Of a stretch of DNA of 64,000 nt, positions 1-64,000 are shown one piece after another. Origin of the DNA: an uncultured Eubacteriales bacterium (GTDB taxonomy: Bacteria > Acidobacteriota > Aminicenantia > Aminicenantales > Aminicenantaceae); NCBI GenBank assembly GCA_964435925.1, contig CAYTBG010000002.1, positions 1,833 through 65,832 on the forward strand. The letters run 5' to 3'. Below the pieces are notes generated by a model. The model made no database searches. It was not told the DNA's origin and saw nothing but the letters and a program-made list of their open reading frames with translations. The translations under genes and the position numbers were made by a program. Within the stretch, counting starts at the first letter, position 1, and the number at the start of each line of letters is the position of its first letter.

Positions 1-832
1 CGAGCATACGATCTTGCTCTATGATAAACAGGACCCACGGCAGAGCCAGTTCTCATATATGAAGGGTGAAGTCACAGACAGGGCTAAACTGAGCGAGGCT
101 TTTCGAGATGCAGATGTAGTGATACATCTGGCAGCTCTGCGGTCCCGTTACAACCATCTGCCGATGAAGGTGATGGAAACAAACATCTTAGGAACTTTCA
201 GTGTGCTCGAGGCAGCACGGAGCCAAGGAGTGGAAAAGTTGTTATTCTCCAGCAGCGACGCGGTTCTTGGAATAGCACAGAGTGTGAATGAGTTGGCTCC
301 CGAGTACGTACCGATAGACGAGAAACATCCCTTAAAGCCACAGGATCCTTACGGAATCAGCAAGATGCTAGGAGAGGAGATGTGCTGCTGCTATGCGGAA
401 GGATATGATATTGACATCATTGCCCTGCGGTTTTCGAACATTTTCTGTCCTGGGGACGAGCAAAAATATTTGACCGACGCAAAAGATCCATCAGCGAGGC
501 GTAAGTCCCTGTGGGCCTGGGTTCACGTGGAAGATGCAGTTTACGCTATTGTGTGCGCTCTTATGTCCGACCTGAAAGGGTATGATGTATTCCATATAGT
601 GGCTGAAGACGTATGTCTTTCGAATCCGAATATCCAGAATCTGATGGCTACTTACTTTCCTAAAACTCCAATTAGAAGACCTCTTTCCGATAAAGAAAGT
701 CTTATTGATTGCAGGAAGGCCAAGCATAAACTGGGCTTCCAACTGCGCAGTCGATTCGCCGAAGTGCTGACCATGGAAGATTCAGAGCCTCCTAGCAAGA
801 ATCATCGGGCGATTAAGGCCATGAAATCATAA
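1..832 (+). CDS. NAD-dependent epimerase/dehydratase (extended SDR), 5'-truncated by window edge; copy 1
   Basis: Frame continues from nt 2 with no stop (EHTILLYDKQ...). YxxxK catalytic motif present (PYGISK). Rossmann N-terminus lies outside the window; the paralog at 17144 shows VTGGSGKLAG upstream of the same region. Confidence 0.7.
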   Translation, partial: EHTILLYDKQDPRQSQFSYMKGEVTDRAKLSEAFRDADVVIHLAALRSRYNHLPMKVMETNILGTFSVLEAARSQGVEKLLFSSSDAVLGIAQSVNELAPEYVPIDEKHPLKPQDPYGISKMLGEEMCCCYAEGYDIDIIALRFSNIFCPGDEQKYLTDAKDPSARRKSLWAWVHVEDAVYAIVCALMSDLKGYDVFHIVAEDVCLSNPNIQNLMATYFPKTPIRRPLSDKESLIDCRKAKHKLGFQLRSRFAEVLTMEDSEPPSKNHRAIKAMKS

Positions 833-848
833 AGGTAACTAGATAATT

Positions 849-1820
849 ATGAAGATTGCGATAGTCTACCATCCGGCGCGAATGCGTGCGACCGAAGATA
901 AAATCCAAGGGTCACGCCGCAAACTCCTGTACCCCACTCTTACCCGCGTGCGCAAGGCATTCGAGCGTGCTCATAACAAGGTTGTGACTGTTGATGGACG
1001 AGGCAACCTGTTTGCGAAGATCAGGAGAGCCAAGCCAGATATAGTATTCAACTGGTACTCAATACCTGGCAGAGTCCAGTCATACGTACCTGCGATCTTG
1101 GAAAAGATGGGAATGCCTTACACTGGTTGCAGTGCTTTGTGCCATGCTCTGGCAATGCATAAGGGGCTGGCGGGTAAAGTCCTTCGATATGACAAGTTGC
1201 CGGTGCCGCAATTCGCCTTGGTCAATCGAAAACAACGGGAGCCATCTCGGCAGGTAGAATTTCCAATCCTGGTAAAGCCCTGCTCTTTAGGGGCGAGCGA
1301 AGGAGTATCAGAAGGGTCTTTTGTCGAGTCGGCCGAAGAACTGCCTGCAGCAATAGATGCTGTTCTTGCAGTAGACAAGGAAGCAGTCATAACAAAGTAC
1401 ATTCCTGGCCGCGAGATAACCGTCGGCGTCATCGGCAACAAAAAATTACAAATCCTGCCAATCCTAGAGAAACATTTCGAGACTAAGCGAGGAGCGCCTC
1501 GAATCTTTACAGAAAAGATGAAGAAGAAATCTACCCACTGGCAATATAACGTAACGGTACCTGAAATGAAAGCGGATGAGGAGACAGCTGTGAAGAAGGC
1601 AGCGACAAGGGCCTTTCGTTCGATTGGCTGTACTGACTATGCACGAGTGGACATCCGCCTGGATAAACAAGGGATTCCCTGGATTCTCGAGGTAAATACA
1701 CTCCCGGGGATTTATCCGAAATTCAGCCCAATGGCCAAGATGGCCAGTGAAATAGGCAAGCCAGCTGAGTATCTGGCCACGCGGATCCTAGAAGAAGCCG
1801 AAGAGAGGCACGGTCTATAA
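849..1820 (+). CDS. D-Ala-D-Ala ligase-family ATP-grasp enzyme; copy 1
   Basis: ATG 8 nt after the epimerase stop. Ddl-like motifs MPYTGCSALCHALAMHKG, FPILVKPCSLGASEGVS, GREITVGVIGN and ARVDIRLD...ILEVNTLPGI. N-terminal domain is atypical for Ddl (no GGxSxE). Confidence 0.7.
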   Translation: MKIAIVYHPARMRATEDKIQGSRRKLLYPTLTRVRKAFERAHNKVVTVDGRGNLFAKIRRAKPDIVFNWYSIPGRVQSYVPAILEKMGMPYTGCSALCHALAMHKGLAGKVLRYDKLPVPQFALVNRKQREPSRQVEFPILVKPCSLGASEGVSEGSFVESAEELPAAIDAVLAVDKEAVITKYIPGREITVGVIGNKKLQILPILEKHFETKRGAPRIFTEKMKKKSTHWQYNVTVPEMKADEETAVKKAATRAFRSIGCTDYARVDIRLDKQGIPWILEVNTLPGIYPKFSPMAKMASEIGKPAEYLATRILEEAEERHGL

Positions 1821-2064
1821 GAAGTGATCCCTGAGAGGGATTCGCTAGCCTTAGCAGGCAGTGCTCCCTGCGCGATTTTGGCCGCGAGAGCCTGGCCGCC
1901 TTGATGGCCAAAAGGCAGTAAATATATCACTTCGTCCCTTGCTGAGGAATGAGTACATGAGGTGGGAGCCCATTTTGAAAAACTCCATCACGAGACTCTC
2001 ATCAATGTGTCAAGTAAAGACAATCTTTGAATAGTCAAGCAAATTAAATCCTAGAACAAATAAT

Positions 2065-3216
2065 TTAATAGGATAGTTTTAAAATTTCTAAGACATCTTC
2101 CTTTTTCAGTTTCTTGAAGTTGCCAATCTCGCCAAAATAAACTGCCTTTGTTGCCATTTCTTCAAATTTTTCATAATTAATGTTTACTTGAGAAAATGTC
2201 TTTGGCATCTCTAAAGAGCTGAAAAAATCCCCTGTTTTTTGTATGCTTAAGTTAGCAATACCTGTTTTTTCTCCTGTATTAGGGATGTCCCACACGTTAT
2301 GAGCAAATTCTACAAATTTATTAACATTCTCGTTCATTACATATTTCATCCAGTTGGGAAACAGTATTGCCATGCCAACACCATGTGTTAGGTCATATAT
2401 TGCACTGACTTCATGTTCAATTTTGTGTGTTGCAAAGTCTCCCTTTTTGCCGAATGATAAAAGGCCGTTTAAGGCAAGACTTCCAGCCCACATTATGTTT
2501 GCTCTTGCTTCATAATCATTTGGGTTCGCTAAAACAATCGGTCCATACTTTATGCATGTTTTTAAGATGCCTTCAGCTAAACGATCCTGCAGATATGCTC
2601 CTTTTGTAGCATCGAAGTATTGCTCAAAAACATGGCTCATTATATCAACAATCCCTGCTGCTGTATGTGGTCGGGGCACAGTCATCGTATATGTTGGATC
2701 AAGTATTGAAAATTTTGGTCTTAGAAGATTTGATGTTATTGAGAGTTTTTGTTGTGTTTCTTCGTTATTGATTACTGCGCTTGCGTTTATTTCAGAAGCT
2801 GCTGCAGCCAAAGTCAAGATAGTTCCGATTGGAAGGGCCTTTTCTACTGTTGCTTTTCTCATGAATAAGTCCCAGACATCATCTGGATAATAGATCCCCG
2901 CCGCGATTGCTTTAGAGCAGTCTATAACACTCCCTCCTCCAGCAGCCAAGATAAAATCAACATTGTTTTCTGCGCATATCGTTATCCCTTTTTTTACACT
3001 TGAGAGTCTTGGATTTGGCTTTATTCCAGACAATTCGAAATATGTCTTATTTTTTAACGCATCAATAACTTTTTCATAGATACCATTTTTTTTGATACTC
3101 CCGCCGCCCCAAGCAAATAATATCCTGTTATAGTTTTTAATTTTGCTTTCTAAATTATTTATCTGGTCTTTGCCAAAAAGAATTTCTGTCGGAATTAGAT
3201 AGTCAAAATTTAACAT
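2065..3216 (-). CDS. iron-containing (group III) alcohol dehydrogenase
   Basis: 383 aa. GGGSVIDCSKAIAAG and downstream His-rich metal-binding region typical of Fe-ADH. Confidence 0.8.
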   Translation of the reverse strand: MLNFDYLIPTEILFGKDQINNLESKIKNYNRILFAWGGGSIKKNGIYEKVIDALKNKTYFELSGIKPNPRLSSVKKGITICAENNVDFILAAGGGSVIDCSKAIAAGIYYPDDVWDLFMRKATVEKALPIGTILTLAAAASEINASAVINNEETQQKLSITSNLLRPKFSILDPTYTMTVPRPHTAAGIVDIMSHVFEQYFDATKGAYLQDRLAEGILKTCIKYGPIVLANPNDYEARANIMWAGSLALNGLLSFGKKGDFATHKIEHEVSAIYDLTHGVGMAILFPNWMKYVMNENVNKFVEFAHNVWDIPNTGEKTGIANLSIQKTGDFFSSLEMPKTFSQVNINYEKFEEMATKAVYFGEIGNFKKLKKEDVLEILKLSY

Positions 3217-3573
3217 TTTAAAACCTCAAATTAAGTTTATTTTTATTGTTGATATTTTGTTATGACCAAAAAAATTAATATAAAAAATTAAATTATTTAA
3301 TACTATTCAAATTTTATCATAGACACCGGAGTATTTCCTCCATTATGCTTTGTATATGGAATTCAAGATTTCCTTTATAACCAAAGGAAAGGCATTTAGA
3401 GCATAAATTCAATGCTGAAAATTTATAGAGAAGCCCTTTCGGTCTATAGTTCTTAGGCGAACTCCAAATAAAAGGCGGTTTGACTCCTGATTTATTTGAT
3501 GATAGATAGTAAAAGAGTCATGCAATTAAGCAATCATGATATTTTATGAAGCTTATTATCGGAGATTAGAGAT

Positions 3574-4788
3574 ATGAAGAGTTTGGATGATTATCTTCCT
3601 ATTGTTGGAGAAAAGGTCATAGGGAATATTTATCAAAAAGCTCATCGCCTGATCAATAAACATATTGTGCATATAAATTCAACTGCCCAGGGAGGGGGTG
3701 TTGCCGAAATACTAAACAATCTTGTGCTTTTAATGAATGATGTTGGAATAGACACAGGCTGGAGAGTCTTGCTAGGGCCAGCGGATTTCTTTTCTGTGAC
3801 AAAGAAATTTCACAATGCCCTTCAGGGCGATAAAATTAATTTATCTAGTAACAAAAAAAATCTCTATTTGGATACAAATGAGCGGTTTTCCAAATTTACT
3901 CATCTGGATCATAATTGTGTTATAGTACACGACCCTCAACCTCTCCCTCTGATTAAATTTCACAGAAAAAAGCAGCCGTGGATTTGGCGATGTCATATTG
4001 ATCTCACTGACCCCAACAAGGAATTATGGAGTTATATTAAGCCCTTTATTCTCCGTTATGATATGATGATAATTTCAACTAAGCATTTCAAGAAGAATGA
4101 TCTTTTCGTTGAGCAACGAGTTATTCATCCTTCGATTGATCCTCTTTCTCCCAAAAACATGGATATATCAGATGATACTATTTCAAAGATTTTTAAGAAG
4201 TTTGATATTCCAACGGATAAACCCCTCATGACTCAGGTTTCTCGTTTTGATCCCTGGAAGGATCCAGAGGGAGTGCTAAGAGTGTTTGAGATTGTAAAAG
4301 AGAAAGTGGATTGCCGTCTTGTCTATTGTTATAACATGGCTGCTGATGATCCCGAGGGATTTGTGATATATAGCGTAATAGAGAAGAAAGCCAGGAAGTA
4401 TTTGAAAAAAGGTGATATTTTGTTCGTACGAGGAGATAATCAGATTTTAGTAAATGCTCTGCAGAGAAGATCTTCGGTCATCCTTCAAAAATCCACAAGG
4501 GAAGGTTTTGGCTTGTCACTTACTGAGGCTCAATGGAAGGGAATCCCTGTTGTGGCCTCGAAAATCGGCGGAATTCCTGAACAGGTTGTTAATAATAAAA
4601 CAGGATTCCTTGTGGACCCCGATGATTTTGCTGGATGTGCTGATAAAGTGATTACTCTCCTCGAGGATAAAAAACTTGCCAAAGAAATGGGAAGAGAAGG
4701 AAAAGAATTCATCAGAAATAATTTCCTTGTGACAAGGCATATAAGTGATTATTTGACACTTTTTATAGATGTCTTTGATAATTATTAA
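3574..4788 (+). CDS. treT: trehalose glycosyltransferring synthase (TreT-type, GT4)
   Basis: Motifs recalled from archaeal TreT: HINSTAQGGGVAEIL, FHNALQG, VHDPQP, WRCHIDL, SIDPLS, TQVSRFDPWKD, DDPEG, REGFGLSLTEAQWKGIPV, GFLV. RBS gagattagagatATG. Confidence 0.65.
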   Translation: MKSLDDYLPIVGEKVIGNIYQKAHRLINKHIVHINSTAQGGGVAEILNNLVLLMNDVGIDTGWRVLLGPADFFSVTKKFHNALQGDKINLSSNKKNLYLDTNERFSKFTHLDHNCVIVHDPQPLPLIKFHRKKQPWIWRCHIDLTDPNKELWSYIKPFILRYDMMIISTKHFKKNDLFVEQRVIHPSIDPLSPKNMDISDDTISKIFKKFDIPTDKPLMTQVSRFDPWKDPEGVLRVFEIVKEKVDCRLVYCYNMAADDPEGFVIYSVIEKKARKYLKKGDILFVRGDNQILVNALQRRSSVILQKSTREGFGLSLTEAQWKGIPVVASKIGGIPEQVVNNKTGFLVDPDDFAGCADKVITLLEDKKLAKEMGREGKEFIRNNFLVTRHISDYLTLFIDVFDNY

Positions 4789-5065
4789 TATCACTGATCC
4801 CTTTTCTTCCCTAATTGATTCCTTTTCAAGGGAAATATTCCAGGGCAAACTTTTCTTTGATTTATTTATTTTCAGACTATGTCTTACAAATTAGCAATAT
4901 TAAGCACTAACGAGGCAAATAGAAAAAAGAGAGACAGTCTTTCGGAAGCATCTCCAAAACCTTTTCTAATAACGGAGATGGAAATGCTTACCCCTTTTCG
5001 AGCTAATTTGATATTGTCTTTATTAAAGAGTAAAATAATAAATAAATAACCCCTCAAAATTCATC

Positions 5066-7282
5066 ATGAAGGGAAATAAAAAGTCGAAAGGTAAAATCAT
5101 TATTATTTCTAATAGACTGCCTGTAACGATAAGCAAAAGGAAAGATAAGCTGAAAATTCAACAGAGTCCGGGAGGATTGGCGACTTGTCTCCGTGCTATC
5201 CAAGAGGAGGAAAAGGCTATTTTTGTCGGTTGGCCTGGCTATTGGCCTGCAAACGTTGAAGAAAAAAGATTAATTGAGAACGACCTCGTAAATAACTACA
5301 AGAGCTATCCTATCTTTATTTCTCCAGCAGAAATCGGCAAATATTATTATGGTTTTGCAAACAGAACTCTCTGGCCTCTTTTTCATTATTTTTCGACTTA
5401 TTGTGCTTATGAAGAGTCAGAGTGGATTGCTTACAAAAGAGTGAATGAAAAATTTTTTCAGAAGGTATTCGATTTAGCCGATCCGCAGGATACCTTCTGG
5501 ATTCATGATTATCATCTTATGCTTCTTCCTGCTCTTATCAGAAAAAGTTTACCTCAAAGTGCAATTGGCTTTTTTCTGCATATCCCTTTTCCTTCTTCTG
5601 AGATATTTCGGACACTGCCGTGGCGAGAAGAGATTCTCGAAGGTTTCCTTGGAGCTGACCTCATAGGTTTTCATACCTATGAGTATGCTCAGCACTTTTT
5701 AAACAGCGTGTTGCTATTATTAGGATATGAACACGAGTTTGGAGAGATCCTTGTGGGCAACAGGATTGTAAGGGTAGAGAATTTTCCCATGGGGATCGAT
5801 TCCCTGGGTTTGAAGAATCTTCTGGAAGAGCCTTCAATACAGAAAGAAATCAAAAAGCTTGAGGAAAAAATATGGACAAAGAAGAGAAAGATCATTCTTT
5901 CTGTTGATCGCTTGGATTATACCAAAGGAATCCCGCAACGATTAAAAGGCATTGAGTTGTTTTTAGAGAAAAATCCCGAGTGGCACAACCGGTTTACTTA
6001 TATCATGTTATGTGTTCCCTCGAGGACTAAAGTTAAGCATTACTCTCTTCTCAAGGAAGAAGTTGATTCCCTGGTCGGAAGAATTAACGGCCGGTTTGGC
6101 GTGCCAGGTTGGATTCCTGTTCATTATATGTATCGTTCTCTTCCTTTTCATAAACTTTTCCCCCTCTATACTATAGCCGATGTTGCTCTCGTTACTCCCT
6201 TACGCGATGGGATGAATTTGGTTGCTAAAGAATACGTCACTTCTAAAAAAGATAATAAGGGTGTTCTTGTGCTCAGCGAGACAGCCGGGGCTGCTTCTGA
6301 ACTGGGAGAAGCCTTACTTGTTAATGTGAATAATAAAGAAGACATTGCCTCAGCATTGACTCAGGCTCTTGATATGAGTGAAGAAGAACAGGCAAGAGGG
6401 ATGGAATTAATGAGAAAGCGGCTCTTTGAATATGATGTGTTGCACTGGGCCAGAAGTTTTATCGAGAGAATTAAAGATGTTAAAAAAATTCAGTCTCAAC
6501 GTGAACATAGAAAGCTTAATGCAGAATGGGAGAAAAAACTCATATCTGATTTCAAAAGAAGTAAGAATCGACTCCTATTCCTGGATTATGATGGCACATT
6601 AGTTTCTTTTGCTACGAAACCTGAGCAGGCAAAACCAGATATAGGATTGATTAGGCTTCTTTTTTCAATGGGCAAGGATCCTCACAATACCTTGGTTATC
6701 GTTAGCGGAAGGGACCGGACAACAATAGAGCGCTGGCTGGGAAAGGTCCCTTGTGGTCTGGTTGCTGAACATGGTGCCTGGGTTAAAAGAGACGCTCGTC
6801 ATGGCTGGGAAAAGCAAAAGAGTCTATCCGGGGATTGGAAAGAACAATTAAAACCTATTCTCAAGACTTATGAATTTCGCGTTCCAGGTTCTCTGGTGGA
6901 AGAAAAAGAGTATGGAATTGCCTGGCATTATCGAAAGGCTAATCCAGAATTAGGTCAACTCAGGTCTGGTGAATTATTTGATTACTTAAATGAGTTTCTG
7001 GCCAATACAGATCTTCAGGTGATGCACGGCAATAAAGTTATTGAGGTGAGGATTTCTGGAATAAACAAAGGCAATGGTGTAATACCTTGGCTTTCTGAGA
7101 AAAGGTGGGATTTTATTCTTGCTTTGGGAGATGACTGGACTGATGAAGATCTATTTAAAATGTTACCAGCAACGGCTTATTCAATAAAAGTAAGCTACGG
7201 ACCGTCTCAAGCCAAGTTTTATCTGGAATCCCCCCAAACAGCCAGGAGTATGCTCCGTAAGTTGGTTAAAATTCAGAAATAA
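5066..7282 (+). CDS. otsA: bifunctional trehalose-6-phosphate synthase/phosphatase (OtsA-OtsB fusion; GT20 + HAD)
   Basis: 738 aa. N-terminal IIISNRLPV...GGLATCL GT20 signature. C-terminal LLFLDYDGTLV and GDDWTDEDLF HAD phosphatase motifs. Confidence 0.85.
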   Translation: MKGNKKSKGKIIIISNRLPVTISKRKDKLKIQQSPGGLATCLRAIQEEEKAIFVGWPGYWPANVEEKRLIENDLVNNYKSYPIFISPAEIGKYYYGFANRTLWPLFHYFSTYCAYEESEWIAYKRVNEKFFQKVFDLADPQDTFWIHDYHLMLLPALIRKSLPQSAIGFFLHIPFPSSEIFRTLPWREEILEGFLGADLIGFHTYEYAQHFLNSVLLLLGYEHEFGEILVGNRIVRVENFPMGIDSLGLKNLLEEPSIQKEIKKLEEKIWTKKRKIILSVDRLDYTKGIPQRLKGIELFLEKNPEWHNRFTYIMLCVPSRTKVKHYSLLKEEVDSLVGRINGRFGVPGWIPVHYMYRSLPFHKLFPLYTIADVALVTPLRDGMNLVAKEYVTSKKDNKGVLVLSETAGAASELGEALLVNVNNKEDIASALTQALDMSEEEQARGMELMRKRLFEYDVLHWARSFIERIKDVKKIQSQREHRKLNAEWEKKLISDFKRSKNRLLFLDYDGTLVSFATKPEQAKPDIGLIRLLFSMGKDPHNTLVIVSGRDRTTIERWLGKVPCGLVAEHGAWVKRDARHGWEKQKSLSGDWKEQLKPILKTYEFRVPGSLVEEKEYGIAWHYRKANPELGQLRSGELFDYLNEFLANTDLQVMHGNKVIEVRISGINKGNGVIPWLSEKRWDFILALGDDWTDEDLFKMLPATAYSIKVSYGPSQAKFYLESPQTARSMLRKLVKIQK

Positions 7283-7311
7283 AAAATTACTCCGATTTTT
7301 CCTGTGAAGAC

Positions 7312-7530
7312 TATCCTTTCAACCCTTATATCATATATATAATAATTTCAGCACAACTCAGCTGAATTTGACCCAAGAAATCGCGTTTTATTCTAAAATT
7401 TGCTTTTTCATTCAGAATATGTAAGAATACAAGAAAATGCGACTTAAATTTCTTTGATTCAGCACAAAAACCCCAATTTCTTTTAAGCTTTTTTTGTGAT
7501 GTTTTATTTTTTTTTCTAAGGAGATTTATT
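7312..7530 (+). promoter_or_regulatory. conserved ~215-bp non-coding leader element, copy A (promoter/5'-UTR candidate)
   Basis: Collinear, roughly 80% identical to 16611..16820. Starts just after a stop codon and ends at an AAGGAG RBS. Contains a conserved TTCAG...CTGAA hairpin and a TTGACC box. Confidence 0.4.
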
Positions 7531-7593
7531 ATGACACAAAAAGTAAAAACAGGAGATACAGTCAAGGTTCATTAGACTGGACGGTTTGAATAA
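7531..7593 (+). pseudogene. FKBP-type peptidyl-prolyl isomerase gene remnant (N-terminal 14 codons, then stops)
   Basis: MTQKVKTGDTVKVH*TGRFE* matches the FKBP N-terminal signature (K.GD.V.VHYTG.L.DG) but is interrupted by TAG and ends after about 20 codons. Confidence 0.35.
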
Positions 7594-7620
7594 GAACTTC
7601 ATATAAAAAAAAGAACAAAA

Positions 7621-8082
7621 ATGTTTACTTTTAAGAAAATTCTTTGGCCAACGGATTTTAGTGAGCCATCCTTTGAGGCGCTTAAAACAGCGAAAGAATT
7701 AGCCTCGCATTTCTCTTCCGAGCTATATCTTGTTCATGTTATCAGGCCAATGCCCCCTATTGTAGAAATTCCACGAGATCGGCCAAGCTTCAATGTTTCG
7801 TTGTATAGGAAAGAGCTCCGATCTTCCGCAGAAAAGTCACTCCAGGAAGTGATTAATAAAAAGGTTGGAAAAAGATTAAAAGTGCATGCTTTTGTTGCCA
7901 ACGGAGATGCAGCTGTTGAAATCAATCGCATTGCCAAAAGGGAACATATTGAACTTATTGTTATTGCAACTCAAGGTACCACTGGCAGGCGGAGTTTCTT
8001 TTTCGGGTCGGTTGCAGAGAAGGTGGTACGGATTGCCTCCACTCCTGTACTTACTATTAGATCTCCTCATAAAGAGGAATAA
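7621..8082 (+). CDS. universal stress protein (UspA family); copy 1
   Basis: 153 aa. ILWPTDFSE...LYLVHV...IVIATQGTTGRR...GSVAEKVVR, a typical USP ATP-binding pattern. Confidence 0.8.
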   Translation: MFTFKKILWPTDFSEPSFEALKTAKELASHFSSELYLVHVIRPMPPIVEIPRDRPSFNVSLYRKELRSSAEKSLQEVINKKVGKRLKVHAFVANGDAAVEINRIAKREHIELIVIATQGTTGRRSFFFGSVAEKVVRIASTPVLTIRSPHKEE

Positions 8083-8248
8083 TTAGTTTAGAGATTGGTT
8101 AATTAATTATGGAGGATCAGCATATTTTAGGTAACACATTTTATATGGGAATCGGTTGCACAATAGGCTGCGATTTTTCGCTTTAGATCTCTAAAAGGCG
8201 AAGAAGACTTTTCCCCTATTAATTGAAATATAAGGAGGCTTTAAAAGG

Positions 8249-8683
8249 ATGAAACGGAAATTTACACCAGCGCAGGTGACAGAGGGTAAGGTAGATTATA
8301 GCCTTGAAGAGTTTTTAAGGGATTTATGGGAAGATGTGAAATCTAATATATCCAAAGAGGTCCTTAATCGTCTGCCAGAAGGGAAAAAGAGAGACAGAAA
8401 ATATAATGAAGCGATAAGAGAAGTCTTTAATTTTGTATGTGATATCTGTTACTTGGCTGTGGTTGAGAAATCCTACTTGAAATTAGTGCTTAAACAATCT
8501 AACGAAGTGGAAAGAAAGCTTATAAAAAAGACAATTAAGGAGAATAAGAGCAATATTGATATGCTGTATGCTATCTTGAGGATGCATATAGCAAGAGGAC
8601 TCAAGGAGGGATTGACGAAGAAACAAGCTGTAAAAGCAACAGTTGAATATAGTAAGGAGTTAATTTCTAAATGGAGAAAGTAG
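8249..8683 (+). CDS. hypothetical protein (144 aa), conserved partner of UspA; copy 1
   Basis: Good RBS (aaggaggctttaaaaggATG). Paralog at 23133..23567 is nearly identical in its C-terminal half. Confidence 0.6.
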   Translation: MKRKFTPAQVTEGKVDYSLEEFLRDLWEDVKSNISKEVLNRLPEGKKRDRKYNEAIREVFNFVCDICYLAVVEKSYLKLVLKQSNEVERKLIKKTIKENKSNIDMLYAILRMHIARGLKEGLTKKQAVKATVEYSKELISKWRK

Positions 8684-8740
8684 GAATATAGGTTTAAAAA
8701 ACAAAGGATAAAACCTAAGCAAATTATAAAAGAAAATAAA

Positions 8741-8851
8741 ATGAAAAATATATTACGAAAGATGGGGATAGTGATAATGGCTTTAGTTATTGGGGCAACA
8801 ATTGTGATGATAGTGGGAACGGTAGTGATAATATGGGTAGTGACGGGATAA
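8741..8851 (+). CDS. possible small hydrophobic peptide (36 aa, single TM)
   Basis: MKNILRKMGIVIMALVIGATIVMIVGTVVIIWVVTG. No convincing SD, so weak. Confidence 0.2.
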   Translation: MKNILRKMGIVIMALVIGATIVMIVGTVVIIWVVTG

Positions 8852-8870
8852 AGAGGAGGAGCTCAAGAAT

Positions 8871-9653
8871 ATGATGAAAAAATATGTACATGCTCTTACC
8901 ATTTCTCTCCTCTGTCTTATAATTAGTTTTGGCTGTGGGAAAAAGACAACAGAAATTTCACCAGAAATTGCTTCCTCCGATGAAGCCCTCTTTAAGCTTG
9001 GAGAGAAATTTATTAAGAAAGATCCCGAAAAAGCTCGTCTATATTTAAGGCAAGTCATTGATTCCTTTCCTAAGAGCTTTTATGCTCAGCAGGCCAAATT
9101 GGCCATTGCTGATTCATATTACCGAAAGAGAGACGAAGGAAGTATGATACTGGCTGCATCTGAATACAGGGAGTTTATATCCCTCTTTCCCTATAGTCCT
9201 TCTGCACCCCTTGCTCAGCATCAAATTGGCATGACTTTCTATAGAAAAGTCCTGAAGCCTGGGAGGGATCAGACAAAAACAAAACAGGCCCTTGCAGAAT
9301 TTAAAAAAGTGGTTACTAATTATCCATTGAGTGAAGAAGCAAAATCTGCCCAGGAAAAAATATTAGACTGCGAAGATAGATTGGCAGAACACACTCTCCA
9401 AATAGGAGTCCATTATTACAGAATAAAAGCGTATAACGCAGCCATAAGCAGGCTAACAGAGATCCTGACCACCTTCCCTAATTTTTCAAAAATGGATAGA
9501 GTCTATTACTATTTAGGTAATTCTTATTATAAAGCGACATTGGTCGAGCAGAGTATCCCCTATTTCACCAAACTGATAACTGATTTTCCTCAAAGCAAAT
9601 TAGCAAAAAAAGCTACAGCCAGGCTTGAGGAAATAGAAACTAAAAAAAAGTAG
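8871..9653 (+). CDS. TPR-repeat lipoprotein, BamD/YfiO-like outer-membrane assembly factor
   Basis: Signal peptide with lipobox (LIISFGC). TPR-like repeats with Y/F-rich helices. Size about 260 aa, as for BamD. Confidence 0.5.
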   Translation: MMKKYVHALTISLLCLIISFGCGKKTTEISPEIASSDEALFKLGEKFIKKDPEKARLYLRQVIDSFPKSFYAQQAKLAIADSYYRKRDEGSMILAASEYREFISLFPYSPSAPLAQHQIGMTFYRKVLKPGRDQTKTKQALAEFKKVVTNYPLSEEAKSAQEKILDCEDRLAEHTLQIGVHYYRIKAYNAAISRLTEILTTFPNFSKMDRVYYYLGNSYYKATLVEQSIPYFTKLITDFPQSKLAKKATARLEEIETKKK

Positions 9654-10215
9654 TTTGAATAAAGGCTTGTTTACTATCTAGACAGAGGAGCCCTAAATGT
9701 AGGGAACGAAGATAGTGGTTCTGGAATAATTTGGTTTCATAAGTACTCAGAACCAAACCCTCAGCCAGACGAGGTATTTGACCAAGAATCATACATGGGA
9801 GCTCTTGGATATAGGATTCCCTCCATCGCCGCAAATAGTGTCCGTCACATTGAATTTATTCGAAAGGCGGTCAGAGGGAACGAAGAGCACAATGAATGCG
9901 AACTAGTGAAAAACGGAAAGATTCTTATTGGTTTTGAGTTTCCAGAACATTGATGATGGCCGTACAATTGAGAAGCTAGTTGACATTTCTTTTATTTGGG
10001 TTAATAGATTCCGGATATGTTTATGACTTCGGTTTTAATACTAAAGCGAAATGGGATTAAAGATATGCTTGAAATGGAAAGAGGCGAGTGGAAGCAAAAG
10101 ATCCTAAAGCCTTGGCTTCCCCTGATTGAAAAAGACAGCAGAGCGCGATTAGCGTCTCATTGGGAGAGACGCTTTAGATTTATAAATTTCTCATTAAAAA
10201 AATAAGGAGGCTAAA

Positions 10216-10770
10216 ATGAAAAAATCGTTGCTTCAATTTACTACGATTATTCCTCTGACTATTCTTCTCTGTTTTGCCTTTAGCTGTCAAAAGCAGGCTG
10301 AAAAGGCAGAACTTGAAGAGATGAAAGCCCAGGCAGAGGTTAAGGAGCAAAATAAGGCTATTGTAAATCGTATGTATGAAGCGTGGGGCAAAGGAGATTT
10401 TGAGGCTTATAAGGAGGTGGTAGCTCCTGAGTATGTTTGGTACTTGCCATCAAGAAGTACCAAACCCATGTCCCGAGAAGAAACAATAGAATTTGAAAAG
10501 ATGCTTCATAATGCTTTTCCTGATATTACTTACAGGATTGAAGAATTAATTGCTGTAGAGGACAGAGTTATATCCAGGTTTATAGCGAGAGGCACTCACG
10601 AAGGAGAATTTCAAGGAATTCCTGCGACTGGGAATAAAATTGAAGTTAGTGGGATTATGATGACCCGCATTGAAAATGGAAAAATTGTAGAGGATAAGGA
10701 AGAACTTGACCAGTTGGGTATGATGATGCAACTCGGCATGGAGCTTAAGCCGAAGGAGGCCGAAATATAA
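10216..10770 (+). CDS. lipoprotein with SnoaL-like/ester-cyclase (NTF2-like) domain
   Basis: Lipobox (CFAFSC). NKAIVNRMYEAWGKGDF...GTHEGEF.GIPATGNKIEV.GI...ENGKIVE pattern of SnoaL-like cyclases. Confidence 0.55.
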   Translation: MKKSLLQFTTIIPLTILLCFAFSCQKQAEKAELEEMKAQAEVKEQNKAIVNRMYEAWGKGDFEAYKEVVAPEYVWYLPSRSTKPMSREETIEFEKMLHNAFPDITYRIEELIAVEDRVISRFIARGTHEGEFQGIPATGNKIEVSGIMMTRIENGKIVEDKEELDQLGMMMQLGMELKPKEAEI

Positions 10771-11009
10771 GTCGTTTAATCTGCCTTTTCATAGTGATTG
10801 AGTCGATAGCTTAGCGTTTTTCCCGGCTGTCGCCTGATTAAAAATGAGGCGGCGAATAAAAAAACGATGTCTCACCAGTTCTTGGTTCCCGTAACCATGT
10901 GGATCCTACCTTGCTGAGGTTTGGCACCGTTCCTCAGCTGTCGCCTGAAAAAAAGGATGTGAGACGATGAGTATTTCAAAAACTCGAGGGCTTCTTTAAG
11001 GAGGCAAGA

Positions 11010-11660
11010 ATGAAAAAAAAAGGATATAAAATTATCTTGGTCACCATAGGGGCTATTATAGGGGCCTTCATCCTGCTCATTGTCCTCATAAACATATTTG
11101 TCCCCGAAGAGGAGTTGCAAAAATCCGCCCAAGCCAGAGCCGAAAGAAAAAAAGCGACAATTGAAGAGGGGGCCAAGCAAGAGGCATTGAAAGCCGAAAT
11201 AGAAAGAAAAAAAATAGCACCTGAAGAAATGGCCAGACAAGAAGCACTAAAAGCTGAAGAAATGGCCAAGAAAGAGACAGCGAAAGTCGAAGACTCGATT
11301 AAAAAAATCTTCGAGGCTAAAAAAGCTGGCGATAGCGGAGTAGTTTCCATTCGGTATGCCAAGCCCAATTGCACAGTCCATTATGACCTTTTTCCCCTTG
11401 GACTGTTCAAATATGAGGATGAGCTGGGCATGAAGCTAATGCCAAAAATAAAAAAACTCTACCAAAAGCACGCGGAAATAGAAAATGTTATTATTTTAAT
11501 TAGAGGACCTTTTCAAGATAGGTATGGAAATATGACCTGGGAACCTGTAGTCTCCTTTGAATTCCCAAGGGACGTCCTCAATCAGATCAATTGGAGTCGT
11601 TTTTTTAATAAGGATTTATTGAAAGTCGCTGAAAATGTAGCGTGGCATAGAAGGTCATAA
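11010..11660 (+). CDS. membrane-anchored protein with charged KQEALKAE repeats
   Basis: N-terminal TM helix, tandem (K/R)QEALKAE(I/E)... repeats, and a C-terminal globular region. Confidence 0.45.
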   Translation: MKKKGYKIILVTIGAIIGAFILLIVLINIFVPEEELQKSAQARAERKKATIEEGAKQEALKAEIERKKIAPEEMARQEALKAEEMAKKETAKVEDSIKKIFEAKKAGDSGVVSIRYAKPNCTVHYDLFPLGLFKYEDELGMKLMPKIKKLYQKHAEIENVIILIRGPFQDRYGNMTWEPVVSFEFPRDVLNQINWSRFFNKDLLKVAENVAWHRRS

Positions 11661-11670
11661 AGGACTAAAA

Positions 11671-11958
11671 ATGAACGAGAGAGAAATTATGGGAAAGAAC
11701 CTGCGGACGCACGGGCAAGCCAAAGGGCTGAGGCAAAAGGACTTGGCGACAAGGGTCGGGCTGTCAGTGGATGCTGTCTCAAAAATTGAACTGGGAAAGC
11801 AGGAGAACATCAGCATAAAATACCTGGTCTCGATCTGCCAGGAATTGGACATCGGCATTGAGGAGTTATTTTTGGAGAATCCCAGGAGTCTAAAAATCGA
11901 GCTGGTCATTTCCAATAAAACGTTGAGCCTTGAAGAGAATTTGCCGAGGCCTTCTTGA
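11671..11958 (+). CDS. XRE-family helix-turn-helix transcriptional regulator
   Basis: LRQKDLATRVGLSVDAVSKIELGKQ HTH_3 signature. Confidence 0.7.
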   Translation: MNEREIMGKNLRTHGQAKGLRQKDLATRVGLSVDAVSKIELGKQENISIKYLVSICQELDIGIEELFLENPRSLKIELVISNKTLSLEENLPRPS

Positions 11959-12076
11959 GTTTATAAATTAAGGCCCTAGCGATCCATATATTTGTCTTTG
12001 TCATTGACCAGTTCGGGGGAAACCGGATCTGCTGGGGCCTTCCCTTATTAAATAAAAAATAATGCTGAGGATTTAG

Positions 12077-12262
12077 ATGAAAGTTTATTGTTCGGAATGT
12101 TTTAGGCCGATAGATACGAAAAGAAACAATGTCGGTCGCGATAACAGGCTTGTCATATGTCCGGACTGCACCCAAAATCTCTGTGCCACAGTACCGAAGG
12201 ATAAAATCCTGCAGAAGTTGCCGAACGGGAATTTCAAGCGAAGGAAAAGGAATAGAAGATGA
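12077..12262 (+). CDS. small zinc-ribbon protein (two CxxC pairs)
   Basis: CSECF...CPDC spacing. Confidence 0.35.
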   Translation: MKVYCSECFRPIDTKRNNVGRDNRLVICPDCTQNLCATVPKDKILQKLPNGNFKRRKRNRR

Positions 12263-12797
12263 GAATAGCCAGAATTTTTCCGACAAGAACGAGCACGAGT
12301 CCCACAGACCAAGATATTTACTTTGGCGGGTCCGAGCTTTTCATGCCTGAATATGATGGGGTCTATATCTCCGTATTAAAATGGATGAATTCAGGCGGCA
12401 AAAAAAGGGTGTCCCATCATACCTCTCGTTTTGGTTCATCTATTCTAGCCGGTTCTGGCACTCTCCGGCTTTGCCGCCTTCTTAAATTTTCATAGAAAGG
12501 ATGTGGATAATTGCCTAAAAAGACATGGCAAAAGATATGGCCGGATACCGTCAAGCTCAATCCGACAGATCACTTTTTCAAACCCACAAAACAGGAATTG
12601 AAAAGTAAAGACGGCTTGATTTTTCTGGAATTTATAGAAAGCGCATAAGCGGATAAAATTTAGCTTAGAGACAATCGGAATCCTGTGGAGCTTTATAAAA
12701 TTTTTGAGAGCAAACGGCTATTATATCGTCAACAAAAATACTGTTTTCCGGGTGCCATTTTCACATCTAGTCGATCAAAGCGAACTGAAATGATGCG

Positions 12798-13061
12798 ATG
12801 AACAAAAAAGACACAGAGAAAAAGCTGGAATACTTAGAAGTATTTAGAAAAAAAATCATCCTGTGGGAAGCTGATAACGAAATTCACCAGGATCAATCGT
12901 GTGTTTTGAAAGGCTGGATTAACACTCTTATTAAATGTCTGGAATTATTCTCTGTGCTATTTGAATTTTATCCTAAGAAGCTCATGGAGAAGAAAGGGAA
13001 GGAAATCGACAACAACTTGTCTGATTTAGAAAAAGTCATAGAGGATTCAAAAGGGAGCTGA
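12798..13061 (+). CDS. hypothetical protein
   Basis: ORF with a plausible context ahead of 13066. No recognizable domain. Confidence 0.3.
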   Translation: MNKKDTEKKLEYLEVFRKKIILWEADNEIHQDQSCVLKGWINTLIKCLELFSVLFEFYPKKLMEKKGKEIDNNLSDLEKVIEDSKGS

Positions 13062-13065
13062 GAAA

Positions 13066-13305
13066 ATGAGCGTTTACGAGTTAAGAAAAAACGATCTGGA
13101 GAAGATAATATTCGACATCTCCGAATTCAAAGGCAAGGACTATATTAACATCCGGTTGTGGGTCCGGGACGGGCCTTTGATAAAGGAGTGGAGGCCGACA
13201 GCAAAGGGACTTTTTATTTCATTGGAGCTGGCCTCAGAATTCATGGAAGGCATGGGTCTTATATTCAAGCCCATCGAAAAAAGAAAAGAGAAGGAGCATA
13301 AGTAA
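13066..13305 (+). CDS. PC4-like ssDNA-binding transcriptional coactivator family protein
   Basis: FKGKDYINIRLWV.DG...PT.KGL.ISLE pattern of bacterial PC4/YdbC-like proteins. RBS aaagggagctgagaaaATG. Confidence 0.45.
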   Translation: MSVYELRKNDLEKIIFDISEFKGKDYINIRLWVRDGPLIKEWRPTAKGLFISLELASEFMEGMGLIFKPIEKRKEKEHK

Positions 13306-13309
13306 AGAA

Positions 13310-13564
13310 ATGAAGGCAAGGCCCAGTAAGAAAACAATTGAGGACCTCGAGATTCCCGGACTCCCTGGTCGTGGGGGACTCGTCCTCGGACTGCTCAGAA
13401 ATCTTATGCCCGGACTGAAGATCACTCAGAAAAAGCGGTATTCCTGGATTCAGGCTTTCAAGAGAATGGGGCCGGCGGAGATCAGCAGGATTATCTATCT
13501 CAGCTCGGACGAGAAGCGCTGCAGGAGAGCTATCGAGAAGGCCGTTAAAGTAATGGAAAAATAA
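13310..13564 (+). CDS. hypothetical protein
   Basis: ORF only. Confidence 0.25.
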   Translation: MKARPSKKTIEDLEIPGLPGRGGLVLGLLRNLMPGLKITQKKRYSWIQAFKRMGPAEISRIIYLSSDEKRCRRAIEKAVKVMEK

Positions 13565-13704
13565 AGGAAGTGGATCAGGAGAAAATGTTGACATTTGTTG
13601 ACATCGAGAAAGAAAATTCTGCTGTGTCACCTAATAGGGTATTTATGTCGCGCCTCAAAACAGAACCCAGTTGGGATAACGCCCAAAAATAAATAAAGAT
13701 TCCT

Positions 13705-15282
13705 ATGACCTTCCTCGATTGGATCATTATTATCCTGTATGCAGGCGGCCTCATCGTCCTGGGATGGTGGCTGGGACTCAAGCAGAAAACATCAGAAGAT
13801 TATTACCTGGCGGGAAGAAAGTTACCCTGGCTTCCCATAGGATTTTCCACTATGGCCACCCAACTGGGGGCCATTTCTTTTATCTCTGCTCCGGCTTTCG
13901 TTGCTCTTAGGGAAGGCGGCGGCATGATATGGCTGGGATATGAGCTTGCTCTTCCCCTTGCCATGATTGTCCTTATGGCTTTTCTTTTCCCTGTATTTCA
14001 TTCGCTTCGAATCATAAGCGTCTACGAGTTTTTAGAAAGGCGCTATGATGAGAAAACAAGGGTTGTGATGAGCCTTGTCTTCCAAGTAAGCCGGGGTTTA
14101 GCCACAGGAGTTACCATCTACGCTGCTGCTATTGTTCTCTCAGTGACCCTCCAAATTCCTCTCTCGATAACTATTCTCCTTATCGGCGCGGTGGCCGTTG
14201 TCTATGAGTTTTTCGGAGGAATCCATGTGGATATTGTCTCAGACACAATCCAAATGATTGTTATCTTCCTGGGAATAATCATAACCGGGTTGGTCGGCCT
14301 TCATCTTATCGGAGGATGGAGTTCGATTTCAGAGCTAATAGACCCTGCACGACTTGTCGCAGTGGATTTTTCTGCTCATGGACTTGGCGATAGCCAAGAT
14401 TTCGGGTTCTGGCCATTATTTCTTGGAGGCTTTTTTCTTTATGCTTCTTACTATGGCTGCGATCAAAGTCAGGTCCAGAGGGAACTCTCTGCCAGAAACC
14501 TTAAAGAATGTAAATTGAGCCTTCTTTTCAACGGTTTTTTCCGCTTCCCCATAGTCCTCGCCTACTGTGCTTTGGGACTCATCTTAGGAGCATATGTTGT
14601 CCAACATCCTGAATTCCTTGGGAATCTTCCTCAGGGAAGACCTGATTACCTCCTCCCCGCTTTTATCCTGGCAAAAATGCCTCCAGGAGTTGTAGGGTTG
14701 ATTTTTATTGCTATCATGGCTGCAGCTATGTCTTCCCTCGACTCTTCCATAAACTCTCTCTCTGCTGCCACTGTGGAAGACATCTATAAAAAGATCAGGA
14801 AAAGAAAGATAGAGCCAGGGCAAGAGATGAGATTATCCAAGATGTTTACGCTTTTTTGGGGAGTTGTCTGCATCGGATTTGCCTTTTTTGTTGGTGATAT
14901 TTCTCCTACTATCATAGAATCAATAAACAAAATCGGGTCTGCCTTTTACGGCCCTGTTTTTGCCGTCTTTTTGGCGGGAATTATCTCCTCAAAAGCCAAA
15001 CCTCTTCCCGCCATTGCTGGTCTTGTGAGCGGAGTAACTGGAAACCTCTTCCTCTGGCTTTTTGTGCCTTCAATCTCCTGGTTATGGTGGAATGCGATTG
15101 GATTTGCGCTCACGACTGCAGTCATTTTTTTGGGGAGCTTACTTTTCCAGTCAGCTTTCAAGAGCTCCTTCGAAATAAAAATCAGCCCTGAGGAAAGAGC
15201 CTGGAAAATAAGCTATGGATTATTGATCGTTTATGTTGCGGGGCTAATTCTCTTTTTAATTTTTTTCCCCAAGCTGTTTTAA
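13705..15282 (+). CDS. sodium:solute symporter family (SSF) transporter
   Basis: 525 aa. Multi-TM with the SSF pattern (GR.LPW...GFSTMAT.L.A.SF.S.PA). Candidate solute or proline-type importer. Confidence 0.75.
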   Translation: MTFLDWIIIILYAGGLIVLGWWLGLKQKTSEDYYLAGRKLPWLPIGFSTMATQLGAISFISAPAFVALREGGGMIWLGYELALPLAMIVLMAFLFPVFHSLRIISVYEFLERRYDEKTRVVMSLVFQVSRGLATGVTIYAAAIVLSVTLQIPLSITILLIGAVAVVYEFFGGIHVDIVSDTIQMIVIFLGIIITGLVGLHLIGGWSSISELIDPARLVAVDFSAHGLGDSQDFGFWPLFLGGFFLYASYYGCDQSQVQRELSARNLKECKLSLLFNGFFRFPIVLAYCALGLILGAYVVQHPEFLGNLPQGRPDYLLPAFILAKMPPGVVGLIFIAIMAAAMSSLDSSINSLSAATVEDIYKKIRKRKIEPGQEMRLSKMFTLFWGVVCIGFAFFVGDISPTIIESINKIGSAFYGPVFAVFLAGIISSKAKPLPAIAGLVSGVTGNLFLWLFVPSISWLWWNAIGFALTTAVIFLGSLLFQSAFKSSFEIKISPEERAWKISYGLLIVYVAGLILFLIFFPKLF

Positions 15283-15819
15283 TGAAATAAGCTCGACCGG
15301 GCAGGCTGGCCTGTTCAACCAGACTAGAATGCGATTTAGGTGGCTAGATTATGAATTGGCAAATCCGTTATGATTATGATTATTTTGGAGATGAATTTGA
15401 TGGAACTTTTATTAGAAAAACAAAAAGTCAATGTCAGATTTTGCCAGCTGAGTGAATTTAAAGTTTCTCTTCCCCCGAGAAAACTGTGTCGCATATTTGC
15501 TATTGTGGATTTGAGTTGATAAATGTGACTTAAAACTTGCAAACATTTGGGAATTTTTGGTATTATTAAACTAAAGATGTATAAAAATTTTTTAAGAGAT
15601 TCCCGCCTTTTTTAAATAACTAACATCCCTGTCTGGTTTCTCATTTGAGAATTGTGCATCATCTTGTCTCAATTATTCTGATGTGATTCCGAAGCCAAGG
15701 GATTTTAGTCGTAGGAATAACAAAAGGGGATGGCGGAACATTAACGGAACGCAAGATAAGAAATTTTTTGCTTAGGTTTAAAAGGAATATTGAAAAAAGA
15801 TTGAAAGGAGGCGATAAAT

Positions 15820-16035
15820 TTGGCTTTTGTGATTGTTGAAAAAAATGAATCTATAATAAATGCTTTAAGAAGATTCAGAGGAAAAGTCCAACGAGAAGCC
15901 ATAATGAAAGATTACAAGAAGAGCACTGTGTATCTAAAACCCAGCGATAGAAGGAGACAGAAAGAAGCACGAGCACGCAAGCGTATCATAAGATATCTCA
16001 AGAGAAAGCAGGAAAGGGAAAATTGGCGGCCTTAA
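15820..16035 (+). CDS. rpsU: 30S ribosomal protein S21
   Basis: 71 aa. ALRRFRGKV...YLKPSDRRRQKEARARKR pattern. Start appears to be TTG. Confidence 0.7.
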   Translation: MAFVIVEKNESIINALRRFRGKVQREAIMKDYKKSTVYLKPSDRRRQKEARARKRIIRYLKRKQERENWRP

Positions 16036-16291
16036 GGCAGTCTAGGTATTTTTCAAGGCCATTTCACTCGATTGCAGCCCGTAACAATTCTAATAGAAGA
16101 TGGACCGGGGCATTGCAACCGCTTTCGATCTCACCTAATGTTAATATTATGTCAACAAGTTGATAATTGATAAGCTAAGACGGCGGTAAAAAAAGAGCGC
16201 TTATTGAGTTGTCCACCCAATGCTTCCTTATGTTCTACTGGATTTCCGGCATTCTCCCCCAGCTCATCACCATAATTAGAAAGAAGTCTCA

Positions 16292-16585
16292 ATGAATATA
16301 ATAAAGAACATACACAAGAAAGTCAGAATCATTGATGTTATTGATTCCATAATGAAGGCCCTAGAGCAGTTCGATGGATTTGATGCAACAGTAACGATGG
16401 AGTTGTTCAAAGAGAATCAAAAGATGGATGATAAGGAGCGGACTATCACAGGACTAGTGACTTTAATCGTCGGCAACTTGGGAGAAAATGCGGATTTGAG
16501 CGAGCAAGAAGTCGACTCCGTCATCCGCTTTGTGCTGAAAATCGGCCGTGAAGTGAGAAAAAGGGCAAAAAATAGGATAATGTAA
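16292..16585 (+). CDS. hypothetical protein (97 aa)
   Basis: ORF. Followed directly by the conserved leader element. Confidence 0.4.
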   Translation: MNIIKNIHKKVRIIDVIDSIMKALEQFDGFDATVTMELFKENQKMDDKERTITGLVTLIVGNLGENADLSEQEVDSVIRFVLKIGREVRKRAKNRIM

Positions 16586-16610
16586 GGAAAGCGACAGAAA
16601 AAAAGTGGAG

Positions 16611-16820
16611 ATTATCCTTTCAATCCTTATATCATAATTTCAGTACAATTCAGCTGAATTTGACCCAGAAATCGCATTTTATTTTAAAATTTGCTTTTCC
16701 ACTCATAATATGTAATAAATATAAGTAATGAGAATTAAATTCTTCTAATTCAGCACAAAAACCCCTGTTTCTGTTGAGCTTTTTTCGTGGTGTTGTATTT
16801 TTTTGTTAAGGAGCCCAATT
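16611..16820 (+). promoter_or_regulatory. conserved ~215-bp non-coding leader element, copy B
   Basis: Collinear with 7312..7530. Ends at an AAGGAG RBS before ATG 16821. Confidence 0.4.
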
Positions 16821-17096
16821 ATGGATAAAAAAATAATTTATCAGGAAAAGATTAAAGCTCAATTAGAAAAAGTGAGCCCCAAAATTTATAAATTAAAGGC
16901 CAAAGCCGAGAAGGTAAATGTAGTGGATGGAATTGATTATTACAAGCAGATTGAAAAATTAAAAGCAACGCGGGATTTGTTAAAATTGGAACTCCAGGAA
17001 CTTAAAGAGATTGAAGAGGAGCCAGATGGGGATCTCGAAAAAAGAATACAGAATTCCATGAATGATTTAGAAGAATCTTTAGATCTTGATATCTAA
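16821..17096 (+). CDS. hypothetical coiled-coil protein
   Basis: ATG at 16821 with RBS aaggagcccaattATG. The ORF-track start at 16803 lies inside the conserved leader. Heptad-like KL/EL repeats. Confidence 0.5.
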   Translation: MDKKIIYQEKIKAQLEKVSPKIYKLKAKAEKVNVVDGIDYYKQIEKLKATRDLLKLELQELKEIEEEPDGDLEKRIQNSMNDLEESLDLDI

Positions 17097-17143
17097 AGGT
17101 TCGATAAATAGAATATTAACCTCTCTTTTGGCTGTAAGCATAA

Positions 17144-18049
17144 GTGAAAAAGATAAAACTGGTTGTAACGGGCGGAAGCGGAAAATTGGCCGGATACCTC
17201 ACACCCGTGCTTGCACGCGAGCACGAGATCTTGCTCTATGATAAACAGCGACCATAGCAGAGCCAGTTCCCATATATGAAGGGTGATATCACAGATAGTG
17301 CTAAACTGAGCAAGGCTTTTCAAGGTGCAGACGGGGTGGTACATCTGGCAGCTCTGCGGTCCCGTTGCAACCATCTGCCGATGAAGGTGATGGCAACAAA
17401 CATTTTAGGAACTTTCAGTGTGCTCGAGGCAGCACGGAGCGAAGGAGTGAAAAAGTTGTTATTCTCCAGCAGCGACGCGGTTCTTGGAATAGCACAGAGT
17501 ATGACTGAGTTTGCTCCCGAATATATACCGATAGACGAGAAACATCCCTTAATGCCACAGAATCCTTACGGAATCAGCAAGATGCACGGAGAGGAGATTT
17601 GCCGCTGCTTTACGGAAAGATATGATATAGATATCATTGCCCTGCGGTTTTCGAACATTTTCTGTCCAGGTGATGAGAAAAAGTATTTGACTGATGCAAA
17701 AGATCCATCAGCAAGGCGTAAGTCCCTATGGGCCTGGGTGCACGTAGATGATGCAGTTTGCGCCATTGTATGTGCTCTTGCGTCCGACCTGAAAGGGTAT
17801 GATGTATTCCATATCGCGGCTGAAGATGTTTGTCTTTCGAATCCGGATATCCCGAATCTGTTGGCTACTTTTTTTCCTAAAACGGAAATCAGAAGACCTC
17901 TTTCTGATAAAGAAAGTCTTATTGATTGTAGCAAGGCAAAACATAAACTGGGCTTCCAGCTGCGCAGAAGATTCGCCGATGTGGAAGGCATGGAAGGTTC
18001 AGAACCTGCTAATAAAAATCATCGGGCGATTAAAGCCATGAAATCATAA
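17144..18049 (+). pseudogene. NAD-dependent epimerase/dehydratase copy 2, disrupted by an in-frame TAG at 17255..17257
   Basis: GTG 17144 to VTGGSGKLAGYL Rossmann motif, then ...LLYDKQRP-TAG. Copy 1 has CGG at that position. The remaining ORF (17276..18049) lacks the NAD-binding N-terminus. Confidence 0.55.
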
Positions 18050-19145
18050 AGGTAACAAGCAAATTATGAAGATTGCGATAGTATACCAGCCGACGAGAAT
18101 GCGTGCAACCGAAGATAAAATCCATGGATCATGCCGCAAACTCCTATACCCCACTCTTACCCGTGTGCGCAAGGCATTCGAACGTGCTCCTCACAAGGTT
18201 GTGACTATTGATGGACTCGGCAACCTATTTGCGAAGATCAGGAGAGCCAAGCCAGATATAGTGTTCAACTGGTACTCAATGCCTGGCAGAGTCCAGTTAT
18301 ACGTACCAGCGCTCCTGGAAAAAATAGGAATGCCTTACACTGGTTGCAGTGCTCTGTGCCATGCTGTGGCAATGCATAAGGGGCTGGCGGGTAAAGTCCT
18401 TCGATATGACAAATTGCCGGTGCCGCAGTTCGCCTTGGTCAATCGAAAACAACGGGAGCCATCTCGTCAGGTAGAATTTCCAATCCTAGTGAAGCCCTGT
18501 TCTTTAGGGGCGAGCGAAGGAGTATCAGAAGAGTCTTTCGTCGAGTCAGCCGAAGATCTGCCAGCAGCAATAGATGCTGTTCTTGCAGTAGACAAGGAAG
18601 CAGTCATAACAAAGTACATTCCTGGACGCGAGATAACCGTCGGCATCATAGGAAACAAAAAATTGCAAATCCTGCCAATCCTAGAGAAGCGTTTCGAGGC
18701 TAAGCGAGGAGCACCTCGAATCTTTACAGAAAAGATGAAGAAGAAATCTACCCACTGGCACTATAACGTAACAGTGCCTGAAATGAAATCGAATGAGGAG
18801 ACAGCTGTGAAGAAGGCAGCGACAAGGGCCTATCGTTCGATTGGGTGTACTGACTATGCGCGAGTGGACATCCGCCTGGATAAACAAGGGATTCCCTGGA
18901 TTCTCGAGGTAAATACACTCCCAGGGATTTATCCGAAATTTAGCCCAATGGCCAAAATGGCCAGTGAAATAGGCAAGCCAGCCGAGTATCTGGCTATGCG
19001 GATCCTAGAAGAAGCAATGGAGAGAAATGGTTTATAAGAAGTGGTCTCTGCGAGGGATGTGCTAGCTTAGCAGGCGGTGCTTCCCGTGTGATTTTGCACG
19101 TGGGAGCCCAGTCCCCTTGATGATCAAAATGTAGTAAATATATCA
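17208..19145 (+). repeat. segmental duplication unit A2
   Basis: See unit A1. Confidence 0.8.
18066..19037 (+). CDS. D-Ala-D-Ala ligase-family ATP-grasp enzyme; copy 2
   Basis: Same length and motifs as 849..1820. Protein differs at only scattered positions. Confidence 0.7.
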   Translation: MKIAIVYQPTRMRATEDKIHGSCRKLLYPTLTRVRKAFERAPHKVVTIDGLGNLFAKIRRAKPDIVFNWYSMPGRVQLYVPALLEKIGMPYTGCSALCHAVAMHKGLAGKVLRYDKLPVPQFALVNRKQREPSRQVEFPILVKPCSLGASEGVSEESFVESAEDLPAAIDAVLAVDKEAVITKYIPGREITVGIIGNKKLQILPILEKRFEAKRGAPRIFTEKMKKKSTHWHYNVTVPEMKSNEETAVKKAATRAYRSIGCTDYARVDIRLDKQGIPWILEVNTLPGIYPKFSPMAKMASEIGKPAEYLAMRILEEAMERNGL

Positions 19146-19161
19146 CTTCGTCCCTTTTCAT

Positions 19162-20883
19162 TTGGAGGCAACATATATGTGTGGAATTGCTGGAATAATA
19201 AGTAAAAACAACCAAAAAAGAATAGGTAACCTTCTCAAAAGGATGCTCCAAACAATGCAACATCGCGGTCCTGACGGGGCAGGTTTTACGATTGGAGGAG
19301 TTGTTGAACGGAAGAGAAAGTTAAACGACCTGAATTTTGATGGGAAAGAAGGGAACATTGGTTTGGGTCACGTTAGATTAGCTATCACCGGAGGCATGGA
19401 CGGGATGCAGCCGTTCCAGGAAAATAACGGTCGCCTTAGCCTTTTACATAATGGCGAAATATATAATTACCGAAAACTACGTTCAGAACTAAATGGCAAT
19501 TATGAATTTGAAACAGATACTGACAGCGAAGTCATCTTAAAGCTTCTGGAAAAACACTATGAGGGTGATTTATCTACTGCAGTAAAACAGATATTACCTA
19601 AACTTGATGGTGTCTATGCTCTGGCAGTTACCGACAATAAACAGACCGTAATAGCTCGTGACAAAATCGGTGTGCGTCAACTTTATTTTTATGCTGATGA
19701 TGAGTATTTTGCCTTCGCCTCCGAAAAGAAGCCTCTAACATCGATTTGCGGTAATTTCGGAAAAATTCGTCGTCTCCTTCCAGGACACATGATTGCTGTA
19801 GAAACAAACAATGTCCGAGAATTTATATTTTGGACGCCTGAATCAATTTGGTCAATGCGGTACATTAATGATAGGAAAGAAGCACTTAAAGCTTACAATC
19901 AAGCTATAATGGACTCCATTATAAAAAGAACTACTGGCCAAAAACGAGTAGGAGTAATTTTTTCAGGAGGAATTGATAGTTTTCTAATAGCTCATATGCT
20001 TAAGAGTCTAAATATTTCTTTTACCTGTTATACAGCCGGTAGAAATGGAGCATCGGACGTTGAGTGGGCGTGTAATTTAGCAAATAAATACAATCTCTCC
20101 ATAAAAATAAAACAACTTACGTTAGACGAAATAGAAAACCTTATCCCACAAATAATAATGGATATCGAAGACTATAGTTTGAATCAAGTTGAGGTAGCAA
20201 TTCCGATATACGCATCCGTCCGGATGGCTCAGGAGAATGGTGAGAAGGTAATTTTAACTGGTCAGGGAGCTGATGAACTCTTTGGTGGTTATCCCTGGTA
20301 TTCAAAAATTGTTGATCAAGAAGGCTATAAAAGTTTCGAACGATACTCTTGGAACGACACCTTTCTCTTGTATAAGGAATGTTTAGAACGGGAGGACAAA
20401 ATAGCGATGGCACACAATATTGAACTAAGGGTTCCTTATCTGGATCCCGCAGTAATAAAAGCAGCCTTCCAAATTTCCCCCAAATTAAAAATTTTGTGTG
20501 ATAATGATCAACTGGGGAAGAGAATTCATCGTGAATTTTGTGTATCAGTCGGAATACCTGAAAAAATAGCATTTCGTAAAAAAGAAGCGGCTCAGCACGG
20601 CGCTAATATTCATAATGTATTTGAAATATTGGCCAGTAGAACTGGAGTTAATAAAGCCCATTTGGAAAAGGCTGGATACGATCCTAATGAATCTATTATG
20701 GAAAAGCTCGGTAGTTCATCTCGTTACGGATTCCGTTATGGTGATCACCATCTGTGGGAGCCCATGCCTCACATGCAATATTATCTCGACTCCCATGCTA
20801 GTCGTATTAATTTCCTTTCACCAAAATCAAAAAGCCATTGGGAAGAAATAACCTGCAGGCTAGAGGCTAAAAGTATCATTTAA
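19162..20883 (+). CDS. asparagine synthetase-like glutamine-hydrolysing amidotransferase (AsnB/AsnO family)
   Basis: N-terminal nucleophile MCGIAG (class II GATase). PP-loop SGGIDS in VGVIFSGGIDSFLIAH. 573 aa. Confidence 0.8.
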   Translation: MEATYMCGIAGIISKNNQKRIGNLLKRMLQTMQHRGPDGAGFTIGGVVERKRKLNDLNFDGKEGNIGLGHVRLAITGGMDGMQPFQENNGRLSLLHNGEIYNYRKLRSELNGNYEFETDTDSEVILKLLEKHYEGDLSTAVKQILPKLDGVYALAVTDNKQTVIARDKIGVRQLYFYADDEYFAFASEKKPLTSICGNFGKIRRLLPGHMIAVETNNVREFIFWTPESIWSMRYINDRKEALKAYNQAIMDSIIKRTTGQKRVGVIFSGGIDSFLIAHMLKSLNISFTCYTAGRNGASDVEWACNLANKYNLSIKIKQLTLDEIENLIPQIIMDIEDYSLNQVEVAIPIYASVRMAQENGEKVILTGQGADELFGGYPWYSKIVDQEGYKSFERYSWNDTFLLYKECLEREDKIAMAHNIELRVPYLDPAVIKAAFQISPKLKILCDNDQLGKRIHREFCVSVGIPEKIAFRKKEAAQHGANIHNVFEILASRTGVNKAHLEKAGYDPNESIMEKLGSSSRYGFRYGDHHLWEPMPHMQYYLDSHASRINFLSPKSKSHWEEITCRLEAKSII

Positions 20884-20897
20884 AGGAGGCGTATACG

Positions 20898-22097
20898 ATG
20901 AAAATAGAAATCCCTAGAGAAATAGATCGATTTGGAGCGATTCGCTTTTATGGTTTACAAAAGGTATTCGAACTGGACTCAGGCCTAAAAGAAGATAATC
21001 CCCTAAATCAGATCGCAACTATCCAGCAAATCCCTTACGAGGCGTTTTATGAGATTCAAAAAGAGATGGCTATTATAGTCCCAATACGTAATGAGCGCCT
21101 TAGGCTGATTGAGGGTGTTTTATGTGGTATTCCTCATAAATGCCTTATTATTATGGTATCAAATAGCCCCCGAGGACCCATTGACCGCTTTAAGATAGAA
21201 CAAGAAGCGCTGGAAAATTTCTGCATTTTTGTCAACAAAAAAGCTATTATAACCCACCAAAAGGATCCACACTTAGCCAAGGCCTTTGAAAAAGCCAATT
21301 ATACAAATATCTTAAACAAAAATGGAGAGGTCCGAGACGGTAAGGCAGAAGGCATGATTATTGGAACTATACTTGCCTGGCTTGCCGAAAAAAAGTACGT
21401 TGGATTTGTTGATGCTGACAATTACTTCCCCGGTGCGGTGGAAGAGTATATTCGCGAATATGCAGCTGCCTTTTCTATGAATAACCCCCCTTATTCGATG
21501 GTACGAATTGCCTGGCAAAGCAAGCCCAAGATTGTTGAAAAAAAGCTTTTTTTTCGGAAATGGGGCAGAACTTCAGAGAATACCAATCGTCTATTAAATA
21601 AAATGCTAAGTCATTATTACGGATTTGAAAGTGAGTTAATTAGAACCGGAAATGCTGGAGAACACGCAATGACAATAGAATTGGCAAAACTTTTGGACTA
21701 TTCAGCCGGTTTCTCAGTGGAGCCTTACCACATCATCAATCTTGTTGAGAAATTTGGCGGCATTAAAGAAAGCCCATTCCCAGAAGTGATGAAAAAGGGT
21801 GTCGAAGTTTTCCAGATAGAGTCCCGAAATCCGCACCTTCATGAGGCGGGCGAAACAGAACACGTTGATAAGATGAGCTATGTAGCAATGCAGGTGATAT
21901 ATCACTCGTCTATCTGTCCCGATAAATTCAAAAGGGAAGTCTATAATGATATGATCAGGCGAAAATTTTTATCGAAAAGCAACAAACCACCTCGTCCGGT
22001 TAAATTTCCTGCATTGAACACAATTGATAAAAATAGTTTCTTTGAAAATATTAAATCAGCACCTTATGCCAAAGTTATTAAGGAAGTAAAATTCTGA
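20898..22097 (+). CDS. mpgS: mannosyl-3-phosphoglycerate synthase (GT55)
   Basis: Motifs recalled from Pyrococcus MpgS: GAIRFYGLQKV, IVPIRNERL.L.EGVL.GIPHKC.IIMVSNS, HQKDP.LAKAF, GK.EGM, GFVDADNYFPGAVEEY..EYAA.F, MVRI.W..KPK, F.KWGR.SE.TN, GNAGEHAMT, EPY.II.L, FQIESRNPHLHE. Confidence 0.65.
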   Translation: MKIEIPREIDRFGAIRFYGLQKVFELDSGLKEDNPLNQIATIQQIPYEAFYEIQKEMAIIVPIRNERLRLIEGVLCGIPHKCLIIMVSNSPRGPIDRFKIEQEALENFCIFVNKKAIITHQKDPHLAKAFEKANYTNILNKNGEVRDGKAEGMIIGTILAWLAEKKYVGFVDADNYFPGAVEEYIREYAAAFSMNNPPYSMVRIAWQSKPKIVEKKLFFRKWGRTSENTNRLLNKMLSHYYGFESELIRTGNAGEHAMTIELAKLLDYSAGFSVEPYHIINLVEKFGGIKESPFPEVMKKGVEVFQIESRNPHLHEAGETEHVDKMSYVAMQVIYHSSICPDKFKREVYNDMIRRKFLSKSNKPPRPVKFPALNTIDKNSFFENIKSAPYAKVIKEVKF

Positions 22098-22183
22098 AGG
22101 AGATATGATTTTTTACTAAAGAAAGAGGAAGCTTATGCCATCATTTTTCTTGATTAATAAACAAGATCTTCAAATAAAAACGT

Positions 22184-22369
22184 ATGCATAATATCTACCA
22201 AAAGACAGGAGTCGTGATAGCGGTAGCATGGGCAGTGTGGGGATTCTCGCTAATGAAACGAAATTGGAAAGATAATAAACTCAGAGTCATTGAAATAGAA
22301 CTATATATAATATACACGCTAGCCATAATATTTGCTGGAATCGTATGCTCGGTATTCGGAGTTATATAA
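22184..22369 (+). CDS. possible small membrane protein (2 TM)
   Basis: Hydrophobic ORF only. Confidence 0.25.
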   Translation: MHNIYQKTGVVIAVAWAVWGFSLMKRNWKDNKLRVIEIELYIIYTLAIIFAGIVCSVFGVI

Positions 22370-22502
22370 ATGAGTAAAACGACGGTGTGGCTGAATAATC
22401 CTACTCATGGGATAAGGCACAAACCTCTAGGTGGACGGCCAAGTGACATAGACCCATGAATGTTTGGTCGAGTACCCCATAAACCTTAAAGAAAGAACAA
22501 AA

Positions 22503-22961
22503 ATGATTATGTTTAAGAAAATTCTTTGGCCAACCGATTTTAGTGAGCCATCCTATGAGGCGTTTAAAACAGCGAAAGAATTAGCCTTGTATTTCTCTTC
22601 TGAGCTATATCTCGTTCATGTTATCACACCCATGCCCCCTCTTGTGGAAATTCCGCGAGATCGGCCAAGCTTTAATGTTTCGTTGTACAGGAAAGAGCTC
22701 CAATCTTCCGCAGAAAAATCGCTTCAGGGAGTGATTGATAAAAAGGTTGGAAAAAGATTAAAAGTTCATGCTTTTGTTGCCAATGGAGATGCAGCTGTTG
22801 AAATCAATCGCATTGCCAAAAGGGAACGTGTTGAGCTTGTTGTTATTGCAACTCAAGGTACTGGCCGGCGACATTTCTTTTTAGGATCGGTTGCTGAGAA
22901 CGTGGTGCGGTTTTCCTCGACTCCCGTACTTACTATTAGAGCTACTCATAAAGAGGAATAA
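22503..22961 (+). CDS. universal stress protein (UspA family); copy 2
   Basis: The ATG giving MIMFKKILWPTDFSE aligns with copy 1's start and shares the upstream aagaacaaaaATG. The ORF-track start at 22464 is probably too early. Confidence 0.8.
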   Translation: MIMFKKILWPTDFSEPSYEAFKTAKELALYFSSELYLVHVITPMPPLVEIPRDRPSFNVSLYRKELQSSAEKSLQGVIDKKVGKRLKVHAFVANGDAAVEINRIAKRERVELVVIATQGTGRRHFFLGSVAENVVRFSSTPVLTIRATHKEE

Positions 22962-23132
22962 TTAGTTTAGAGATTGATTCATGAATTATGAGGGAGGATC
23001 AGCATAATTTTAGATAATGCATTTTACATGGGAGTCGGGTGCATCTTAGGCTGCGATATTTTGCTTTCGGCTCCCTAAAGAACGAGGAAGAATTTATTAA
23101 TGGAAATTGAAATATAAGGAGATTTTAAAAGG

Positions 23133-23567
23133 ATGAAACGGAACTTTACACCAACACAGGTGACAGAGGGTAAGATAGATTATAGCCTTAAAGAGTTTTT
23201 AAGAGACTTATGGGAAGAAGTAAAATCTAATATACCCAAAGGGGTCCTTAATCATCTACCCGAAGGGAAAGAGAAAGACAGAAAGTATAACAAAATAATA
23301 AGAGAAGTCTTCAATGTTGTATATGAGGTCTGTTACTTGGCTGTGGTTGAGAAATCCTACTTGAAATTAGTGCTTAAACAATCTAACGAAGTGGAAAGAA
23401 AGCTTATAAAAAAGACAATTAAGGAGAATAAGAGCAATATTGATATGCTGTATGCTATCTTGAGGATGCATATAGCAAGAGGACTCAAGGAGGGATTGAC
23501 GAAGAAACAAGCTGTAAAAGCAACAGTTGAATATAGTAAGGAGTTAATTTCTAAATGGAAAAGATAG
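23133..23567 (+). CDS. hypothetical protein (144 aa); copy 2 of 8249..8683
   Basis: Same length; high identity to copy 1. Confidence 0.6.
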   Translation: MKRNFTPTQVTEGKIDYSLKEFLRDLWEEVKSNIPKGVLNHLPEGKEKDRKYNKIIREVFNVVYEVCYLAVVEKSYLKLVLKQSNEVERKLIKKTIKENKSNIDMLYAILRMHIARGLKEGLTKKQAVKATVEYSKELISKWKR

Positions 23568-23635
23568 AAACATATGTGTAAAAAACGAAACGTGACAGTT
23601 TTAGGGAAGAAGATAATAAAAGATAAAAGTATGTC

Positions 23636-25243
23636 ATGAATAAAGAAATGGACAGAATTCATCAGCTCATTTCTAAAGGAAAAAAGCAAGGGTATATTCT
23701 TTTTGAAGAAATAGACAAAACATTTAAGGATAACGTAGACGATGGAAAAGACTTTGATGAATTTCTCAACTCTATTGATGGCTATGGGATCAAAATCTAC
23801 TATAAACGAAATATGTTTAGTCCAAAAAGAAAAAAAAGTAAGTTCGTTAGACTTGAAAGTCTAGAGCGAACAACAGATCCAGTAAAACTCTATCTAAGAG
23901 AAATGGGCACTATCTCGCTCCTTACTCGCCAGGAAGAAATAGCTATAGCAAAGCAAATCGAAAAAAGCAAGATGAATATTATCAGAGCTCTTTTTGACAC
24001 CCGGCTTATCCTCGATGAAGTTTTCTCTCTGGAAGAGAAGATAAAGGAAGGTTTTGAAGTCATCCATGGAATGTTCGATTTCAGCGAAGATGATATTACA
24101 GAGAGAAAGCTTGAAGAAAAAAAGGAACACATTCTGGCCAAAATCAGGAAGATCAGAGATCTGAGTTCTCGGTTAGAGAGTATCCCTTTAACAAAGAAAT
24201 ATTCTTTTACCCGCGGGCGGCTTATGGTCAAAATGAACCGCCTCATCAGGGAACTCATTATTCGACGAGCCCAATGGGAAAAAATCATTGACAATCTGCA
24301 GGAAAAATTAAAAGTCATCAACGAATTAGAAGATATCAAGAAAGATCTAAATTTAGCGCTAAAACAGGCCCGAGGCAAAAAGAAAAAGACTGAGCTGAAA
24401 CGCAAAGTACAAGAAACCAACAAGCTCTTGAGGAAACACCAGAAAGAAATCGGCCTTAATTCTCAAGGTTTAAGAAAAATTCTGAGAGTTATCGCTACGG
24501 CAAAAAAGATCAGCGATCAAGCGAAAAAAGAGCTCATAGCATCCAACCTAAGACTTGTAATTTCCATAGCTAAGAAATACAGCCACCGCGGAGTCCCGTT
24601 TTCTGATTTAATCCAGGAAGGAAACATAGGTCTGATGAGAGCTGTGGATAAATTTGAATATCGACAAGGGTATAAATTTTCAACTTATGCCACCTGGTGG
24701 ATTAGACAAGCTATAATGCGATCCATAGCTGACAAATCACGGATAATAAGAATCCCTGTGCATATGGTAGAAACTATAAACAAACTGACAAGGATATCGA
24801 GAACTCTTGTCCAGGAAAAAGGTAGAGAACCAACTTGCAAAGAGATATCCAGTAAAATGGGAATACCCGTCAGCAAAGTAAGAAAGATCATAAAATTCGC
24901 CCAGGAACCCATCTCTCTTGAAACCCCCATCGGAGAAGAAGAAGACAGTCGACTGTGTGATTTCATCAAAGATGAGGATATCCCTTCGCCTGCCGATACA
25001 GTCATTCGTATCAATATGATAGAGCAAATTGAAGATGTGCTAAAAACTATCCCAGAGAAAGAGGCAAAAGTTCTAAAGATGCGATTTGGATTAGGTGATG
25101 GCAATGAGCATACCCTGGAACAAATCGGGGATCAATTCAAAGTTACTCGTGAGAGAATCAGGCAGATCGAAACAAAAGCCTTAAGAAAATTAAAGCATCC
25201 TAACCGAAGCGAAAAATTAGAGTCATTTGCAGATTACTATTGA
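23636..25243 (+). CDS. rpoD: RNA polymerase primary sigma factor (sigma-70)
   Basis: Region 2 [37 protein letters not shown], region 4 [19 protein letters not shown], and a long non-conserved 1.1/1.2 region. Confidence 0.9.
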
Positions 25244-25424
25244 AAAAAAAGGATGTTTTTAAAATTTAAAATATCAAGCATTGTCTTCTGTATTTTTACT
25301 TTTAGCTTGCTCCATCGTTTGACTTAGCTACTTTCCTTTTTTATAAGTTCTGAAAGGAAAATGAGATGGAATAATGTAAAAATGGAAATATTTATTACTT
25401 GTCAAGAAAATAAATATATATCTC

Positions 25425-27137
25425 TTGCACATAGTTACAGTGAAAAAAAATAAGCATAAATATCCGAATATCATTCTGATTGTCATCGATGCTCTTCGTG
25501 CAAGAAATTTAGGTTGCTACGGAGGAGGTGAAGAATCGAGTCCAAACATTGATGAAATTGCGGATAAAGGTATTCTCTTTGAAAATGTCTATTGCAGCTG
25601 GAATACGACAGATCAAAGTTTAACTACTATTCTTTCGGGAAGACATCCAAGAACCCATGGGATTGTCCACCATGGTGATAAGATAAAACCTGAAGATCTA
25701 AACGCATTTGAGACCTTAAATGTAAGATTGCTATCTCAGATTTTGCAGGGGAACGGATATGAAACCCTCGCAGTTGATTGGATGGCTAGATGGTTTAAAA
25801 GAGGATTTGATTATTATGGTTATAACCCAGAAAGAAATTTTTTAAGAAAGCTCGTTTATTATATTATTACCCTTCCCTATGTCCATTTAAAATATATGGC
25901 TGCCCATCTTGGATTACTAAGAATTTACTCAAAAAAGAGAAGATTTTCCGCCGCTTCTTTGTGGAAAGGATTCAAAGACGTATTTCGAACATTTCTATTT
26001 ACTTTTGAGCTGGCAAGAATTCAGGATGCGTGTTTTGTTAAAGGGCTTGCTGAGAAATTGATTAAAAAGTCAAGAAAAGAAAACTTTTTTCTTTTTCTCC
26101 ATTATTGGGACACACACACCCCGTACAGCTGTCCCAGGAATTTTTTAGAAAAGAAAAAAGGCCACATGACTTCCAAAGAGTTATTATTAGCGAAATACAA
26201 AGGAGCGGTAAGATATGTTGACCAGCAAATCGGCAGATTATTCGATTCGTTAAGAGAAGAAAGACTTCTGGAAGATACGCTGATTATTATTACTTCAGAT
26301 CATGGGGAGAGTTTAACGGAACACGATATTTTTTTTGATCATCATGGTCTTTACGATGTGACAACACATGTCCCTTTGATCCTTTATTATCCTAAAGCCT
26401 TTTCTGAACCAAAAAAAGTGAAAGGCTTAGTTCAGCACATAGATTTGGCACCGACTATATATGAGTTATTAAATATCAAATACAAAGACTATGAGTTAGA
26501 TGGAGCTAGTTTGATGCCTTTGATTCGGGGAGAGAAAAGGGAAATACGTCACTTCGTATTCAATGAGGAATCATATGTGCAGAGAAAGATTGGTTTTAGA
26601 ACAAAAAAATTTAAGTATATTTTTAGCCCTGATGGTGTTGGTATGTGCAATTATTGCCAGCAGGTACACGGGGGCGAAGAGGAGTTATATAATCTAGAGG
26701 TTGATCCCGAAGAGAAGGTTAATATCGCTGTTGAAAGCAAAATTGTAGCTGATGAAATGAAAAAAGGACTTAATGATTTAATAAGAAGTTTAAACAGCAA
26801 AAAACAAAAGGAGTTTATCAGCGGAAGCATTTTCAGATTAAGAGAAAGAGGGAGATTAGATGATGATTATTTGGTCAAGGGGGAATTTTCAGATATGAAA
26901 AATGAAAAAAATGAAAGACAGTCAACTAGGAAAGAAAAAGTTACCTTAGAATTTCCCGAGGAAATAATGAAGGAGATTAAAAGGAGAATCGAGGATACCG
27001 AATTCCAATCCAGCGAAGAATATTTATCTTGTATAATCCATGAAGTCCTGAAAGGAAGTTCTTCAAGGATTGCACAAAATTCTAAAGAAGAGAAAAAAAT
27101 AAAGAAGAAGCTACGCAGCTTGGGTTATATGGATTAA
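25425..27137 (+). CDS. sulfatase-like hydrolase/transferase (alkaline-phosphatase superfamily), non-formylglycine type
   Basis: ILIVIDALR metal-binding start and SDHGE motifs. At the position of the sulfatase C-x-P-S-R motif this protein has T-D-Q-S-L. A Thr nucleophile there points to a phosphotransferase or phosphatase rather than a true sulfatase. Confidence 0.55.
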   Translation: MHIVTVKKNKHKYPNIILIVIDALRARNLGCYGGGEESSPNIDEIADKGILFENVYCSWNTTDQSLTTILSGRHPRTHGIVHHGDKIKPEDLNAFETLNVRLLSQILQGNGYETLAVDWMARWFKRGFDYYGYNPERNFLRKLVYYIITLPYVHLKYMAAHLGLLRIYSKKRRFSAASLWKGFKDVFRTFLFTFELARIQDACFVKGLAEKLIKKSRKENFFLFLHYWDTHTPYSCPRNFLEKKKGHMTSKELLLAKYKGAVRYVDQQIGRLFDSLREERLLEDTLIIITSDHGESLTEHDIFFDHHGLYDVTTHVPLILYYPKAFSEPKKVKGLVQHIDLAPTIYELLNIKYKDYELDGASLMPLIRGEKREIRHFVFNEESYVQRKIGFRTKKFKYIFSPDGVGMCNYCQQVHGGEEELYNLEVDPEEKVNIAVESKIVADEMKKGLNDLIRSLNSKKQKEFISGSIFRLRERGRLDDDYLVKGEFSDMKNEKNERQSTRKEKVTLEFPEEIMKEIKRRIEDTEFQSSEEYLSCIIHEVLKGSSSRIAQNSKEEKKIKKKLRSLGYMD

Positions 27138-27209
27138 CTTCATTTTTCATATTTTGGATTCGTGGCATATCTTAGATTCGTTGAGTTTTAAAGCTAAAAA
27201 TATTTTTCC

Positions 27210-27854
27210 GTGATTCAAATGAAAAAACAAGCGACTATCATAGTCGGGATTGCACTTCTGGGAATTGAAATTGCTTTTTTTATTTTTTGGCTATTCGTGG
27301 ACTCTTCTTTTGCCACAAAAATTTTGTCAATGGTGGCAGCTAATCACCTGGGGGGGAGACTTGCTTTTATCGCGGTCGGGCTTGAAAACGGGCTTTCTTC
27401 TTATCTCATCATTCCTATCATAGTTTTTTACAACACAACTTATCTTTTACTGATGTATTCAATTTTTGTTTTTTTCTATGAACGAGTTAAAAAATTAAAA
27501 TTTATAAGAAATTATATTGAGTCTATACAGAATAAGGCTAAAAATAAAAAGCGACTGTTTAAAAAATGGAATTGGTTCGGCCTTTCTCTTTTTGTATGGA
27601 TACCTTTGCCCTGGACAGGAGCAGTAATAGGTTCCTATATCGCCCATTTGGAGGGCTACGATATCAGAGAAACGTTTTTAATCGTTATCCCTTCGATGTG
27701 GGTTGGGATCATCTCCTGGACATTATGGTTTGATGAGCTTTATGAATTTATTGAACAATTTGGAAAAGGTAGGACAATTTTATTAACTATTTTCCTCCTT
27801 TTTCTACCCATTATTTATTATGTATTAAGAGGCTTCAGAAAAAATAAACGATAA
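27210..27854 (+). CDS. integral membrane protein (4-5 TM), unknown function
   Basis: Hydrophobicity pattern. Confidence 0.4.
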   Translation: MIQMKKQATIIVGIALLGIEIAFFIFWLFVDSSFATKILSMVAANHLGGRLAFIAVGLENGLSSYLIIPIIVFYNTTYLLLMYSIFVFFYERVKKLKFIRNYIESIQNKAKNKKRLFKKWNWFGLSLFVWIPLPWTGAVIGSYIAHLEGYDIRETFLIVIPSMWVGIISWTLWFDELYEFIEQFGKGRTILLTIFLLFLPIIYYVLRGFRKNKR

Positions 27855-27877
27855 ATTTCTTGGATAAGCTAAAGCTC

Positions 27878-29149
27878 TTAAGATAAATAATTTTGGACGT
27901 AGTCAATAACTTGTTCAGGTTCCAGCCCATCAAAACACCTCACTTCCGGGCACTTTTTAAATATCTTATCGATACATGTAAGATTTTTACAGGCTGGAAA
28001 CGCTTCAAAGGTTTTTGAGGGGGCTGCTTGCGATGCTGATAAATATTCATCGGAAAAAGAATCATAGCCATAGATTTTTGCACTTGTTGCTCCAAATATT
28101 CCAATTACGGCAGTAGAGTTTCTAAAATGGTTATCAGAATTCACAATGATTTTTTTTGCCGCAGCAATATGCAAGGGCCCTGTATCTCCAGTAATAAACA
28201 TATCAGAATTATCGATTAAGGCAGCATAGACATCGATTGGAATATCCCTGGGTATGACAACAATTTTTTTCCTAAGAGATGAGGGAATTTCATTGAGGAG
28301 TTTTTTTTCAATGCCTTTAAAAATAAATCCACAATTCATAAGAAGGGTTAACTTTTTGTGTGGTAAAATTCCTTTTAATAGTTCTAATTGAAATTTAAGT
28401 GGAATTAATGTGTAAGGGGAAGCAGTATCGGGGTTAAACAGAATCTTTTTCGCATGCGGATTTATGTTTAATTTGTCCATTGCTTTTGTTGTTTTATTGC
28501 AAAGCTGTTGAGTTGTGAAAAGATGATTTTCGGAAAATTTTATCTTTGGTTTATTTTTAGGTTTAATATCAGAAGGAAATTCCTCTATCAATTCTTTGGC
28601 GAATTTATTCATTTGAAAAGCAATCTGAGCTTTGCGGTTATCTGAAGTGTAATCGCGAATAATATTAGCTATAAATCTTACTGGATTGATAACAGATGAA
28701 TTGGCAGATTTAAAATTGTTAGCGGGGAAATAGGGGCAAAAATTAAAGATTAAATCGAAATCACATCTTTCAATTAAATTTTTCAAAATTTTACAATCTC
28801 TTTTAGAAGGATAGCCGAGATTTCTAAACAACGGAAAATGTCTATCGATATCAGGATTTGCTTTAATTAGAGGGTAAGCTTTGCGTTGATAGACATAGCT
28901 AATTTCCATGTCTGGAAAAAAAGATTTTAATGGAGATATGAATGACTGGGTAATAATTGCATCGCCAATATTGATATCAGGAATAATTAATATTCTTTTC
29001 GGCTTGTCTATTTTATTAAGATGTTTAGTTTCTAATCTCTTTAAAAAATTATTGATTTTTTTACTTGAGGACAGAGCTTTAGCTATTCTATCTAAGAATG
29101 GGGCTGGAATCTTAGATGTTAACCTCGCTAGATGCTCTATGGGAATCAT
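27878..29149 (-). CDS. glycosyltransferase family 9 (LPS heptosyltransferase-like)
   Basis: ITGDTGPLHIAAA motif (compare the GT9 xGxDSGPMHLAAA) near the C-terminal domain. Confidence 0.6.
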   Translation of the reverse strand: MIPIEHLARLTSKIPAPFLDRIAKALSSSKKINNFLKRLETKHLNKIDKPKRILIIPDINIGDAIITQSFISPLKSFFPDMEISYVYQRKAYPLIKANPDIDRHFPLFRNLGYPSKRDCKILKNLIERCDFDLIFNFCPYFPANNFKSANSSVINPVRFIANIIRDYTSDNRKAQIAFQMNKFAKELIEEFPSDIKPKNKPKIKFSENHLFTTQQLCNKTTKAMDKLNINPHAKKILFNPDTASPYTLIPLKFQLELLKGILPHKKLTLLMNCGFIFKGIEKKLLNEIPSSLRKKIVVIPRDIPIDVYAALIDNSDMFITGDTGPLHIAAAKKIIVNSDNHFRNSTAVIGIFGATSAKIYGYDSFSDEYLSASQAAPSKTFEAFPACKNLTCIDKIFKKCPEVRCFDGLEPEQVIDYVQNYLS

Positions 29150-29428
29150 GAAAGATACTTTTTATAAATGTTTTTAATTTATTATCTTCTATAATTTGCA
29201 TATCATATCTGATGTTTGAATTCAAGTTTGTCACCGCCACCTCATTGATAAGTATAAACAGATGAGGCTGTAAGGAAAAAAAGAAGAGAATAGAGGATAG
29301 TGGGGTCAGCCCTTAGCAAAATGAAGGTTGAAAAATCAGAGGTTGATGTGTTTTTCTCTCCAATAGCAAGGTCTGACCCCGACTACGTATATAAAGGAGG
29401 TTAAGGAGAAGGAGGTTTAATTCTTCTT

Positions 29429-30718
29429 TCAAACTTTTCCCTCTTGAACCACAATGTTCCCATCCCTGGCTACAATTTTCCCGTTCTTTATGACATGTTT
29501 CAAGGGATTAATGCCCAGGTGATAGACAAGGGTGGGATAATTGGGAACGTCCCATAAAACAACATCCATTTTTTTCCCGACTTCAAGACTTCCCACCTCT
29601 TCATGCTTTGCCAGAGCATAGACAGCATTTGCCGTCGCGGCATTGATGGCTTCTTCTATGCTCATCTTCAGGGTGAGAACAGCAAGCTGGAGGACAAAAA
29701 GCATGGATTCTGTCATCGAGGTTCCGGGATTAAAATCCGTGGCCAAAGCGACGATGGCTCCTTCTTCGATGAGTTTTCGCGCGGGCGCTTTTTTCTCATG
29801 CATGAGGAAGAAAGAGACTGCGGGGAGCAGGGTAGCTACTGTTTGGCTTTTTGCGAGTTCCTGGATTCCTTCCTCAGTAATATTGGTGAGATGGTCAGCA
29901 GATGTGGCTTCCTCCTCTGCGGCAAGCTTCGCTCCTCCCAAAGGAGAGAATTCATCGGCGTGGATTTTGATTTTAAATCCTGCTGCTTTGGCAGCCCTGA
30001 CTAATTTTCTTGTCTCATCAAGGGAGAAAACTCCCTCCTCACAGAAGACATCAAAGAACTCGGCCAAATTTTTTTCTTTTACTTCGGGTAGGATTTTATG
30101 AATGAGAAGCTCGATATAATCGTTTTTTCGAGACCTGTATTCTTCTGGGATTTCATGGGCGCCCATAAAGGTGGGGACGATATCGATGGGATGGAGCTTT
30201 CGAAGCTCTTCGAGCGTTTCAAGCTGTTTTATCTCGTCTTTAAGGTTCAAGCCGTAGCCGCTCTTGGCCTCGGTAGTCGTAGTTCCCAAAAGAAGCATAT
30301 TATCGAGGCGATTAAGAGAGAGGGAGAGGAGATCCTTCTTGGAAGCTTGACGGGTTGCTTTTACTGTTGTCTGAATTCCCAAGCCTTTTTTTGCCAACTC
30401 CTGGTATGAGTAGCCTTTAAGACGGAGAACAAATTCTTCCTCTCTTGTTCCAGCAAAAGGGAGGTGTGTATGAGAGTCAACAAAGCCCGGAAGTGCGACC
30501 AGACCGGTTCCATCGATATAAATGCCATCTTCTTCCAATCGAACTTCTTTTTTGAATTTTTTCTCCTCTCCCAAAAAAATAATCTTTCCTTTAAATGAAG
30601 CAATGCAGGCTTTCTCCAGAAGCCCGACATCTTGGAGGGCGCCTGCTCTCTTAGGTATCTGCCCCCTGCAGGTAAGAAGTTGCTCACAGTTTACAACTGC
30701 AAGGTCAGCTGATTTCAC
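29429..30718 (-). CDS. imidazolonepropionase-like amidohydrolase (HutI family)
   Basis: [19 protein letters not shown]...[21 protein letters not shown] matches the HutI pattern. Metal-ligand His/Asp positions present. No other hut genes nearby. Confidence 0.55.
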
Positions 30719-31913
30719 GAGGGATTTTCCTTATAGGGGTTTGTTTGTTTTTTCTGATGAAAGAGGGCGTTTCATAAGGTTCCCATTGCTTTTCCCAAGC
30801 GGGTCTGTTCCAGAGAACCTCGCTTCCCTTTGGCTCAAATAAATAAGGAGGTGTATCACTCTTAACCTTAGGAGAAGGAGCTTCTTGCGCAAGGGAAGAG
30901 ATGTCTGCTTGAGGTGCAATTTCCCTCCGCGGTGTAAGCCCAAAACCTGTGGCGATGACAGTAACTTTAGCCATTTCTTTCATGCTTTCGTCGATCACTG
31001 TGCCAAAAATGATATTGGCTTCTGGATGAGCCTGGCTGTGGATAAGCTGCGAGGCTGTAGAGACTTCGTGAAGAGTGAGATCTCTCCCGCCGGTTATATT
31101 GATCAGGACTCCTTGAGCTCCCTCGATCGAGGTATCAATTAGAAGAGGACTGGATATTGCCTTTTGGGCAGCATCCACAGCTCTGTTTTCGCCGGATGCT
31201 AATCCTGTCCCCATGAAGGCCATACCCATGCCTTTCATGATTGATTTGACGTCAGCAAAGTCCAGGTTGATCAGCCCTGGCTTGGTAATGAGGTCCGAAA
31301 TTCCCTGGGCTGCCTGCCGTAATATGTCGTCAGCCATTTTGAAGGCATCCTGGATAGAAGTATCCAGCGTGACTGTCTCGAGCAGTCTTTCATTTGGTAT
31401 GGAAATAACCGTGTCAACAGAAGTTTTTAATTCTGCCAGGCCTTCTTCTGCTTGCTTAGATCTGATTTTTCCTTCAAACTGAAAGGGCAGGGTTACTATG
31501 GCAATCGCCAGAATGTCCATTTCTGAGGCGAGATTTGCCAGGACCGGAGTCGCTCCTGTTCCTGTGCCTCCGCCTAAGCCAGCGGTCAGAAAGACCATGT
31601 CTGAATCTTCAAGGACACTGACTAATTTTTCCGTATCTTCCATGGCTGCTTGTTTTCCGATATCCGGTCTTCCGCCAGATCCCAGTCCTTTTGTAAGCTG
31701 CTCTCCAATCTGGACCTTAGTCCTTGCTTTGGTGCTGTTGAGAGCCTGAAGGTCTGTATTGACTGTGATAAATTTCACTCCTTCGATTCCTGCTTCAATC
31801 ATCCTGTTTATGGCATTTCCACCGCCTCCACCGATCCCAACAACTTTTATTTTGGCCCCATAACGTTCTTCTACCAAGCGAAATTTTAATTTACTTTTTA
31901 TTTCTTCACTCAT
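30705..31913 (-). CDS. ftsZ: cell division protein FtsZ
   Basis: [13 protein letters not shown] tubulin signature. Long C-terminal linker. Confidence 0.9.
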
Positions 31914-31922
31914 TCTTACCTC

Positions 31923-33146
31923 CTATGCCTCTTTGAGCCAATCTTTAAATTTGACCCAAAGACTTCTTTTTCTATCCTTAGATAGGGTTTTTTCTTTCCA
32001 CCGGTCATACCCGAACAGGATAAGACCAACTGAAGCGGCATAATCCGGGGTATTGACTCTCTCTGCCAACCCTCCTATGCCGCTTGGATCGCCGCGCCGC
32101 ACAGGCAAATCAAAAATTTCCTCTGCGACTTCTTCCAGTCCTTCCAGCAGCGCTGTTCCGCCTGTGATGACTATTCCAGAATTAAGAGATTTCTCGTATC
32201 CCATCCTTTTGATGTCATTATCAACCAAACGGAAGATTTCCTCTGCCCGGGGTTGAATGATATCAGCTAATAACTGTCTGGATAGTATACGAGGCTTTTT
32301 CCCCCTGCCCACTGAGGGGACTTCAATAGTATCTTCCTCGTCCATGGGGGGACTGGATACACAGCCAAATTTCTTCTTTATCCTTTCTGCTTCAGGGATT
32401 GGTGTGCGGAGTCCGACAGCGATGTCATTGGTGAAATTATCTCCTCCGATCGGGATTATGGATGTGTACCACAAGCTTCCTCGTTCAAAAATGGCTACTT
32501 CCGTTGTTCCTCCGCCCATATCGATCATGCCAACTCCAAGCTCCATTTCGTCGTGTGTAAGGGTAGAGCTGCTCGCTGCGATCTGGTTGAGAACAATTCG
32601 CTCAATTTCAATTCCAGCTCTTTCGATGCATGTTTTCAGGTTTTGAACAGAAGTCGTTGCGCTGGTCACGATGTGAACATTGACTTCGAGCTTTATTCCG
32701 CTCATGCCGAGTGGGTCTTTTATTCCATCTTGCTCATCAACAACAAATTCTTGAGGAATAATATGAATGATCTCTCTATCAGGGGGGATGGAGACAGCCT
32801 TGGATTGGTCGATAACTCGTTCGATGTCTTCCGGGGTTATCTCTTTGTTTTTACCCGAGACAGCAATAACTCCTCTGCTGTTAAAACTTTTTATATGTGC
32901 TCCGGAAATTCCAACAAAGGCCGAATCTATTTCGACTCCTGCCATAAGCTCTGCCTCTTCCTGGGCTTTTTTGATCGCATTAACTGTGGCTTCCAGGTTG
33001 ACCACAACTCCTTTTCTAAGTCCTCTGGAGTCGGTTGTCCCTATGCCAATAATCTCGATTTTTTTATCCTCTGTGATTTCACCGATAATAGCTGCAGTTT
33101 TTTTTGTCCCTATGTCGAGTCCGACAATATAATTATTTTTAGGCAT
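31923..33146 (-). CDS. ftsA: cell division protein FtsA
   Basis: Actin-like ATPase motifs (VGLDIGT, DMGGGTT). Confidence 0.9.
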   Translation of the reverse strand: MPKNNYIVGLDIGTKKTAAIIGEITEDKKIEIIGIGTTDSRGLRKGVVVNLEATVNAIKKAQEEAELMAGVEIDSAFVGISGAHIKSFNSRGVIAVSGKNKEITPEDIERVIDQSKAVSIPPDREIIHIIPQEFVVDEQDGIKDPLGMSGIKLEVNVHIVTSATTSVQNLKTCIERAGIEIERIVLNQIAASSSTLTHDEMELGVGMIDMGGGTTEVAIFERGSLWYTSIIPIGGDNFTNDIAVGLRTPIPEAERIKKKFGCVSSPPMDEEDTIEVPSVGRGKKPRILSRQLLADIIQPRAEEIFRLVDNDIKRMGYEKSLNSGIVITGGTALLEGLEEVAEEIFDLPVRRGDPSGIGGLAERVNTPDYAASVGLILFGYDRWKEKTLSKDRKRSLWVKFKDWLKEA

Positions 33147-34015
33147 CAGTTTGCCTCCCTCTTAGGCTTGGGAATGCGTGCTCTGTATGGATTTTTCTTT
33201 GGTTTGATGATGAACCGATCTGGAAAGCGGAGGTCAACATATTCGAGGTATCCAAACTTTCCTAATCTGGCGCTGTATTTTTGGAACGCTTTGAGCTTCT
33301 GGGAAAACTGATCATTGCCAAGAATGAACTTTGTCTTTTTCTTTTTAAGTTGAACAGTAATATTTTCGTATTCACTAAGGTCCAGAACCTCAAGCTGCGC
33401 TTTCTCCGAAGGAGATAAGCTGCGAAGACATTCCCAGGCTAATTTTAGTTTTTCCTTATAGTCTTTTTGAAAATTATTCGAATCGACGAGAAGGGGAAGA
33501 TCTAATTTTTCTGTTGATTCGATTCTCTCGAGATGAATACCTTCTTCGTCAATAAGATAAAGATTTTCTCTTTTCAACAGAGCGAGGGGCGTTCTATCTT
33601 TTATTTCGATCTTTAGAGTAGAGGGTAAAATTTTCCTTATGCGGACCTCTTTAATCCATCTGTGAGCTGCCAACGTCTCCTGGAGGTGCCCGATATCAAA
33701 AAGAAGAATATTTCCCACGTTTATATTCTCTAAATTTTGTTGGATTTCCTGTTTTACGTCAGGATTACGACACACGATTATCATATCTCTTACTTCTAGA
33801 TTATCCCAAGAAATCAGAAAAAGATAAGACTTCTGGACGGAATAGAAAATTCCGCCTATAAGAAGGAGATAGAAAAAGATGTGCCAGAATCTGAGCTTCG
33901 CTTTTTTCTGGACTTTTTTTGTCTTTGTTTTCCCTTTTCCTCGCTGGAACTGCATATGCTGGGAAAAGAAGGGTCCTGCTCTTGTCTTCAAAGGCGGATT
34001 AAGGTAAGAAGCCAC
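33146..34015 (-). CDS. ftsQ: cell division protein FtsQ (POTRA domain)
   Basis: N-terminal TM segment, POTRA region. Lies between murC and ftsA. Confidence 0.65.
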   Translation of the reverse strand: MASYLNPPLKTRAGPFFSQHMQFQRGKGKTKTKKVQKKAKLRFWHIFFYLLLIGGIFYSVQKSYLFLISWDNLEVRDMIIVCRNPDVKQEIQQNLENINVGNILLFDIGHLQETLAAHRWIKEVRIRKILPSTLKIEIKDRTPLALLKRENLYLIDEEGIHLERIESTEKLDLPLLVDSNNFQKDYKEKLKLAWECLRSLSPSEKAQLEVLDLSEYENITVQLKKKKTKFILGNDQFSQKLKAFQKYSARLGKFGYLEYVDLRFPDRFIIKPKKNPYRARIPKPKREAN

Positions 34016-34017
34016 TA

Positions 34018-35406
34018 TTATCCTCTTCCCTCCAGGGTTTTTATAATATCCGGAATAATCTTGTAGATGTTTCCTGCTCCCAGGACAAGAATTAAATCCC
34101 CGCTCTGAGCAACTTTACCTACGAGCGGGGGGATATTTTTCATATTATGTTCAAAAAAAACAATTTTATGCCCGGACTGTTTGATTTCCTGATAAAGAAC
34201 TCTGCCGGAGACACCAGCAATGGGTTTCTCTCCTGCGGCGTATATTTCTGTAGTGATGAGAACATCTGCGTCGGTGAAGGCTGTGGCAAAGCTTTTCATG
34301 AGAAGAGAGAGGCGGCTGAAGCGATGTGGCTGGAAGACTACAACACGCCTTCGTTTCCAGCCTCTCTTCGCCGCCTCTAAAGTGGCTATTATTTCTGTTG
34401 GGTGATGGGCATAGTCATCGATGATTATGATATCCCGGACTATTTTCTTTAATTCAAAACGGCGGCCGGCACCTTTAAAACTTTCTAAAGCCTGCAGGAT
34501 AAGGCGCGGGGGGATATCTAAATCCAAACCGACAGCCACTGCGGCCATCGCATTGTAAATATTGTGATTTCCGGGAACGTTTAGCCTCAGTTTCCCCAAT
34601 TCCTTGCCCTTCCAGTAGAGTGTAGAAGAGGTCGAGAATTTATCAAAGTGTCTGTATCTGGCAAAAATATCGGCGTAGGGTGAGAATCCATAGTTGATTA
34701 TTCTTCGATCAAGCGAGGGAATCAAATTTTTGAGATTTGAGTCGTCAAAGCAGAGAACTATAGGGCAGTAAAACGGAACTTTGTTGGCAAAATGGATAAA
34801 TGTTTTTTTGACCTCATCCACTGTCATGTATTGATCTAAATGTTCATCATCCAGGTTTGTAAGCACAGCGATAAAAGGAGATAAATAGAGGAATGATCTG
34901 TCGCTTTCATCCGCTTCGGCTACGATGAAATCCCCATTTCCCAGTTTTCCGTGGGCGCCGATTGTGCTCAGACGGCCGCCGACGATAATGGTCGGGTCAA
35001 AGCCGCCCGATTCGAGGACCTGAGCAATCATCGAGGTAGCAGATGTTTTGCCGTGGGATCCTGCTACAGCAATTCCGTACTTCATCCGCATCAACTCTGC
35101 CAGCATTTCTGCCCTGGGAATAACAGGTATTTTGCGGCGCCTTGCTTCTTCGACTTCGACATTGTTCTTTTTTATGGCGGAAGAGATAACAACTACATCA
35201 GCCCCCTCTACTTTTTCTGCTTTATGACCGATAGATATCTTTGCTCCAAAGCGAGCGAGGCGCTGAGTCACTTCGCTCTCCTCAATATCTGTTCCTGAGA
35301 TATTGTAATCCATGTTCAAGAGCACCTCTGCTATGCCGCTCATGCCCGTGCCTCCGATGCCGACCATGTGGATGTTATTGAGCTTTTTGTAAACGCGTTT
35401 TACCAC
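34018..35406 (-). CDS. murC: UDP-N-acetylmuramate--L-alanine ligase
   Basis: VHMVGIGGTGMSGIA, GSHGKTSAT. Confidence 0.85.
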   Translation of the reverse strand: MVKRVYKKLNNIHMVGIGGTGMSGIAEVLLNMDYNISGTDIEESEVTQRLARFGAKISIGHKAEKVEGADVVVISSAIKKNNVEVEEARRRKIPVIPRAEMLAELMRMKYGIAVAGSHGKTSATSMIAQVLESGGFDPTIIVGGRLSTIGAHGKLGNGDFIVAEADESDRSFLYLSPFIAVLTNLDDEHLDQYMTVDEVKKTFIHFANKVPFYCPIVLCFDDSNLKNLIPSLDRRIINYGFSPYADIFARYRHFDKFSTSSTLYWKGKELGKLRLNVPGNHNIYNAMAAVAVGLDLDIPPRLILQALESFKGAGRRFELKKIVRDIIIIDDYAHHPTEIIATLEAAKRGWKRRRVVVFQPHRFSRLSLLMKSFATAFTDADVLITTEIYAAGEKPIAGVSGRVLYQEIKQSGHKIVFFEHNMKNIPPLVGKVAQSGDLILVLGAGNIYKIIPDIIKTLEGRG

Positions 35407-35422
35407 TGGTTCACTCCTTTAG

Positions 35423-36502
35423 CTACGCCTCCATAAGCTTAAAGCAGAGATTCGAGATTTTCTCTGATACTTTTTCTGTTTTCAGCGGAACCAAGTTCTT
35501 TTCCATTAGGGTTATCTTGTCCTTGTTTCGCAGAAAAGAAAATATTTTATCGGCAAAGATTTCGGGCGTGAATTCCTTTTCAAGAATGATCTCAGCGCCC
35601 CCTATTTTTTCCAATTCTCTGGCATTAAAATACTGGTGATTGTCCGTAGCTTGAGAAAAAGGAATCAGCAAAGATGCCTTTTGAGAAGCGATAAGCTCGG
35701 CTATGGTGGTCGCACCTGCTCGGCTTATGATTAAATCTGATTTCTGAAAATAATCGGCCATTTCAAAAAAATAGGGTGCGACGGTTACTTCCTTAAGCCC
35801 GTTTTGAGCGTAATTTTTTTTGACCCATTCATAATCTTTTTTTCCAGTCTGATGGAAGATCCTTAAATTCTTTATTTCTTTTTTGAGAAGAGGAAGAGAA
35901 GCTATCATGGTCTTGTTCAAGAAATGAGATCCCTGGCTTCCTCCGAAGATAAGGACTGTGAGTTTTTCCGACTTTTCCTTGGGAGAGAGATGGTAGAACG
36001 CCTCTCTTACAGGATTTCCTATAAATATTCCTTTTCCCTTGAAAGAGGGAAGAGAGCTTTTAAAAGAGACTACTGCTTGGTGCACCCAGGGAATCAGAAG
36101 GCGGTTTGTGAAACCGGGATAAAGATTCTGTTCAAGGATAAGCGTTGGGATTTTCATCAAGGAGGCAAGAAGCACAACGGGTCCTGAACTATAACCTCCT
36201 GCCCCTATGACCAGCCCGGGTCTTATGCGGAGGAGAATAACGAAAGATTTCAAGAAGGAGAGAGGAAGGAGAAGAAGAGATTTTACGGCTTTCAGGCCTC
36301 TTCCCTTAATTCCCTCGATATTCAATGTGACAAAATTCACATGATAATGCTTCATTATGTTTATTTCCACTTCCCTCCTGCTCCCGATAAAAGTCAAATG
36401 AAAAGCAGGGTCTTTTTCTTTTAATTTGTCTCCCACAGCTAAGGCCGGGTAAAGATGCCCCGCAGTTCCTCCGCCGCTTATGATGATTTTTTTCTCCTTC
36501 AT
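35423..36502 (-). CDS. murG: UDP-GlcNAc:lipid I GlcNAc transferase
   Basis: IISGGGTAGHLYPALA GT28 signature. Confidence 0.85.
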   Translation of the reverse strand: MKEKKIIISGGGTAGHLYPALAVGDKLKEKDPAFHLTFIGSRREVEINIMKHYHVNFVTLNIEGIKGRGLKAVKSLLLLPLSFLKSFVILLRIRPGLVIGAGGYSSGPVVLLASLMKIPTLILEQNLYPGFTNRLLIPWVHQAVVSFKSSLPSFKGKGIFIGNPVREAFYHLSPKEKSEKLTVLIFGGSQGSHFLNKTMIASLPLLKKEIKNLRIFHQTGKKDYEWVKKNYAQNGLKEVTVAPYFFEMADYFQKSDLIISRAGATTIAELIASQKASLLIPFSQATDNHQYFNARELEKIGGAEIILEKEFTPEIFADKIFSFLRNKDKITLMEKNLVPLKTEKVSEKISNLCFKLMEA

Positions 36503-36504
36503 TT

Positions 36505-37650
36505 TTAATTATCTGTAAGGTTTGATTTATCAAACCCGCCTTTTCTTATTCGACTGGTACTCCTTCTCTGCGAGATATTGAGAAGAATGCCTATGCTGAA
36601 AAGAGTACATATGAGAGAAGACCTTCCGAAGCTGATCAGAGGAAGAGGGATGCCGGTTGGTGGACCCAAGCCCAGAACAATGCTTATGTTCAGCAAAGCT
36701 TGAGAAAAGATGGCCATCGTTAATCCTGCGGCGACAATTTGCGAGAAAAAATTGGGTGCTCTTTGGGAAATCACCAGTCCTCTCCAGAAAAAAACAAAGA
36801 AGAGAAGCAGGGTGAACATGGCGCCTATAAAGCCTATTTCTTCGCCCAAAATTGCATATATGTAGTCGGTGTGAGCGCAGGGAAGAAAGAAAAGTTTTTG
36901 GGTGCTTTCTCCGATACTTACCCCGAAGAAACCTCCTGAGCCAACTGCCAGCTTTGATTGGATACTCTGGAAACCAGCGCCCTGGGGATCTTTTGTAGGC
37001 GATAAAAAGGTGAAGACTCTGTTTATTCTGTATGAAGCCTGGAAAAGATAAAAGGCAAAAAGACCCAAAAAGAGAATTCCCAGGTAACTTAGGTGTTTGA
37101 ACTTTACTCCCCCGATGAAGAGCATTATCGAGCAGATGATAAAGATGAGAAGGGCAGTACCGTAATCAGGCTCCTTTATGATCAAGAGGATAAACAGAAA
37201 AAGAACTGTCAGGGGGAAAAGAAGGGTCTTAAATTCATTCAATTTTTCTTTTTTCCGGTTAAAATAGGAGGCAAAAAACAAAATAAGGCTGATTTTTGCC
37301 AGTTCCGATGGTTGGAACCTGAGGCCGACGAGGTGGATCCAGCGGTTTGTATTAGCTAAAGCTGGCATGAGTAAGCAGAGCACTAAGAGAGCAAAAGAGA
37401 GGATAAGAAGTCCATGGACAAAGTAAAAATTTTGGAAAAATGGCTTCCTTATGGGCATCATCAGAAAAATAAGGACTATTCCAATCCCAGCCGCAATGCT
37501 TTGATTTATGAAGAAATGAAAAGAATTCTCATGTTTTTCACTGGCTAAAATGGCTGAAGAACTGTAAACCATGATTAGCCCCATGGCGATCATGATGAGA
37601 GTCGTGAAGAAAAGAGGCTTATCAAAGCCGTAAGGTCTGAATATTTCCAT
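36505..37650 (-). CDS. ftsW: lipid II flippase/peptidoglycan polymerase FtsW (SEDS)
   Basis: 10-TM SEDS protein inside the dcw cluster. Confidence 0.8.
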   Translation of the reverse strand: MEIFRPYGFDKPLFFTTLIMIAMGLIMVYSSSAILASEKHENSFHFFINQSIAAGIGIVLIFLMMPIRKPFFQNFYFVHGLLILSFALLVLCLLMPALANTNRWIHLVGLRFQPSELAKISLILFFASYFNRKKEKLNEFKTLLFPLTVLFLFILLIIKEPDYGTALLIFIICSIMLFIGGVKFKHLSYLGILFLGLFAFYLFQASYRINRVFTFLSPTKDPQGAGFQSIQSKLAVGSGGFFGVSIGESTQKLFFLPCAHTDYIYAILGEEIGFIGAMFTLLLFFVFFWRGLVISQRAPNFFSQIVAAGLTMAIFSQALLNISIVLGLGPPTGIPLPLISFGRSSLICTLFSIGILLNISQRRSTSRIRKGGFDKSNLTDN

Positions 37651-37655
37651 AATTC

Positions 37656-39023
37656 TTATGGCCTCTCTTTCCCGAGCTCTTTGGCAAGGGATAGCACTTC
37701 GCGCTTGAAAACCCTGCCCCTTTCTTCAAAGTTTTGAAACATGTCAAAGCTTGTGCAGGCCGGTGCAAGAAGCACCACTTCTCGCGGTTTTGCTCGTGAA
37801 TAACCGAGTCTCACTGCCTTTTCGATAGAGGAGACAGTCTCCATCGGAACAATTCCCTTGAGGGCAGTTCTTATTTTTTCCCTGGCCTCGCCAAGGAGGA
37901 TGATCATTTTTACGTTTTCTTTGATAGGTTTTCTTAATTTTTTAAAATCACCTCCCTTATCCCTTCCTCCTAAGATGAGAATGATTTTGCGGTCAAAGCT
38001 CTGGATAGATTTTGAGGTAGCGTCCACGTTTGTGGCTTTGGAATCATCATAAAAATCAACTCCTCTTATTGTTGCAGCTTTCTCAAGCCTGTGCTCAAGA
38101 CCTCGAAAGCTTTTGATCGGTTCTTTTATTCTGGAGGGCGGGATACCCAGGACATGACCCACCAGGGCACTGGCCATGATGTTCTCCTGGTTGTGGATTC
38201 CGAGAAGAGGAATTACAGAAGTTTTTATGAGCTTCTCCTCTTCTTTGTTAGAGAGAACGATCCAATCTCCGTTAAGAAAACATCCTGGAGAAACTTTGCC
38301 GTTTCGGCTGAAAGCGTAAACCTGAAATTCCCCTTCCTCTTTTAATGCCCAGACCAGCGGGTCATCTCTATTAAGAATAGCAATATCGTTTTCTCTCTGA
38401 GAGATGATGAGTTTCTTTTTTGCCTCATAATAATCTGCGAAGGAAGGATGCCAGTCCAGGTGATCCGGAGAAATGTTGAGAAGAACTGAGACAGAGACTC
38501 TGAATTCTTCGATATGCTCAAGCTGGAAGCTTGAGATTTCCGTAACATAAATATGATCGTCTTCGCTGTTATCGACAAAACCTATCAAAGGTGTTCCTAT
38601 ATTGCCGGCAAGGTAAGTTTTGAGTCCTCCTTCTTCCAGAATTTTTTGGGTTAATGTAGCTGTGGTGGATTTCCCGTTCGATCCGGTTATGCCCACAATT
38701 TTCCCCTTTAAGAATTTATAGGCCAGCTCTATTTCGGAGATAATTTTTACTCCGTTCGCTCTGGCGGCTTCAAGCTCGGGGAGCCAGGGAACTCCCGGGC
38801 TGGGCACAATCAAATCAGCTTCCATGAAGGATTTTTGATCGTGCGTTCCGGTTTCTACTGCAACGCCCTTTTCCTCCCAGGATGAGATTTTTTGATCCAT
38901 TTCTTCCAGCTTCTTCTTTTCGCTGACCTTCACCCGAGCTCCGTGATGGAGAAGAAAATTGCAGAGAGCTTCCCCTGTACTGCCTAAGCCTACGACCAGA
39001 ACTCTTTTTCCTTCCAGATTCAT
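37656..39023 (-). CDS. murD: UDP-N-acetylmuramoylalanine--D-glutamate ligase
   Basis: VLVVGLGSTG, GITGSNGKSTT. Confidence 0.85.
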   Translation of the reverse strand: MNLEGKRVLVVGLGSTGEALCNFLLHHGARVKVSEKKKLEEMDQKISSWEEKGVAVETGTHDQKSFMEADLIVPSPGVPWLPELEAARANGVKIISEIELAYKFLKGKIVGITGSNGKSTTATLTQKILEEGGLKTYLAGNIGTPLIGFVDNSEDDHIYVTEISSFQLEHIEEFRVSVSVLLNISPDHLDWHPSFADYYEAKKKLIISQRENDIAILNRDDPLVWALKEEGEFQVYAFSRNGKVSPGCFLNGDWIVLSNKEEEKLIKTSVIPLLGIHNQENIMASALVGHVLGIPPSRIKEPIKSFRGLEHRLEKAATIRGVDFYDDSKATNVDATSKSIQSFDRKIILILGGRDKGGDFKKLRKPIKENVKMIILLGEAREKIRTALKGIVPMETVSSIEKAVRLGYSRAKPREVVLLAPACTSFDMFQNFEERGRVFKREVLSLAKELGKERP

Positions 39024-39024
39024 T

Positions 39025-40113
39025 TTACCTCAGTTTCAGAGCGGTGAGGCTGAAGAGGGCAAAGACGATTCCAGCGATCCAGAACCGAATGACGATCTTC
39101 TCCTCAGACCATCCTGTGAGCTCGAAGTGATGATGGAGAGGGGCCATCTTGAAAATTCTTTTTCCTCCGGTCAGTTTGAAGTAAAAAACTTGAAGAAGAA
39201 CAGATATTGCTTCCAGGATGAAGACTCCAGCAACCATGAAAAGAAGAAATTCTTGTTTTATCAAGATAGCGATGATACCGATGGTTCCTCCCAGAGATAA
39301 TGCTCCGGCATCTCCCATAAATATTTGGGCAGGATGGCAGTTAAACCAGAGAAAGCCTAAGCAGGCTCCGGCCATAGCTCCCGCAAATACCGTAAGTTCG
39401 GCTGCAGCGGGAACCCGGACAATATTCAGGAATTCAGACCAGTCAGCGCGACCCACGACATAGCAAAGAACTATAAAGGCGCTGGAACTGATGAAAGTAA
39501 GACCGATGGCCAGTCCATCAAGTCCGTCAGCAAGGTTGACCGAATTTGATGACCCCACCAGAATAAGCATAATCCAGGGGAGATAGAACCAACCAAAATA
39601 AGGAAACCATTTCTTAAAAAAAGGAAGGCTCAAATGAAGGCTGAACTCCCCTGTAAAGCCAAGATAAATAAGAATGAGCCCGATGACTGCAGATATGCCA
39701 ATTTGAAAAAAAAGCTTATGGCGTATGATGAGTCCTTTAGATTTTGCCCTTTTGATTTTCAGGAAATCATCCCAGAAGCCGAGAAGGCCAAATAACAGCA
39801 TGGTGCTCATTGCCAGTCTCACATAAGTATTACTCAGATCTCCCCAGAGAAACGCAGGGATTATTGTCGCCCCGATGATAAGAATTCCTCCCATCGAGGG
39901 AGTTCCTCTTTTTTCCAGGTGAGATGCTGGTCCGTCAGGGCTGATCTCCTCTCCTATCTGGTATTTATTCAGCATCTTGATGACCCATGGGCCAAAAATA
40001 AGGCATAGAAGAAAGGCTGTTAGTCCGGCCAGGGCTGTTCTTACTGTGATGTAGCGAAACACATTGAAGAAAATGAAGAATTCTCTCAGCGGAACCAGAA
40101 GATAATAAAGCAC
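39025..40113 (-). CDS. mraY: phospho-N-acetylmuramoyl-pentapeptide transferase
   Basis: Multi-TM, DGLDGLA motif. Confidence 0.9.
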   Translation of the reverse strand: MLYYLLVPLREFFIFFNVFRYITVRTALAGLTAFLLCLIFGPWVIKMLNKYQIGEEISPDGPASHLEKRGTPSMGGILIIGATIIPAFLWGDLSNTYVRLAMSTMLLFGLLGFWDDFLKIKRAKSKGLIIRHKLFFQIGISAVIGLILIYLGFTGEFSLHLSLPFFKKWFPYFGWFYLPWIMLILVGSSNSVNLADGLDGLAIGLTFISSSAFIVLCYVVGRADWSEFLNIVRVPAAAELTVFAGAMAGACLGFLWFNCHPAQIFMGDAGALSLGGTIGIIAILIKQEFLLFMVAGVFILEAISVLLQVFYFKLTGGKRIFKMAPLHHHFELTGWSEEKIVIRFWIAGIVFALFSLTALKLR

Positions 40114-40114
40114 G

Positions 40115-41497
40115 TTATCGCCTTTCCATTTTTAATCTTTCGACAATTTTTTCTATTTCTATTTTTCTTGAGCCCTTGACCAGGATAAGATCCCCTTCTT
40201 GGAGGAGAGTTAATATTTCTTCTGCAGCCTCCTCTGAATTTTTAAAAGAGAAAATTTGGTCTGCCCGCATTCCTGAAGAAAGAGCTCCATCAGCCATATG
40301 CTGGCTAAGAATACCCACTGTTACCAGGATGTCCCATCCTGATTCTGCAACTTGTTTTCCAGCCTGAATATGGTATTCAACCTCTTTTTCTCCAAGCTCA
40401 AGCATATCGCCCAAGACCGCTATTTTTCTCTTGGAAGGGAGAGAAGCCAGCGCCTTCAAAGCTGCTTCGAGTGCTGCCGGGTTTGAGTTGTAAGAATCAT
40501 CTATAAGCCTGATGTTTTTTGCTAAGCAAACGAGGGTACCTCTATGGGAAAAGAGCTTGAGTGTTATTATTTGAGGGAGAATATCCTCGAAGGGGATGGA
40601 TAAAGCCTTTACTGCAGCCGCAGCTGCCAGAAAATTGTAGAGGTGGCTTTCGTACAAGAAAGGAAGGCTTATTTTCTCCTCCCTGTTTCCGTATCTTAAC
40701 TCGAAAGACATTCCTTCCCACCCAACTTTTTGGATGTTCTGGGCCCGAACTTCACATTCCGCAGAAAGACCGAATAAGATCTTCTTGCCTTTCCAATCTT
40801 CTGCTATTTTTTTGACCAGGGGATCATCTCCGTTGAGGACCGCTATTCCGTCATTTTTGGCCCCATCGAGAATCTCTTTTTTGGCTAAGGCGATCTCTTC
40901 TATGGAGTTGAAAAACTGGAGATGAACGGGTTTGATGTTAGTTATGACAGCTATGTCTGGAGGAGCAATCCGGGTCAGAGTTTTTATTTCACCTGGAGCG
41001 GACATGGCCATCTCCATTACTGCGACCTCATGCTTATCCGTCAGCTTAAGAAGGGAGAGGGGAACGCCCAACTGGTTGTTAAAGTTTCCTTCAGACTTGA
41101 GGACGTATAAATTTCGAGAAAGGAGGCGCCAGGTGAACTCTTTGGTTGTTGTTTTTCCAATGCTTCCTGTAATCCCGATCACTTTGACAGGGTGCTCGGA
41201 GAGAACCTGTCCAGCGAGTTTATGGAGAGCTTCGAGAGTATCCTTAACCTGAATCAGAGCGATGTCCTTGTCGGGAATGGTTATCTTATGGGAAATAACA
41301 GCACCTGAAGCTCCTTTCTTGACTGCTGCGGGGACAAAATCATGGCCGTTCCGTTCGGAAATTAAAGCAAAAAAGAGTTCACCCGGCTCTGTTAGACGAG
41401 AATCTATATTGAATTTATGAAATGAGAGAGAGGGCGAGCCCTGAAGGATTTTCCCCCCCATTTTTTCTGCTGTTTCGCTCAAGCGGAGATTAACCAA
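40115..41497 (-). CDS. murF: UDP-MurNAc-tripeptide--D-alanyl-D-alanine ligase
   Basis: GITGSIGKTTTKE and Mur ligase C-domain. Confidence 0.8.
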   Translation of the reverse strand: MVNLRLSETAEKMGGKILQGSPSLSFHKFNIDSRLTEPGELFFALISERNGHDFVPAAVKKGASGAVISHKITIPDKDIALIQVKDTLEALHKLAGQVLSEHPVKVIGITGSIGKTTTKEFTWRLLSRNLYVLKSEGNFNNQLGVPLSLLKLTDKHEVAVMEMAMSAPGEIKTLTRIAPPDIAVITNIKPVHLQFFNSIEEIALAKKEILDGAKNDGIAVLNGDDPLVKKIAEDWKGKKILFGLSAECEVRAQNIQKVGWEGMSFELRYGNREEKISLPFLYESHLYNFLAAAAAVKALSIPFEDILPQIITLKLFSHRGTLVCLAKNIRLIDDSYNSNPAALEAALKALASLPSKRKIAVLGDMLELGEKEVEYHIQAGKQVAESGWDILVTVGILSQHMADGALSSGMRADQIFSFKNSEEAAEEILTLLQEGDLILVKGSRKIEIEKIVERLKMERR

Positions 41498-41499
41498 TT

Positions 41500-42966
41500 T
41501 CAGGTTGACTCCTTTATTCCAAGAATGCCTCTTATGACATCGGCATCCTTGAAAGGGATGACTTTATCTTTGATGATTTGATAGTCTTCGTGTCCTTTTC
41601 CGGCAACAAGGATGTAATCTCCTTTTTCTCCAAAGGAGAGAGCATGTCCGATGGCTTCTTTTCTATCTGGCAGAATTTTGTAATTCTTTGCTCCGGTTTT
41701 TTTAACACCTTTTTCTATATCTGCGATTATAGCCAGAGGATCTTCTGAACGAGGATTATCAGAGGTGAGAATGGTCCAGTCAGCAAGGTTTCCGGCAACT
41801 TCCCCCATCCTTGGTCTTTTTGTTTTGTCCCGGTCTCCACCGGCTCCGAAGATTAAAATGATGCGCTTGGGATTAAGTTCGCGAACGGTTTCCAGTAAAT
41901 TCTTGAGGGCATCGTCAGTATGGGCATAATCGACAAAGATATGGAGTCCGAGGGTATTTTTTATTTTCTCAAACCTTCCTGGTACCTCTTGAAGTGAGGC
42001 TATGCCTTCTCTTATCGCTGATACAGGTATGTTCAATGATAGAGCCGCGGCAATCGAGGCCAGGATGTTGTAGAGGTTAGGCTTGCCCAGAAGAGGCGAG
42101 GAAACAGGGAGCTTGCCTGCTGAATATATTGCCGAAAGCTCTATTCCTTTTTCGGTGAGTTTGAAATTTTCGCCTCTTACCTGTGCACTTGGTTCGAGGC
42201 CATAGGTGACGACTCCGGAGGGAAGCTCTGCTATCAGCTTTTTCCCCCACGGATCATCGGAGTTGATTACTGCCGTTCTTTTTTTATGGTTGAGGAAGAA
42301 AAGCTTTTTTTTGGCTTCGAAATATCTTTCCATGGTGTGATGGTAGTCCAGATGGTCACCGCTTAAGTTTGTAAAAAGGGCAATATCAAATTCTATGCCC
42401 ACAACCCTCTTGAGGTCTAAAGCATGAGAGGAGACTTCGATCAAACAGTGTGTAACTCCCTGCGCAAGCATTTCCGCCAGCATTCTCTGCAGGTCAGAAG
42501 CCTCAGGAGTGGTTCTTTCGGCAGAGATATTTATGCTGGGACCCCGGTAGGAGATTGTCCCGATCACTGCGGGGAGAAATTGGGATTTTTTTATTATTTC
42601 CTCGAGTAAGTAGGTGATAGTTGTTTTTCCTTTTGTTCCTGTGATGCCGACGACTTTCATTTTTTGGGAGGGATGAGAATAAAAATTGGCTGAGCATAGA
42701 GCGAGCGCTTCTCGGGAGTCAGAGGCTTTAAGCCAGGTTTTCTCGATATTTTCCGGTTTCGGTTTTTCTGAAAGAAAGGCAACGGCACCGTTGAGGAGAG
42801 CCTCATGTACAAATTCAAAGCCGTCTTTTTTCTCTCCTTTTAAAGCGGCAAACAGATAGCCTGGCTCGACATCCTTGGAAGAATAGGCAATTCCTTGAAT
42901 TTCTTCTCTCTCGTTTCCGTTAAAGCGCACACGCGGAACTCCTTGGAGCAAGTCTTTGAGTTTCAT
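41500..42966 (-). CDS. murE: UDP-MurNAc-L-Ala-D-Glu--2,6-diaminopimelate (or Lys) ligase
   Basis: GITGTKGKTT, Mur ligase domains. Confidence 0.85.
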   Translation of the reverse strand: MKLKDLLQGVPRVRFNGNEREEIQGIAYSSKDVEPGYLFAALKGEKKDGFEFVHEALLNGAVAFLSEKPKPENIEKTWLKASDSREALALCSANFYSHPSQKMKVVGITGTKGKTTITYLLEEIIKKSQFLPAVIGTISYRGPSINISAERTTPEASDLQRMLAEMLAQGVTHCLIEVSSHALDLKRVVGIEFDIALFTNLSGDHLDYHHTMERYFEAKKKLFFLNHKKRTAVINSDDPWGKKLIAELPSGVVTYGLEPSAQVRGENFKLTEKGIELSAIYSAGKLPVSSPLLGKPNLYNILASIAAALSLNIPVSAIREGIASLQEVPGRFEKIKNTLGLHIFVDYAHTDDALKNLLETVRELNPKRIILIFGAGGDRDKTKRPRMGEVAGNLADWTILTSDNPRSEDPLAIIADIEKGVKKTGAKNYKILPDRKEAIGHALSFGEKGDYILVAGKGHEDYQIIKDKVIPFKDADVIRGILGIKEST

Positions 42967-44714
42967 TTTTCGACCTGCCTCAAGGGGCGTTTGGCGATAA
43001 TAGTATTTAGTTGTTCTTGTTGCTTGGGAATGTGCAGATAGCGGAGAACCAGGCTGGCAATTTCCCGGAAGACTGGGGCGGCAACTTCCCCTCCGGAGTA
43101 TGAACCTTTGGGTTCATCAATAACCACAACCATGGAGAGAACGGGATTGTCTGCAGGAACAAAACCGGCAAAAGAGGAGGTATGAGCGGTGGAGGAATAG
43201 CCGCCGATGGAAGGATCGAATTTCTGGGTTGTTCCAGTCTTCCCGGCAACTTTATAACCTCTAATTCGGGCGGTTATCCCTGTTCCTCTTTGAACAACTT
43301 TTTGAAGAATGGAGGTTAATAATAAAGCTGTTCTTTCTGATATTATCCTTCTTTGCCTATAAGGCTTTTCAGTCGCAATGTCAGGGGAATTCAGGATTTT
43401 TTTTACAACCTTTGGGCTGATGATAAAACCTTTGTTAGCAATAGCGTTTATTGCTTGAAGCATTTGGGTTGCTGTTACTGAGATTTCGTAGCCGATGGAA
43501 AGTGAGGAGGCGGAAATTTTGGTCCAGTTATCGAGCGGCCTGAAAATCCCCTTTTCTTCAGCAGGGAGGTCAATTCCTGTCTTTTGGCCGAAACCAAAGG
43601 CTTTTATCGTCTTGAAGAAGATTTCTTCTCCTATTAATTGGCCGAATTGAATTGTCCCCACATTGGAAGAATGGATAATGATTTCAGGAAAAGAGAGAAC
43701 TCCGAATAGTTCATGGTCTCGGATTGTCTTCCCTGCAACACGGATGAACCCTTTACTGCAGTCAAAGGAGTCGGTGAGGTTTACTTTTCTTGCTTCCAGG
43801 GCTGCCGAGGCCGTGACGATCTTAAAAGTGGAGCCGGGTTCGAAATTATGGTGGATGGCTTTATTCCTATCGAGTGAGAGCGGCATCGGGGGAGGATTGT
43901 TCAGGTCGCCGGTGGGATAATTCGCCATAGCCAGGATTTCTCCTGTTGAAGGTTGAGAAATGATAACTGTTCCCCAGCTAGCTCCGGTTTTGAGCATAGC
44001 TTTTTCCAGCTCTTTTTCTGCGTAATACTGGATGGTTTCATCTATTGTCAGGACCAGGTCTTTGCCGGCCTCTGGTTCTTTCAGGATCTCAAAGCGGTAC
44101 TCTCTCTTTTTGGCGTCTCTCAGGATAAGATGTTCCCCCTTTTTTCCTTCTAATACTGAATTGTATTTGTACTCAATCCCGCTGGCTCCGATATCGTCAA
44201 TGTTTACTCTTCCCAGGAGATGGGCGGCGAGCTTTCCGTGCGGGTAGAATCTTTTGTTTTCCTCCAAAAAATAAATCCCGCTCAAGGAGAGTCTCCTCAC
44301 TTTTTCTTCTTTTTCGGGGTTAACTTTTCTTTTTATCCAGATAAAAGAAGCATTTCTTTCTATTCTCTTATATATATTCTGAAGCTCGTTCTCCGATAAG
44401 TTTAAAATTTTCTTGAGCTTCTTTATTTTTTCGAGCTGGAGATGAGAGGGTTCGCCTTTGAAAGGAGAAAAAAAGACGGATTGAATCGGGAGGCTGCGGG
44501 CTAGAATATTGCCCGTGCAGTCGTAGATTGTTCCCCTTTTGGGATGAATAGTATTCCTGTTTTGATTTTGCTCTAGAGCCTCTGTTTTCAGGCGGGGATG
44601 TTCAAAAACCTGGAGCTGAAGAAGGCGAATTGTGAGCCCTACTAACCAGATCATAAAAAAAAAGCCCAGAATGATAATTCTTATTCGCGCTCTTTTCTGA
44701 TAGAAAATGCTCAT
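42963..44714 (-). CDS. ftsI: penicillin-binding protein 3-type transpeptidase
   Basis: N-terminal TM. SxxK (STFK), SSN (HSSNVG) and KTGT motifs. Confidence 0.85.
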   Translation of the reverse strand: MSIFYQKRARIRIIILGFFFMIWLVGLTIRLLQLQVFEHPRLKTEALEQNQNRNTIHPKRGTIYDCTGNILARSLPIQSVFFSPFKGEPSHLQLEKIKKLKKILNLSENELQNIYKRIERNASFIWIKRKVNPEKEEKVRRLSLSGIYFLEENKRFYPHGKLAAHLLGRVNIDDIGASGIEYKYNSVLEGKKGEHLILRDAKKREYRFEILKEPEAGKDLVLTIDETIQYYAEKELEKAMLKTGASWGTVIISQPSTGEILAMANYPTGDLNNPPPMPLSLDRNKAIHHNFEPGSTFKIVTASAALEARKVNLTDSFDCSKGFIRVAGKTIRDHELFGVLSFPEIIIHSSNVGTIQFGQLIGEEIFFKTIKAFGFGQKTGIDLPAEEKGIFRPLDNWTKISASSLSIGYEISVTATQMLQAINAIANKGFIISPKVVKKILNSPDIATEKPYRQRRIISERTALLLTSILQKVVQRGTGITARIRGYKVAGKTGTTQKFDPSIGGYSSTAHTSSFAGFVPADNPVLSMVVVIDEPKGSYSGGEVAAPVFREIASLVLRYLHIPKQQEQLNTIIAKRPLRQVEK

Positions 44715-44731
44715 AAACTCTTTTTCTAAAG

Positions 44732-45025
44732 TTAGGGAATAAACTCATCGTAGACGAGCTGCTCTTTTTTTGGCTCGACGAGATTCAGTTTTTCTTTGGC
44801 AATTTTTTCGACTCTGTCAAGAGATAGAAGGGAAGATTTTTCTGTTTGCAGTTCACCAACTTGTCTCCCGAGAGTAAGAACTTTCTCCTCGAGCGTGCCT
44901 ATTTCATAACCTATTCTGATGGATTCCATCTGATGCCAGATGTAGAAAGTCAGAATAAAAATAACGATAATTGTGCAGGATACAAAAAGCATTATCTTTT
45001 TTGTGGTGTATTTTTTTCTTACCAT
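44732..45025 (-). CDS. ftsL: cell division protein FtsL
   Basis: 97 aa, single TM followed by coiled coil. Lies between rsmH and ftsI. Confidence 0.55.
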   Translation of the reverse strand: MVRKKYTTKKIMLFVSCTIIVIFILTFYIWHQMESIRIGYEIGTLEEKVLTLGRQVGELQTEKSSLLSLDRVEKIAKEKLNLVEPKKEQLVYDEFIP

Positions 45026-45922
45026 CTAAATTCTCTCAGCCGCTCTAAGCTTGGCTGACCTTGATCTGAAATTGATGGCAATCTCCTCTTGGGAGGGAAT
45101 AATGGGTTTTTTCGTCAAAATTTTAAGGAAAGGATGGGAATTGTTTGTAACAGCAAGGCGGACAAAAGTGTGCTTGATTATTCTATCTTCTAAGGAATGA
45201 AAGGAAATCGCGGTGATATGGGCTTTTTTGGGAATTATTTGAGTGATCCTTTCTAAAAAACCGGAAAGGCTCTTTAACTCCTGGTTGATTTCAATGCGTA
45301 ATGCCTGAAAGACTTTGGCAGCTGGATGAATCTTTCCTCTCTGTGGTCTCCAGCCGCAGATTCCCTCGACAATGCGGCGAAGCTGGGTTGTCGTTTCGAT
45401 TTTTTCGGATTTTCTTATTGAGACAATTTCTTTGCCGAGCCTTTTTGCCTGCCTGAGTTCGCCGTATTCTCGAAAAATTTGGGCGAGTTTGTGTTCTGAA
45501 TACTTATTGATTATTTTAGAAGCCGTTATTTTGTTTCGGAGGTCCATCCTCATATCGAGAGGGCCATCTTGGTTAAAACTGAATCCCCTTTCTGGAGAAT
45601 CAAGCTGAAAAGAGGAGATTCCTAAGTCCAGCAAAATTCCCCTGATGTTGGAAAATTCTATTTTAAGATCTGGGATATACCTGAAGTCTGAGTGATAAAG
45701 CTTCACTCTATCTGCGTATGGATTAAGCTTCTCTTCTGCCTTAAGAAGAGACATTTCATCGATGTCGAAACCGATGAGAGAAGCCTTAGGATTTCTCTTG
45801 ACTATTTCGAGGGCATGCCCGCCCAGGCCAAGAGTACAATCCACATAAATCCCTTCTCTCTTTATATCCAGGTAATCCATAACTTCTTCTACAAGAACTG
45901 GGAGATGGCCGTTCCCGCTCAT
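45026..45922 (-). CDS. rsmH: 16S rRNA (cytosine1402-N4)-methyltransferase RsmH/MraW
   Basis: DCTLGLGGH SAM motif. ISFHSLEDRI.K. Confidence 0.85.
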   Translation of the reverse strand: MSGNGHLPVLVEEVMDYLDIKREGIYVDCTLGLGGHALEIVKRNPKASLIGFDIDEMSLLKAEEKLNPYADRVKLYHSDFRYIPDLKIEFSNIRGILLDLGISSFQLDSPERGFSFNQDGPLDMRMDLRNKITASKIINKYSEHKLAQIFREYGELRQAKRLGKEIVSIRKSEKIETTTQLRRIVEGICGWRPQRGKIHPAAKVFQALRIEINQELKSLSGFLERITQIIPKKAHITAISFHSLEDRIIKHTFVRLAVTNNSHPFLKILTKKPIIPSQEEIAINFRSRSAKLRAAERI

Positions 45923-46386
45923 TTAGGTTTTCCTCGGGGCATGAGTTCTGCGATTTTTTCAAAATCTTCGTTTGTTAGAGGCTTCTCTTCGAGAGTTCCG
46001 TCGAGCTTATATTTGTTCCAAATTTCTAAGTGATTGGAAAGACCGATAACTTCAACTTCATCTTCCAGTTTCGCCTTCTCTCTTAATGTCTGGCTGATCA
46101 AGATTCGTCCTTTTGAGTCGATACGAATTTGATTTCCTTTTCTGTTAACTCGGAGCATGAATTTTCTCACTGTAGGTTGGAGGTGAAGAGCTGCCTCTTC
46201 GGAAACGCCCGACAACTCTTCCCAGACTGGGAGAGGGTAAACCTGGACGGATTCATCGGTGAGAGAAGTTATGAATATTTCTTTTCCGTATCCTTCTTCC
46301 AGAGCGAGGCGGAATTTTTCTGGTATTTTTATTCGGCCGCTTTTATCGAGCCTTACTGTGTAGCTTCCTAACAAGAAATTTCCCAT
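45919..46386 (-). CDS. mraZ: transcriptional regulator MraZ
   Basis: Two SpoVT/AbrB-like halves, each with a DxxGR motif (LDKSGRIKIP, IDSKGRI). Confidence 0.85.
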   Translation of the reverse strand: MGNFLLGSYTVRLDKSGRIKIPEKFRLALEEGYGKEIFITSLTDESVQVYPLPVWEELSGVSEEAALHLQPTVRKFMLRVNRKGNQIRIDSKGRILISQTLREKAKLEDEVEVIGLSNHLEIWNKYKLDGTLEEKPLTNEDFEKIAELMPRGKPK

Positions 46387-46442
46387 TTTGTCCCGTTTTA
46401 TCCCATTTTGTAAAATATAGGGGAGATATTAACTGTTGTCAA
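46381..46442 (-). promoter_or_regulatory. dcw promoter: -35 TTGACA (46437..46442), 17-nt spacer, -10 TATATT (46414..46419), plus three (T/C)GGGA direct repeats at 10-bp spacing (46401..46405, 46391..46395, 46381..46385; the last overlaps the mraZ ATG)
   Basis: Minus strand reads TTGACAacagttaatatctccccTATATTttacaaaaTGGGAtaaaaCGGGAcaaaaTGGGAaattt. Hexamers are near consensus. The repeat architecture matches the reported MraZ operator (TGGGN repeats with 5-nt spacers). Confidence 0.5.
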
Positions 46443-46565
46443 GGAAAAAATTCAAAAAAAAACCATTTATTTTTTTTGTTTTCTATATATTGTGTGAATT
46501 TATGATTGGCTACTATATAGAGAATTTTTTTGTATGTGCTTTATTCTTCTGTAGGGGCTTTTGAA

Positions 46566-46586
46566 AAATGGGGCCAGGCCCCATTT
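46566..46586 (-). terminator. perfect palindrome AAATGGGGCC-A-GGCCCCATTT followed by a T-run on the minus strand
   Basis: Minus strand reads aagaaATGGGGCCtGGCCCCATttttcaaaag. GC-rich stem plus U-tract about 130 nt downstream of the 46719..46994 gene. Confidence 0.4.
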
Positions 46587-46718
46587 CTTAGATAAACTGA
46601 ATGGGTATTGTTTTTCTTATTTACGGGTTTTTGTAGGGGCTTGATTCTTATGTACGTATTCTTATGTAGGGGTTTGATTCATCAAGCCCACCTTTTTGAT
46701 CGCATAAATAAAAATGAC

Positions 46719-46994
46719 TTATTGATTGCCTGAGCTATCCCCTGGCTTATCTTTAAGGAGTTTTTTGGCAAGGGCATAGTCTTTTTTAGAGACAAGAATT
46801 TTTACCTCCCCCAGGCCATCTGCGGAAAAGGGATGGACAGATTGGACCACTTTTCCTCTAAGAAGGCAGGAAATTCCGTTGCTTTCGAGAAAACTTTTAA
46901 TCACATCAGCTTCTACCGGGCCCCAGACTGTATGAACTTCCTTTAGCCCTAAATCCTCTTCTGATTTTTTCTCTTTTTCTTTTATTTTATCCAT
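46719..46994 (-). CDS. hypothetical small protein (91 aa)
   Basis: ORF only. Confidence 0.35.
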   Translation of the reverse strand: MDKIKEKEKKSEEDLGLKEVHTVWGPVEADVIKSFLESNGISCLLRGKVVQSVHPFSADGLGEVKILVSKKDYALAKKLLKDKPGDSSGNQ

Positions 46995-47106
46995 TTTTCC
47001 CGTTTTTTATTCCTTTGTCATTAAAACCGAAAGATCGGGCAATAACATGGAATGTGTCATTGCGGGCGACCAAAGGAGCGTGGCAATCTCATAGAATAAG
47101 AATGTA

Positions 47107-47529
47107 TTAAAAATAATCATTTTTTTGTTTGAAATAGTCAGCTAATATCTTTTGATGGTCGAAGGCAAGAGGAAAATTGATTTCCTCCTCGGTGAATATC
47201 CTGATATCCAGGGCATCATCCTGAGCTATCGGCCTCCCCTGAGCCGTGGCCACATACACTGTGGAAATTGTATGCTTCCGGGGATCGCGCTTTGGGTCCG
47301 AATAGGTGTGGAACTGACTTTTTAGCTTTATATCAAGAGATGTTTCTTCCTTAGCCTCCCGAACAGCTGCTTCTTCTAAGGATTCACCCATGTCAACAAA
47401 TCCTCCTGGCAGGGCCCAACCATGAGGAGGATTTTTTCTTTTAATAAGAATAATCCCTTCCTGTCCGTTCTTTCTTTTGATTTCGATGATGATATCTACT
47501 GTGGGGATTGGGCACTTGTGTTTTTTCAT
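47107..47529 (-). CDS. NUDIX hydrolase
   Basis: Nudix box [24 protein letters not shown]. Confidence 0.75.
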
Positions 47530-47611
47530 GATGATTCTAATTAGACTTATATTGCTGAGGACTTTTAGAGAAATACGACTGTTTGGAGCGAATTACAGTT
47601 TCAGAGCTTCT

Positions 47612-48712
47612 TTAATCTTTAATCTTGAATTTCTTTTCCAGCTTTTCTAACTTCTCGACAATGCCTCCGTATTCAAGCTCGCTGTAAGGAAGCATCGCTG
47701 CTCCAGAGAAACCTTGCCGTCTTATGGCAGTTGCTTTTTCAGATACTTGATCTCTCACATAATCCCAGTAAGGATGATCGAAGACATCAGCAGGTTCTGT
47801 AAGCTTTCCTTCTTTGACACAAAAAGCTGCTCCGGTGACGACTGGAGGTCCGTCAAAAAAGGAGATGGTTGCATTCTGCTTACAGGGCATGAGAGGTCCG
47901 ATGTGACTTCCTCTCATAAAGCCGGCTACATAATGGCCGATTTGATAAGGAGCCAGCACCTCTCCGGTTGCGGGGAATTCTCCCTGAACACGGCATAAAG
48001 CTACCGGATCATCTTTCCCAGTATATTTTCCAGCGATGTTGTGGAGGCGCGTTGTGGAAATAGCTGCCGCCTGATTTCCAGCGCTTCGGGAGTAGATACT
48101 CTGGACGACATATCTTTCATTGTCCCGGAGCAAAGCTGCGATATCGTAAATTTCTTCAGGAGTGTTGAGTTCGACAATTTTATCCTTTTCAATGTGTCCG
48201 ACATCGATAATATGGAAAGTGAATCCGTCACTCATCTTAGGGCTCAAGATTAGGCCTGCGCAGTACATGGGATCAACAAAGGCTAAGTAGAAAGGAAGGT
48301 TGTAGGCACCAGGATCAGTTTTATCAGCGGCAAAAAAGAGGAAGGGCTCGTTGGGCCGCTCTTCAAATTCCATCTCGGCAACAGCAGGGCCCATTCCTTT
48401 TATGTTTCCGCTGAAGGCGTCTTTCAACAGATCCTGTCCTGCCCCATAAAGTCCTTGTTTTTTGGCAACCTCAGTTCCGGAAATAAATGCGTCCCAGGCC
48501 ATTTTATGTATTTTTTCATCCGAGACGCCTCTCTCATGAGTGCATAAGATTGCGATATCGTCTCCAGTATGACTTGTGAAGAAATCAATAATAAGATTCT
48601 TGCCGTTCTCCTGAACAAAGTTCTTGACTTCATCAAGAAGGGCCTGGCTGGGTGTTATATGACCGCCGATGCTGCCTATGTCTGCTTTTATGACACTAAG
48701 GGTGATTTTCAT
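47612..48712 (-). CDS. fbp: bifunctional fructose-1,6-bisphosphate aldolase/phosphatase (class V FBPase)
   Basis: MKITLSVIKADIGSIGGH..., GLYGAGQDLL.D.FSGN..GMGP.VAEME.EER, DKTDPGAYNLP, AGKY.GKDDPV and MRGSHIGPLMP all match the archaeal/deep-branching FBPA/P family. Confidence 0.85.
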   Translation of the reverse strand: MKITLSVIKADIGSIGGHITPSQALLDEVKNFVQENGKNLIIDFFTSHTGDDIAILCTHERGVSDEKIHKMAWDAFISGTEVAKKQGLYGAGQDLLKDAFSGNIKGMGPAVAEMEFEERPNEPFLFFAADKTDPGAYNLPFYLAFVDPMYCAGLILSPKMSDGFTFHIIDVGHIEKDKIVELNTPEEIYDIAALLRDNERYVVQSIYSRSAGNQAAAISTTRLHNIAGKYTGKDDPVALCRVQGEFPATGEVLAPYQIGHYVAGFMRGSHIGPLMPCKQNATISFFDGPPVVTGAAFCVKEGKLTEPADVFDHPYWDYVRDQVSEKATAIRRQGFSGAAMLPYSELEYGGIVEKLEKLEKKFKIKD

Positions 48713-48824
48713 TGAAACCTCCTCTAAGACGTGTATTTTTTTGGGGAAAAATCATTTTAATTTTTCGCTCCTCAAAAGTCAACAAAAAGTGGGAATAAGT
48801 GGGGTAAGACGCCATTTGGGTGAG

Positions 48825-50120
48825 TTATAGGGTAAAAGAATTACTGAAACATGAAAATATGATGTGAGGGGCCTCGAAACAAAGACAATGAATCTCGGCT
48901 TTTTCCTTAAAATCATCCAGGAACTCTGCTCTCAGGGGTTTTACGGGTTCGGGATTGAAGAGAAGGGGGTTGATGTATCTTTCGTCTTTCTTGATTCTGT
49001 AGTCCAGATGGGGGCCGGTAGACTCGCCTGATGAACCCACGTACCCGATTTCCTGTCCTCCCTTGACTTTTTTCCCCTTTCTTATTCCTGCTGCATAACC
49101 TCTAAGATGGAGGTACATGGTTTCATACCTGTTTTTATGACGGATTCTGATCATGCGGCCTGAAGCTCCGCTCCTCCCGGCAAAAGTGACGGTCCCGTCC
49201 GCAGTCACCTGGACCGGGGTTCCGATGCTAGCCGCATAATCCACTCCGTAGTGGGGGCGGAAAACCTTGCGAATCGGATGCAGCCTCCTGCGGCTGAAGC
49301 GGGAAGTAATCCGGCTGTACCTTATCGGAGATTTCAGGAATTGTTTCCTTAAAGATTCACCTTCAAGATCAAAATAATCCGAGTCTTTAGTGTCAGGGTA
49401 GGTGTAGCGGAAAGCCAGGAATTTCTTGCCTTGATTGACAAATTCTGCAGCTAGAATATTTTCGTAGCCGACAAATTCGCCGTTGAGATATTTCTTCTCG
49501 AATATGATTTTGAACGAGTCGCCGCGGCGAAGATCAGCATAAAAATCGATATCCCAGGCAAAAAGTTCAGCAAGATTAAGAGCCAGGATAACTCCCTCTT
49601 TTTTATCTCTTACGGCAAAGATGAGATTCTCCTTGATGATCCCCCAGATCGCCTTGACCCTTATATCATAGGGAGTTTTTTTTATTTGAGCTCCATAGGT
49701 GCCCTCTTTTTTCTTGATGTGAAGATAATTTTCCTCATCGATATCGTACTCTAAGGAAAAGAGCTCTCCCTGTGGAGAGGAAAAAATTCTAAGCTCTTGG
49801 CCAGCTCGGATTTTGGCCAGATCATAGACAGGCTTTACATCTTTTATCAGTGCATGTATTTCAGCGGCGGAGAGATTGTAGGGCTTCAAAATTTCTGTCA
49901 GGGTCATTCCTCTTCGGATGACTTCTTTTTTTTCTTCCAAAGGCGGGAGGACAAAAGAAACTTCTTGTTGAGCAGCATCTTTTTCCTTTTCGAACAAAGG
50001 TTTTTCCTTATGAAGGAAGGTCAGGAAAATGAATAGCGAGAAAGAGAGGAATATAAACAATAAAAGATGTATGCGCCGAATTTCCCTTTTTTTTCTATAT
50101 GTCTTTATCTTGACTTGCAT
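48825..50120 (-). CDS. M23-family metallopeptidase (membrane-anchored)
   Basis: HYGVDYAA.IGTPV.A...G.V.FAG and MYLHL (HxH region) motifs. N-terminal TM. Confidence 0.7.
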   Translation of the reverse strand: MQVKIKTYRKKREIRRIHLLLFIFLSFSLFIFLTFLHKEKPLFEKEKDAAQQEVSFVLPPLEEKKEVIRRGMTLTEILKPYNLSAAEIHALIKDVKPVYDLAKIRAGQELRIFSSPQGELFSLEYDIDEENYLHIKKKEGTYGAQIKKTPYDIRVKAIWGIIKENLIFAVRDKKEGVILALNLAELFAWDIDFYADLRRGDSFKIIFEKKYLNGEFVGYENILAAEFVNQGKKFLAFRYTYPDTKDSDYFDLEGESLRKQFLKSPIRYSRITSRFSRRRLHPIRKVFRPHYGVDYAASIGTPVQVTADGTVTFAGRSGASGRMIRIRHKNRYETMYLHLRGYAAGIRKGKKVKGGQEIGYVGSSGESTGPHLDYRIKKDERYINPLLFNPEPVKPLRAEFLDDFKEKAEIHCLCFEAPHIIFSCFSNSFTL

Positions 50121-50254
50121 GAAGCATAATTATTTGGAGGAAGCCCTAAATAAGAAAAATAGTTTATTTCGCCATTTTAGTCAACATTGGGATTGCCCAA
50201 ATTGCTATAAGCGGAGTATCAGCTGACAAACGAACACCCAGTGTGGCGGATAGC

Positions 50255-51625
50255 TCAATAATTTTTATTTTTAAGGGCATCCAATTTTTTTAGATAGCTT
50301 TTTACCAACATAACCGCCACTCCGGACAGTCCTACCAGGCCGATTAGGTTTGTAAAAGCCATCATACCGTTGAATACATCACCGATAGACCAGGCCTCCT
50401 CAACCTTCATCACAGCTCCGACGAAAATGACGAGGCAAAAGATCCAGCGGAATGGTTGCTTTATCCAGGAGCCCAACAGATATTTAAATGAAATTTCTCC
50501 ATAGTAAGGAACTGTAATCAAGCTGGAATATCCGAAAAGAAGAGAACTTGCAGCCACCATAAGGCCTCCGTATTTCGGTAAAGCGGTGTTAAAAGCAGCA
50601 GCGGTCATCGCTGTGCTGGTAATCCCTGTGTTCCAGACTCCGGTCACCAGAACTGTTAAAGCCGTAAGGGAACAGATAATGATGGTATCAATAAAAACAT
50701 CTAAAGAAGCGATTAATCCTTGCCGTACAGGTTCGCTGGTTTGGGCGGTGGCATGAAAGACAGCTGCTGTTCCGGTTCCAGCTTCGTTGGAATAAGCGCC
50801 TCTGGCCAGGCCGTAACGGATAGCCCGTGCTACTGTCATACCTGCCACTCCTCCTGTGATAGCTGAGGGTTTGAAGGCCCCGACGAAAATGAGGTAGAGA
50901 GCGTGGGGGAGCTGGGGGGCGAAAGCTATTAAGGTAAAAAAGGCACCAAAGATGTACAAAAAGACCATAAAAGGGCTTAAAAATGTTGTCACCTTGGCTA
51001 TGGTTTTAATTCCTCCGACTATGACCAGCCAGGTCAGAACAGCCAAGCCAAGGCCAGAAATCCATGGTTCTAATCCCAATTGTGTCTTTAAAGCCAGGGC
51101 TATTGAGTTGGATTGGATGGAAGTTGTTGCAAAAAGAGGCTTACAGCCCATGAAGAAAGCATATATGCCTGCCAGCCAAGGGAGTTTCAACCCATCTCTT
51201 ATGTAGTACATGGGACCACCCGCCACTGAGCCATCTGGAGTAATCCTCTTAAATTTCTGCCCCAGGACAGCTTCAACAAGCTTTGTGGCCATGCCGAAGA
51301 AGGCAAGGAGCCACATCCAGAAAACTGCTCCCGGACCGCCCATGGCGATTGCTGTGCAGACTCCGGCAATATTTCCATTTCCAATTGTGCAGGCCAAAGA
51401 GGTGGTTAAGGCCTGGAAAGGGGTAATATCGCCCTTGCGCTCCTTTGCGGTTTCCCCAAAATCTCTTTTCCCAAGACCAAAGCGAAAAGACAGTCGCAGA
51501 CGGCGAATCTGGACAAAGCGCAGGCGGATGGTTAGGAAAAATCCTACTCCTAAGAGGAGGATAACCGTCTGGGGGCCCCAGACTACTGAGGCCATGGTGC
51601 GGAGGGCGCGCTCAAAAAAGTCCAT
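50255..51625 (-). CDS. alanine/glycine:cation symporter (AGCS family)
   Basis: 456 aa multi-TM. N-terminal pattern typical of sodium:alanine symporters. Confidence 0.75.
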   Translation of the reverse strand: MDFFERALRTMASVVWGPQTVILLLGVGFFLTIRLRFVQIRRLRLSFRFGLGKRDFGETAKERKGDITPFQALTTSLACTIGNGNIAGVCTAIAMGGPGAVFWMWLLAFFGMATKLVEAVLGQKFKRITPDGSVAGGPMYYIRDGLKLPWLAGIYAFFMGCKPLFATTSIQSNSIALALKTQLGLEPWISGLGLAVLTWLVIVGGIKTIAKVTTFLSPFMVFLYIFGAFFTLIAFAPQLPHALYLIFVGAFKPSAITGGVAGMTVARAIRYGLARGAYSNEAGTGTAAVFHATAQTSEPVRQGLIASLDVFIDTIIICSLTALTVLVTGVWNTGITSTAMTAAAFNTALPKYGGLMVAASSLLFGYSSLITVPYYGEISFKYLLGSWIKQPFRWIFCLVIFVGAVMKVEEAWSIGDVFNGMMAFTNLIGLVGLSGVAVMLVKSYLKKLDALKNKNY

Positions 51626-51799
51626 ATCTCTTTTTCCTATTTCAACTTTGCGTCTAAGCTCACACGATAATTCTTTTCCTCTGCGGCAAAAATTTTCTCT
51701 AAGACTACTTTAAGATAAATTTATCGGACCTTTCTTTTTTATATTTTCCTGATTCATCCGAGAAAGCAAAAAAAACTGGCATAGAGGATTAGTTTCCTT

Positions 51800-51997
51800 T
51801 CAAGTCTTTTTTTTCTTCTTTTTTCTTTGGATTTCCTTTTTTACAGCAGGATGGAGCATGAAAAAGTACCAAAAGCCCAAAAGGACAATAAGAATGATGA
51901 ATCTGGAAACATCTCCTTGAATGAGAGAGTAGACAGCATAAACAAAAGTAGCAAGGAGAGCAAAAAGGTGAAAGAAGGTGAATATCCAGTCGAACAT
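51800..51997 (-). CDS. possible small membrane protein
   Basis: 2 TM, lysine-rich tail. Confidence 0.25.
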   Translation of the reverse strand: MFDWIFTFFHLFALLATFVYAVYSLIQGDVSRFIILIVLLGFWYFFMLHPAVKKEIQRKKKKKKT

Positions 51998-52051
51998 TGC
52001 AGTCAGGAGAAGTCCGAAACTCCGAAAATGACGGAATTATCAGCCAAAAAG

Positions 52052-52639
52052 CTAATCGTTTTCCACCCTGCGGATGGAGATAATCGTTATGGTTTCCCTC
52101 GGAACATTCGCCCGGCCGCTTTTTGTCATTATTGTAACGTTAGCTATGGCATCAACGACGTCCATGCCATTTATAACTTTTCCGAAGACAGCATACCCGT
52201 ATCCTTCAGGAGTGTTGTCTCTGTGATCCAGGCCAGGATTATCCGCATGATTTATGAAGAACTGGCAAGTGGCGCTGTCTTTGTCAGGCATGCGAGCCAT
52301 GGCAATCGTTCCTCTGTTGTTTTTTAGCTTATTCGCAGCTTCGTTCTTTATGGCAGGCTTAGCCGGTTTTGATGTAAAATCCGGGGTCAGTCCGCCACCC
52401 TGAATCATGAATCCTTTCATCACCCGGTGAAATATTGTTCCATCATAGAATTTCTCATCCACGTAGGAAAAAAAATTCTTGACAGTTATGGGCGCTTTAT
52501 CTGGATAGAGTTCGATAGTTATATCTCCCATGCTTGTTTTCATGATTACTTTTGGATTGGTTTTGTTGGCCTGGATTGTTGTGGCAAAAGCCATGAGCAC
52601 CCCCAGTATTGAAATGATTAAAAAAAGCTTTTTTAACAT
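52052..52639 (-). CDS. cyclophilin-type peptidyl-prolyl cis-trans isomerase (secreted)
   Basis: Signal peptide; FHRVMKGFMIQGGG cyclophilin core. Confidence 0.85.
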   Translation of the reverse strand: MLKKLFLIISILGVLMAFATTIQANKTNPKVIMKTSMGDITIELYPDKAPITVKNFFSYVDEKFYDGTIFHRVMKGFMIQGGGLTPDFTSKPAKPAIKNEAANKLKNNRGTIAMARMPDKDSATCQFFINHADNPGLDHRDNTPEGYGYAVFGKVINGMDVVDAIANVTIMTKSGRANVPRETITIISIRRVEND

Positions 52640-52833
52640 GAAATTCTCCTTAATGATGTTTTACAGAAATGGCGAAATCAAGATATCATAAAAAAAGGGG
52701 ACAGGCTACTTTTTTATTAAAAAATGCATTTAGTAGAAAACTCCATACATAATGTGTGTTCTTGAATTATCATTTCCATTTATATATAATGATTTCATAT
52801 AATTAAATAAATCTCAGTTGGCGAGGTGGAAAA

Positions 52834-53349
52834 ATGAATGAACAAGCAATCTGCATTTTATGTGAAAAAAACGCAGAGAAAGCGCATATTCCAGGCAAGG
52901 TGGGATATTTCATAAAATGTGATATATGTGGGGAATATTTTTTGGCTTCACCGGAGATATTTGAGAGCAGTTATACAGCTATGCCTAGAGAAAAAAGAAC
53001 AATGATATCATCTTATACAAGGGATTGTTTTGAGCATAGCAAGGAACCCCCTCAGCTGGAAGACTCGGGTTACTTAAAAGGGATAATTACAGATTATGAG
53101 AACAAGACTCTTGATGATAAGGCAAAGAATTTAATCTTGTACGTAAGAAAGAAGTCTCCTCAGTATGGCTATAATGTTTTGTTGGAAGCGGAAAAAGATT
53201 ACCCTATCACGTACTCGCTAGGTCCTGAAGGATTCGCAGAAATTCTTAACAATACGATTGAACAGAGATTGATTAAATCTATAGAATCAGGTTTTGAATT
53301 AACAGAGCAAGGCTATACGCTGGGCACAGAGCTTTTGGAAAAAGAATAA
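52834..53349 (+). CDS. hypothetical protein with N-terminal zinc-ribbon (CxxC...CxxC)
   Basis: ORF with a GGAGGTGG-type RBS region. Confidence 0.4.
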   Translation: MNEQAICILCEKNAEKAHIPGKVGYFIKCDICGEYFLASPEIFESSYTAMPREKRTMISSYTRDCFEHSKEPPQLEDSGYLKGIITDYENKTLDDKAKNLILYVRKKSPQYGYNVLLEAEKDYPITYSLGPEGFAEILNNTIEQRLIKSIESGFELTEQGYTLGTELLEKE

Positions 53350-53415
53350 AGGAGGGCATGCGTTATCAAGTCAGGTTGGCACTTAATTTTATAAGACTCC
53401 CCAACTCACACCAAC

Positions 53416-56061
53416 TCACTCATGCTTGAGGCTGTCGACAGGATTGGCTCTAGCGGCTCTCAAGGTCTGCAGGCTTACTGTAAGCAGAGCTACTGCCAGG
53501 CCGAGCGCGGCGGAGAGAAGGAATATCCACATCTCTATGTTGGTCCGGTAGGCGAACTTTTGGAGCCATGCCTGCATGGCGAAATAGGCGATGGGCCAGG
53601 CGATGAGGTTGGCGGCTGCTATACAGTTAAGGAACTCCTTGTTGAGGAGCGCCACAATCCTGGCCGTTGACGAGCCCAGGACCTTGCGAATCCCTATCTC
53701 CTTTGTCCTCTGTTCAGCGATGGAAGAGGCAAGGCCGAAAAGGCCCAGACAGGCGATAAACACTGCCAGGGCCGCGAAGGACTTAAAGATTTTTCCCAGT
53801 CTTGCTTCACTATTGTACAGATTGTGGAAGTCCTCATCCAGAAACCTGTACTCGAAGGGATAGCCCAGGTTCATCTCGTCCCAGGTCTTTTCCAGAGAGG
53901 CCAGAGTGGCAGACACGTTGACGGACCGGATCTTCACATACATGCGCCTCAGCCACCCGGGAAACATTTTAAATACCAGGGGCTCGATCTTGTAGTGAAG
54001 GTTCTGGAAATGGGCATCCTTCATGACGCCGATGATCTGGCCGTCGATATTCCAGAATCCGAACCTCTTTCCCACCACGGGTTTTTCAAGCCCCATTCGT
54101 CTTACGGCTTCCTCATTGACGATGAAGGCGGTTTCAGAATCGGTGGAATATTCCCGCGAAAAGCTCCGGCCTTCAACCAGGGGGATATCGAAAGTCTCGA
54201 TGTAATCATAATCTACGAAGTCAGCCTTAATCTCCATTTTTGCGTCAGGGGATCTTCCTTCCCACATCGGTGTGCCGGGAGAGCTCTGGATATTGGTGGG
54301 AAGAGCCATAGATGCGGTGACGTGGATGACATCGGGTTCTTGCAGAAACCGTTCGCAGATGGATCCGTACCTGTCATGGAGTTCGCCGTGGATACTCAAA
54401 TGGATGATGTGCTCCCGGTTAAAACCCAGATCAATATTTCTCATGTAGGAGAGCTGGCGGGAGATTATGAGCGTTCCGATGATGAGAAAAACAGACAGCG
54501 TAAACTGGAAAATAACCAGTACCTTTCTAAACAGAGGATTGGCCCCAGATGAGCGCCCGGTACTTTTGAAGATCCGGATAGGCTGGAACGAGGATAGGAA
54601 GAGCGCCGGGTAGCTGCCGGATAAAATGCCGGTCACTAGGGCTAGGCCGATAAATCCGAGTGAGAGAATGGGGTTGTTCCACCAGCCTGAGGTGAGTTGT
54701 TTGCCAGAGAGGGTGTTGAACAGCGGAAGCAGTAACTCCAGGAGAATAAGGGCGATCCACAGGGCGAAAAGCGCTATCAGAATGGACTTGCCGAAAAACT
54801 GCCGGATAAGCTGAGACCTCTCAGCTCCCAGCACTTTCCTCAGCCCGACTTCCTTAACCCGGCTGGCTGAACGGGCTGTGGTGAGGTTCATGAAATTGAC
54901 GCAGGCGATGAGCAAAACGAACACGGCCAGAGCACTGAAGATCCAGACATATTTTATATCGCCCCTGTTTCTGAGATCATGGCCCAGGTTGGAGAAAAGA
55001 TGGATGTCGGTTAGAGGCTGGAGAGCCAGTTCATCTGTGTCCTCCTCGGTATATTTTTTGACGTAGCCTGTGAGTTTCTGGTTGAGATTCTCGGCGGAGG
55101 CTGATTGCTCCAGCATGACATAGGTACGAAAGGAATTGAATCCCCAGTTATCTGCGTTGTCTTCCCCGATGGATTCCTTGATGATGATTTCAAAGGGGGA
55201 CAGGAGGTCGAATTCAAGACTGGAATTTAGTGAATCATTGTGGATGACTCCGGTGACTATGACATCGTAAGAGTTGTTGACTGTCAGGGTTTTTCCGATG
55301 GGATCTTCCTCGTTGAAATACTTGGCCGCGGTTTTTTCCGTAAGGATGACCGAGTAGGGATTTGAGAAGACGGTTTCCGGGTCGCCTTTTACTAGAGGGA
55401 AGGAAAACATGTCGAAAAAATCAGGGTCGGCATGCCTAGACCCTGGCTCGTTGAAGCTCTTGTCTTTATAGGTAACGAGCTGTCTCTGCCAGTAGCCGAA
55501 CCGGGTGGCCTTGATAATTTCAGGAAAATCTCTTTTAAGGGCCGCGGCCATGGGAGGAGGAGTCAGCGTGCTGGAGGAATTCTTCTGTGTGGTGGATTCG
55601 CTGCGGTAGACCCGGTAGATCTGGCCGGCGTTGGTGTTGAAACGATCGAAGCTCCATTCATCCGCCACCCAGAGAACGATCAGCATACAGACGGTTAGGC
55701 CTATGGCCAGGCCGGAGACATTGATGAGGGAGTAGCCTTTATGGCGGCGGATCGTGCGCAGGGCTGTCTTTACGTAGTTCCAGACCAAGGCAGGCATGAA
55801 GCGGCCGGGGCGAAGGGGGGAGCGGCAGTTGAGCATGACGAGCCGGTTTTTGTTGTATTCAGCGGCGATGCTTTCAGCTGCCCCCATTTGGACAACAGCC
55901 TGGCGGAAGGCATCCTCTTCCGTAAGCCCCGCTTGTCTCTGGGCATTGTAGGCGTCGCGGAGGTGGAGTTCGATGTCTGCGATGAGCCCATTCTCGAACA
56001 CTTCATGTTTTTGTAGGCTTTCTTTCCATTTTCTGATTTCTTTTCCCAGATCGAACATCAT
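53416..56061 (-). CDS. FtsX/MacB-like ABC permease, duplicated 'ADOP'-type with permease-prefix domain
   Basis: 881 aa, two FtsX-like 4-TM modules with large periplasmic domains. N-terminal segment (…WKESLQKHEVFENGLIADIELHL…) ahead of the first TM module. Cognate PadR gene immediately upstream. Confidence 0.7.
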   Translation of the reverse strand: MMFDLGKEIRKWKESLQKHEVFENGLIADIELHLRDAYNAQRQAGLTEEDAFRQAVVQMGAAESIAAEYNKNRLVMLNCRSPLRPGRFMPALVWNYVKTALRTIRRHKGYSLINVSGLAIGLTVCMLIVLWVADEWSFDRFNTNAGQIYRVYRSESTTQKNSSSTLTPPPMAAALKRDFPEIIKATRFGYWQRQLVTYKDKSFNEPGSRHADPDFFDMFSFPLVKGDPETVFSNPYSVILTEKTAAKYFNEEDPIGKTLTVNNSYDVIVTGVIHNDSLNSSLEFDLLSPFEIIIKESIGEDNADNWGFNSFRTYVMLEQSASAENLNQKLTGYVKKYTEEDTDELALQPLTDIHLFSNLGHDLRNRGDIKYVWIFSALAVFVLLIACVNFMNLTTARSASRVKEVGLRKVLGAERSQLIRQFFGKSILIALFALWIALILLELLLPLFNTLSGKQLTSGWWNNPILSLGFIGLALVTGILSGSYPALFLSSFQPIRIFKSTGRSSGANPLFRKVLVIFQFTLSVFLIIGTLIISRQLSYMRNIDLGFNREHIIHLSIHGELHDRYGSICERFLQEPDVIHVTASMALPTNIQSSPGTPMWEGRSPDAKMEIKADFVDYDYIETFDIPLVEGRSFSREYSTDSETAFIVNEEAVRRMGLEKPVVGKRFGFWNIDGQIIGVMKDAHFQNLHYKIEPLVFKMFPGWLRRMYVKIRSVNVSATLASLEKTWDEMNLGYPFEYRFLDEDFHNLYNSEARLGKIFKSFAALAVFIACLGLFGLASSIAEQRTKEIGIRKVLGSSTARIVALLNKEFLNCIAAANLIAWPIAYFAMQAWLQKFAYRTNIEMWIFLLSAALGLAVALLTVSLQTLRAARANPVDSLKHE

Positions 56062-56075
56062 TCCTCCCGCTGGTT

Positions 56076-56459
56076 TTAATCCTCGGCCGGAATCGGCTTT
56101 GTAAGCCGGACTAATGCTTTCCAGATATTCCGCCAGCTTGCAAGTTCTGATGCCAGTTCCTTACGGCCCTTCTCGGTGATAGTATAGTAGTGTCGGGGAC
56201 GGCTTTCTCCGGAGAGTTTCCATTTAGAAGTGATCAGGTCGTCCATTTCCATTCTCTGTAAGACCGGATAAAGCATCCCGTCCGTCCATTTAAGATGCCC
56301 TCCTGAAATGTCTTTAACTTTCTGGATTATGCTGTAGCCGTAATCCTCTCCTCTGGAGAGAATCGCCAGAATTATGGGCCTGGTTGATGCAGCCATCAAT
56401 GTTTTTGATATCATTTTGTGCCTCATACTCGAAGATACATTCGCAATATATGTATGCAT
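56076..56459 (-). CDS. PadR-family transcriptional regulator
   Basis: ILAILSRGEDYGYSIIQKV...LYPVLQRME.DDLI winged-helix signature. Confidence 0.8.
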   Translation of the reverse strand: MHTYIANVSSSMRHKMISKTLMAASTRPIILAILSRGEDYGYSIIQKVKDISGGHLKWTDGMLYPVLQRMEMDDLITSKWKLSGESRPRHYYTITEKGRKELASELASWRNIWKALVRLTKPIPAED

Positions 56460-56660
56460 ATTTCATGCCAAATGAAGGCTCCACGGGGAGCCGGGGGAAT
56501 TGTGGTTCATCATATGGAAGGCTTGTTCATTTCTGAAACAGCGACTGTTCGATTCTGGACGGATTAGTAATAATCGTATTTTTCCTCATTTAGAGTAACC
56601 TTTTCCTTTTAAATAAAGTTTTCTATAATGGAGACTATAATGCAGAAAGGAGAAGAATTG

Positions 56661-57426
56661 ATGAGAAGATGTCGTCTTTACGCGCTAGTTTTTTTGGTAC
56701 TTTCACACGCCTCTAGAGTATATGAAGCATTTCTGGGATATCGAACTCCTACACAAGCCTGGTGAACGGCCAACCTATACTAGCCCTGGATATTATGTGT
56801 TGGGCGTTATCCTGGAGACCGTATCGGAGAAATCCTATGCTGAATTGCTAGAGGAAAATATTTTTGGTCCTCTTGGCATGAAAAATACCCATGTGCACAA
56901 CAACAGGACAATCCATAAGAATATGGCAACTGGTTATCAGCAGGGCCTGGAAGGGTATGCTCTCGCTGGAATGGAGGAAGAATCGACACGCCTCGCCGCT
57001 GGCAACATTCTAAGCACCGTAAAAGATCTGTACAGTTTTCAGAAAATATTGGATTTCGAGGGAGATAATATTCTGTCGGAAAAAAATAAAAAAATGCTTC
57101 TTGAACCGCATTCCCCCAATTTTTCTCTGGCTGGAATCGTTATGTCTATCCCTTATAATAACGGAAAAGACAAAATGACGTTCATTCGCGCCGGAGGTTC
57201 TTCATACGGATTTCGGGCTCTCATGGACAGGATTATCGAGAAGGACGCATTGATTGCAAAGGCTGTATCCAAGTATAGAAGATTCCAATCTATTGGAGCG
57301 CAAAGTCCACAGCCGCTCTGGAATGAAGAGCTGTTGTATCATATAGAGGAATTTCATAATCTTCTTGACGGACGATTAAAGGAATTTCCGTGCATCCTAG
57401 AATCACACCTTGGGCCCCGCGTTTGA
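56661..57426 (+). pseudogene. beta-lactamase/serine-hydrolase-family gene remnant (signal peptide in one frame, C-terminal half in another; SxxK region missing)
   Basis: ATG 56661 gives MRRCRLYALVFLVLSHAS then a stop at about 56760. A different frame from 56722 encodes ...YVLGVILETVSEKSYAELLEENIFGPLGMKNTHV (mid/C-terminal class C-like). 3' end overlaps the racemase by about 135 nt. Confidence 0.45.
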
Positions 57427-57982
57427 CAAGATTTTGGATGATACTTTGAAATTTCCCTTTTGAAAGCTCCTTGATCTCTCCCAAACACAGCTCATTATAC
57501 AGAATATCGTGAATGACCTGTCTTTCCTTATCCTCAGGAATCAAAACGTCTATCCCATGTATTTCTTGCAAACGTCCCTTATAGAAATCTTGTTCCATTG
57601 TAAATTTTGTGCCGAGCAGTCCCACTCGGCTTTGTCCGTTTGCCTTGACAGCTCCTGCTGTGACATCAGCAATATGCAGCAGAGGAATCTGGATTGCCCT
57701 TTGGACCTCATCAGCCATCTTATGCATGGTGTTTGTACAGATAACTAAAAAATCAGCTCCAGCTTTCTTCACCCTTTGAGCCGCCTCGATCATCAACCGG
57801 GTCAATGATTCCCAGTCTCCTTGATGCTGCAGTTTTTCCACATCATCAAAATCCACAGAATAGAGAATACATGGCGCTGAATGAAATCCTCCGAGCTTTT
57901 CCTTAACGGCCTGATTCATGATCCGATAGTACTCCAGAGATGATTCCCAGCTCATTCCGCCGATCATGCCTATAGTTTTCAT
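57290..57982 (-). CDS. aspartate/glutamate racemase-family protein
   Basis: MKTIGMIGGMSWESSLEYY...ADFLVICTNTMH... 230 aa, typical Asp racemase. Confidence 0.75.
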   Translation of the reverse strand: MKTIGMIGGMSWESSLEYYRIMNQAVKEKLGGFHSAPCILYSVDFDDVEKLQHQGDWESLTRLMIEAAQRVKKAGADFLVICTNTMHKMADEVQRAIQIPLLHIADVTAGAVKANGQSRVGLLGTKFTMEQDFYKGRLQEIHGIDVLIPEDKERQVIHDILYNELCLGEIKELSKGKFQSIIQNLVKRGAQGVILGCTEIPLIVRQEDYEIPLYDTTALHSRAAVDFALQ

Positions 57983-58273
57983 ATACTCCTCCCTTCCCGG
58001 TCACACATAATCCTTAAACGGGAATGTATTTTAGCCAAAAATAGAGGAAATTGGTTTTTCTGGACTGCATTGAGCCCAGCTCATTCTCTTCAATTTCCAC
58101 CTTCTGACCGGTTCTGTTTATAATAGTAGATAATGATAGATGGAGGAAACATACCATGTCAATGAAGAATTCGCGATGAGTAGAAGGAATCACATGTCTT
58201 CAATTCATGTAAAAAAGCCCAGGAATGGAAGAAAAACTTTACCTTTAGGCACGCGTATAACAAAATAGTCGAG

Positions 58274-59410
58274 ATGGATTACAAAAGAGCAAAGATATAT
58301 TTTCTGAGCGGCACGGGAAATTCCTATAGAGTGGCACTCTGGTTACACGAGGCTTGCGCTGCAAACAATATTGATTCTGAAATCATTCCGATCAATCAGG
58401 CAAAGCCCAAAGAAGAGATCGAGGCCTCACCAGAAAACCTCATTGTGCTTTCCTATCCGACACACGGTTTTCTCCCTCCTTGGTCTGCAGTTAAATTCAT
58501 CTTTAAAATGCCTTTCAAAAGGAGAGCCCATTTTTTCTGTATGCCTACCCGTGGATGTATACGTTTCGGCCCGGTAATCATTCCCGGTATTGCAGCTCTC
58601 GCCTCGATGCTCCCGACTTTTATTCTTCTATTCAAAGGATACAATATCCGCGGCTCTTTGAGCTTTGACATGCCTGCGAATATGATTTCGCTCCACAGCC
58701 GGCTGAGCGAGAAAAACATCAACCTCATCAAAGCCAGCGCAAAACGAAAGGCTGAAAAATATTTCCCAGGGTTACTATCAGGGAAATCGATTTGGTTCAC
58801 TCTGAATAATCTCTGGGAATACTTCTGGGGAGTGCTTCTGCTTTTATATTTCCCTTTTTTTCTTCCGACTTATCTCTTGATCGGGCGATTTTTCATGGGA
58901 CAAATGATGTTTGCCAATAACAACTGCATCGGATGCGGGCTGTGTGCGAAATCCTGTCCGAACGGTGCGATCGTCATGAAGGGGAGAAAAAATCCACGCC
59001 CATACTGGAAACACAACTGCGAAGATTGCCTGCGATGTATGAATTATTGTCAGCAAAAAGCCGTAGAGGTCGGGCATTCATGGGGCGTTATCCTCTATTT
59101 TATCGCAGCTCTGGGCTTTCCAGTTGGCGTGTTTATTTTTAATTCCATCGCTAGCGTATTTCCGCTGATCGATGGGATCAGGAATTGGTACACGATTTGG
59201 ATAGTGGGGGCTATCTACCTCTATCCTGCGTACATTATCGCCTATTTCATTTTTTTTCATCTAATCCGGATAAAGCCTATTAACATGCTTTTCACATTCA
59301 CGACTCTTACTCACTATTACAGGCGCTACCACGAACCGGAAACTCCTTTGAAAAACCTTCTGCAAAAAAAAGATATTGACTGTGAAAAAAACATGGATAC
59401 AGGGAAATGA
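58274..59410 (+). CDS. EFR1-like ferredoxin: flavodoxin-like N-domain + 2x[4Fe-4S] + C-terminal TM region
   Basis: YFLSGTGNS (flavodoxin-like), CIGCGLCAKSCP and CEDCLRCMNYC cluster motifs, hydrophobic C-terminal third. Confidence 0.5.
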   Translation: MDYKRAKIYFLSGTGNSYRVALWLHEACAANNIDSEIIPINQAKPKEEIEASPENLIVLSYPTHGFLPPWSAVKFIFKMPFKRRAHFFCMPTRGCIRFGPVIIPGIAALASMLPTFILLFKGYNIRGSLSFDMPANMISLHSRLSEKNINLIKASAKRKAEKYFPGLLSGKSIWFTLNNLWEYFWGVLLLLYFPFFLPTYLLIGRFFMGQMMFANNNCIGCGLCAKSCPNGAIVMKGRKNPRPYWKHNCEDCLRCMNYCQQKAVEVGHSWGVILYFIAALGFPVGVFIFNSIASVFPLIDGIRNWYTIWIVGAIYLYPAYIIAYFIFFHLIRIKPINMLFTFTTLTHYYRRYHEPETPLKNLLQKKDIDCEKNMDTGK

Positions 59411-60184
59411 CGTGTTAAAAGATCACACACAAAAGAAATATATGTAGAAGATCAATAAAATCAGATCCATTGTATGGTTTATGATATTTTGTGGAGGGAT
59501 TTTCGCTCTCGTGGAAACCTCCCTTTGATTTTAAAAAAAGTGCAGTCGAGTCATATTTCTGAGGGTGAATTTCATATTGTTTCTAAACATTTTTTTATTC
59601 CTTTAGGGGCAAGTTTTATATCGCGGCATTAATTGGTTCGCTCTATCTTTATAAACGTATTATCGAACAAATAGGCTTATTCCAATTCTTATCTATTTCG
59701 TTGCTTTTTGACCGTTTCTCAAAACTGCCGAATTCTGTAGTTCTCAGTATTAATATGAATGAACTAAATGTCATGCAGGGGGAGTGCATAGGACTGGATC
59801 AAAGATGGCCTTTTATAGGGGGTGTATGCCTGCAAGCTCACTTTTCATGCCGAACGACCACCTCCCCCCCCTCAACTCGTCCAGAAGGAGCTGTTGATGG
59901 CAGCCGAAGAGAGGGGCGAGTATTTCTGAGAGCATCCTTGACTGCTTTTTTTCGATTTGAGAGGAGGAGTCTATTTTATAGCTTACTTTTTTGCTTTTTT
60001 TGTCGTTTTGTTTCTTTGTTTTATCCTTGACCTCATCTTTTTTCCTGTGATAGGCTCATTCCAAGACGTCAGTGCTTGGAAATTGTGAAAAATCGGACGA
60101 TATTTGATATTCCTCCAAAACCAAATTCTTCTATTTAAAAAATCTATGGTCCAAATGAGAACTCTCCTTCGGCTTTCCCTCTTT

Positions 60185-61954
60185 TTAATTATGTTCTGTT
60201 TCAGACCGCGGCTCGAGCTTCTGGTGTTCGATGATAATCCGGAGCCACCAGTCAGGATATTGGATGGTTTTTCTCTCTCTGGTCTCTTGGTTATAGATGA
60301 AGAGATGATTATATTTGACCAACAACTGGTCGCCCAGTTCCCACCAGGCCTCGATGACCCTCTCTGCATTGTTCAGACAATATGTGGTTAAAAACTCTCT
60401 TGCCAGGTCAGGATCTTGCTTGTAGAGATCCAGAGCAGCCTTGTCGATAGCCGCAGTGTTTTTCAGAGCCGGCTTTTCCCATTTTTCCCGGGCCTTTTTC
60501 ACGTCTTCGATAGCCAGTGAATAGGCGACCTGGGTGTGGAAACCGACATAATCAAATGCCCAGCGGGCAGATTTTCTATCAAAGACAAAATGGTCTCCGA
60601 TTTCGAAAGATTTGGGTATCCCGGTTATCCCGGCGCCATAAAGGGGCATGAAGCAGGAGGTATCCTGAGCGCCCCAAGCAAGCCAGACGATTCCTCCGAT
60701 GGGATGGGGAAGCCATCCTCTCGACTGGGTAACAGTAACGTACTCGGCGCGGTTGTCGCTGATAAATCTTTTAGTATCCCAGGTTTTTCCGTCAAATTTA
60801 TAGGGCCTGGTCAGATAGTTGGGATTGGAGAAAGGTCCGGCCTGGAGGGTCTCGCTCAAGTCGAAATGAGTTCCCTCGTATTTATCCCGGGTAAGACGTA
60901 TGACATCCTCCACGGACAACTTCTTATCCGGCTTAACAGAAAACGGAAAATCCATGTTGGGAACATCGGGGCTGAATTTTTTGGAAGAGGCCACAAGATC
61001 GAAGAATCTCCACAGGCGGCTATGCCATCCATGTGTGCTGTTTGCGCTTCCTTCTATCGGAGAATAGGCTTTTTTCCAGTTAAAAGGTTCACCGCTTTTT
61101 GGATCATAATAGCCGTTCTCTACGGCATAGGAGATAACATTAGCTGAAGCCATGAAATAATCGGGCTTGTTGAGGTCGATCTCTCCTATTCTTGACTCGT
61201 TGGGACAGACACTGACATGGTCGTCCGGCACGCGTTGGGCGCACCAGATGGCTCCTGGTTTTCCGGTTTTTGGATTCCACAAAGATCCCACAGGCATGAT
61301 TTCGAAGATCCATACCTCGTTGGGATCAGCCACAGCCAGCATCTCTCCATAATCAGTATGCCCATATCCATGCTCTTCAGCTAAAGAGCCCATGAGCTTG
61401 ATAGCCTCTCTCGCAGTCTTGCACCTTTCCATGGCCAGCAGTGTGAGCATGGTGATGTCGAATTTTGGCGCAGGTGTCAGGTTGTTCATCTTGGGGCGGC
61501 TGCCGATTGTGGATTCTCCTATCGCCAATTGCTGATCGTTCATGTACCCAAACGACCCGTGAACGAATGCGTAGGTATGAGCGATCTGTGGAATTTCAAG
61601 CCCAGTGAAGTTTTTCTCGTAAACCACCTCCCATTTCAATCCTTCCTCAGGCGGAAATGTCTTGAACTGATCAATATGGTAGATTTTACGCATGGAACCT
61701 GGCTCATGATCTGCTGCGGGGATGTAGCGCCAGGTCCAATCACATACACCACAGTCACAGGTGTGGGTTGTGATGACAGAGCCGTCGACAGATGCATTTT
61801 TTCCTACGATGATCACGGTACACCCTTTACTCGCATAGTCTGTGATCAGGCATTCATCTTGCTGCCCCTGAGAACCTTTTAGAGAGAATGCACTAAAGAG
61901 GCCCAAAGAGAGAAATAGAATGCCAACGATCAAAGAGAATTTTTTTTGATTCAC
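60185..61954 (-). CDS. C69-family (Ntn) dipeptidase, secreted
   Basis: Signal peptide, then GCTVIIVGKNASVDGSVITTH, the typical C69 N-terminal Cys-nucleophile region. Confidence 0.6.
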   Translation of the reverse strand: MNQKKFSLIVGILFLSLGLFSAFSLKGSQGQQDECLITDYASKGCTVIIVGKNASVDGSVITTHTCDCGVCDWTWRYIPAADHEPGSMRKIYHIDQFKTFPPEEGLKWEVVYEKNFTGLEIPQIAHTYAFVHGSFGYMNDQQLAIGESTIGSRPKMNNLTPAPKFDITMLTLLAMERCKTAREAIKLMGSLAEEHGYGHTDYGEMLAVADPNEVWIFEIMPVGSLWNPKTGKPGAIWCAQRVPDDHVSVCPNESRIGEIDLNKPDYFMASANVISYAVENGYYDPKSGEPFNWKKAYSPIEGSANSTHGWHSRLWRFFDLVASSKKFSPDVPNMDFPFSVKPDKKLSVEDVIRLTRDKYEGTHFDLSETLQAGPFSNPNYLTRPYKFDGKTWDTKRFISDNRAEYVTVTQSRGWLPHPIGGIVWLAWGAQDTSCFMPLYGAGITGIPKSFEIGDHFVFDRKSARWAFDYVGFHTQVAYSLAIEDVKKAREKWEKPALKNTAAIDKAALDLYKQDPDLAREFLTTYCLNNAERVIEAWWELGDQLLVKYNHLFIYNQETRERKTIQYPDWWLRIIIEHQKLEPRSETEHN

Positions 61955-62025
61955 GTTTACCTCCTAAAGATTGGATGGATGCAATTTATGTTGATGGCCC
62001 ATTCTCCAGAGATTCAGAAAAATCC

Positions 62026-62814
62026 TCATAATGATGGCTTTTCCCTTAAAACATTTTCAAGGTTTTGCGGCTTTCTGAGAACTGGACGCAATTTACACAG
62101 AAATTCATAAAGATCTTTTTTAGTTGGAAATTCTACCAGTCCTTCACTTCTTCTTTGGACTTCTCTGAAAAAAACATCATCGAAATATCCTGGGATAATC
62201 GTTGCTCCTCTGTATTCTCCCAAGGGCTTCAGGAAAATATACCCGTCAAACATGTGATCGATAGTCAGATCCTTTAGATAGGGAAGAACAAACGCTGCCC
62301 AGTCCCTGCCTTTCCAGTAGCCAAAAAACTCTATGGCATTGATAGCGAATAACGGAGTGGACAGATCAAAACCGACGGGCTTGCGTCGAGGATGATTCTT
62401 GTTTTCTTTCCAGACCGTTTTAAAGATCTCCAATACTTCCTGGTATCCCCAGCCGATAAAATCCGGGCCATCTCTCAGGATCTGAATAACCAGTTCCTCC
62501 CTGTATTCAGGGGAGTCTATGAACTCATCAGCCAGATGTTGCTGGGCCGTCGAGCTAAATTCTATAGCGACGTAGTCCAGCTGTGCTGTCTTATTATCGG
62601 AGATCTTTTTAATCGACTCGCTAATGAATTGAGCGGGGGCGTCAATCCAGTGATCTTCTCCAAGCATGACCAGATTGTGGGTTTTCAATTTCTCTATGAC
62701 GTACTCTTCTGGCGGCAGACTATTCTCCTTTAAATACTTGACGTATGCCTCGTCCGAAACAAGATAGGAATTTGGTTTTTGCGCTTGCCGTGCTTTACTC
62801 ACATTTTTATCCAA
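62026..62814 (-). CDS. hypothetical protein, possible ChaN/Tiki-superfamily member
   Basis: LVMLGEDHW resembles the ChaN LGExHD motif; otherwise unassigned. Confidence 0.35.
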   Translation of the reverse strand: MDKNVSKARQAQKPNSYLVSDEAYVKYLKENSLPPEEYVIEKLKTHNLVMLGEDHWIDAPAQFISESIKKISDNKTAQLDYVAIEFSSTAQQHLADEFIDSPEYREELVIQILRDGPDFIGWGYQEVLEIFKTVWKENKNHPRRKPVGFDLSTPLFAINAIEFFGYWKGRDWAAFVLPYLKDLTIDHMFDGYIFLKPLGEYRGATIIPGYFDDVFFREVQRRSEGLVEFPTKKDLYEFLCKLRPVLRKPQNLENVLREKPSL

Positions 62815-62846
62815 TTTCCGCCCTTTGACATCCCTTACAACCTATA

Positions 62847-63509
62847 TCATAGAGAAACTTTGTGGTCAAACACAGAGAAATCGGGAGAAGAGATATATTT
62901 ACAAAAAATATAATGAAGAAAGCTCAAACTGTGGAAACGCTCCTGCCGGTCTGAACCGCCCTCGGAAACAAGAAAATGAAGGTGGGAGTGAAGATTTATC
63001 CGGCTTCCAAACGACTGTATCACCGCGATAATCCCGGGCGTAAGCTCTCTGCCTGCAACCGCCTTGAAGTATTTCAGAAGTGCCTCTTTCCCGCAGAGAC
63101 AAAGACCTGAGAGAAGCGAACGGTTGTATTTGAAGAACACGCGCAGCATCTTAGGGATAGTGAAGACGACCTGGCGGTGAGGCACATCAAGGAGAAGCTT
63201 CTCTCTCATCCACTCTCCCCACTCCTCGCGTCTTTTGGAATGGCATGATGGGCAGAATCCACGAACTTTGCATGAGAAGGTCAACAATCTTTCCGTTCCA
63301 CAGTCAGGACATCGAATTCTTGCAAATCCACACTTCGGATTGCCGCAGTCCAAGTACTTGTCCACGACCTCTTGGATAACCGGACGGAAATATCCATACT
63401 CTCTCTCAAAGCGGTTCTCGTATTCTGAGAGAAACTTATCGAAGTAGTGGAAAAGTACTCTGTAGAGGATAGAGCGTTCTGGATGATGCTGACGATATAT
63501 CCCGGCCAT
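62847..63509 (-). mobile_element. IS91-family transposase fragment (zinc-binding N-domain + start of Y2 domain; C-terminal catalytic half missing)
   Basis: CPDCG...CKVRGFCPSC zinc-binding domain; ...IQSFGSRINLHSHLHFLVSEGG. 220 aa, whereas intact IS91-family transposases are roughly 400 aa. Confidence 0.6.
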
Positions 63510-64000
63510 TGAAGCAGAGATGATTCCGAAAACATGCCAAATTCCTGATTAAGCCGGAAGATGCTCATTTCCCATGGAAAAGATAGAGATCAAGTTATGT
63601 CTTGAATGGAAAGAGGTAAACAGCTGTTTACTTTTATGAAATTGACAAGTCAACTCTTGTTGCTTTGCAGAGCTTACGAGACTCGAAAAAGGAATTTACC
63701 TTGATGGCAAAAAGACAGCTCCAGCCAAGGTTGCTCAGCTTAATAAGAGAAATTAGATAGCCTCGGCTATTCAGACAATTATTTCGGCGAGACGGGAATC
63801 GACATCACCCAGGCTGACCGAACATTCTTCGTCAAGCTGGGTTATGCCTGGACGAGGTAAGTAATAATAAAAACTGATCTTTTTCAACTTCGATGCCATA
63901 GAGCATTATTAGAAATTCCTCAACCTTTTGAAGACTTGTTCTGCAGGACTTGTATGCGGATTTGTTGTGGAGTCTATCCTCGATTGTCAGTCTCATCTCT

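Follow-up and report, generated by a model that had tools for sequence, protein, structure and literature searches.

The window analysed here, a 64,000-nt stretch of DNA, belongs to a Candidatus Aminicenantes genome that carries a ~2.5-kb cassette in two diverged, paralogous copies. The repeated unit comprises a leader, an sll1863-like stress gene, an SDR ‘epimerase’ gene, a Ddl-like ATP-grasp gene and a 3' tail, and copy 1 is truncated at the window edge. By self-BLAST, positions 1..1940 match 17218..19156 at 90.3% nucleotide identity (185 mismatches, 3 gaps); the collinear duplication described in the sequence-only reading is thus genuine, its copy 2 boundaries of 17208..19145 being ~10 bases off. 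The copy 2 unit reaches upstream to ~16628/16676, taking in the 91-97-aa sll1863-family gene. Between the copies, the SDR proteins are 83.6% identical (230 of 275 residues within the window, 83.5% across all 297 aa) and the ATP-grasp proteins 92.3% (298/323). The features are as follows.

1..832, + strand: copy 1 SDR ‘epimerase’ (PF01370), 3' 275 codons, 5' end beyond the window
849..1820, + strand: 323-aa Ddl-like ATP-grasp ligase of copy 1
1821..1940, + strand: copy 1 3' tail
2065..3216, - strand: Fe-dependent alcohol dehydrogenase (Fe-ADH), convergent, the ancestral cassette neighbour in sister lineages
7606..8705, + strand: copy 1 of another duplicated block, holding a USP gene and a 144-aa ORF
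16628..16813, + strand: conserved leader block upstream of copy 2
16821..17096, + strand: copy 2 sll1863-family stress protein (NF052504), 91 aa from ATG
17136..17139, + strand: weakened Shine-Dalgarno (SD), AAGC (AAGG in copy 1 and relative L123)
17144..18049, + strand: pseudogene of the copy 2 SDR ‘epimerase’, 302 codons from GTG 17144, stops counted
17153..17155, + strand: lost start codon, ATA (ATG in copy 1, L123, L084, L087 and L004)
17255..17257, + strand: in-frame TAG (CAG in L123 and most relatives, CGG in copy 1 at 38..40)
17276..18049, + strand: remaining 257-aa ORF, starting at a conserved Met inside the gene, the piece that gene callers annotate (P0034)
18066..19037, + strand: 323-aa Ddl-like ATP-grasp of copy 2, intact and evolving under purifying selection
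19038..19156, + strand: copy 2 3' tail, the duplication ending at 19156
19177..20883, + strand: AsnB-like class-II glutamine amidotransferase, N-terminal Met-Cys
20898..22097, + strand: mannosyl-3-phosphoglycerate synthase MpgS (TIGR02460, 491 bits against a cut-off of 351)
22488..23590, + strand: USP and 144-aa ORF, copy 2, 89% identical to 7606..8705

The cassette SDR matches the extended SDR family (PF01370, e.g. GalE, LegB, uronate dehydrogenase) at 2.6e-29 and shares its N-terminal glycine motif (TGGSGKLA), SSS and YGISK (YxxxK) motifs and length of ~300 aa, but falls far below every NCBIfam equivalog cut-off (best LegB, 86 vs 475 bits). The ligase carries the ATP-grasp C-terminal domain of the Ddl and Van ligases (PF07478, 6.7e-34); all of its PDB matches are Ddl or Van ligases except the weakest, an L-amino acid ligase, and JGI labels members of its ATP-grasp cluster Ddl. 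By contrast, its scores lie below the Ddl cut-offs (157 vs 243 bits for PRK01372, 140 vs 246 for TIGR01205), its first ~57-82 residues, a region that in genuine Ddl contributes to the first D-Ala site, align to no solved Ddl, and its gene invariably accompanies the SDR and sll1863-like genes rather than lying between murC and ftsQ. The first gene of the cassette (91-97 aa) passes NF052504 (52.8 vs 35 bits). Sll1863 of Synechocystis sp. PCC 6803, a protein of unknown function, ranks with those that salt induces most strongly (PMC8670252). The present gene differs in belonging to another phylum and in heading an operon-like trio with the SDR and ATP-grasp genes.

Copy 1 occupies the ancestral site, the order in sister lineages being NAD kinase, cassette, convergent Fe-ADH, then amidohydrolase and ftsZ; the convergent Fe-ADH reported after copy 1 is present as described. 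The full copy 1 SDR gene, carried by contig L002 (9088..9984), is intact and encodes 298 aa from an ATG. Copy 2 lies within a ~26-kb lower-GC block (3327..~29262) rich in osmoadaptation genes (TreT, OtsAB, MpgS, two USPs), and comparison with the sister lineages, where the cassette stands next to Fe-ADH, found this block missing at this position. Homologs of the copy 2 leader precede both copy 1 (L002 ~8570..8755) and USP copy 1 (7336..7523), the latter forming with 16628..16813 a third self-BLAST repeat pair. The USP/orf144 copies contain a 231-nt perfectly identical run (23325..23555 and 8445..8675).

The stress and ATP-grasp genes of copy 2 are intact. The former (dN/dS 0.17 vs copy 1) begins at ATG 16821, its mechanical ORF starting at TTG 16803, while the ATP-grasp gene, which had been called intact, has a dN/dS of 0.15-0.17, the family baseline, and 6 unique changes, where orthologs have 4-9. 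The reported gene order, copy 2 followed by asnB-like and mpgS, was borne out. The further description of copy 2 as lying inside a biosynthetic cluster holds for adjacency, but overstates joint function: asnB-like and mpgS form a conserved two-gene module that stands without the cassette in >15 other loci. Because the module is independent, and homology to its nearest relative, L124, starts at 19157, exactly at the right edge of the cassette (19156/19157), the ATP-grasp gene was juxtaposed to it. The NAGGN osmolyte pathway (asnO-ngg) combines an AsnB-like amidotransferase with a peptide-forming ligase, and here, too, in an osmoadaptation context, an AsnB-family amidotransferase adjoins a gene of the ATP-dependent ligase type. 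However, the asnB-like protein of the window reaches 180 bits where TIGR03104 requires 570, and in the >15 other loci its gene partners mpgS, not ATP-grasp.

The SDR gene of copy 2 is damaged at its 5' end. As reported, the TAG at 17255..17257 is in frame with GTG 17144 where copy 1 has CGG, and it separates the TGGSGKLA Rossmann motif, 5' of the stop, from YGISK on its 3' side. The start codon and Shine-Dalgarno are also affected: against the CAG, ATG and AAGG of L123, the nearest intact relative, copy 2 reads TAG, ATA and AAGC. Some 35 close homologs run uninterrupted over 287-300 aa and carry Q or R where copy 2 has the TAG. No recorded sequence represents an intact copy 2 allele; the closest one is 88% identical to copy 2. 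The lesions correspond to three single-base changes (SD AAGG to AAGC, start ATG to ATA, codon 35 CAG to TAG), and therefore any copy 2 SDR product would lack the TGxxGxxG segment, which extended SDRs require for NAD binding. The 257-aa remnant lacks the NAD-binding beta1-alpha1-beta2, and no SD was found upstream of its ATG. Judged from these three lesions and from the general properties of extended SDRs, the copy 2 epimerase is very probably inactivated, as had been proposed.

An assembly or sequencing artefact, in the TAG itself or in the two-copy layout (strain merging, collapse or chimera), deserves attention for data drawn from metagenome assemblies, in which contigs of other samples break at repeats, those of JGI sample 3300028837 show several artefact-like 120-200-nt deletions, and no contig of another sample bridges 8705..14857. 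An isolated error at the TAG is countered by contigs from three different samples: the window, L001 (from sample 3300028837, as is TAG-bearing L121) and L122 (from sample 3300008517) agree on TAG, ATA and AAGC, and one further contig carries the identical 257-aa ORF. Collapse is ruled out by the 185 differences between the copies, and contigs of both copies co-occur in sample 3300008517, which also yields L002. In sister lineages the two ends of the ~29-kb interval neighbour each other in synteny, an argument for one genome, and the junctions at 1940/2065, 3326, 16628, 19156 and 29262, including those of copies 1 and 2, are each spanned by contigs from other samples. We consider such an artefact very improbable. 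The two cassette copies lie in a single genome: one 72,983-nt NCBI contig has records for both ATP-grasp proteins, contigs from other samples back both outer junctions, and the 231-nt gene-conversion-like tract ties the two USP/orf144 copies together. The link between the islands, 8705..14857, is covered only by the window's own contig, other assemblies breaking at that tract.

Reading of the TAG as a sense codon, through pyrrolysine, a suppressor tRNA or programmed readthrough, would restore a full-length gene, and the sole points for it are that the TAG is in frame and that the downstream part is free of decay. Against this, TAG is a normal stop elsewhere, as had been stated for 8681..8683, the end of ORF 8249..8683: it ends 7 of 56 non-overlapping ORFs (12.5%), including ftsA and murG at ortholog-length ends, and no recognisable gene in the window is broken by a TAG other than the one at 17255. 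Moreover, this codon is CAG or CGG in orthologs, a search for tRNA and Rfam elements in the window found none, and the start codon and SD are damaged too, making sense decoding highly unlikely.

The duplication had been described as recent, which was not borne out. The dS between copies (0.215-0.26) matches that of the flanking ftsZ, ftsA, Fe-ADH and amidohydrolase genes between this genome and sister lineages L084/L087 (0.20-0.30), eight database proteins are nearer to copy 2 than copy 1 is, and no tract of elevated identity between the copies was found along the cassette, the longest identical run of 62 nt being the chance expectation. The copies thus split about as long ago as the genome split from the sampled sister lineages, and the SDR of copy 2 would have been inactivated afterwards, very recently. 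Its alignments to five orthologs are ungapped, it has 5 unique changes at columns conserved at >=97% (family range 0-5), and its dN/dS against others (0.21-0.37) lies within the baseline of intact genes (0.18-0.39), so that the proposed dN/dS comparison found no relaxed selection. Because indels are lacking and dN/dS is at the family baseline, the inactivation is, on the sequence evidence, recent; the duplication is old.

The missing signal of relaxed selection is equally expected if the copy 2 SDR is still expressed in some form. A useful product could arise by re-initiation at ATG 17276, a conserved Met six codons past the TAG (18 nt past the stop), giving the 257-aa protein, or from a split enzyme formed by a 37-aa Rossmann peptide and the remaining 257 aa. 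The unraised dN/dS, the 906 nt without indels and the retained YGISK and SSS motifs are consistent with this, but little translation is expected to reach the TAG because the upstream ORF has lost ATG and SD, and no SD precedes 17276. The 257-aa piece is also missing what forms the core of the extended-SDR NAD site, namely beta1-alpha1-beta2 with TGxxGxxG and the acidic residue of beta2, and no such split occurs among the ~35 relatives. Continued function of the interrupted gene is thus improbable, and recent loss is the preferred reading.

As to the origin of copy 2, in-lineage duplication is favoured over transfer, because a ~95-nt 3' tail is common to both copies and absent from L084, L087 and L004, and because the cassette GC (46-48%) is unlike that of the surrounding block (39%). 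In copy 1 this tail (1846..1940), shared only with copy 2, is the start of a 214-nt insert (1847..2060) absent from sister lineages. It is possible, if doubtful, that copy 2 is instead a xenolog, a sibling Aminicenantes cassette gained by recombination or transfer with part of the 26-kb block. The copy 2 SDR gene is 90-92% identical in nucleotides to L123, L084 and L087 and 88.7% to copy 1; L123 is 91.7% identical to copy 2 over its whole 1.7-kb contig, and L084 90.9%. The sll1863-like orf97 is nearer to L087 (94.2%) than to copy 1 (91.1%), and the nearest neighbour changes along the unit in a mosaic fashion. The eight database proteins mentioned above, the absence of the block in sister lineages and its different GC point the same way. 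By contrast, the ATP-grasp gene matches copy 1 best (92.9%), the tail is missing from all three sister cassettes with DNA examined, and the closest relatives of copy 2 (P0011, P0016) lie in a copy-1-type context, no donor-type locus having been found. Trees are star-like (bootstraps <65), and phylogeny based on these sequences does not distinguish a duplication within the lineage from a gain of copy 2 from a sibling lineage.

We hold with good confidence the full account of diverged paralogous cassettes, an old split, a recent knockout of the copy 2 SDR and copy 1 as backup. As in ordinary pseudogenes of redundant paralogs, disabling point mutations lie in one copy while the other is intact; the difference is that one of three cassette genes is hit, that the duplication is old, and that the inactivation shows no visible relaxed selection. 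Among extended SDRs, copy 2 stands apart in being TAG-interrupted with ATG and SD lost, and the intact copy 1 SDR could provide the activity in trans. The locus is a recent pseudogene in an old paralog, a case of ordinary gene decay after duplication.

Self-comparison of the window finds three repeat pairs: 1..1940 with 17218..19156 (90.3% identity, 185 mismatches, 3 gaps), 7606..8705 with 22488..23590 (89.2% identity) and 7336..7523 with 16628..16813 (85.3% identity). The first is the collinear duplication described in the sequence-only reading, whose copy-2 coordinates were about 10 bases off, and whose gene types agree with Pfam (Epimerase, Dala_Dala_lig_C, Fe-ADH, Asn_synthase+GATase and Osmo_MPGsynth). 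Copy 1 is truncated by the window edge, and its missing part is supplied by the JGI contigs L002 and L003, both 100% identical to window 1..2921, in which a 95-aa ORF is followed by an SDR of 298 aa that begins with ATG and then by the ATP-grasp gene. The homology runs from L002 8616, equivalent to window 16676, to 19156 (~2.5 kb); the SDR proteins of the two copies are 83.6% identical and the ATP-grasp proteins 92.3%. The components of copy 2 and the genes that follow it are:

16821..17096, small ORF of copy 2, sll1863 family (NCBIfam NF052504)
17144..18049, SDR of copy 2, interrupted
17276..18049, residual 257-aa ORF of the copy-2 SDR, an epimerase in public records
18066..19037, ATP-grasp of copy 2
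19177..20883, asnB-like gene
20898..22097, mpgS

The host is a Candidatus Aminicenantes bacterium, and the SDR/ATP-grasp pairing was seen solely in Candidatus Aminicenantes. The SDR fragment of copy 1 matches PF01370 (2.6e-29), and no NCBIfam equivalog scores at its cut-off. The ATP-grasp protein is Ddl-like and falls well below the Ddl cut-offs (NF002378, 156.9 against 243; TIGR01205, 139.5 against 245.65), and no solved Ddl aligns with its N-terminal ~57-82 residues. The small ORF passes NF052504 (52.8 bits, cut-off 35); Sll1863 of Synechocystis is a top salt-induced protein, of unknown function (PMC8670252). Several orthologous SDRs (P0006, P0013, P0015, P0016, P0022 and P0030) are annotated as 287 aa, beginning 'M/LARYL...' at an internal TTG past the glycine motif, while the DNA upstream of the annotated start in L123 and L084 encodes the full MKLVITGGSGKL N-terminus; the 287-aa annotations look like a start-site artefact of the gene caller.

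Translation of the copy-2 SDR from GTG 17144 reads VKKIKLVVTGGSGKLAGYLTPVLAREHEILLYDKQRP*QSQFPYMKG..., with the stop at 17255..17257. The homologous codon in copy 1 is CGG (38..40), and both codons are read in the window sequence as the sequence-only reading had reported. The TAG, at codon 38 counted from the GTG, splits VTGGSGKLAGYL from YGISK, and in the copy-2 SDR the N-terminal TGxxGxxG Rossmann motif and the catalytic S...YxxxK part share no uninterrupted ORF. The SDR of copy 1 is uninterrupted, as are ~35 close homologs (74-90% identity), which carry Q or R at the TAG position. The nearest relative of copy 2, the intact L123 (91.7% nt), reads CGA CCA CAG CAG where copy 2 reads CGA CCA TAG CAG. 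L123 and copy 1 also agree on ATG where copy 2 has ATA (17153..17155), and on an AAGG SD where copy 2 has AAGC (17136..17139), so that copy 2 has three independent single-base lesions in a span of 125 nt. A usable start and ribosome-binding site are therefore absent, the sole start left being GTG 17144 with a 4-nt spacer to the degraded SD.

The TAG is also present in L001/L121 (JGI sample 3300028837; 3 SNPs and two ~150-nt indels relative to the window over 14 kb) and in L122 (4 SNPs), which comes from JGI sample 3300008517, the source of the copy-1 contig L002; one further contig contains an identical 257-aa ORF, and an intact copy-2 allele is absent from the records. Sequencing error was ruled out by the recurrence of the same three lesions in assemblies of other samples, and the copy-2 SDR is assigned as a pseudogene on the basis of a disabling lesion that has no counterpart in orthologs and is reproduced in these assemblies. 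Two collinear cassette copies lie in one genome: both ATP-grasp proteins are on record from one 72,983-nt NCBI contig, and contigs of other samples cover both outer junctions and the path from copy 1 through Fe-ADH, TreT and OtsAB to USP, the link across 8705..14857 being provided by the window contig alone. That the TAG or the two-copy arrangement is an artefact is accordingly extremely improbable.

An alternative is that TAG is decoded here as a sense codon. Within the window, TAG terminates 7 of 56 non-overlapping ORFs, including ftsA and murG, whose lengths are those of their orthologs in the sister lineage L087, bearing out the earlier statement that TAG is a normal stop. No other recognisable gene in the window is interrupted by TAG, orthologs have CAG or CGG at this codon and no conserved in-frame TAG, and scanning the window for tRNA genes and Rfam families found neither. 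Recoding, by pyrrolysine insertion or suppression, was rejected on the grounds of stop-codon usage, ortholog codons and the lack of any other interrupted gene, and it is scarcely credible as an explanation. Beyond the TAG that ends ftsA, ftsZ lies in frame with it (405 open codons; 30705..33146, minus strand), a coincidence that could pass for a TAG-interrupted fusion.

The residual 257-aa ORF (17276..18049) has the same precomputed Pfam matches as the copy-1 SDR fragment, and lacks both the NAD-binding beta1-alpha1-beta2 segment and an SD. It is very unlikely that the interrupted SDR still functions, whether through re-initiation of translation or with its two parts working as a split enzyme, and annotators should treat the 257-aa 'epimerase' of public records as a pseudogene fragment.

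The ages of the duplication and of the inactivation were assessed by pairwise NG86 estimates of dS and dN/dS. Between copies, dS is 0.26 and dN/dS 0.33 for the SDR, and 0.215 and 0.17 for the ATP-grasp (family baseline dN/dS 0.12-0.20). The copy-2 SDR gives dN/dS of 0.21-0.37 against L123, L084, L087, L004 and L005, and intact SDR genes give 0.18-0.39 among themselves; all SDR alignments are ungapped. The copy-2 SDR has 5 unique changes at columns conserved to at least 97% (family range 0-5), and the copy-2 ATP-grasp has 6 unique changes (4-9 in close orthologs). Neither pairwise dN/dS, which equals the family baseline, nor unique substitutions, nor indels reveal relaxed selection on the copy-2 SDR, which argues that its inactivation is very recent.

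The duplication itself had been called recent in the sequence-only reading, and this does not hold: the between-copy dS of 0.215-0.26 is not below the dS to sister lineages. The cassette copies differ from the cassettes of L084, L087 and L123 by dS 0.16-0.35, and the flanking Fe-ADH, amidohydrolase, ftsZ and ftsA genes of this genome differ from those of L084 and L087 by 0.20-0.30, the same as between the copies. On whether the copies are each other's nearest relatives the signals differ: protein ranking, in which eight database proteins resemble copy 2 more closely than copy 1 does, and NJ trees, star-like with bootstraps below 65, speak against it, and a shared derived 3' tail speaks for it. 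The nearest neighbour shifts along the cassette. Recent gene conversion between the cassette copies was rejected, since sliding windows show no tract of raised identity (maximum 95.5%) and the longest identical run, 62 nt, is the chance expectation at 10% divergence.

The same gene-conversion test is positive for the second duplicated block, a universal stress protein (USP) with a 144-aa ORF of unknown family (7606..8705 and 22488..23590; 89% identical). Over 231 nt (8445..8675 and 23325..23555) these copies match without a single difference, against a maximum of 107 nt in 1000 simulations. Contigs of other samples end at this stretch, which has the appearance of a recent gene-conversion tract. 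An upstream leader block of ~190 nt occurs in three copies (7336..7523, 16628..16813 and L002 ~8570..8755), before both sll1863-like genes and USP copy 1; at the latter, the block still carries the sll1863-like gene's SD and ATG, with a short remnant ORF after them.

The sister lineages L084, L087 and L004 have, in this order, NAD kinase, cassette, convergent Fe-ADH, amidohydrolase, ftsZ, ftsA and the dcw cluster. Relative to these, the window has two additions, a 214-nt insert (1847..2060) and a ~26-kb block (3327..~29262). The insert lies between the copy-1 ATP-grasp gene and the Fe-ADH stop, a gap of only ~30 nt in the sister lineages. Of the insert, only the first ~95 nt recur in the copy-2 3' tail, and none of the three sister cassettes has them. 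This shared tail is the best argument for duplication within the lineage over import from a sibling lineage. NJ phylogenies are too star-like to separate the two, and a scan of the genome collection found only two close Aminicenantes genomes, with one cassette each at that locus. Acquisition of copy 2 by transfer is the less probable origin, and duplication within the lineage is favoured.

The ~26-kb block lies between the Fe-ADH and amidohydrolase-ftsZ genes, is absent at this position from the three sister lineages, and has 38.9% GC (43-44% in the flanks). It contains TreT, an OtsA-OtsB fusion, USP/orf144 copy 1, a BamD-like gene, an SSS transporter, rpsU, cassette copy 2, the asnB-like gene, mpgS, USP/orf144 copy 2, rpoD and a sulfatase, and concentrates the osmoadaptation genes (TreT, OtsAB fusion, MpgS and two USPs), of which the first two are:

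3574..4788, TreT
5066..7282, OtsAB fusion

The presence of the core genes rpsU and rpoD gives the block the look of a rearrangement and not of a mobile island. The TreT protein and the protein P0024 have no exact-sequence record, and the S21 look-up returned only contigs shorter than 2 kb. A direct repeat of 135-160 nt, holding a 28-codon ORF (JGI call), occurs at 29258..29420, at L002 ~8440..8595, and at L084 9333..9467 and 13209..13343 (92% identical in L084); in sister lineages it flanks the cassette and Fe-ADH unit, and here the entire cassette, Fe-ADH and 26-kb interval. The contigs of sample 3300028837 (L131 and L001) match the window at 99.95-100% identity apart from five missing segments of 120-200 nt (~710..887, 3087..3285, 4766..4888, 23556..23705 and 25789..25944). 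Through one of these deletions the copy-1 SDR and ATP-grasp are called as a single gene of 568 aa. The gaps probably arose in assembling that sample's data, though they may be strain deletions.

The copy-2 ATP-grasp gene is under selection and lies directly upstream of the asnB-like and mpgS genes. The sequence-only reading has it heading them, which holds as a description of position and does not amount to a demonstrated pathway. The closest relative of the asnB-like protein is 90% identical and the next 72%; in L124, the contig of the former, alignment to the window begins exactly at 19157, the base past the duplication end, with unrelated sequence upstream. The asnB-like and mpgS genes are adjacent, in either order, in 19 of 32 further metagenome loci retrieved (20/33 counting all), often with an SSS transporter next and sometimes with rpoD before them, and the cassette is present at none of the 32. 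The alignment edge and the cassette-free loci indicate that the cassette was juxtaposed to an independent asnB-like/mpgS module, and functional coupling between the two was dropped, the pairing occurring at no other locus. A reading in which the copy-2 ATP-grasp was recruited without its SDR into a mannosylglycerate-derived osmolyte pathway, with copy 2 rewired and not merely decaying, is very unlikely; the pathway might then yield, for instance, a mannosylglyceramide-related derivative with an amide link, and SDR inactivation would be an adaptive or neutral consequence of the new ATP-grasp role.

For the module itself, the asnB-like protein exceeds the cut-off of TIGR01536, a generic asparagine-synthase model (330 against 267), and does not reach the cut-off of TIGR03104 (NAGGN amidotransferase; 179.9 against 570.1). 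Mannosylglyceramide is a solute of Rhodothermus marinus (PMC1224877), and amidation of mannosylglycerate to mannosylglyceramide is a plausible candidate role for the asnB-like enzyme. The literature searched contained no paper tying an amidotransferase to mannosylglyceramide or asnB-like to mpgS, and no mpgP adjoins the pair among the retrieved loci.

The best-supported reading is that of an old paralog with a freshly inactivated SDR: copy 2 would be an old copy of a stress-associated three-gene cassette, its SDR having just turned pseudogene, a loss that the intact copy-1 SDR would make tolerable, while the copy-2 stress protein and ATP-grasp are still constrained. The phenomenon, a redundant paralog losing one gene through point mutation, is routine, real but ordinary, and is a clean example of two events dated apart, the duplication being old and the inactivation very recent. 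The analysis also flags an uncharacterised, Aminicenantes-restricted trio (sll1863-like protein, SDR and Ddl-like ligase) within an osmoadaptation region, and the asnB-like and mpgS pair, conserved over many contigs, is a more interesting lead than the copy-2 pseudogene.

Follow-up and report, generated by a model that had tools for sequence, protein, structure and literature searches.

What kind of element is kept, with little change, in front of two quite different genes? The 64,000-nucleotide stretch of Aminicenantes DNA analysed here (the window, numbered from its first letter) poses this question with a noncoding sequence that lies once between OtsAB and an FKBP stub and once ahead of a coiled-coil gene. 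The sequence-only reading of the locus had suggested a shared promoter with a structured 5′-UTR, or else a mobile regulatory cassette, and had described a hairpin as maintained in both copies. Of this interpretation the shared regulatory region held up, whereas the structured RNA, the maintained hairpin and the mobile cassette did not. The repeat is probably a lineage-specific promoter-plus-leader of two Aminicenantes stress/osmoadaptation operons, and among known elements it comes closest to an ordinary extended −10 promoter followed by a conserved leader. The main value of the result is negative, in that the element does not present itself as a new riboswitch or thermometer.

Aminicenantes are an abundant, uncultured group of marine sediments. 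For a phylum without genetics the region offers a concrete promoter model, and its position before Usp/(rpoD) and coiled-coil/epimerase/ATP-grasp operons provides a first testable handle on the co-regulation of stress genes. Aminicenantes are also among the sediment lineages for which trehalose production was proposed as a shared long-term subsistence mechanism (PMC6469976).

Two leader copies inside a rearranged duplication

Comparison of the window with itself by blastn aligned positions 7304–7542 with 16605–16833 at 80.5% identity over 241 nt (E 6e-54), and MAFFT alignment of the two copies gave an identity of 83%. The exact 17-mer TCAGCTGAATTTGACCC and the exact 18-mer ATTCAGCACAAAAACCCC each occur at two places in the 64 kb, namely in the two copies only, against chance expectations of 0.30 and 0.05, respectively. 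The two similar stretches noticed at first sight are thus real by blastn, MAFFT and exact-block counts. Leader copy A (A1-type; 7304..7530, plus strand) occupies the space between the OtsAB stop and the start of the FKBP stub, as delineated by blastn and MAFFT against copy B, and copy B (16605..16820, plus strand) is a mosaic, as seen from segment-wise identities and from blastn against the related contig L003. The description of their borders was likewise accurate: a stop codon lies about 20 nt before each copy (OtsAB stop at 7280–7282; stop of a 97-aa ORF at 16583–16585), and each ends in AAGGAG followed, after 7 nt in both cases, by an ATG (7518–7523 and 7531 for A, 16808–16813 and 16821 for B).

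Copy A precedes the FKBP stub and copy B the coiled-coil gene, again as initially described. The FKBP/SlyD-type stub (7531..7575, plus strand) comprises 14 codons, MTQKVKTGDTVKVH and a stop; judged by the full-length FKBP found behind the same leader in relatives (L003, L027, L041, L043), it is the remnant of the operon's ancestral first gene. Leader A now serves two intact genes, Usp (7621–8082, plus strand; Pfam Usp, E 7e-26) and a 144-aa protein of unknown function (8249–8683, plus strand), the latter recognized by gene order in relatives. The first gene behind leader B (16821..17096, plus strand) encodes a 91-aa coiled-coil protein, for which no Pfam family was found. A homolog search indicated that this protein family is apparently near-confined to Aminicenantes, with named Aminicenantes MAGs among its sources; these homologs assign the window to Candidatus Aminicenantes.

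Both leaders lie inside a larger rearranged duplication. Window positions 1–1940 (epimerase, ATP-grasp) are 90% identical to 17218–19156, and positions 7606–8705 (Usp, 144-aa protein) are 89% identical to 22488–23589, which holds the second Usp/144-aa copy on the plus strand; A and B have noncollinear flanks. A JGI contig (L001), identical to window positions 1–2921, prolongs the window upstream and contains a third, 3′-partial leader copy of the C-type (L001 8590–8755), situated about 400–560 nt upstream of window position 1 and preceding a paralogous coiled-coil gene. With this extension, locus 1 reads leader C, coiled-coil, epimerase, ATP-grasp, Fe-ADH (reverse strand), TreT and OtsAB, followed by leader A, FKBP stub, Usp and the 144-aa protein. 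Locus 2 consists of leader B, coiled-coil, epimerase (a pseudogene), ATP-grasp, an AsnB-like gene and mannosyl-3-phosphoglycerate synthase, followed by Usp, the 144-aa protein and RpoD. Besides RpoD, the window encodes a BamD/YfiO homolog, and both mark the organism as bacterial.

Leader types among relatives and the mosaic origin of copy B

Related leaders were collected from three sources: contigs of coiled-coil homologs, a genome-contig scan, and a metagenome scan with a core pattern fixing 22 bases. The genome-contig scan, run with the coiled-coil protein alignment, gave three loci, two of them useful. In total, about 28 distinct genuine leader versions were found in related Aminicenantes contigs, from many metagenomes and two named Aminicenantes MAGs, so that the outcome which the sequence-only reading had named as fatal, an absence of further copies in related genomes, did not occur. 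As retrieval with the 22-base pattern inflates the apparent invariance of the core, the block statistics given below are limited to the 12 leaders found through proteins. The metagenome matches lie next to coiled-coil or FKBP genes; the exceptions are L040, where a core-only copy stands in front of an rpoD-like gene, and three unrelated hits.

These leaders fall into two types with distinct gene contexts. A-type leaders follow OtsAB (trehalose genes) and precede an FKBP/Usp/145-aa(/rpoD) operon, and C-type leaders precede the coiled-coil/epimerase/ATP-grasp operon; the two are about 73% identical between approximately −50 (counted from the predicted transcription start) and the Shine-Dalgarno sequence, and unalignable further upstream. 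A regulatory region shared in front of different genes, comprising promoter and 5′ leader, is supported beyond the window itself. Orthologs of copy A were found at the same position in L006–L009 (91% identical), L003, L018, L034, L038, L041 and L043, with the order leader, FKBP, Usp, 145-aa protein and RpoD in L006–L009. The first gene behind these leaders is less durable than the leader. The FKBP truncation of the window is identical in L034, the FKBP start codon is lost in L006 (ATA), L026 (ACG) and L038 (ATC), and L023 and L036 have lost the coiled-coil gene by precise excision, with the leader kept. Such retention of the leader during repeated decay of the first gene suggests that the leader itself is functional. 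Moreover, both paralogous leaders survive in lineages whose coiled-coil proteins show 70–86% identity to that of the window.

The exchange of gene contexts could be read as the mark of a mobile regulatory cassette (or MITE) whose insertion places a promoter in front of genes: in copy B the leader of the coiled-coil gene is A-type in its 5′ part, in L027 the leader of FKBP is C-like in its 3′ part, and the core-only copy of L040 stands before the rpoD-like gene. However, each genome holds the element at two sites only, both of them ancestral, and nhmmer, run with a core profile on the window and every retrieved locus, detected no copy other than those at the two orthologous sites and in L040. 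Neither terminal inverted repeats nor target duplications were seen at the boundaries, and homologous recombination within the shared core explains the exchanges. We consider the mobile-cassette proposal extremely improbable.

Segment-wise identities locate the exchange within copy B. From about 16637 to 16750 it is 88–96% identical to A2-type leaders (L003, L034), and from about 16750 on it is 88–93% identical to C2-type leaders (L039, L023), with the switch at or just after the mini-ORF described below. By blastn, B is 91% identical to the A-leader of L003 (17488–17655); it is 82% identical to copy A of the window. Together with the C-like 3′ part of L027, these sequences make it clear that A- and C-type leaders have undergone homologous recombination. 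Since the relatives L006–L009 have locus 1 only, with Usp and the 145-aa gene followed directly by RpoD, the unit of about 14.9 kb with leader B is an addition in the lineage of the window; the second Usp/144-aa copy (22488..23589) marks the end of this extra 14.88-kb unit. Copy B would accordingly have come from two processes, the addition of the extra segment and an A-type by C-type recombination inside the conserved core.

Could the similarity of A and B nevertheless be a mere by-product of the segmental duplication, with no function of its own? The copies do sit within the rearranged duplication, whose coding parts are 89–90% identical, locus 2 is partly decaying with its epimerase reduced to a pseudogene, and a noncoding identity of 80% is no higher than the conservation of the neighbours. 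Simple segmental duplicates would be each other's closest relatives with collinear flanks, and A and B are neither. Because the A2-type leader of another lineage resembles B more than copy A of the window does, the similarity of A and B does not derive from a simple recent duplication; in addition, both leader types are conserved in relatives without the duplication, and conservation is arranged in blocks. This block pattern fits functional blocks, unlike what uniform recent ancestry would be expected to leave. We therefore regard a functionless by-product as highly improbable.

Constraint on the leader as a whole is less even. Between the window and L006, leader identity was 0.90 and identity at OtsAB four-fold sites 0.94; for L034 the values were 0.75 and 0.90, with the leader types differing. 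As the leader thus changes faster than four-fold sites in close comparisons, its constraint is patchy and confounded by recombination, and since leader subtypes have been swapped between lineages, the OtsAB four-fold benchmark is uninformative.

A predicted sigma-70 promoter and a probably unstructured leader

In Escherichia coli and Bacillus, the sigma-70 paradigm includes promoters with a TG-extended −10 element and an AT-rich, UP-like tract. The core common to A- and C-type leaders resembles such a promoter, with an UP-like tract, TTGnnT, a 17-bp spacer and a TG-extended AAnAAT in succession. In copy A (all features on the plus strand), the AT-rich tract TTTTATTCTAAAAT (7386..7399; mean pairwise identity 0.83 over the 12 protein-found leaders) lies directly upstream of the −35 and is presumably UP-element-like. 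The predicted −35 hexamer TTGCTT (7400..7405; TTGAAT in C-type leaders) has four of six columns invariant among the 12 leaders and a pairwise identity of 0.82. The predicted extended −10 (7420..7428) consists of TG at 7420–7421, a T and, 17 bp after the −35, AAGAAT at 7423–7428. This is the best-conserved part of the 12 protein-found leaders, with pairwise identities of 0.98 for the TG-bearing 3′ spacer and 0.94 for the −10 hexamer (AAnAAT). The adjoining discriminator (7429..7436) is fixed in length at 8 nt and variable in sequence (identity 0.61; 0/8 columns invariant), and identity rises again to 0.88 in the 15 nt behind it (ATG nGn nTT AAA TTy, codons 1–5). The predicted core promoter of B (16691..16719, plus strand) is composed of TTGCTT at 16691–16696, TG at 16711–16712 and AATAAA at 16714–16719, the last −10 base being A in B and T in the other protein-derived leaders.

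As a consensus match, the core has the features expected of a sigma-70 extended −10 promoter, namely hexamers 17 bp apart (16–18 bp is the expected range) and a TG, expected at −15/−14, with conserved elements and variable spacer and discriminator sequences. The likeness to the paradigm covers TTG at the −35, the 17-bp spacer, TG one base before the hexamer, an AAnAAT in which, B excepted, A2 and T6 are preserved, the AT-rich tract and the fixed-length discriminator; the differences are the weak −35 of A-type leaders, the uncultured phylum and an unusually conserved initial transcribed region. TTGCTT, the −35 of A and B, agrees with TTGACA in only three of six positions. A consensus promoter scan flagged TTGAAT-17-AATAAT with upstream TG in the C-type copy (L001 8631–8659) and flagged neither copy A nor copy B. 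Every promoter element is a consensus reading, which counts against the promoter, and the strong conservation from +1 to +21 is not explained by a promoter alone. Given the usual distance of 6–9 nt between −10 hexamer and start, we predict transcription to begin at about 7435–7437 in A and about 16727 in B. The shared architecture would place both operons under common transcriptional control.

Three other promoter assignments were rejected. TTGACC-N19/20-TAAAAT has too long a spacer, and its TTGAC is unconserved (TTGGCA, TTAACA or TTACCA in relatives; absent in L013). A sigma-54 reading of TTGCT has no GG at −24, and an inspection by eye against the sigma-32 consensus gave no adequate match.

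Upstream of the core, A-type leaders and B share a further module (7304..7385, plus strand; about −135 to −50 from the predicted start), which contains TATCCTTTCAACCCTTATATC (7312–7332), the palindrome TTCAGC-N8-GCTGAA (7347–7366) and TTGACC (7368–7373). It is conserved in close A-type orthologs, partly replaced in L026, wholly replaced in L032 and absent in C-type leaders. We propose that this module binds a regulator or forms part of an upstream promoter region. With the start predicted downstream of them, the approximately 100 bp upstream of the core, palindrome included, would act as regulatory sequence at the level of DNA and not of RNA.

The palindrome is the hairpin that had been described as maintained despite substitutions. 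It lies at 7347–7366 in A and 16639–16658 in B, about 80 bp upstream of the predicted start, and under the promoter model it can for this reason act only as DNA. Its maintenance was overstated, as the sole change in an arm between A and B is C to T, which is compatible with G-U pairing and not compensatory. Across 12 A-type sequences, the TTCAG..CTGAA hairpin showed 0 compensatory changes and 11/72 broken cells, and the 3′ arm decays in L020, L037, L038 and L041.

The first part of the predicted transcript would be a six-codon mini-ORF lacking a Shine-Dalgarno sequence, and behind it would come a U-rich, unstructured leader of about 60 nt that ends in the strong AAGGAG. In copy A this U-rich part, with AAGGAG (7518–7523) and the 7-nt spacer, extends over 7458..7530 on the plus strand and has no structure detectable by folding. 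Could it be a structured cis-regulatory RNA after all, such as a riboswitch, a fourU/ROSE-like thermometer or an sRNA-like leader? Its U-rich tract is able to pair with AAGGAG, and short complementary pentamers flank the Shine-Dalgarno sequence in several variants (UUGAG/CUCAA in C-type, UAAGC/GCUUA in A1-type, AAUAGA/UCUAUU in A2-type). Like fourU/ROSE thermometers, the leader precedes chaperone/stress genes and has U-rich sequence ahead of a strong Shine-Dalgarno site; unlike them, it shows no conserved hairpin, no Shine-Dalgarno pairing above control level and no Rfam match.

The structural searches agree on this point. An Rfam scan, which the sequence-only reading had suggested as a check, returned 0 matches at gathering thresholds over the whole window, and E-value scans gave chance-level matches only around A (E above 1) and none at E ≤ 1 around B. 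RNAalifold predicted 0 pairs for 24 leaders. Folding z-scores against shuffles were −0.40, +0.99, +0.82 and −0.29 for four representative leaders, with a mean of −0.12 over 25 leaders. The pairing probability of the Shine-Dalgarno sequence was 0.70 compared with 0.69 in upstream-shuffled controls, and ranged from 0.18 to 0.98 across orthologs. Three helices drawn by hand were also rejected. In the first two, the mini-ORF hairpin and CACAAAA/TTTTGTG, about 30% of the cells were broken and compensatory pairs numbered 0. The third, TTGAG/CTCAA around the Shine-Dalgarno sequence, shows some two-sided changes, which at first sight favour pairing; these track the split between A and C types, amounting to one event, and need a register shift. 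With neither an Rfam match nor RNAalifold pairs, a stability signal or compensatory changes, the structured 5′-UTR in any of its proposed forms is very unlikely, and we retain the promoter with its unstructured leader.

The conserved segment downstream of the predicted start

The segment from +1 to +21 coincides with the mini-ORF, located at or next to the predicted transcription start. In copy A it reads ATG CGA CTT AAA TTT CTT TGA (MRLKFL and stop; 7437..7457, plus strand) and in copy B ATG AGA ATT AAA TTC TTC TAA (MRIKFF and stop; 16728..16748, plus strand), with the consensus M-[R/S/G]-[L/I/F]-[K/R]-F-[L/F/P]-stop. The ATG is kept in 28 of 28 genuine versions and the six codons with their stop in 27, the exception being L040 with 17 codons; the pattern used on the metagenomes prescribed the ATG and some of the ORF in those hits, and the 12 protein-found leaders agree. 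Among the distinct leaders, MSFKFF was counted 12 times, MRLKFP six times and MRIKFL four times, and one leader each carries MRLKFL (copy A), MRIKFF (copy B), MRFKFF, MGFKFF, MSIKFL, MSFRFF or the 17-codon variant of L040. The segment would be either a leaderless mini-ORF that is translated or else an operator or initial-transcribed element, and we consider a functional mini-ORF and a DNA-level role about equally likely.

A possible, though doubtful, account places the functional centre of the leader in a leaderless six-codon peptide, whose translation or stalling would tune the stability or translation of the downstream operon; this account extends the promoter-leader explanation and does not exclude it. 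Apart from L040, every genuine leader retains the start codon, its frame and a stop at codon 7. The codons themselves vary synonymously (CGA, CGT or AGA for Arg, TTC or TTT for Phe5, TAA or TGA for the stop), K changes conservatively to R in L045, and position 3 is always hydrophobic. The constant spacing of 8 nt between predicted −10 and ATG is what a leaderless AUG should show, and the AUG would lie at or within 2 nt of the predicted 5′ end, a leaderless-like arrangement. Yet no Shine-Dalgarno sequence precedes the ATG, position 2 varies between R, S and G, and the variable sites are distributed 3/3/3 over codon positions 1, 2 and 3 with no periodicity; six codons carry very little statistical power. 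A scan of the plus strand of the A, B and C-type copies found no intrinsic terminator or attenuator in the leader, so that there are neither terminator nor alternative hairpins to couple translation to read-through.

The same conservation can be viewed at the level of nucleotides, with the +1 to +21 segment, the upstream module or both serving as operator DNA for a stress- or osmotic-type regulator and the mini-ORF being incidental. TTAAATT is present in 11 of the 12 protein-derived leaders (TTAGATT in L045), A2-type leaders and B contain the near-palindrome GAATT-A-AATTC, and the A-type upstream module combines TCCTT repeated at 10-bp spacing with the TTCAGC/GCTGAA palindrome. However, the two leader types have no conserved palindrome in common, no regulator gene recurs consistently beside the related loci, and comparison by eye with CIRCE, HAIR and the CtsR box revealed no adequate match. 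On balance, an operator of this kind is unlikely.

For the leader peptide, two known systems offer points of comparison. In mycobacteria, operons preceded by leaderless short ORFs are documented in two reports (PMC4633059; bioRxiv 10.1101/834739). Like these, the mini-ORF is very short, has no Shine-Dalgarno sequence, begins with an AUG at the predicted 5′ end and would be the first cistron; it differs in having no run of a single amino acid and no attenuator structure, in belonging to another phylum and in that its translation is a prediction. The second system is ErmDL: in A-type mini-ORFs, M-R-L/I-K-F places a +X+ motif after the start codon, an Arg-X-Lys motif like that of macrolide-arrest peptides (PMC8298421). 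In contrast to ErmDL, the commonest C-type peptide, MSFKFF, is without the first basic residue, the downstream genes are stress/osmolyte and not resistance genes, and no openable hairpin sequesters the Shine-Dalgarno sequence. We treat the resemblance, an analogy of short motifs, as a lead only.

A more speculative extension, which we rate as quite unlikely, would make the leaderless six-codon peptide, M-R/S-(L/I/F)-K-F-(L/F/P), a ribosome-borne sensor of translation stress or a small molecule that sets the expression of both operons with no RNA switch. One of these operons carries chaperone/Usp/sigma-70 genes and the other osmolyte-related genes, and the A-type peptide bears the arrest-type Arg-X-Lys motif. 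If translated, the mini-ORF of the promoter-leader would provide a case of leaderless uORF control outside Actinobacteria.

Two solute loci and the repeats around them

The gene content of the two loci differs behind their leaders. In locus 2, which is headed by the mosaic leader copy B, the gene of a D-Ala-D-Ala-ligase-like ATP-grasp protein is followed by one for an AsnB-type amidotransferase and one for a mannosyl-3-phosphoglycerate synthase (18066–22097), whereas locus 1 has TreT and an OtsA-OtsB fusion instead. One leader-headed framework thus carries two distinct compatible-solute modules. The Usp/144-aa gene pair forms direct repeats of 1.1 kb at 7606–8705 and 22488–23589, with a spacing of 14,882–14,884 nt, and the 14.9-kb segment between them is absent from the related contig loci L006–L009. 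This arrangement looks like either a tandem duplication that diverged afterwards or DNA of a related lineage integrated via recombination within the Usp/144-aa pair.

Probable decay within locus 2 and decay of leader-proximal genes

In the locus 2 epimerase gene the ATG start codon has changed to ATA (17153–17155), and an in-frame TAG occurs at 17255–17257, where the equivalent locus 1 codon is CGG. The remnant open reading frame called at 17276–18049 (257 aa) is devoid of the amino-terminal Rossmann GxGxxG segment, and its Pfam match begins only at profile position 47. This copy is probably a pseudogene, indicating that the duplicated locus is decaying in part. The predicted −10 hexamer of copy B reads AATAAA (16714–16719), with T as its last base in all other leaders retrieved via their proteins; the predicted promoter of this copy, residing in a decaying duplicate, may be weakened.

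The FKBP/SlyD-like gene, the first of the operon behind A-type leaders, shows repeated decay across lineages. One and the same truncation, after about 20 codons, is common to the window (7531–7575) and the related locus L034, and the start codon is replaced by ATA in L006, ACG in L026 and ATC in L038; four further relatives (L003, L027, L041 and L043) retain the full gene. Behind C-type leaders, the coiled-coil gene is precisely deleted in L023 (~1632–1712, reverse strand) and L036, with short GCTCAA repeats at both edges, so that the leader Shine-Dalgarno sequence adjoins what was once the gene's 3′ end, ahead of the epimerase.

Core-only copy and other pattern matches

A copy comprising only the core (−35, TG/−10 and mini-ORF start) was found at 7778–7838 of the related locus L040, between mreB on the reverse strand and an rpoD-like gene, its open reading frame extending over 17 codons (MSFKFLKAAKYSSILFG*). 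This copy suggests that the promoter module also directly serves the sigma-70 gene in another lineage. Three unrelated metagenome matches to the pattern (L017, L022 and L029; also L033, L035 and L042) all carry ATGTGC(C/A)TTAAATT at the free positions. The likeness among the three exceeds that expected of chance matches, and they may be members of a different, unrelated conserved element.

A non-coding element of about 175 nt

Copies of a non-coding element of ~175 nt, 79–88% identical, were located at 29240–29418 of the window, 8420–8589 of its upstream extension L001, and 10244–10418 and 12519–12697 of the related loci L010 and L004, respectively. Rfam comparison of the element yielded no match, and its fold z-score was −0.6. 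The element includes an inverted repeat, GGGGTCAG...CTGACCCC, and its intergenic position differs between genomes: in L001, L003, L006 and L023 it is inserted directly upstream of leader C, a site at which L004 lacks it. The element is possibly a MITE-like mobile element.

Follow-up and report, generated by a model that had tools for sequence, protein, structure and literature searches.

Does a run of four neighbouring genes encode a single compatible-solute pathway, or do separate functions merely lie side by side? A sequence-only reading of the locus had proposed the first, joining an extended SDR, a Ddl-family ATP-grasp ligase, an AsnB-like amidotransferase and the mannosyl-3-phosphoglycerate synthase MpgS in one scheme. 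The analysis described here covered the whole 64-kb stretch of DNA around these genes (the window), and it points, with somewhat better than even confidence, to another arrangement. The region would consist of two independent modules of two genes each, side by side in this genome only, with the AsnB-like protein acting as a mannosylglycerate amidotransferase that forms mannosylglyceramide.

Layout of the locus

The features on which the argument draws are listed below in window coordinates.

1..832, plus strand: SDR copy A, truncated 5′ by the window edge, its visible part stop-free on translation
849..1820, plus strand: ATP-grasp copy A (Ddl family; 323 aa), sharing 92% identity with copy B
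3574-4788: TreT
5066-7282: OtsA-OtsB fusion
7621-8082 and 22464-22961: Usp genes
13705..15282, plus strand: sodium:solute symporter (SSF; PF00474, TIGR00813)
17144..18049, plus strand: extended SDR (NAD-dependent epimerase/dehydratase family), copy B (PF01370), broken by an in-frame TAG
17255..17257, plus strand: the in-frame TAG stop codon of SDR copy B
17218..19156, no strand assigned: duplicated block, counterpart of window 1-1940 (blastn)
18066..19037, plus strand: Ddl-family ATP-grasp ligase copy B, 323 aa (PF07478)
19177..20883, plus strand: 568-aa AsnB-like protein, a class II glutamine amidotransferase whose adenylating domain has a PP-loop (PF13537 and PF00733)
20898..22097, plus strand: mannosyl-3-phosphoglycerate synthase MpgS, GT55, 399 aa (TIGR02460, PF09488)

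Profile searches agreed with the sequence-only reading on all four domain calls, with the four ORFs on the plus strand, and the neighbours that it had cited as an osmoadaptation setting (treT, the otsAB fusion, the SSF symporter and two usp genes) are indeed present. Its picture of tiny gaps throughout fits the SDR and ATP-grasp genes, which are 16 bp apart, and the AsnB-like and MpgS genes, 14 bp apart, but not the 139 bp between ATP-grasp and AsnB. This wider gap falls where a duplicated block of 1,940 bp ends, in which window 1-1940 and 17218-19156 share 90.3% DNA identity with one gap (blastn), and the right end of the block lies about 8 bp 5′ of the AsnB ribosome-binding site.

The window also carries a second SDR and ATP-grasp pair (positions 1-1820), which the earlier reading had overlooked. 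Copy A of the ATP-grasp gene is followed by Fe-ADH on the minus strand, TreT and OtsAB, a gene order that matches relative L007.

Work with relatives showed the SDR and ATP-grasp genes to be adjacent in all eight loci fetched with close ATP-grasp homologues, as well as in an Armatimonadota locus (L109). Neither AsnB nor MpgS stood beside the pair at any of these eight loci or at the Armatimonadota locus, and neither was found downstream of it at a tenth place, seen as a gene listing without DNA. Likewise, the ATP-grasp gene was sought in 66 MpgS loci and 32 AsnB loci and occurred in none of the 98; one AsnB locus (L107) has a weak 33% match to the SDR. At the closest AsnB-MpgS relative (L009; 90% and 89% identity), the 324 bp 5′ of AsnB are unlike those of the window. 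Linkage to mpgS in relatives, which the sequence-only reading had proposed to check, is conserved for the AsnB-like gene and not for the SDR and ATP-grasp pair. Since no relative joins the two pairs, its claim that the four genes make up one pathway was not supported.

The SDR and ATP-grasp pair

Copy B of the SDR retains both motifs of its family, TGGSGKLAG (GxxGxxG) and YGISK (YxxxK), and matches PF01370 Epimerase with an E-value of 4e-34 when the stop is masked; its closest solved relatives are SDR 4id9 and uronate dehydrogenases. It is not an intact ORF, however. Within the frame 17144-18049 the TAG at 17255-17257 falls after the GxxGxxG motif and splits the Rossmann motif from the remaining protein, and the longest unbroken ORF begins only at 17276. 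At the equivalent codon relatives encode Gln (CAG or CAA), Arg (AGA) or Pro (CCA), and copy A has Arg, so the TAG is due either to a nonsense change of one base or to an error in sequencing. The SDR orthologues of relatives are intact, at 286-299 aa.

The ATP-grasp protein of copy B shares the fold of Ddl and VanA, its best solved relatives, with a match to PF07478 Dala_Dala_lig_C (E 1.6e-33) and six of six ATP/Mg residues kept (K97, K144, R255, D257, E270 and N272). It departs from them in scoring under every NCBIfam Ddl cut-off (at best 156.9 against 243, for PRK01372), in an N-terminal region where a profile search detected no PF01820 Ddl N-terminal domain, and in its obligate pairing with an SDR. 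Residues are numbered as in the E. coli DdlB reference sequence, whose length and key positions were checked; there Glu15, Ser150 and Tyr216 form the triad that binds the first D-Ala. This triad is not kept, with Ser150 replaced by Ala and Tyr216 by Lys; the equivalent of Glu15 is ambiguous, as the N-terminus aligns poorly and a conserved ATED motif could match. Orthologues form a tight group (67-90% identity, almost all of 312-323 aa), after which identity drops to 46% and 35%. Judged by its sequence, the copy B protein is a Ddl-family ligase and not a canonical D-Ala-D-Ala ligase. Comparison of the two ATP-grasp copies gave a dN/dS of 0.17; copy B is under purifying selection, and a local role for it is conceivable.

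Could this ATP-grasp enzyme nevertheless be the lineage's own divergent housekeeping D-Ala-D-Ala ligase? The dcw cluster of the window (ftsI to ftsZ) has murF and no ddl, in L005 and L006 the pair sits beside the dcw cluster, on its ftsZ side, and the protein has a Ddl-like length along with its intact catalytic residues. Such a role has little probability, in our view, given the sub-threshold Ddl scores with no detectable PF01820, the changes at Ser150 and Tyr216 of the D-Ala-binding triad and the constant coupling to the SDR. The context in an Armatimonadota MAG, where the ATP-grasp gene is the last of an operon that includes an opine-dehydrogenase-like gene and a peptide-type ABC importer, also speaks against it.

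The sequence-only reading had further invoked NAGGN as a precedent for a Ddl-like ATP-grasp enzyme working with an AsnO-type amidotransferase. The likeness to that system (an Ngg GNAT/ATP-grasp protein, AsnO and a peptidase) is that ATP-grasp adjoins an AsnB-like gene, and this is so in the present window only. The AsnB-like protein falls far under the TIGR03104 cut-off (179.8 against 570.1 bits), profile searches of the 323-aa ATP-grasp protein found ATP-grasp domains only and no fused GNAT domain, the third NAGGN gene (the peptidase) is missing here, and adjacency of ligase and amidotransferase is unconserved in relatives. The NAGGN-like reading was rejected.

There is also the broader idea of a single four-gene solute pathway, in which ATP-grasp and AsnB-like would serve as Ngg and AsnO and the SDR would supply or modify the substrate. 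In its favour are the adjacency of all four genes on one strand of the window, the purifying selection on the copy B ATP-grasp, and the TreT, OtsAB and Usp genes close by. Gene neighbourhoods in relatives, none of which combines the two modules, already contradict the idea, and the coincidence of the 139-bp gap with the duplication end, the nonsense codon in the SDR and the want of NAGGN hallmarks leave it extremely improbable. In the two-module reading, the SDR and ATP-grasp pair lies outside the mannosylglycerate (MG) pathway.

The AsnB-like and MpgS pair

The MpgS of the window scores 491.5 bits on TIGR02460 against a cut-off of 351.2 (residues 4-385 of 399) and matches PF09488 Osmo_MPGsynth with an E-value of 2.8e-148. 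It also aligns over its full length with the solved MpgS structures 2zu7 (E 1e-110) and 2wvk (E 5e-106), whose DXD metal/nucleotide-sugar motif is matched by its own FVDADNY. From this close homology to characterised MpgS enzymes, we infer that it acts on GDP-mannose and 3-phosphoglycerate.

In genome loci fetched with MpgS (at least 58% identity), the AsnB-like gene lies directly upstream of MpgS in 15 of the 19 that could be evaluated, and the two are adjacent in eight further loci, from Dehalococcoidia and a Thaumarchaeote. The reverse test, with metagenome loci fetched by the AsnB-like protein, gave 12 that could be evaluated, and 10 of these had MpgS immediately 3′ of the AsnB-like gene; an AsnB-like group at 43-49% identity also adjoins MpgS, MpgP or GH38. 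At least nine named phyla share this adjacency, mostly with a gap of -4 or 14 bp. The two proteins also co-vary in pairwise identity (r = 0.90), a value reached by none of 2000 Mantel permutations.

Accessory genes also set these loci apart. When AsnB-containing and AsnB-lacking MpgS loci were compared, with Fisher P values that serve as a guide only because the loci are not phylogenetically independent, an SSF was found in 14 of 23 against 3 of 43, a MarR regulator in 10 of 23 against 0 of 43 and an Ntn hydrolase in 7 of 23 against 0 of 43. MpgP (14 of the 23 AsnB-containing loci) and GH38 occur at roughly equal frequency with or without AsnB. The resemblance to the MpgS/MpgP pathway of Pyrococcus horikoshii, Thermus thermophilus and Rhodothermus marinus lies in the full-length GT55 enzyme of the window and in related loci with a true MpgP (TIGR02461, 270 against 244). 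Unlike that pathway, an AsnB-like amidotransferase stands in the operon directly 5′ of mpgS, and the AsnB-containing loci are enriched for the symporter, the MarR regulator and the Ntn hydrolase. As for E. coli MngB-type MG catabolism, the GH38 of related loci best matches mannosylglycerate hydrolase PRK09819 (E 3.8e-78), but it falls far under the cut-off of that model (263 against 1138) and is paired with the Ntn hydrolase in AsnB-containing loci.

The AsnB-like and MpgS pair of the window is best read as the core of a widespread variant of the MG locus. The earlier observation that no MpgP (HAD) gene adjoins mpgS proved correct and extends through the 64 kb, where tblastn with all 38 MpgP sequences of related loci found none, in a further difference from the MpgS/MpgP pathway. 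GH38, MarR and a module-type SSF were also absent from the window. The SSF at 13705..15282 shares 40-49% identity with the module SSFs, against about 61% among the module SSFs themselves; it is related to the SSF that follows MpgS in other phyla, though probably not orthologous to it. MpgP may be encoded elsewhere in the genome, outside the window, and the pathway predicted here depends on genes beyond it.

The AsnB-like active site and its predicted product

Translation of the AsnB-like protein most likely begins at ATG 19177 (MCGIAG), because with this start the nucleophile Cys becomes residue 2 and a GGAGG lies just 5′, at 19164; TTG 19162 is less likely. The protein has the two-domain architecture of AsnB (E. 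coli, 1ct9) and human ASNS (6gq3), with matches to PF13537 (E 7.7e-31) and PF00733 (E 1.1e-43). Like them, it keeps the nucleophile and glutamine-binding residues (Cys2, R49, N74, E76 and D98) and, in E. coli numbering, the SGGIDS PP-loop, D351, R387, K429 and K449. Among 44 distinct MG-linked AsnB-likes, the PP-loop and the latter four residues are kept in every one, and the glutaminase residues in all except a Dehalococcoidia subgroup. The chemistry would most likely be of the AsnB/ASNS type, that is, adenylation of a carboxylate followed by attack of glutamine-derived ammonia.

The substrate pocket differs from that of AsnB and ASNS. In the window protein E348 is replaced by Gln, K376 by Asp and D384 by Cys, and the 44 proteins without exception have Q, D and C or T at these positions. 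In human ASNS the alpha-amino group of the substrate sits in a pocket made up of Glu364, Asp367 and Asp400, and neither the E364Q nor the E364A variant is active (PMC6748925). The catalytic residue E348 corresponds to Glu364 and D384 to Asp400; two of the three acidic pocket residues are lost in 44 of 44. There is also a conserved C-terminal region (KEAAQHGxxxH and GSSxRYG) without an alignable counterpart in solved AsnB. The same Q348 and D376, with N at 384, occur in many more distant AsnB-like representatives, so that Q348 is not confined to the MG-linked clade; the signature speaks against a canonical AsnB without pointing to a particular substrate.

An ordinary glutamine-dependent asparagine synthetase might share the mpgS operon for reasons such as nitrogen or stress co-regulation. 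The protein does pass the broad asparagine synthase model TIGR01536 (330 against 267), its glutaminase residues and PP-loop are intact, its homologues form a smooth gradient across many phyla, and Q348, being found in many other AsnB-likes, is a change that some lineages might tolerate. Yet it scores under the AsnB equivalog cut-off (PRK09431, 282 against 499), and its change at position 348 is the one that inactivates the human enzyme. The linkage to MpgS, moreover, is translationally coupled and conserved over those nine or more phyla, and Ntn hydrolase and MarR are confined to AsnB-containing loci among the MG loci compared. Taken with these points, an ordinary synthetase is quite unlikely.

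The suggestion of the sequence-only reading that the AsnB-like protein amidates mannosylglycerate has, by comparison, gained support from its adjacency to MpgS, from the co-variation of the two proteins and from the lost aspartate-binding acidic residues. In the literature covered, mannosylglyceramide is documented only for Rhodothermus marinus (PMC1224877), and our literature search found no paper assigning an enzyme to its formation. The AsnB-like protein is a good candidate for that enzyme.

In the route envisaged, MpgS would join GDP-mannose and 3-phosphoglycerate into mannosyl-3-phosphoglycerate, and a phosphatase encoded beyond the 64-kb window would strip the phosphate. The AsnB-like enzyme would then adenylate the glycerate carboxylate with ATP and amidate it with ammonia channelled from its own glutaminase domain, yielding neutral mannosylglyceramide.

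The amidotransferase could conceivably act within the MG locus at another step or on another substrate, namely 3-phosphoglycerate, mannosyl-3-phosphoglycerate or free glycerate. For example, 3-phosphoglycerate might be converted to 3-phosphoglyceramide as the acceptor for MpgS, and the end product might be mannosylglyceramide or a different amide. The linkage and active-site data fit this equally, AsnB precedes MpgS in gene order, and the window has no MpgP. We still think it unlikely, though less so than an ordinary synthetase: MpgP is present in 14 of 23 AsnB-containing loci, which means that both steps of the standard route are normally there, and the MpgS of the window is an unremarkable close homologue of enzymes that use 3-phosphoglycerate.

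If mannosylglycerate is indeed the substrate, the fuller loci of other phyla can be read in the same terms. Their sodium:solute symporter would serve in re-uptake, and their Ntn hydrolase is a possible mannosylglyceramide amidase; MpgP, a MarR regulator and a GH38 MngB-like mannosidase would supply the phosphatase, control and breakdown functions. That MarR, AsnB-like, MpgS, SSF and MpgP, with the nearby Ntn hydrolase and GH38, together form a locus for mannosylglyceramide synthesis, re-uptake and breakdown is a tentative proposal, for which the chances seem slightly short of even.

Should these predictions be true, the long-missing amidating enzyme would be assigned, and the amidase might be as well. 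In addition, a neutral solute known only from Rhodothermus would prove to be a product of at least nine phyla, Thaumarchaeota among them, made there mostly by members that have not been cultivated.

Gene content and the junction between the pairs

Profile searches with Pfam and NCBIfam bore out the four plus-strand frames and the domains that the sequence-only reading had assigned to them, and the neighbours it had named (TreT, an OtsA-OtsB fusion, an SSF symporter and two Usp genes) are all present in the window, which also encodes BamD and an RpoD-type sigma-70 factor. With these genes and a complete dcw cluster, the organism is a bacterium. The rpoD gene (23636-25243) lies just downstream of MpgS.

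Main features of the window
17144-18049, plus strand: extended SDR (PF01370, E 4e-34)
18066-19037, plus strand: Ddl-family ATP-grasp (PF07478, E 1.6e-33)
19162/19177-20883, plus strand: AsnB-type amidotransferase (PF13537 and PF00733; TIGR01536 score 330 vs cut-off 267)
20898-22097, plus strand: MpgS, mannosyl-3-phosphoglycerate synthase (PF09488, E 2.8e-148; TIGR02460 score 491 vs cut-off 351)
30705-44714, minus strand: dcw cluster ftsI-murE-murF-mraY-murD-ftsW-murG-murC-ftsQ-ftsA-ftsZ (about 30.7 to 44.7 kb)

Three details depart from that description. Gaps are indeed tiny inside both pairs (16 bp and 14 bp), but the ATP-grasp gene is separated from the AsnB-like gene by 139 bp, the AsnB-like start being most likely the ATG at 19177, which yields MCGIAG and has GGAGG upstream. 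The SDR frame is interrupted by an in-frame TAG at 17255-17257, directly 3' of the Rossmann motif codons. Either one base has mutated to give a nonsense codon, or the TAG is a sequencing error. Readthrough or pyrrolysine insertion was ruled out, since the aligned codon is not conserved in relatives (CAG/CAA for Gln, AGA or CCA; Arg in the second copy described below) and one transition turns CAG into TAG.

The first pair occurs twice. Positions 1-1940 share 90.3% DNA identity with 17218-19156, and about 8 bp separate the end of the latter block (copy B) from the AsnB ribosome-binding site. In copy A the SDR is cut by the window edge and the ATP-grasp gene (849-1820) precedes a minus-strand Fe-ADH gene, TreT and OtsAB, an arrangement shared with L007, a locus from a relative. 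A comparison of the two copies, at a dS of 0.22-0.27, gives dN/dS values of 0.17 (ATP-grasp) and 0.32 (SDR), so both copies were maintained for some time and the SDR stop is probably recent.

The four genes had been likened to the pathway for NAGGN, the dipeptide-amide osmolyte made with Ngg and AsnO. This four-gene pathway is rejected, as the Ddl-like ATP-grasp is absent from all 98 MpgS/AsnB loci, and AsnB and MpgS are both absent from 8/8 readable loci of close ATP-grasp homologues. Among the 98 loci the SDR has one match, weak and at 33%, in L107, and in L009, the closest relative's locus, the 324 bp that precede AsnB have no match to the window. A further ATP-grasp place, listed without DNA, has neither AsnB nor MpgS downstream. 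The SDR and ATP-grasp genes are thus an independent, duplicated module.

A scan for promoters and terminators covered 15200-23700 and found neither in the 139 bp that separate the modules. The top promoter-like site, which matches 10/12 positions, is at 17086-17114, shortly before the SDR. Promoter-like sites were not clearly above the shuffled expectation (27 vs 20 ± 4), terminator-like sites were fewer than expected (3 vs 7.3 ± 2.7), and the scan supports no inference. Searches of the window for tRNAs and Rfam families gave no match.

The SDR and ATP-grasp pair

About 63 clusters of ATP-grasp proteins, 67-90% identical, make up a tight family whose complete members are almost all 312-323 aa long; the next homologues are far more distant, at 46% and 35%. 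In 8/8 readable close-homologue loci the gene is preceded, at 16-86 bp, by one for an intact SDR of 286-299 aa. Downstream of the pair, L003 and L004 carry TreT-OtsAB-FKBP-Usp (and L004 has rpoD beyond it), L007 carries a minus-strand Fe-ADH gene followed by TreT and OtsAB, L008 probably carries a minus-strand Fe-ADH gene cut by the contig end, and L005 and L006 carry amidohydrolase-ftsZ-ftsA-ftsQ. In L003 and L004, TreT-OtsAB begins 28 bp past the pair, and upstream of the pair lie genes for a GT4 glycosyltransferase and a GH130 protein of the mannoside phosphorylase family (L003:6234-8331, L004:2937-5034).

Judged by its sequence, the ATP-grasp enzyme is not a canonical Ddl, because it scores below every NCBIfam Ddl cut-off (157 vs 243), has no Ddl N-terminal domain recognisable in profile searches, and carries Ala for Ser150 and Lys for Tyr216; the ATP and Mg residues are kept. 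The dcw cluster holds no ddl or murB between murC and ftsQ, nor elsewhere along its length, so the housekeeping ddl must be elsewhere or very divergent.

Two observations bear on what the pair might do, and neither settles it. The nearest solved relatives of the SDR are small-molecule dehydrogenases (e.g., uronate dehydrogenase) rather than nucleotide-sugar epimerases. In an Armatimonadota MAG (GCA_046760465.1; L109:1-7990), a pair with a 46% identical ATP-grasp comes last in a tightly packed operon that also holds an octopine-dehydrogenase-like (opine-dehydrogenase-like) gene and an Opp/Dpp-type (peptide-type) ABC importer, a context in which the substrate may be opine- or peptide-like. As a working guess, the pair would use ATP to join a small carboxylate to an amine, and one of these two partners would be acted on by the SDR. 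This conserved, uncharacterised two-gene unit is a separate lead.

The AsnB-like and MpgS module and its partners

The AsnB-like gene and MpgS are a conserved module. In the two closest homologues of the AsnB-like protein (90% and 72% identity), MpgS comes directly next. An MpgS protein scan at one genome per species gave 66 loci, with Thermodesulfobacteriota, Chloroflexota, Bacteroidota (including Ignavibacteria), Krumholzibacteriota, Latescibacterota, Acidobacteriota, Verrucomicrobiota, Fidelibacterota and Thaumarchaeota among the named taxa. Where MpgS identity was at least 58% and upstream sequence was readable, an AsnB-like gene lay immediately upstream in 15/19 loci, and in most of those an SSF symporter gene lay immediately downstream. 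The reverse test, on metagenome loci fetched with the AsnB-like protein, placed MpgS directly downstream in 10/12 evaluable loci at AsnB-like identity of at least 54%; the two exceptions are one duplicated sequence with an Ntn hydrolase and GH38 4 kb away. In that sequence (L082/L083:4216-7719) the AsnB-like gene directly follows rpoD, no MpgS lies downstream, and the Ntn hydrolase and GH38 genes are the ones 4 kb further on.

Eight further loci, seven from Dehalococcoidia MAGs and one from a Thaumarchaeote, have a more distant AsnB-like (35-49% identity) next to MpgS, and in the reverse test the group at 43-49% also adjoins MpgS, MpgP (mannosyl-3-phosphoglycerate phosphatase), GH38 or ManC. 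The distance between AsnB and MpgS is -4 or 14 bp in most loci. Over 35 loci, the pairwise identities of one protein track those of the other (r = 0.90, a value reached in 0/2000 Mantel permutations). A fused MpgS-MpgP of the MgsD type was also considered and rejected: the 66 MpgS ORFs whose size could be read are unfused and about 360-480 aa long, bar three fragments and one over-extended ORF call. A search for MpgS on plasmids gave no match. In L010, another relative's locus, AsnB is preceded by a transposase-type HTH gene, a hint of mobility for the module.

Recurrent partners were found by clustering all locus ORFs and identifying the clusters with Pfam and NCBIfam.

Partner genes in MpgS loci with and without AsnB
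SSF symporter: 14/23 with, 3/43 without
MarR regulator (Pfam/NCBIfam): 10/23 with, 0/43 without
Ntn hydrolase, about 450 aa, N-terminus MCD(I/V)LV (weak C69/C45 matches): 7/23 with, 0/43 without
MpgP (TIGR02461 score 270 vs cut-off 244): 14/23 with, 24/43 without
GH38 protein (best match mannosylglycerate hydrolase): 9/23 with, 13/43 without
Mannose-1-phosphate guanylyltransferase (Pfam/NCBIfam): recurrent partner

Among the 66 MpgS loci the distribution of SSF, MarR and Ntn hydrolase depends on the presence of AsnB, and since these loci share ancestry the statistics are only indicative. The Ntn hydrolase is restricted to mannosylglycerate (MG) loci that also carry the AsnB-like gene, and it adjoins the GH38 gene in L020, L022, L023 (e.g., L023:4049-5401), L024, L012, L082 and L084. 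A full-length C69 family peptidase in the window (60185-61954, minus strand; PF03577, E 1.9e-59) shares only about 25% identity with it and so is probably unrelated to the MG locus.

None of MpgP, GH38, MarR and ManC occurs in the 64-kb window. Its SSF (13705-15282) is probably a paralogue of the module SSF, since it shares 40-49% identity with module SSFs that are about 61% identical among themselves. In L009, whose AsnB (90%) and MpgS (89%) are the closest, a frame-broken SSF remnant lies directly past MpgS (L009:3264-3648). A remnant was sought downstream of MpgS in the window and none was found; the SSF there has been completely lost.

The acceptor pocket and a candidate amidation step

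The AsnB-like protein was aligned to E. coli AsnB (1ct9) and human ASNS. The PP-loop, D351, R387, K429 and K449 are kept in 44/44 distinct MG-linked AsnB-likes, and the glutaminase residues R49, N74, E76 and D98 in all except a Dehalococcoidia subgroup; the window protein also has the N-terminal Cys. With an intact glutaminase domain and adenylation site, it should convert a carboxylate to a primary amide. The Dehalococcoidia proteins beside MpgS in L046, L057, L059, L066 and L070 (35-37% identity) have lost R49, N74, E76 and D98 and mostly lack the N-terminal Cys, with Q348, D376 and T384 kept; perhaps they work with free ammonia or a different nucleophile.

In all 44 MG-linked proteins Glu348 is Gln, Lys376 is Asp and Asp384 is Cys or Thr. 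In the structure study of human ASNS (PMC6748925), the protonated alpha-amino group is placed in a pocket made by Glu364, Asp367 and Asp400, equivalent to E. coli 348, 351 and 384, and E364Q and E364A are reported as inactive. Unlike in canonical AsnB/ASNS, then, two of the three acidic pocket residues are neutral, which fits a substrate without an alpha-amino group, e.g., a glycosylated hydroxy acid. Q348 was rejected as a unique marker of the clade, as an index-free search of 1.84 billion representatives found Q348 and D376 in many more distant AsnB-likes, usually with Asn at 384. What tracks the clade instead is the residue set Q348/D376/(T or C)384 taken together with a protein length of about 550-575 aa and the long conserved C-terminus (KEAAQHGxxxH, GSSxRYG). 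As a sequence pattern, the signature at 348, 376 and 384 excludes canonical AsnB but names no substrate.

With increasing NaCl, R. marinus prefers the neutral solute mannosylglyceramide to the anionic mannosylglycerate (review, PMC1224877). R. marinus DSM 4252 has two asparagine synthase genes, RMAR_RS11910 and RMAR_RS10310, and strain ISCaR-493 lacks one of the two (PMC11730185); their relevance to amidation is a lead only. The literature searches found nothing relevant on a named mannosylglyceramide-forming enzyme or on an AsnB/mpgS association. The window MpgS is ordinary and apparently active, and the only locus-specific carboxylates are those of 3-phosphoglycerate, mannosyl-3-phosphoglycerate and mannosylglycerate, any of which could be the intermediate amidated. 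The AsnB-like chemistry, these carboxylates, a known amide and the lack of an assigned enzyme together make the AsnB-like gene a candidate mannosylglycerate amidotransferase. If so, the SSF symporter would be a re-uptake system for the solute and the Ntn hydrolase possibly a reverse, mannosylglyceramide amidase.

The mannosylglyceramide proposal of the sequence-only reading thus has strong contextual support from the MpgS linkage and the pocket changes, and the feature would be the MG pathway with a specialised AsnB-family amidotransferase added. A defined AsnB-like family in mpgS operons, with an altered acceptor pocket, makes an orphan amidation step directly testable and is therefore of moderate-to-high interest for compatible-solute biochemistry. 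If the proposal is true, it would offer a production route to a neutral mannosylglycerate derivative, and the known range of mannosylglyceramide would widen from one genus to many uncultivated phyla.
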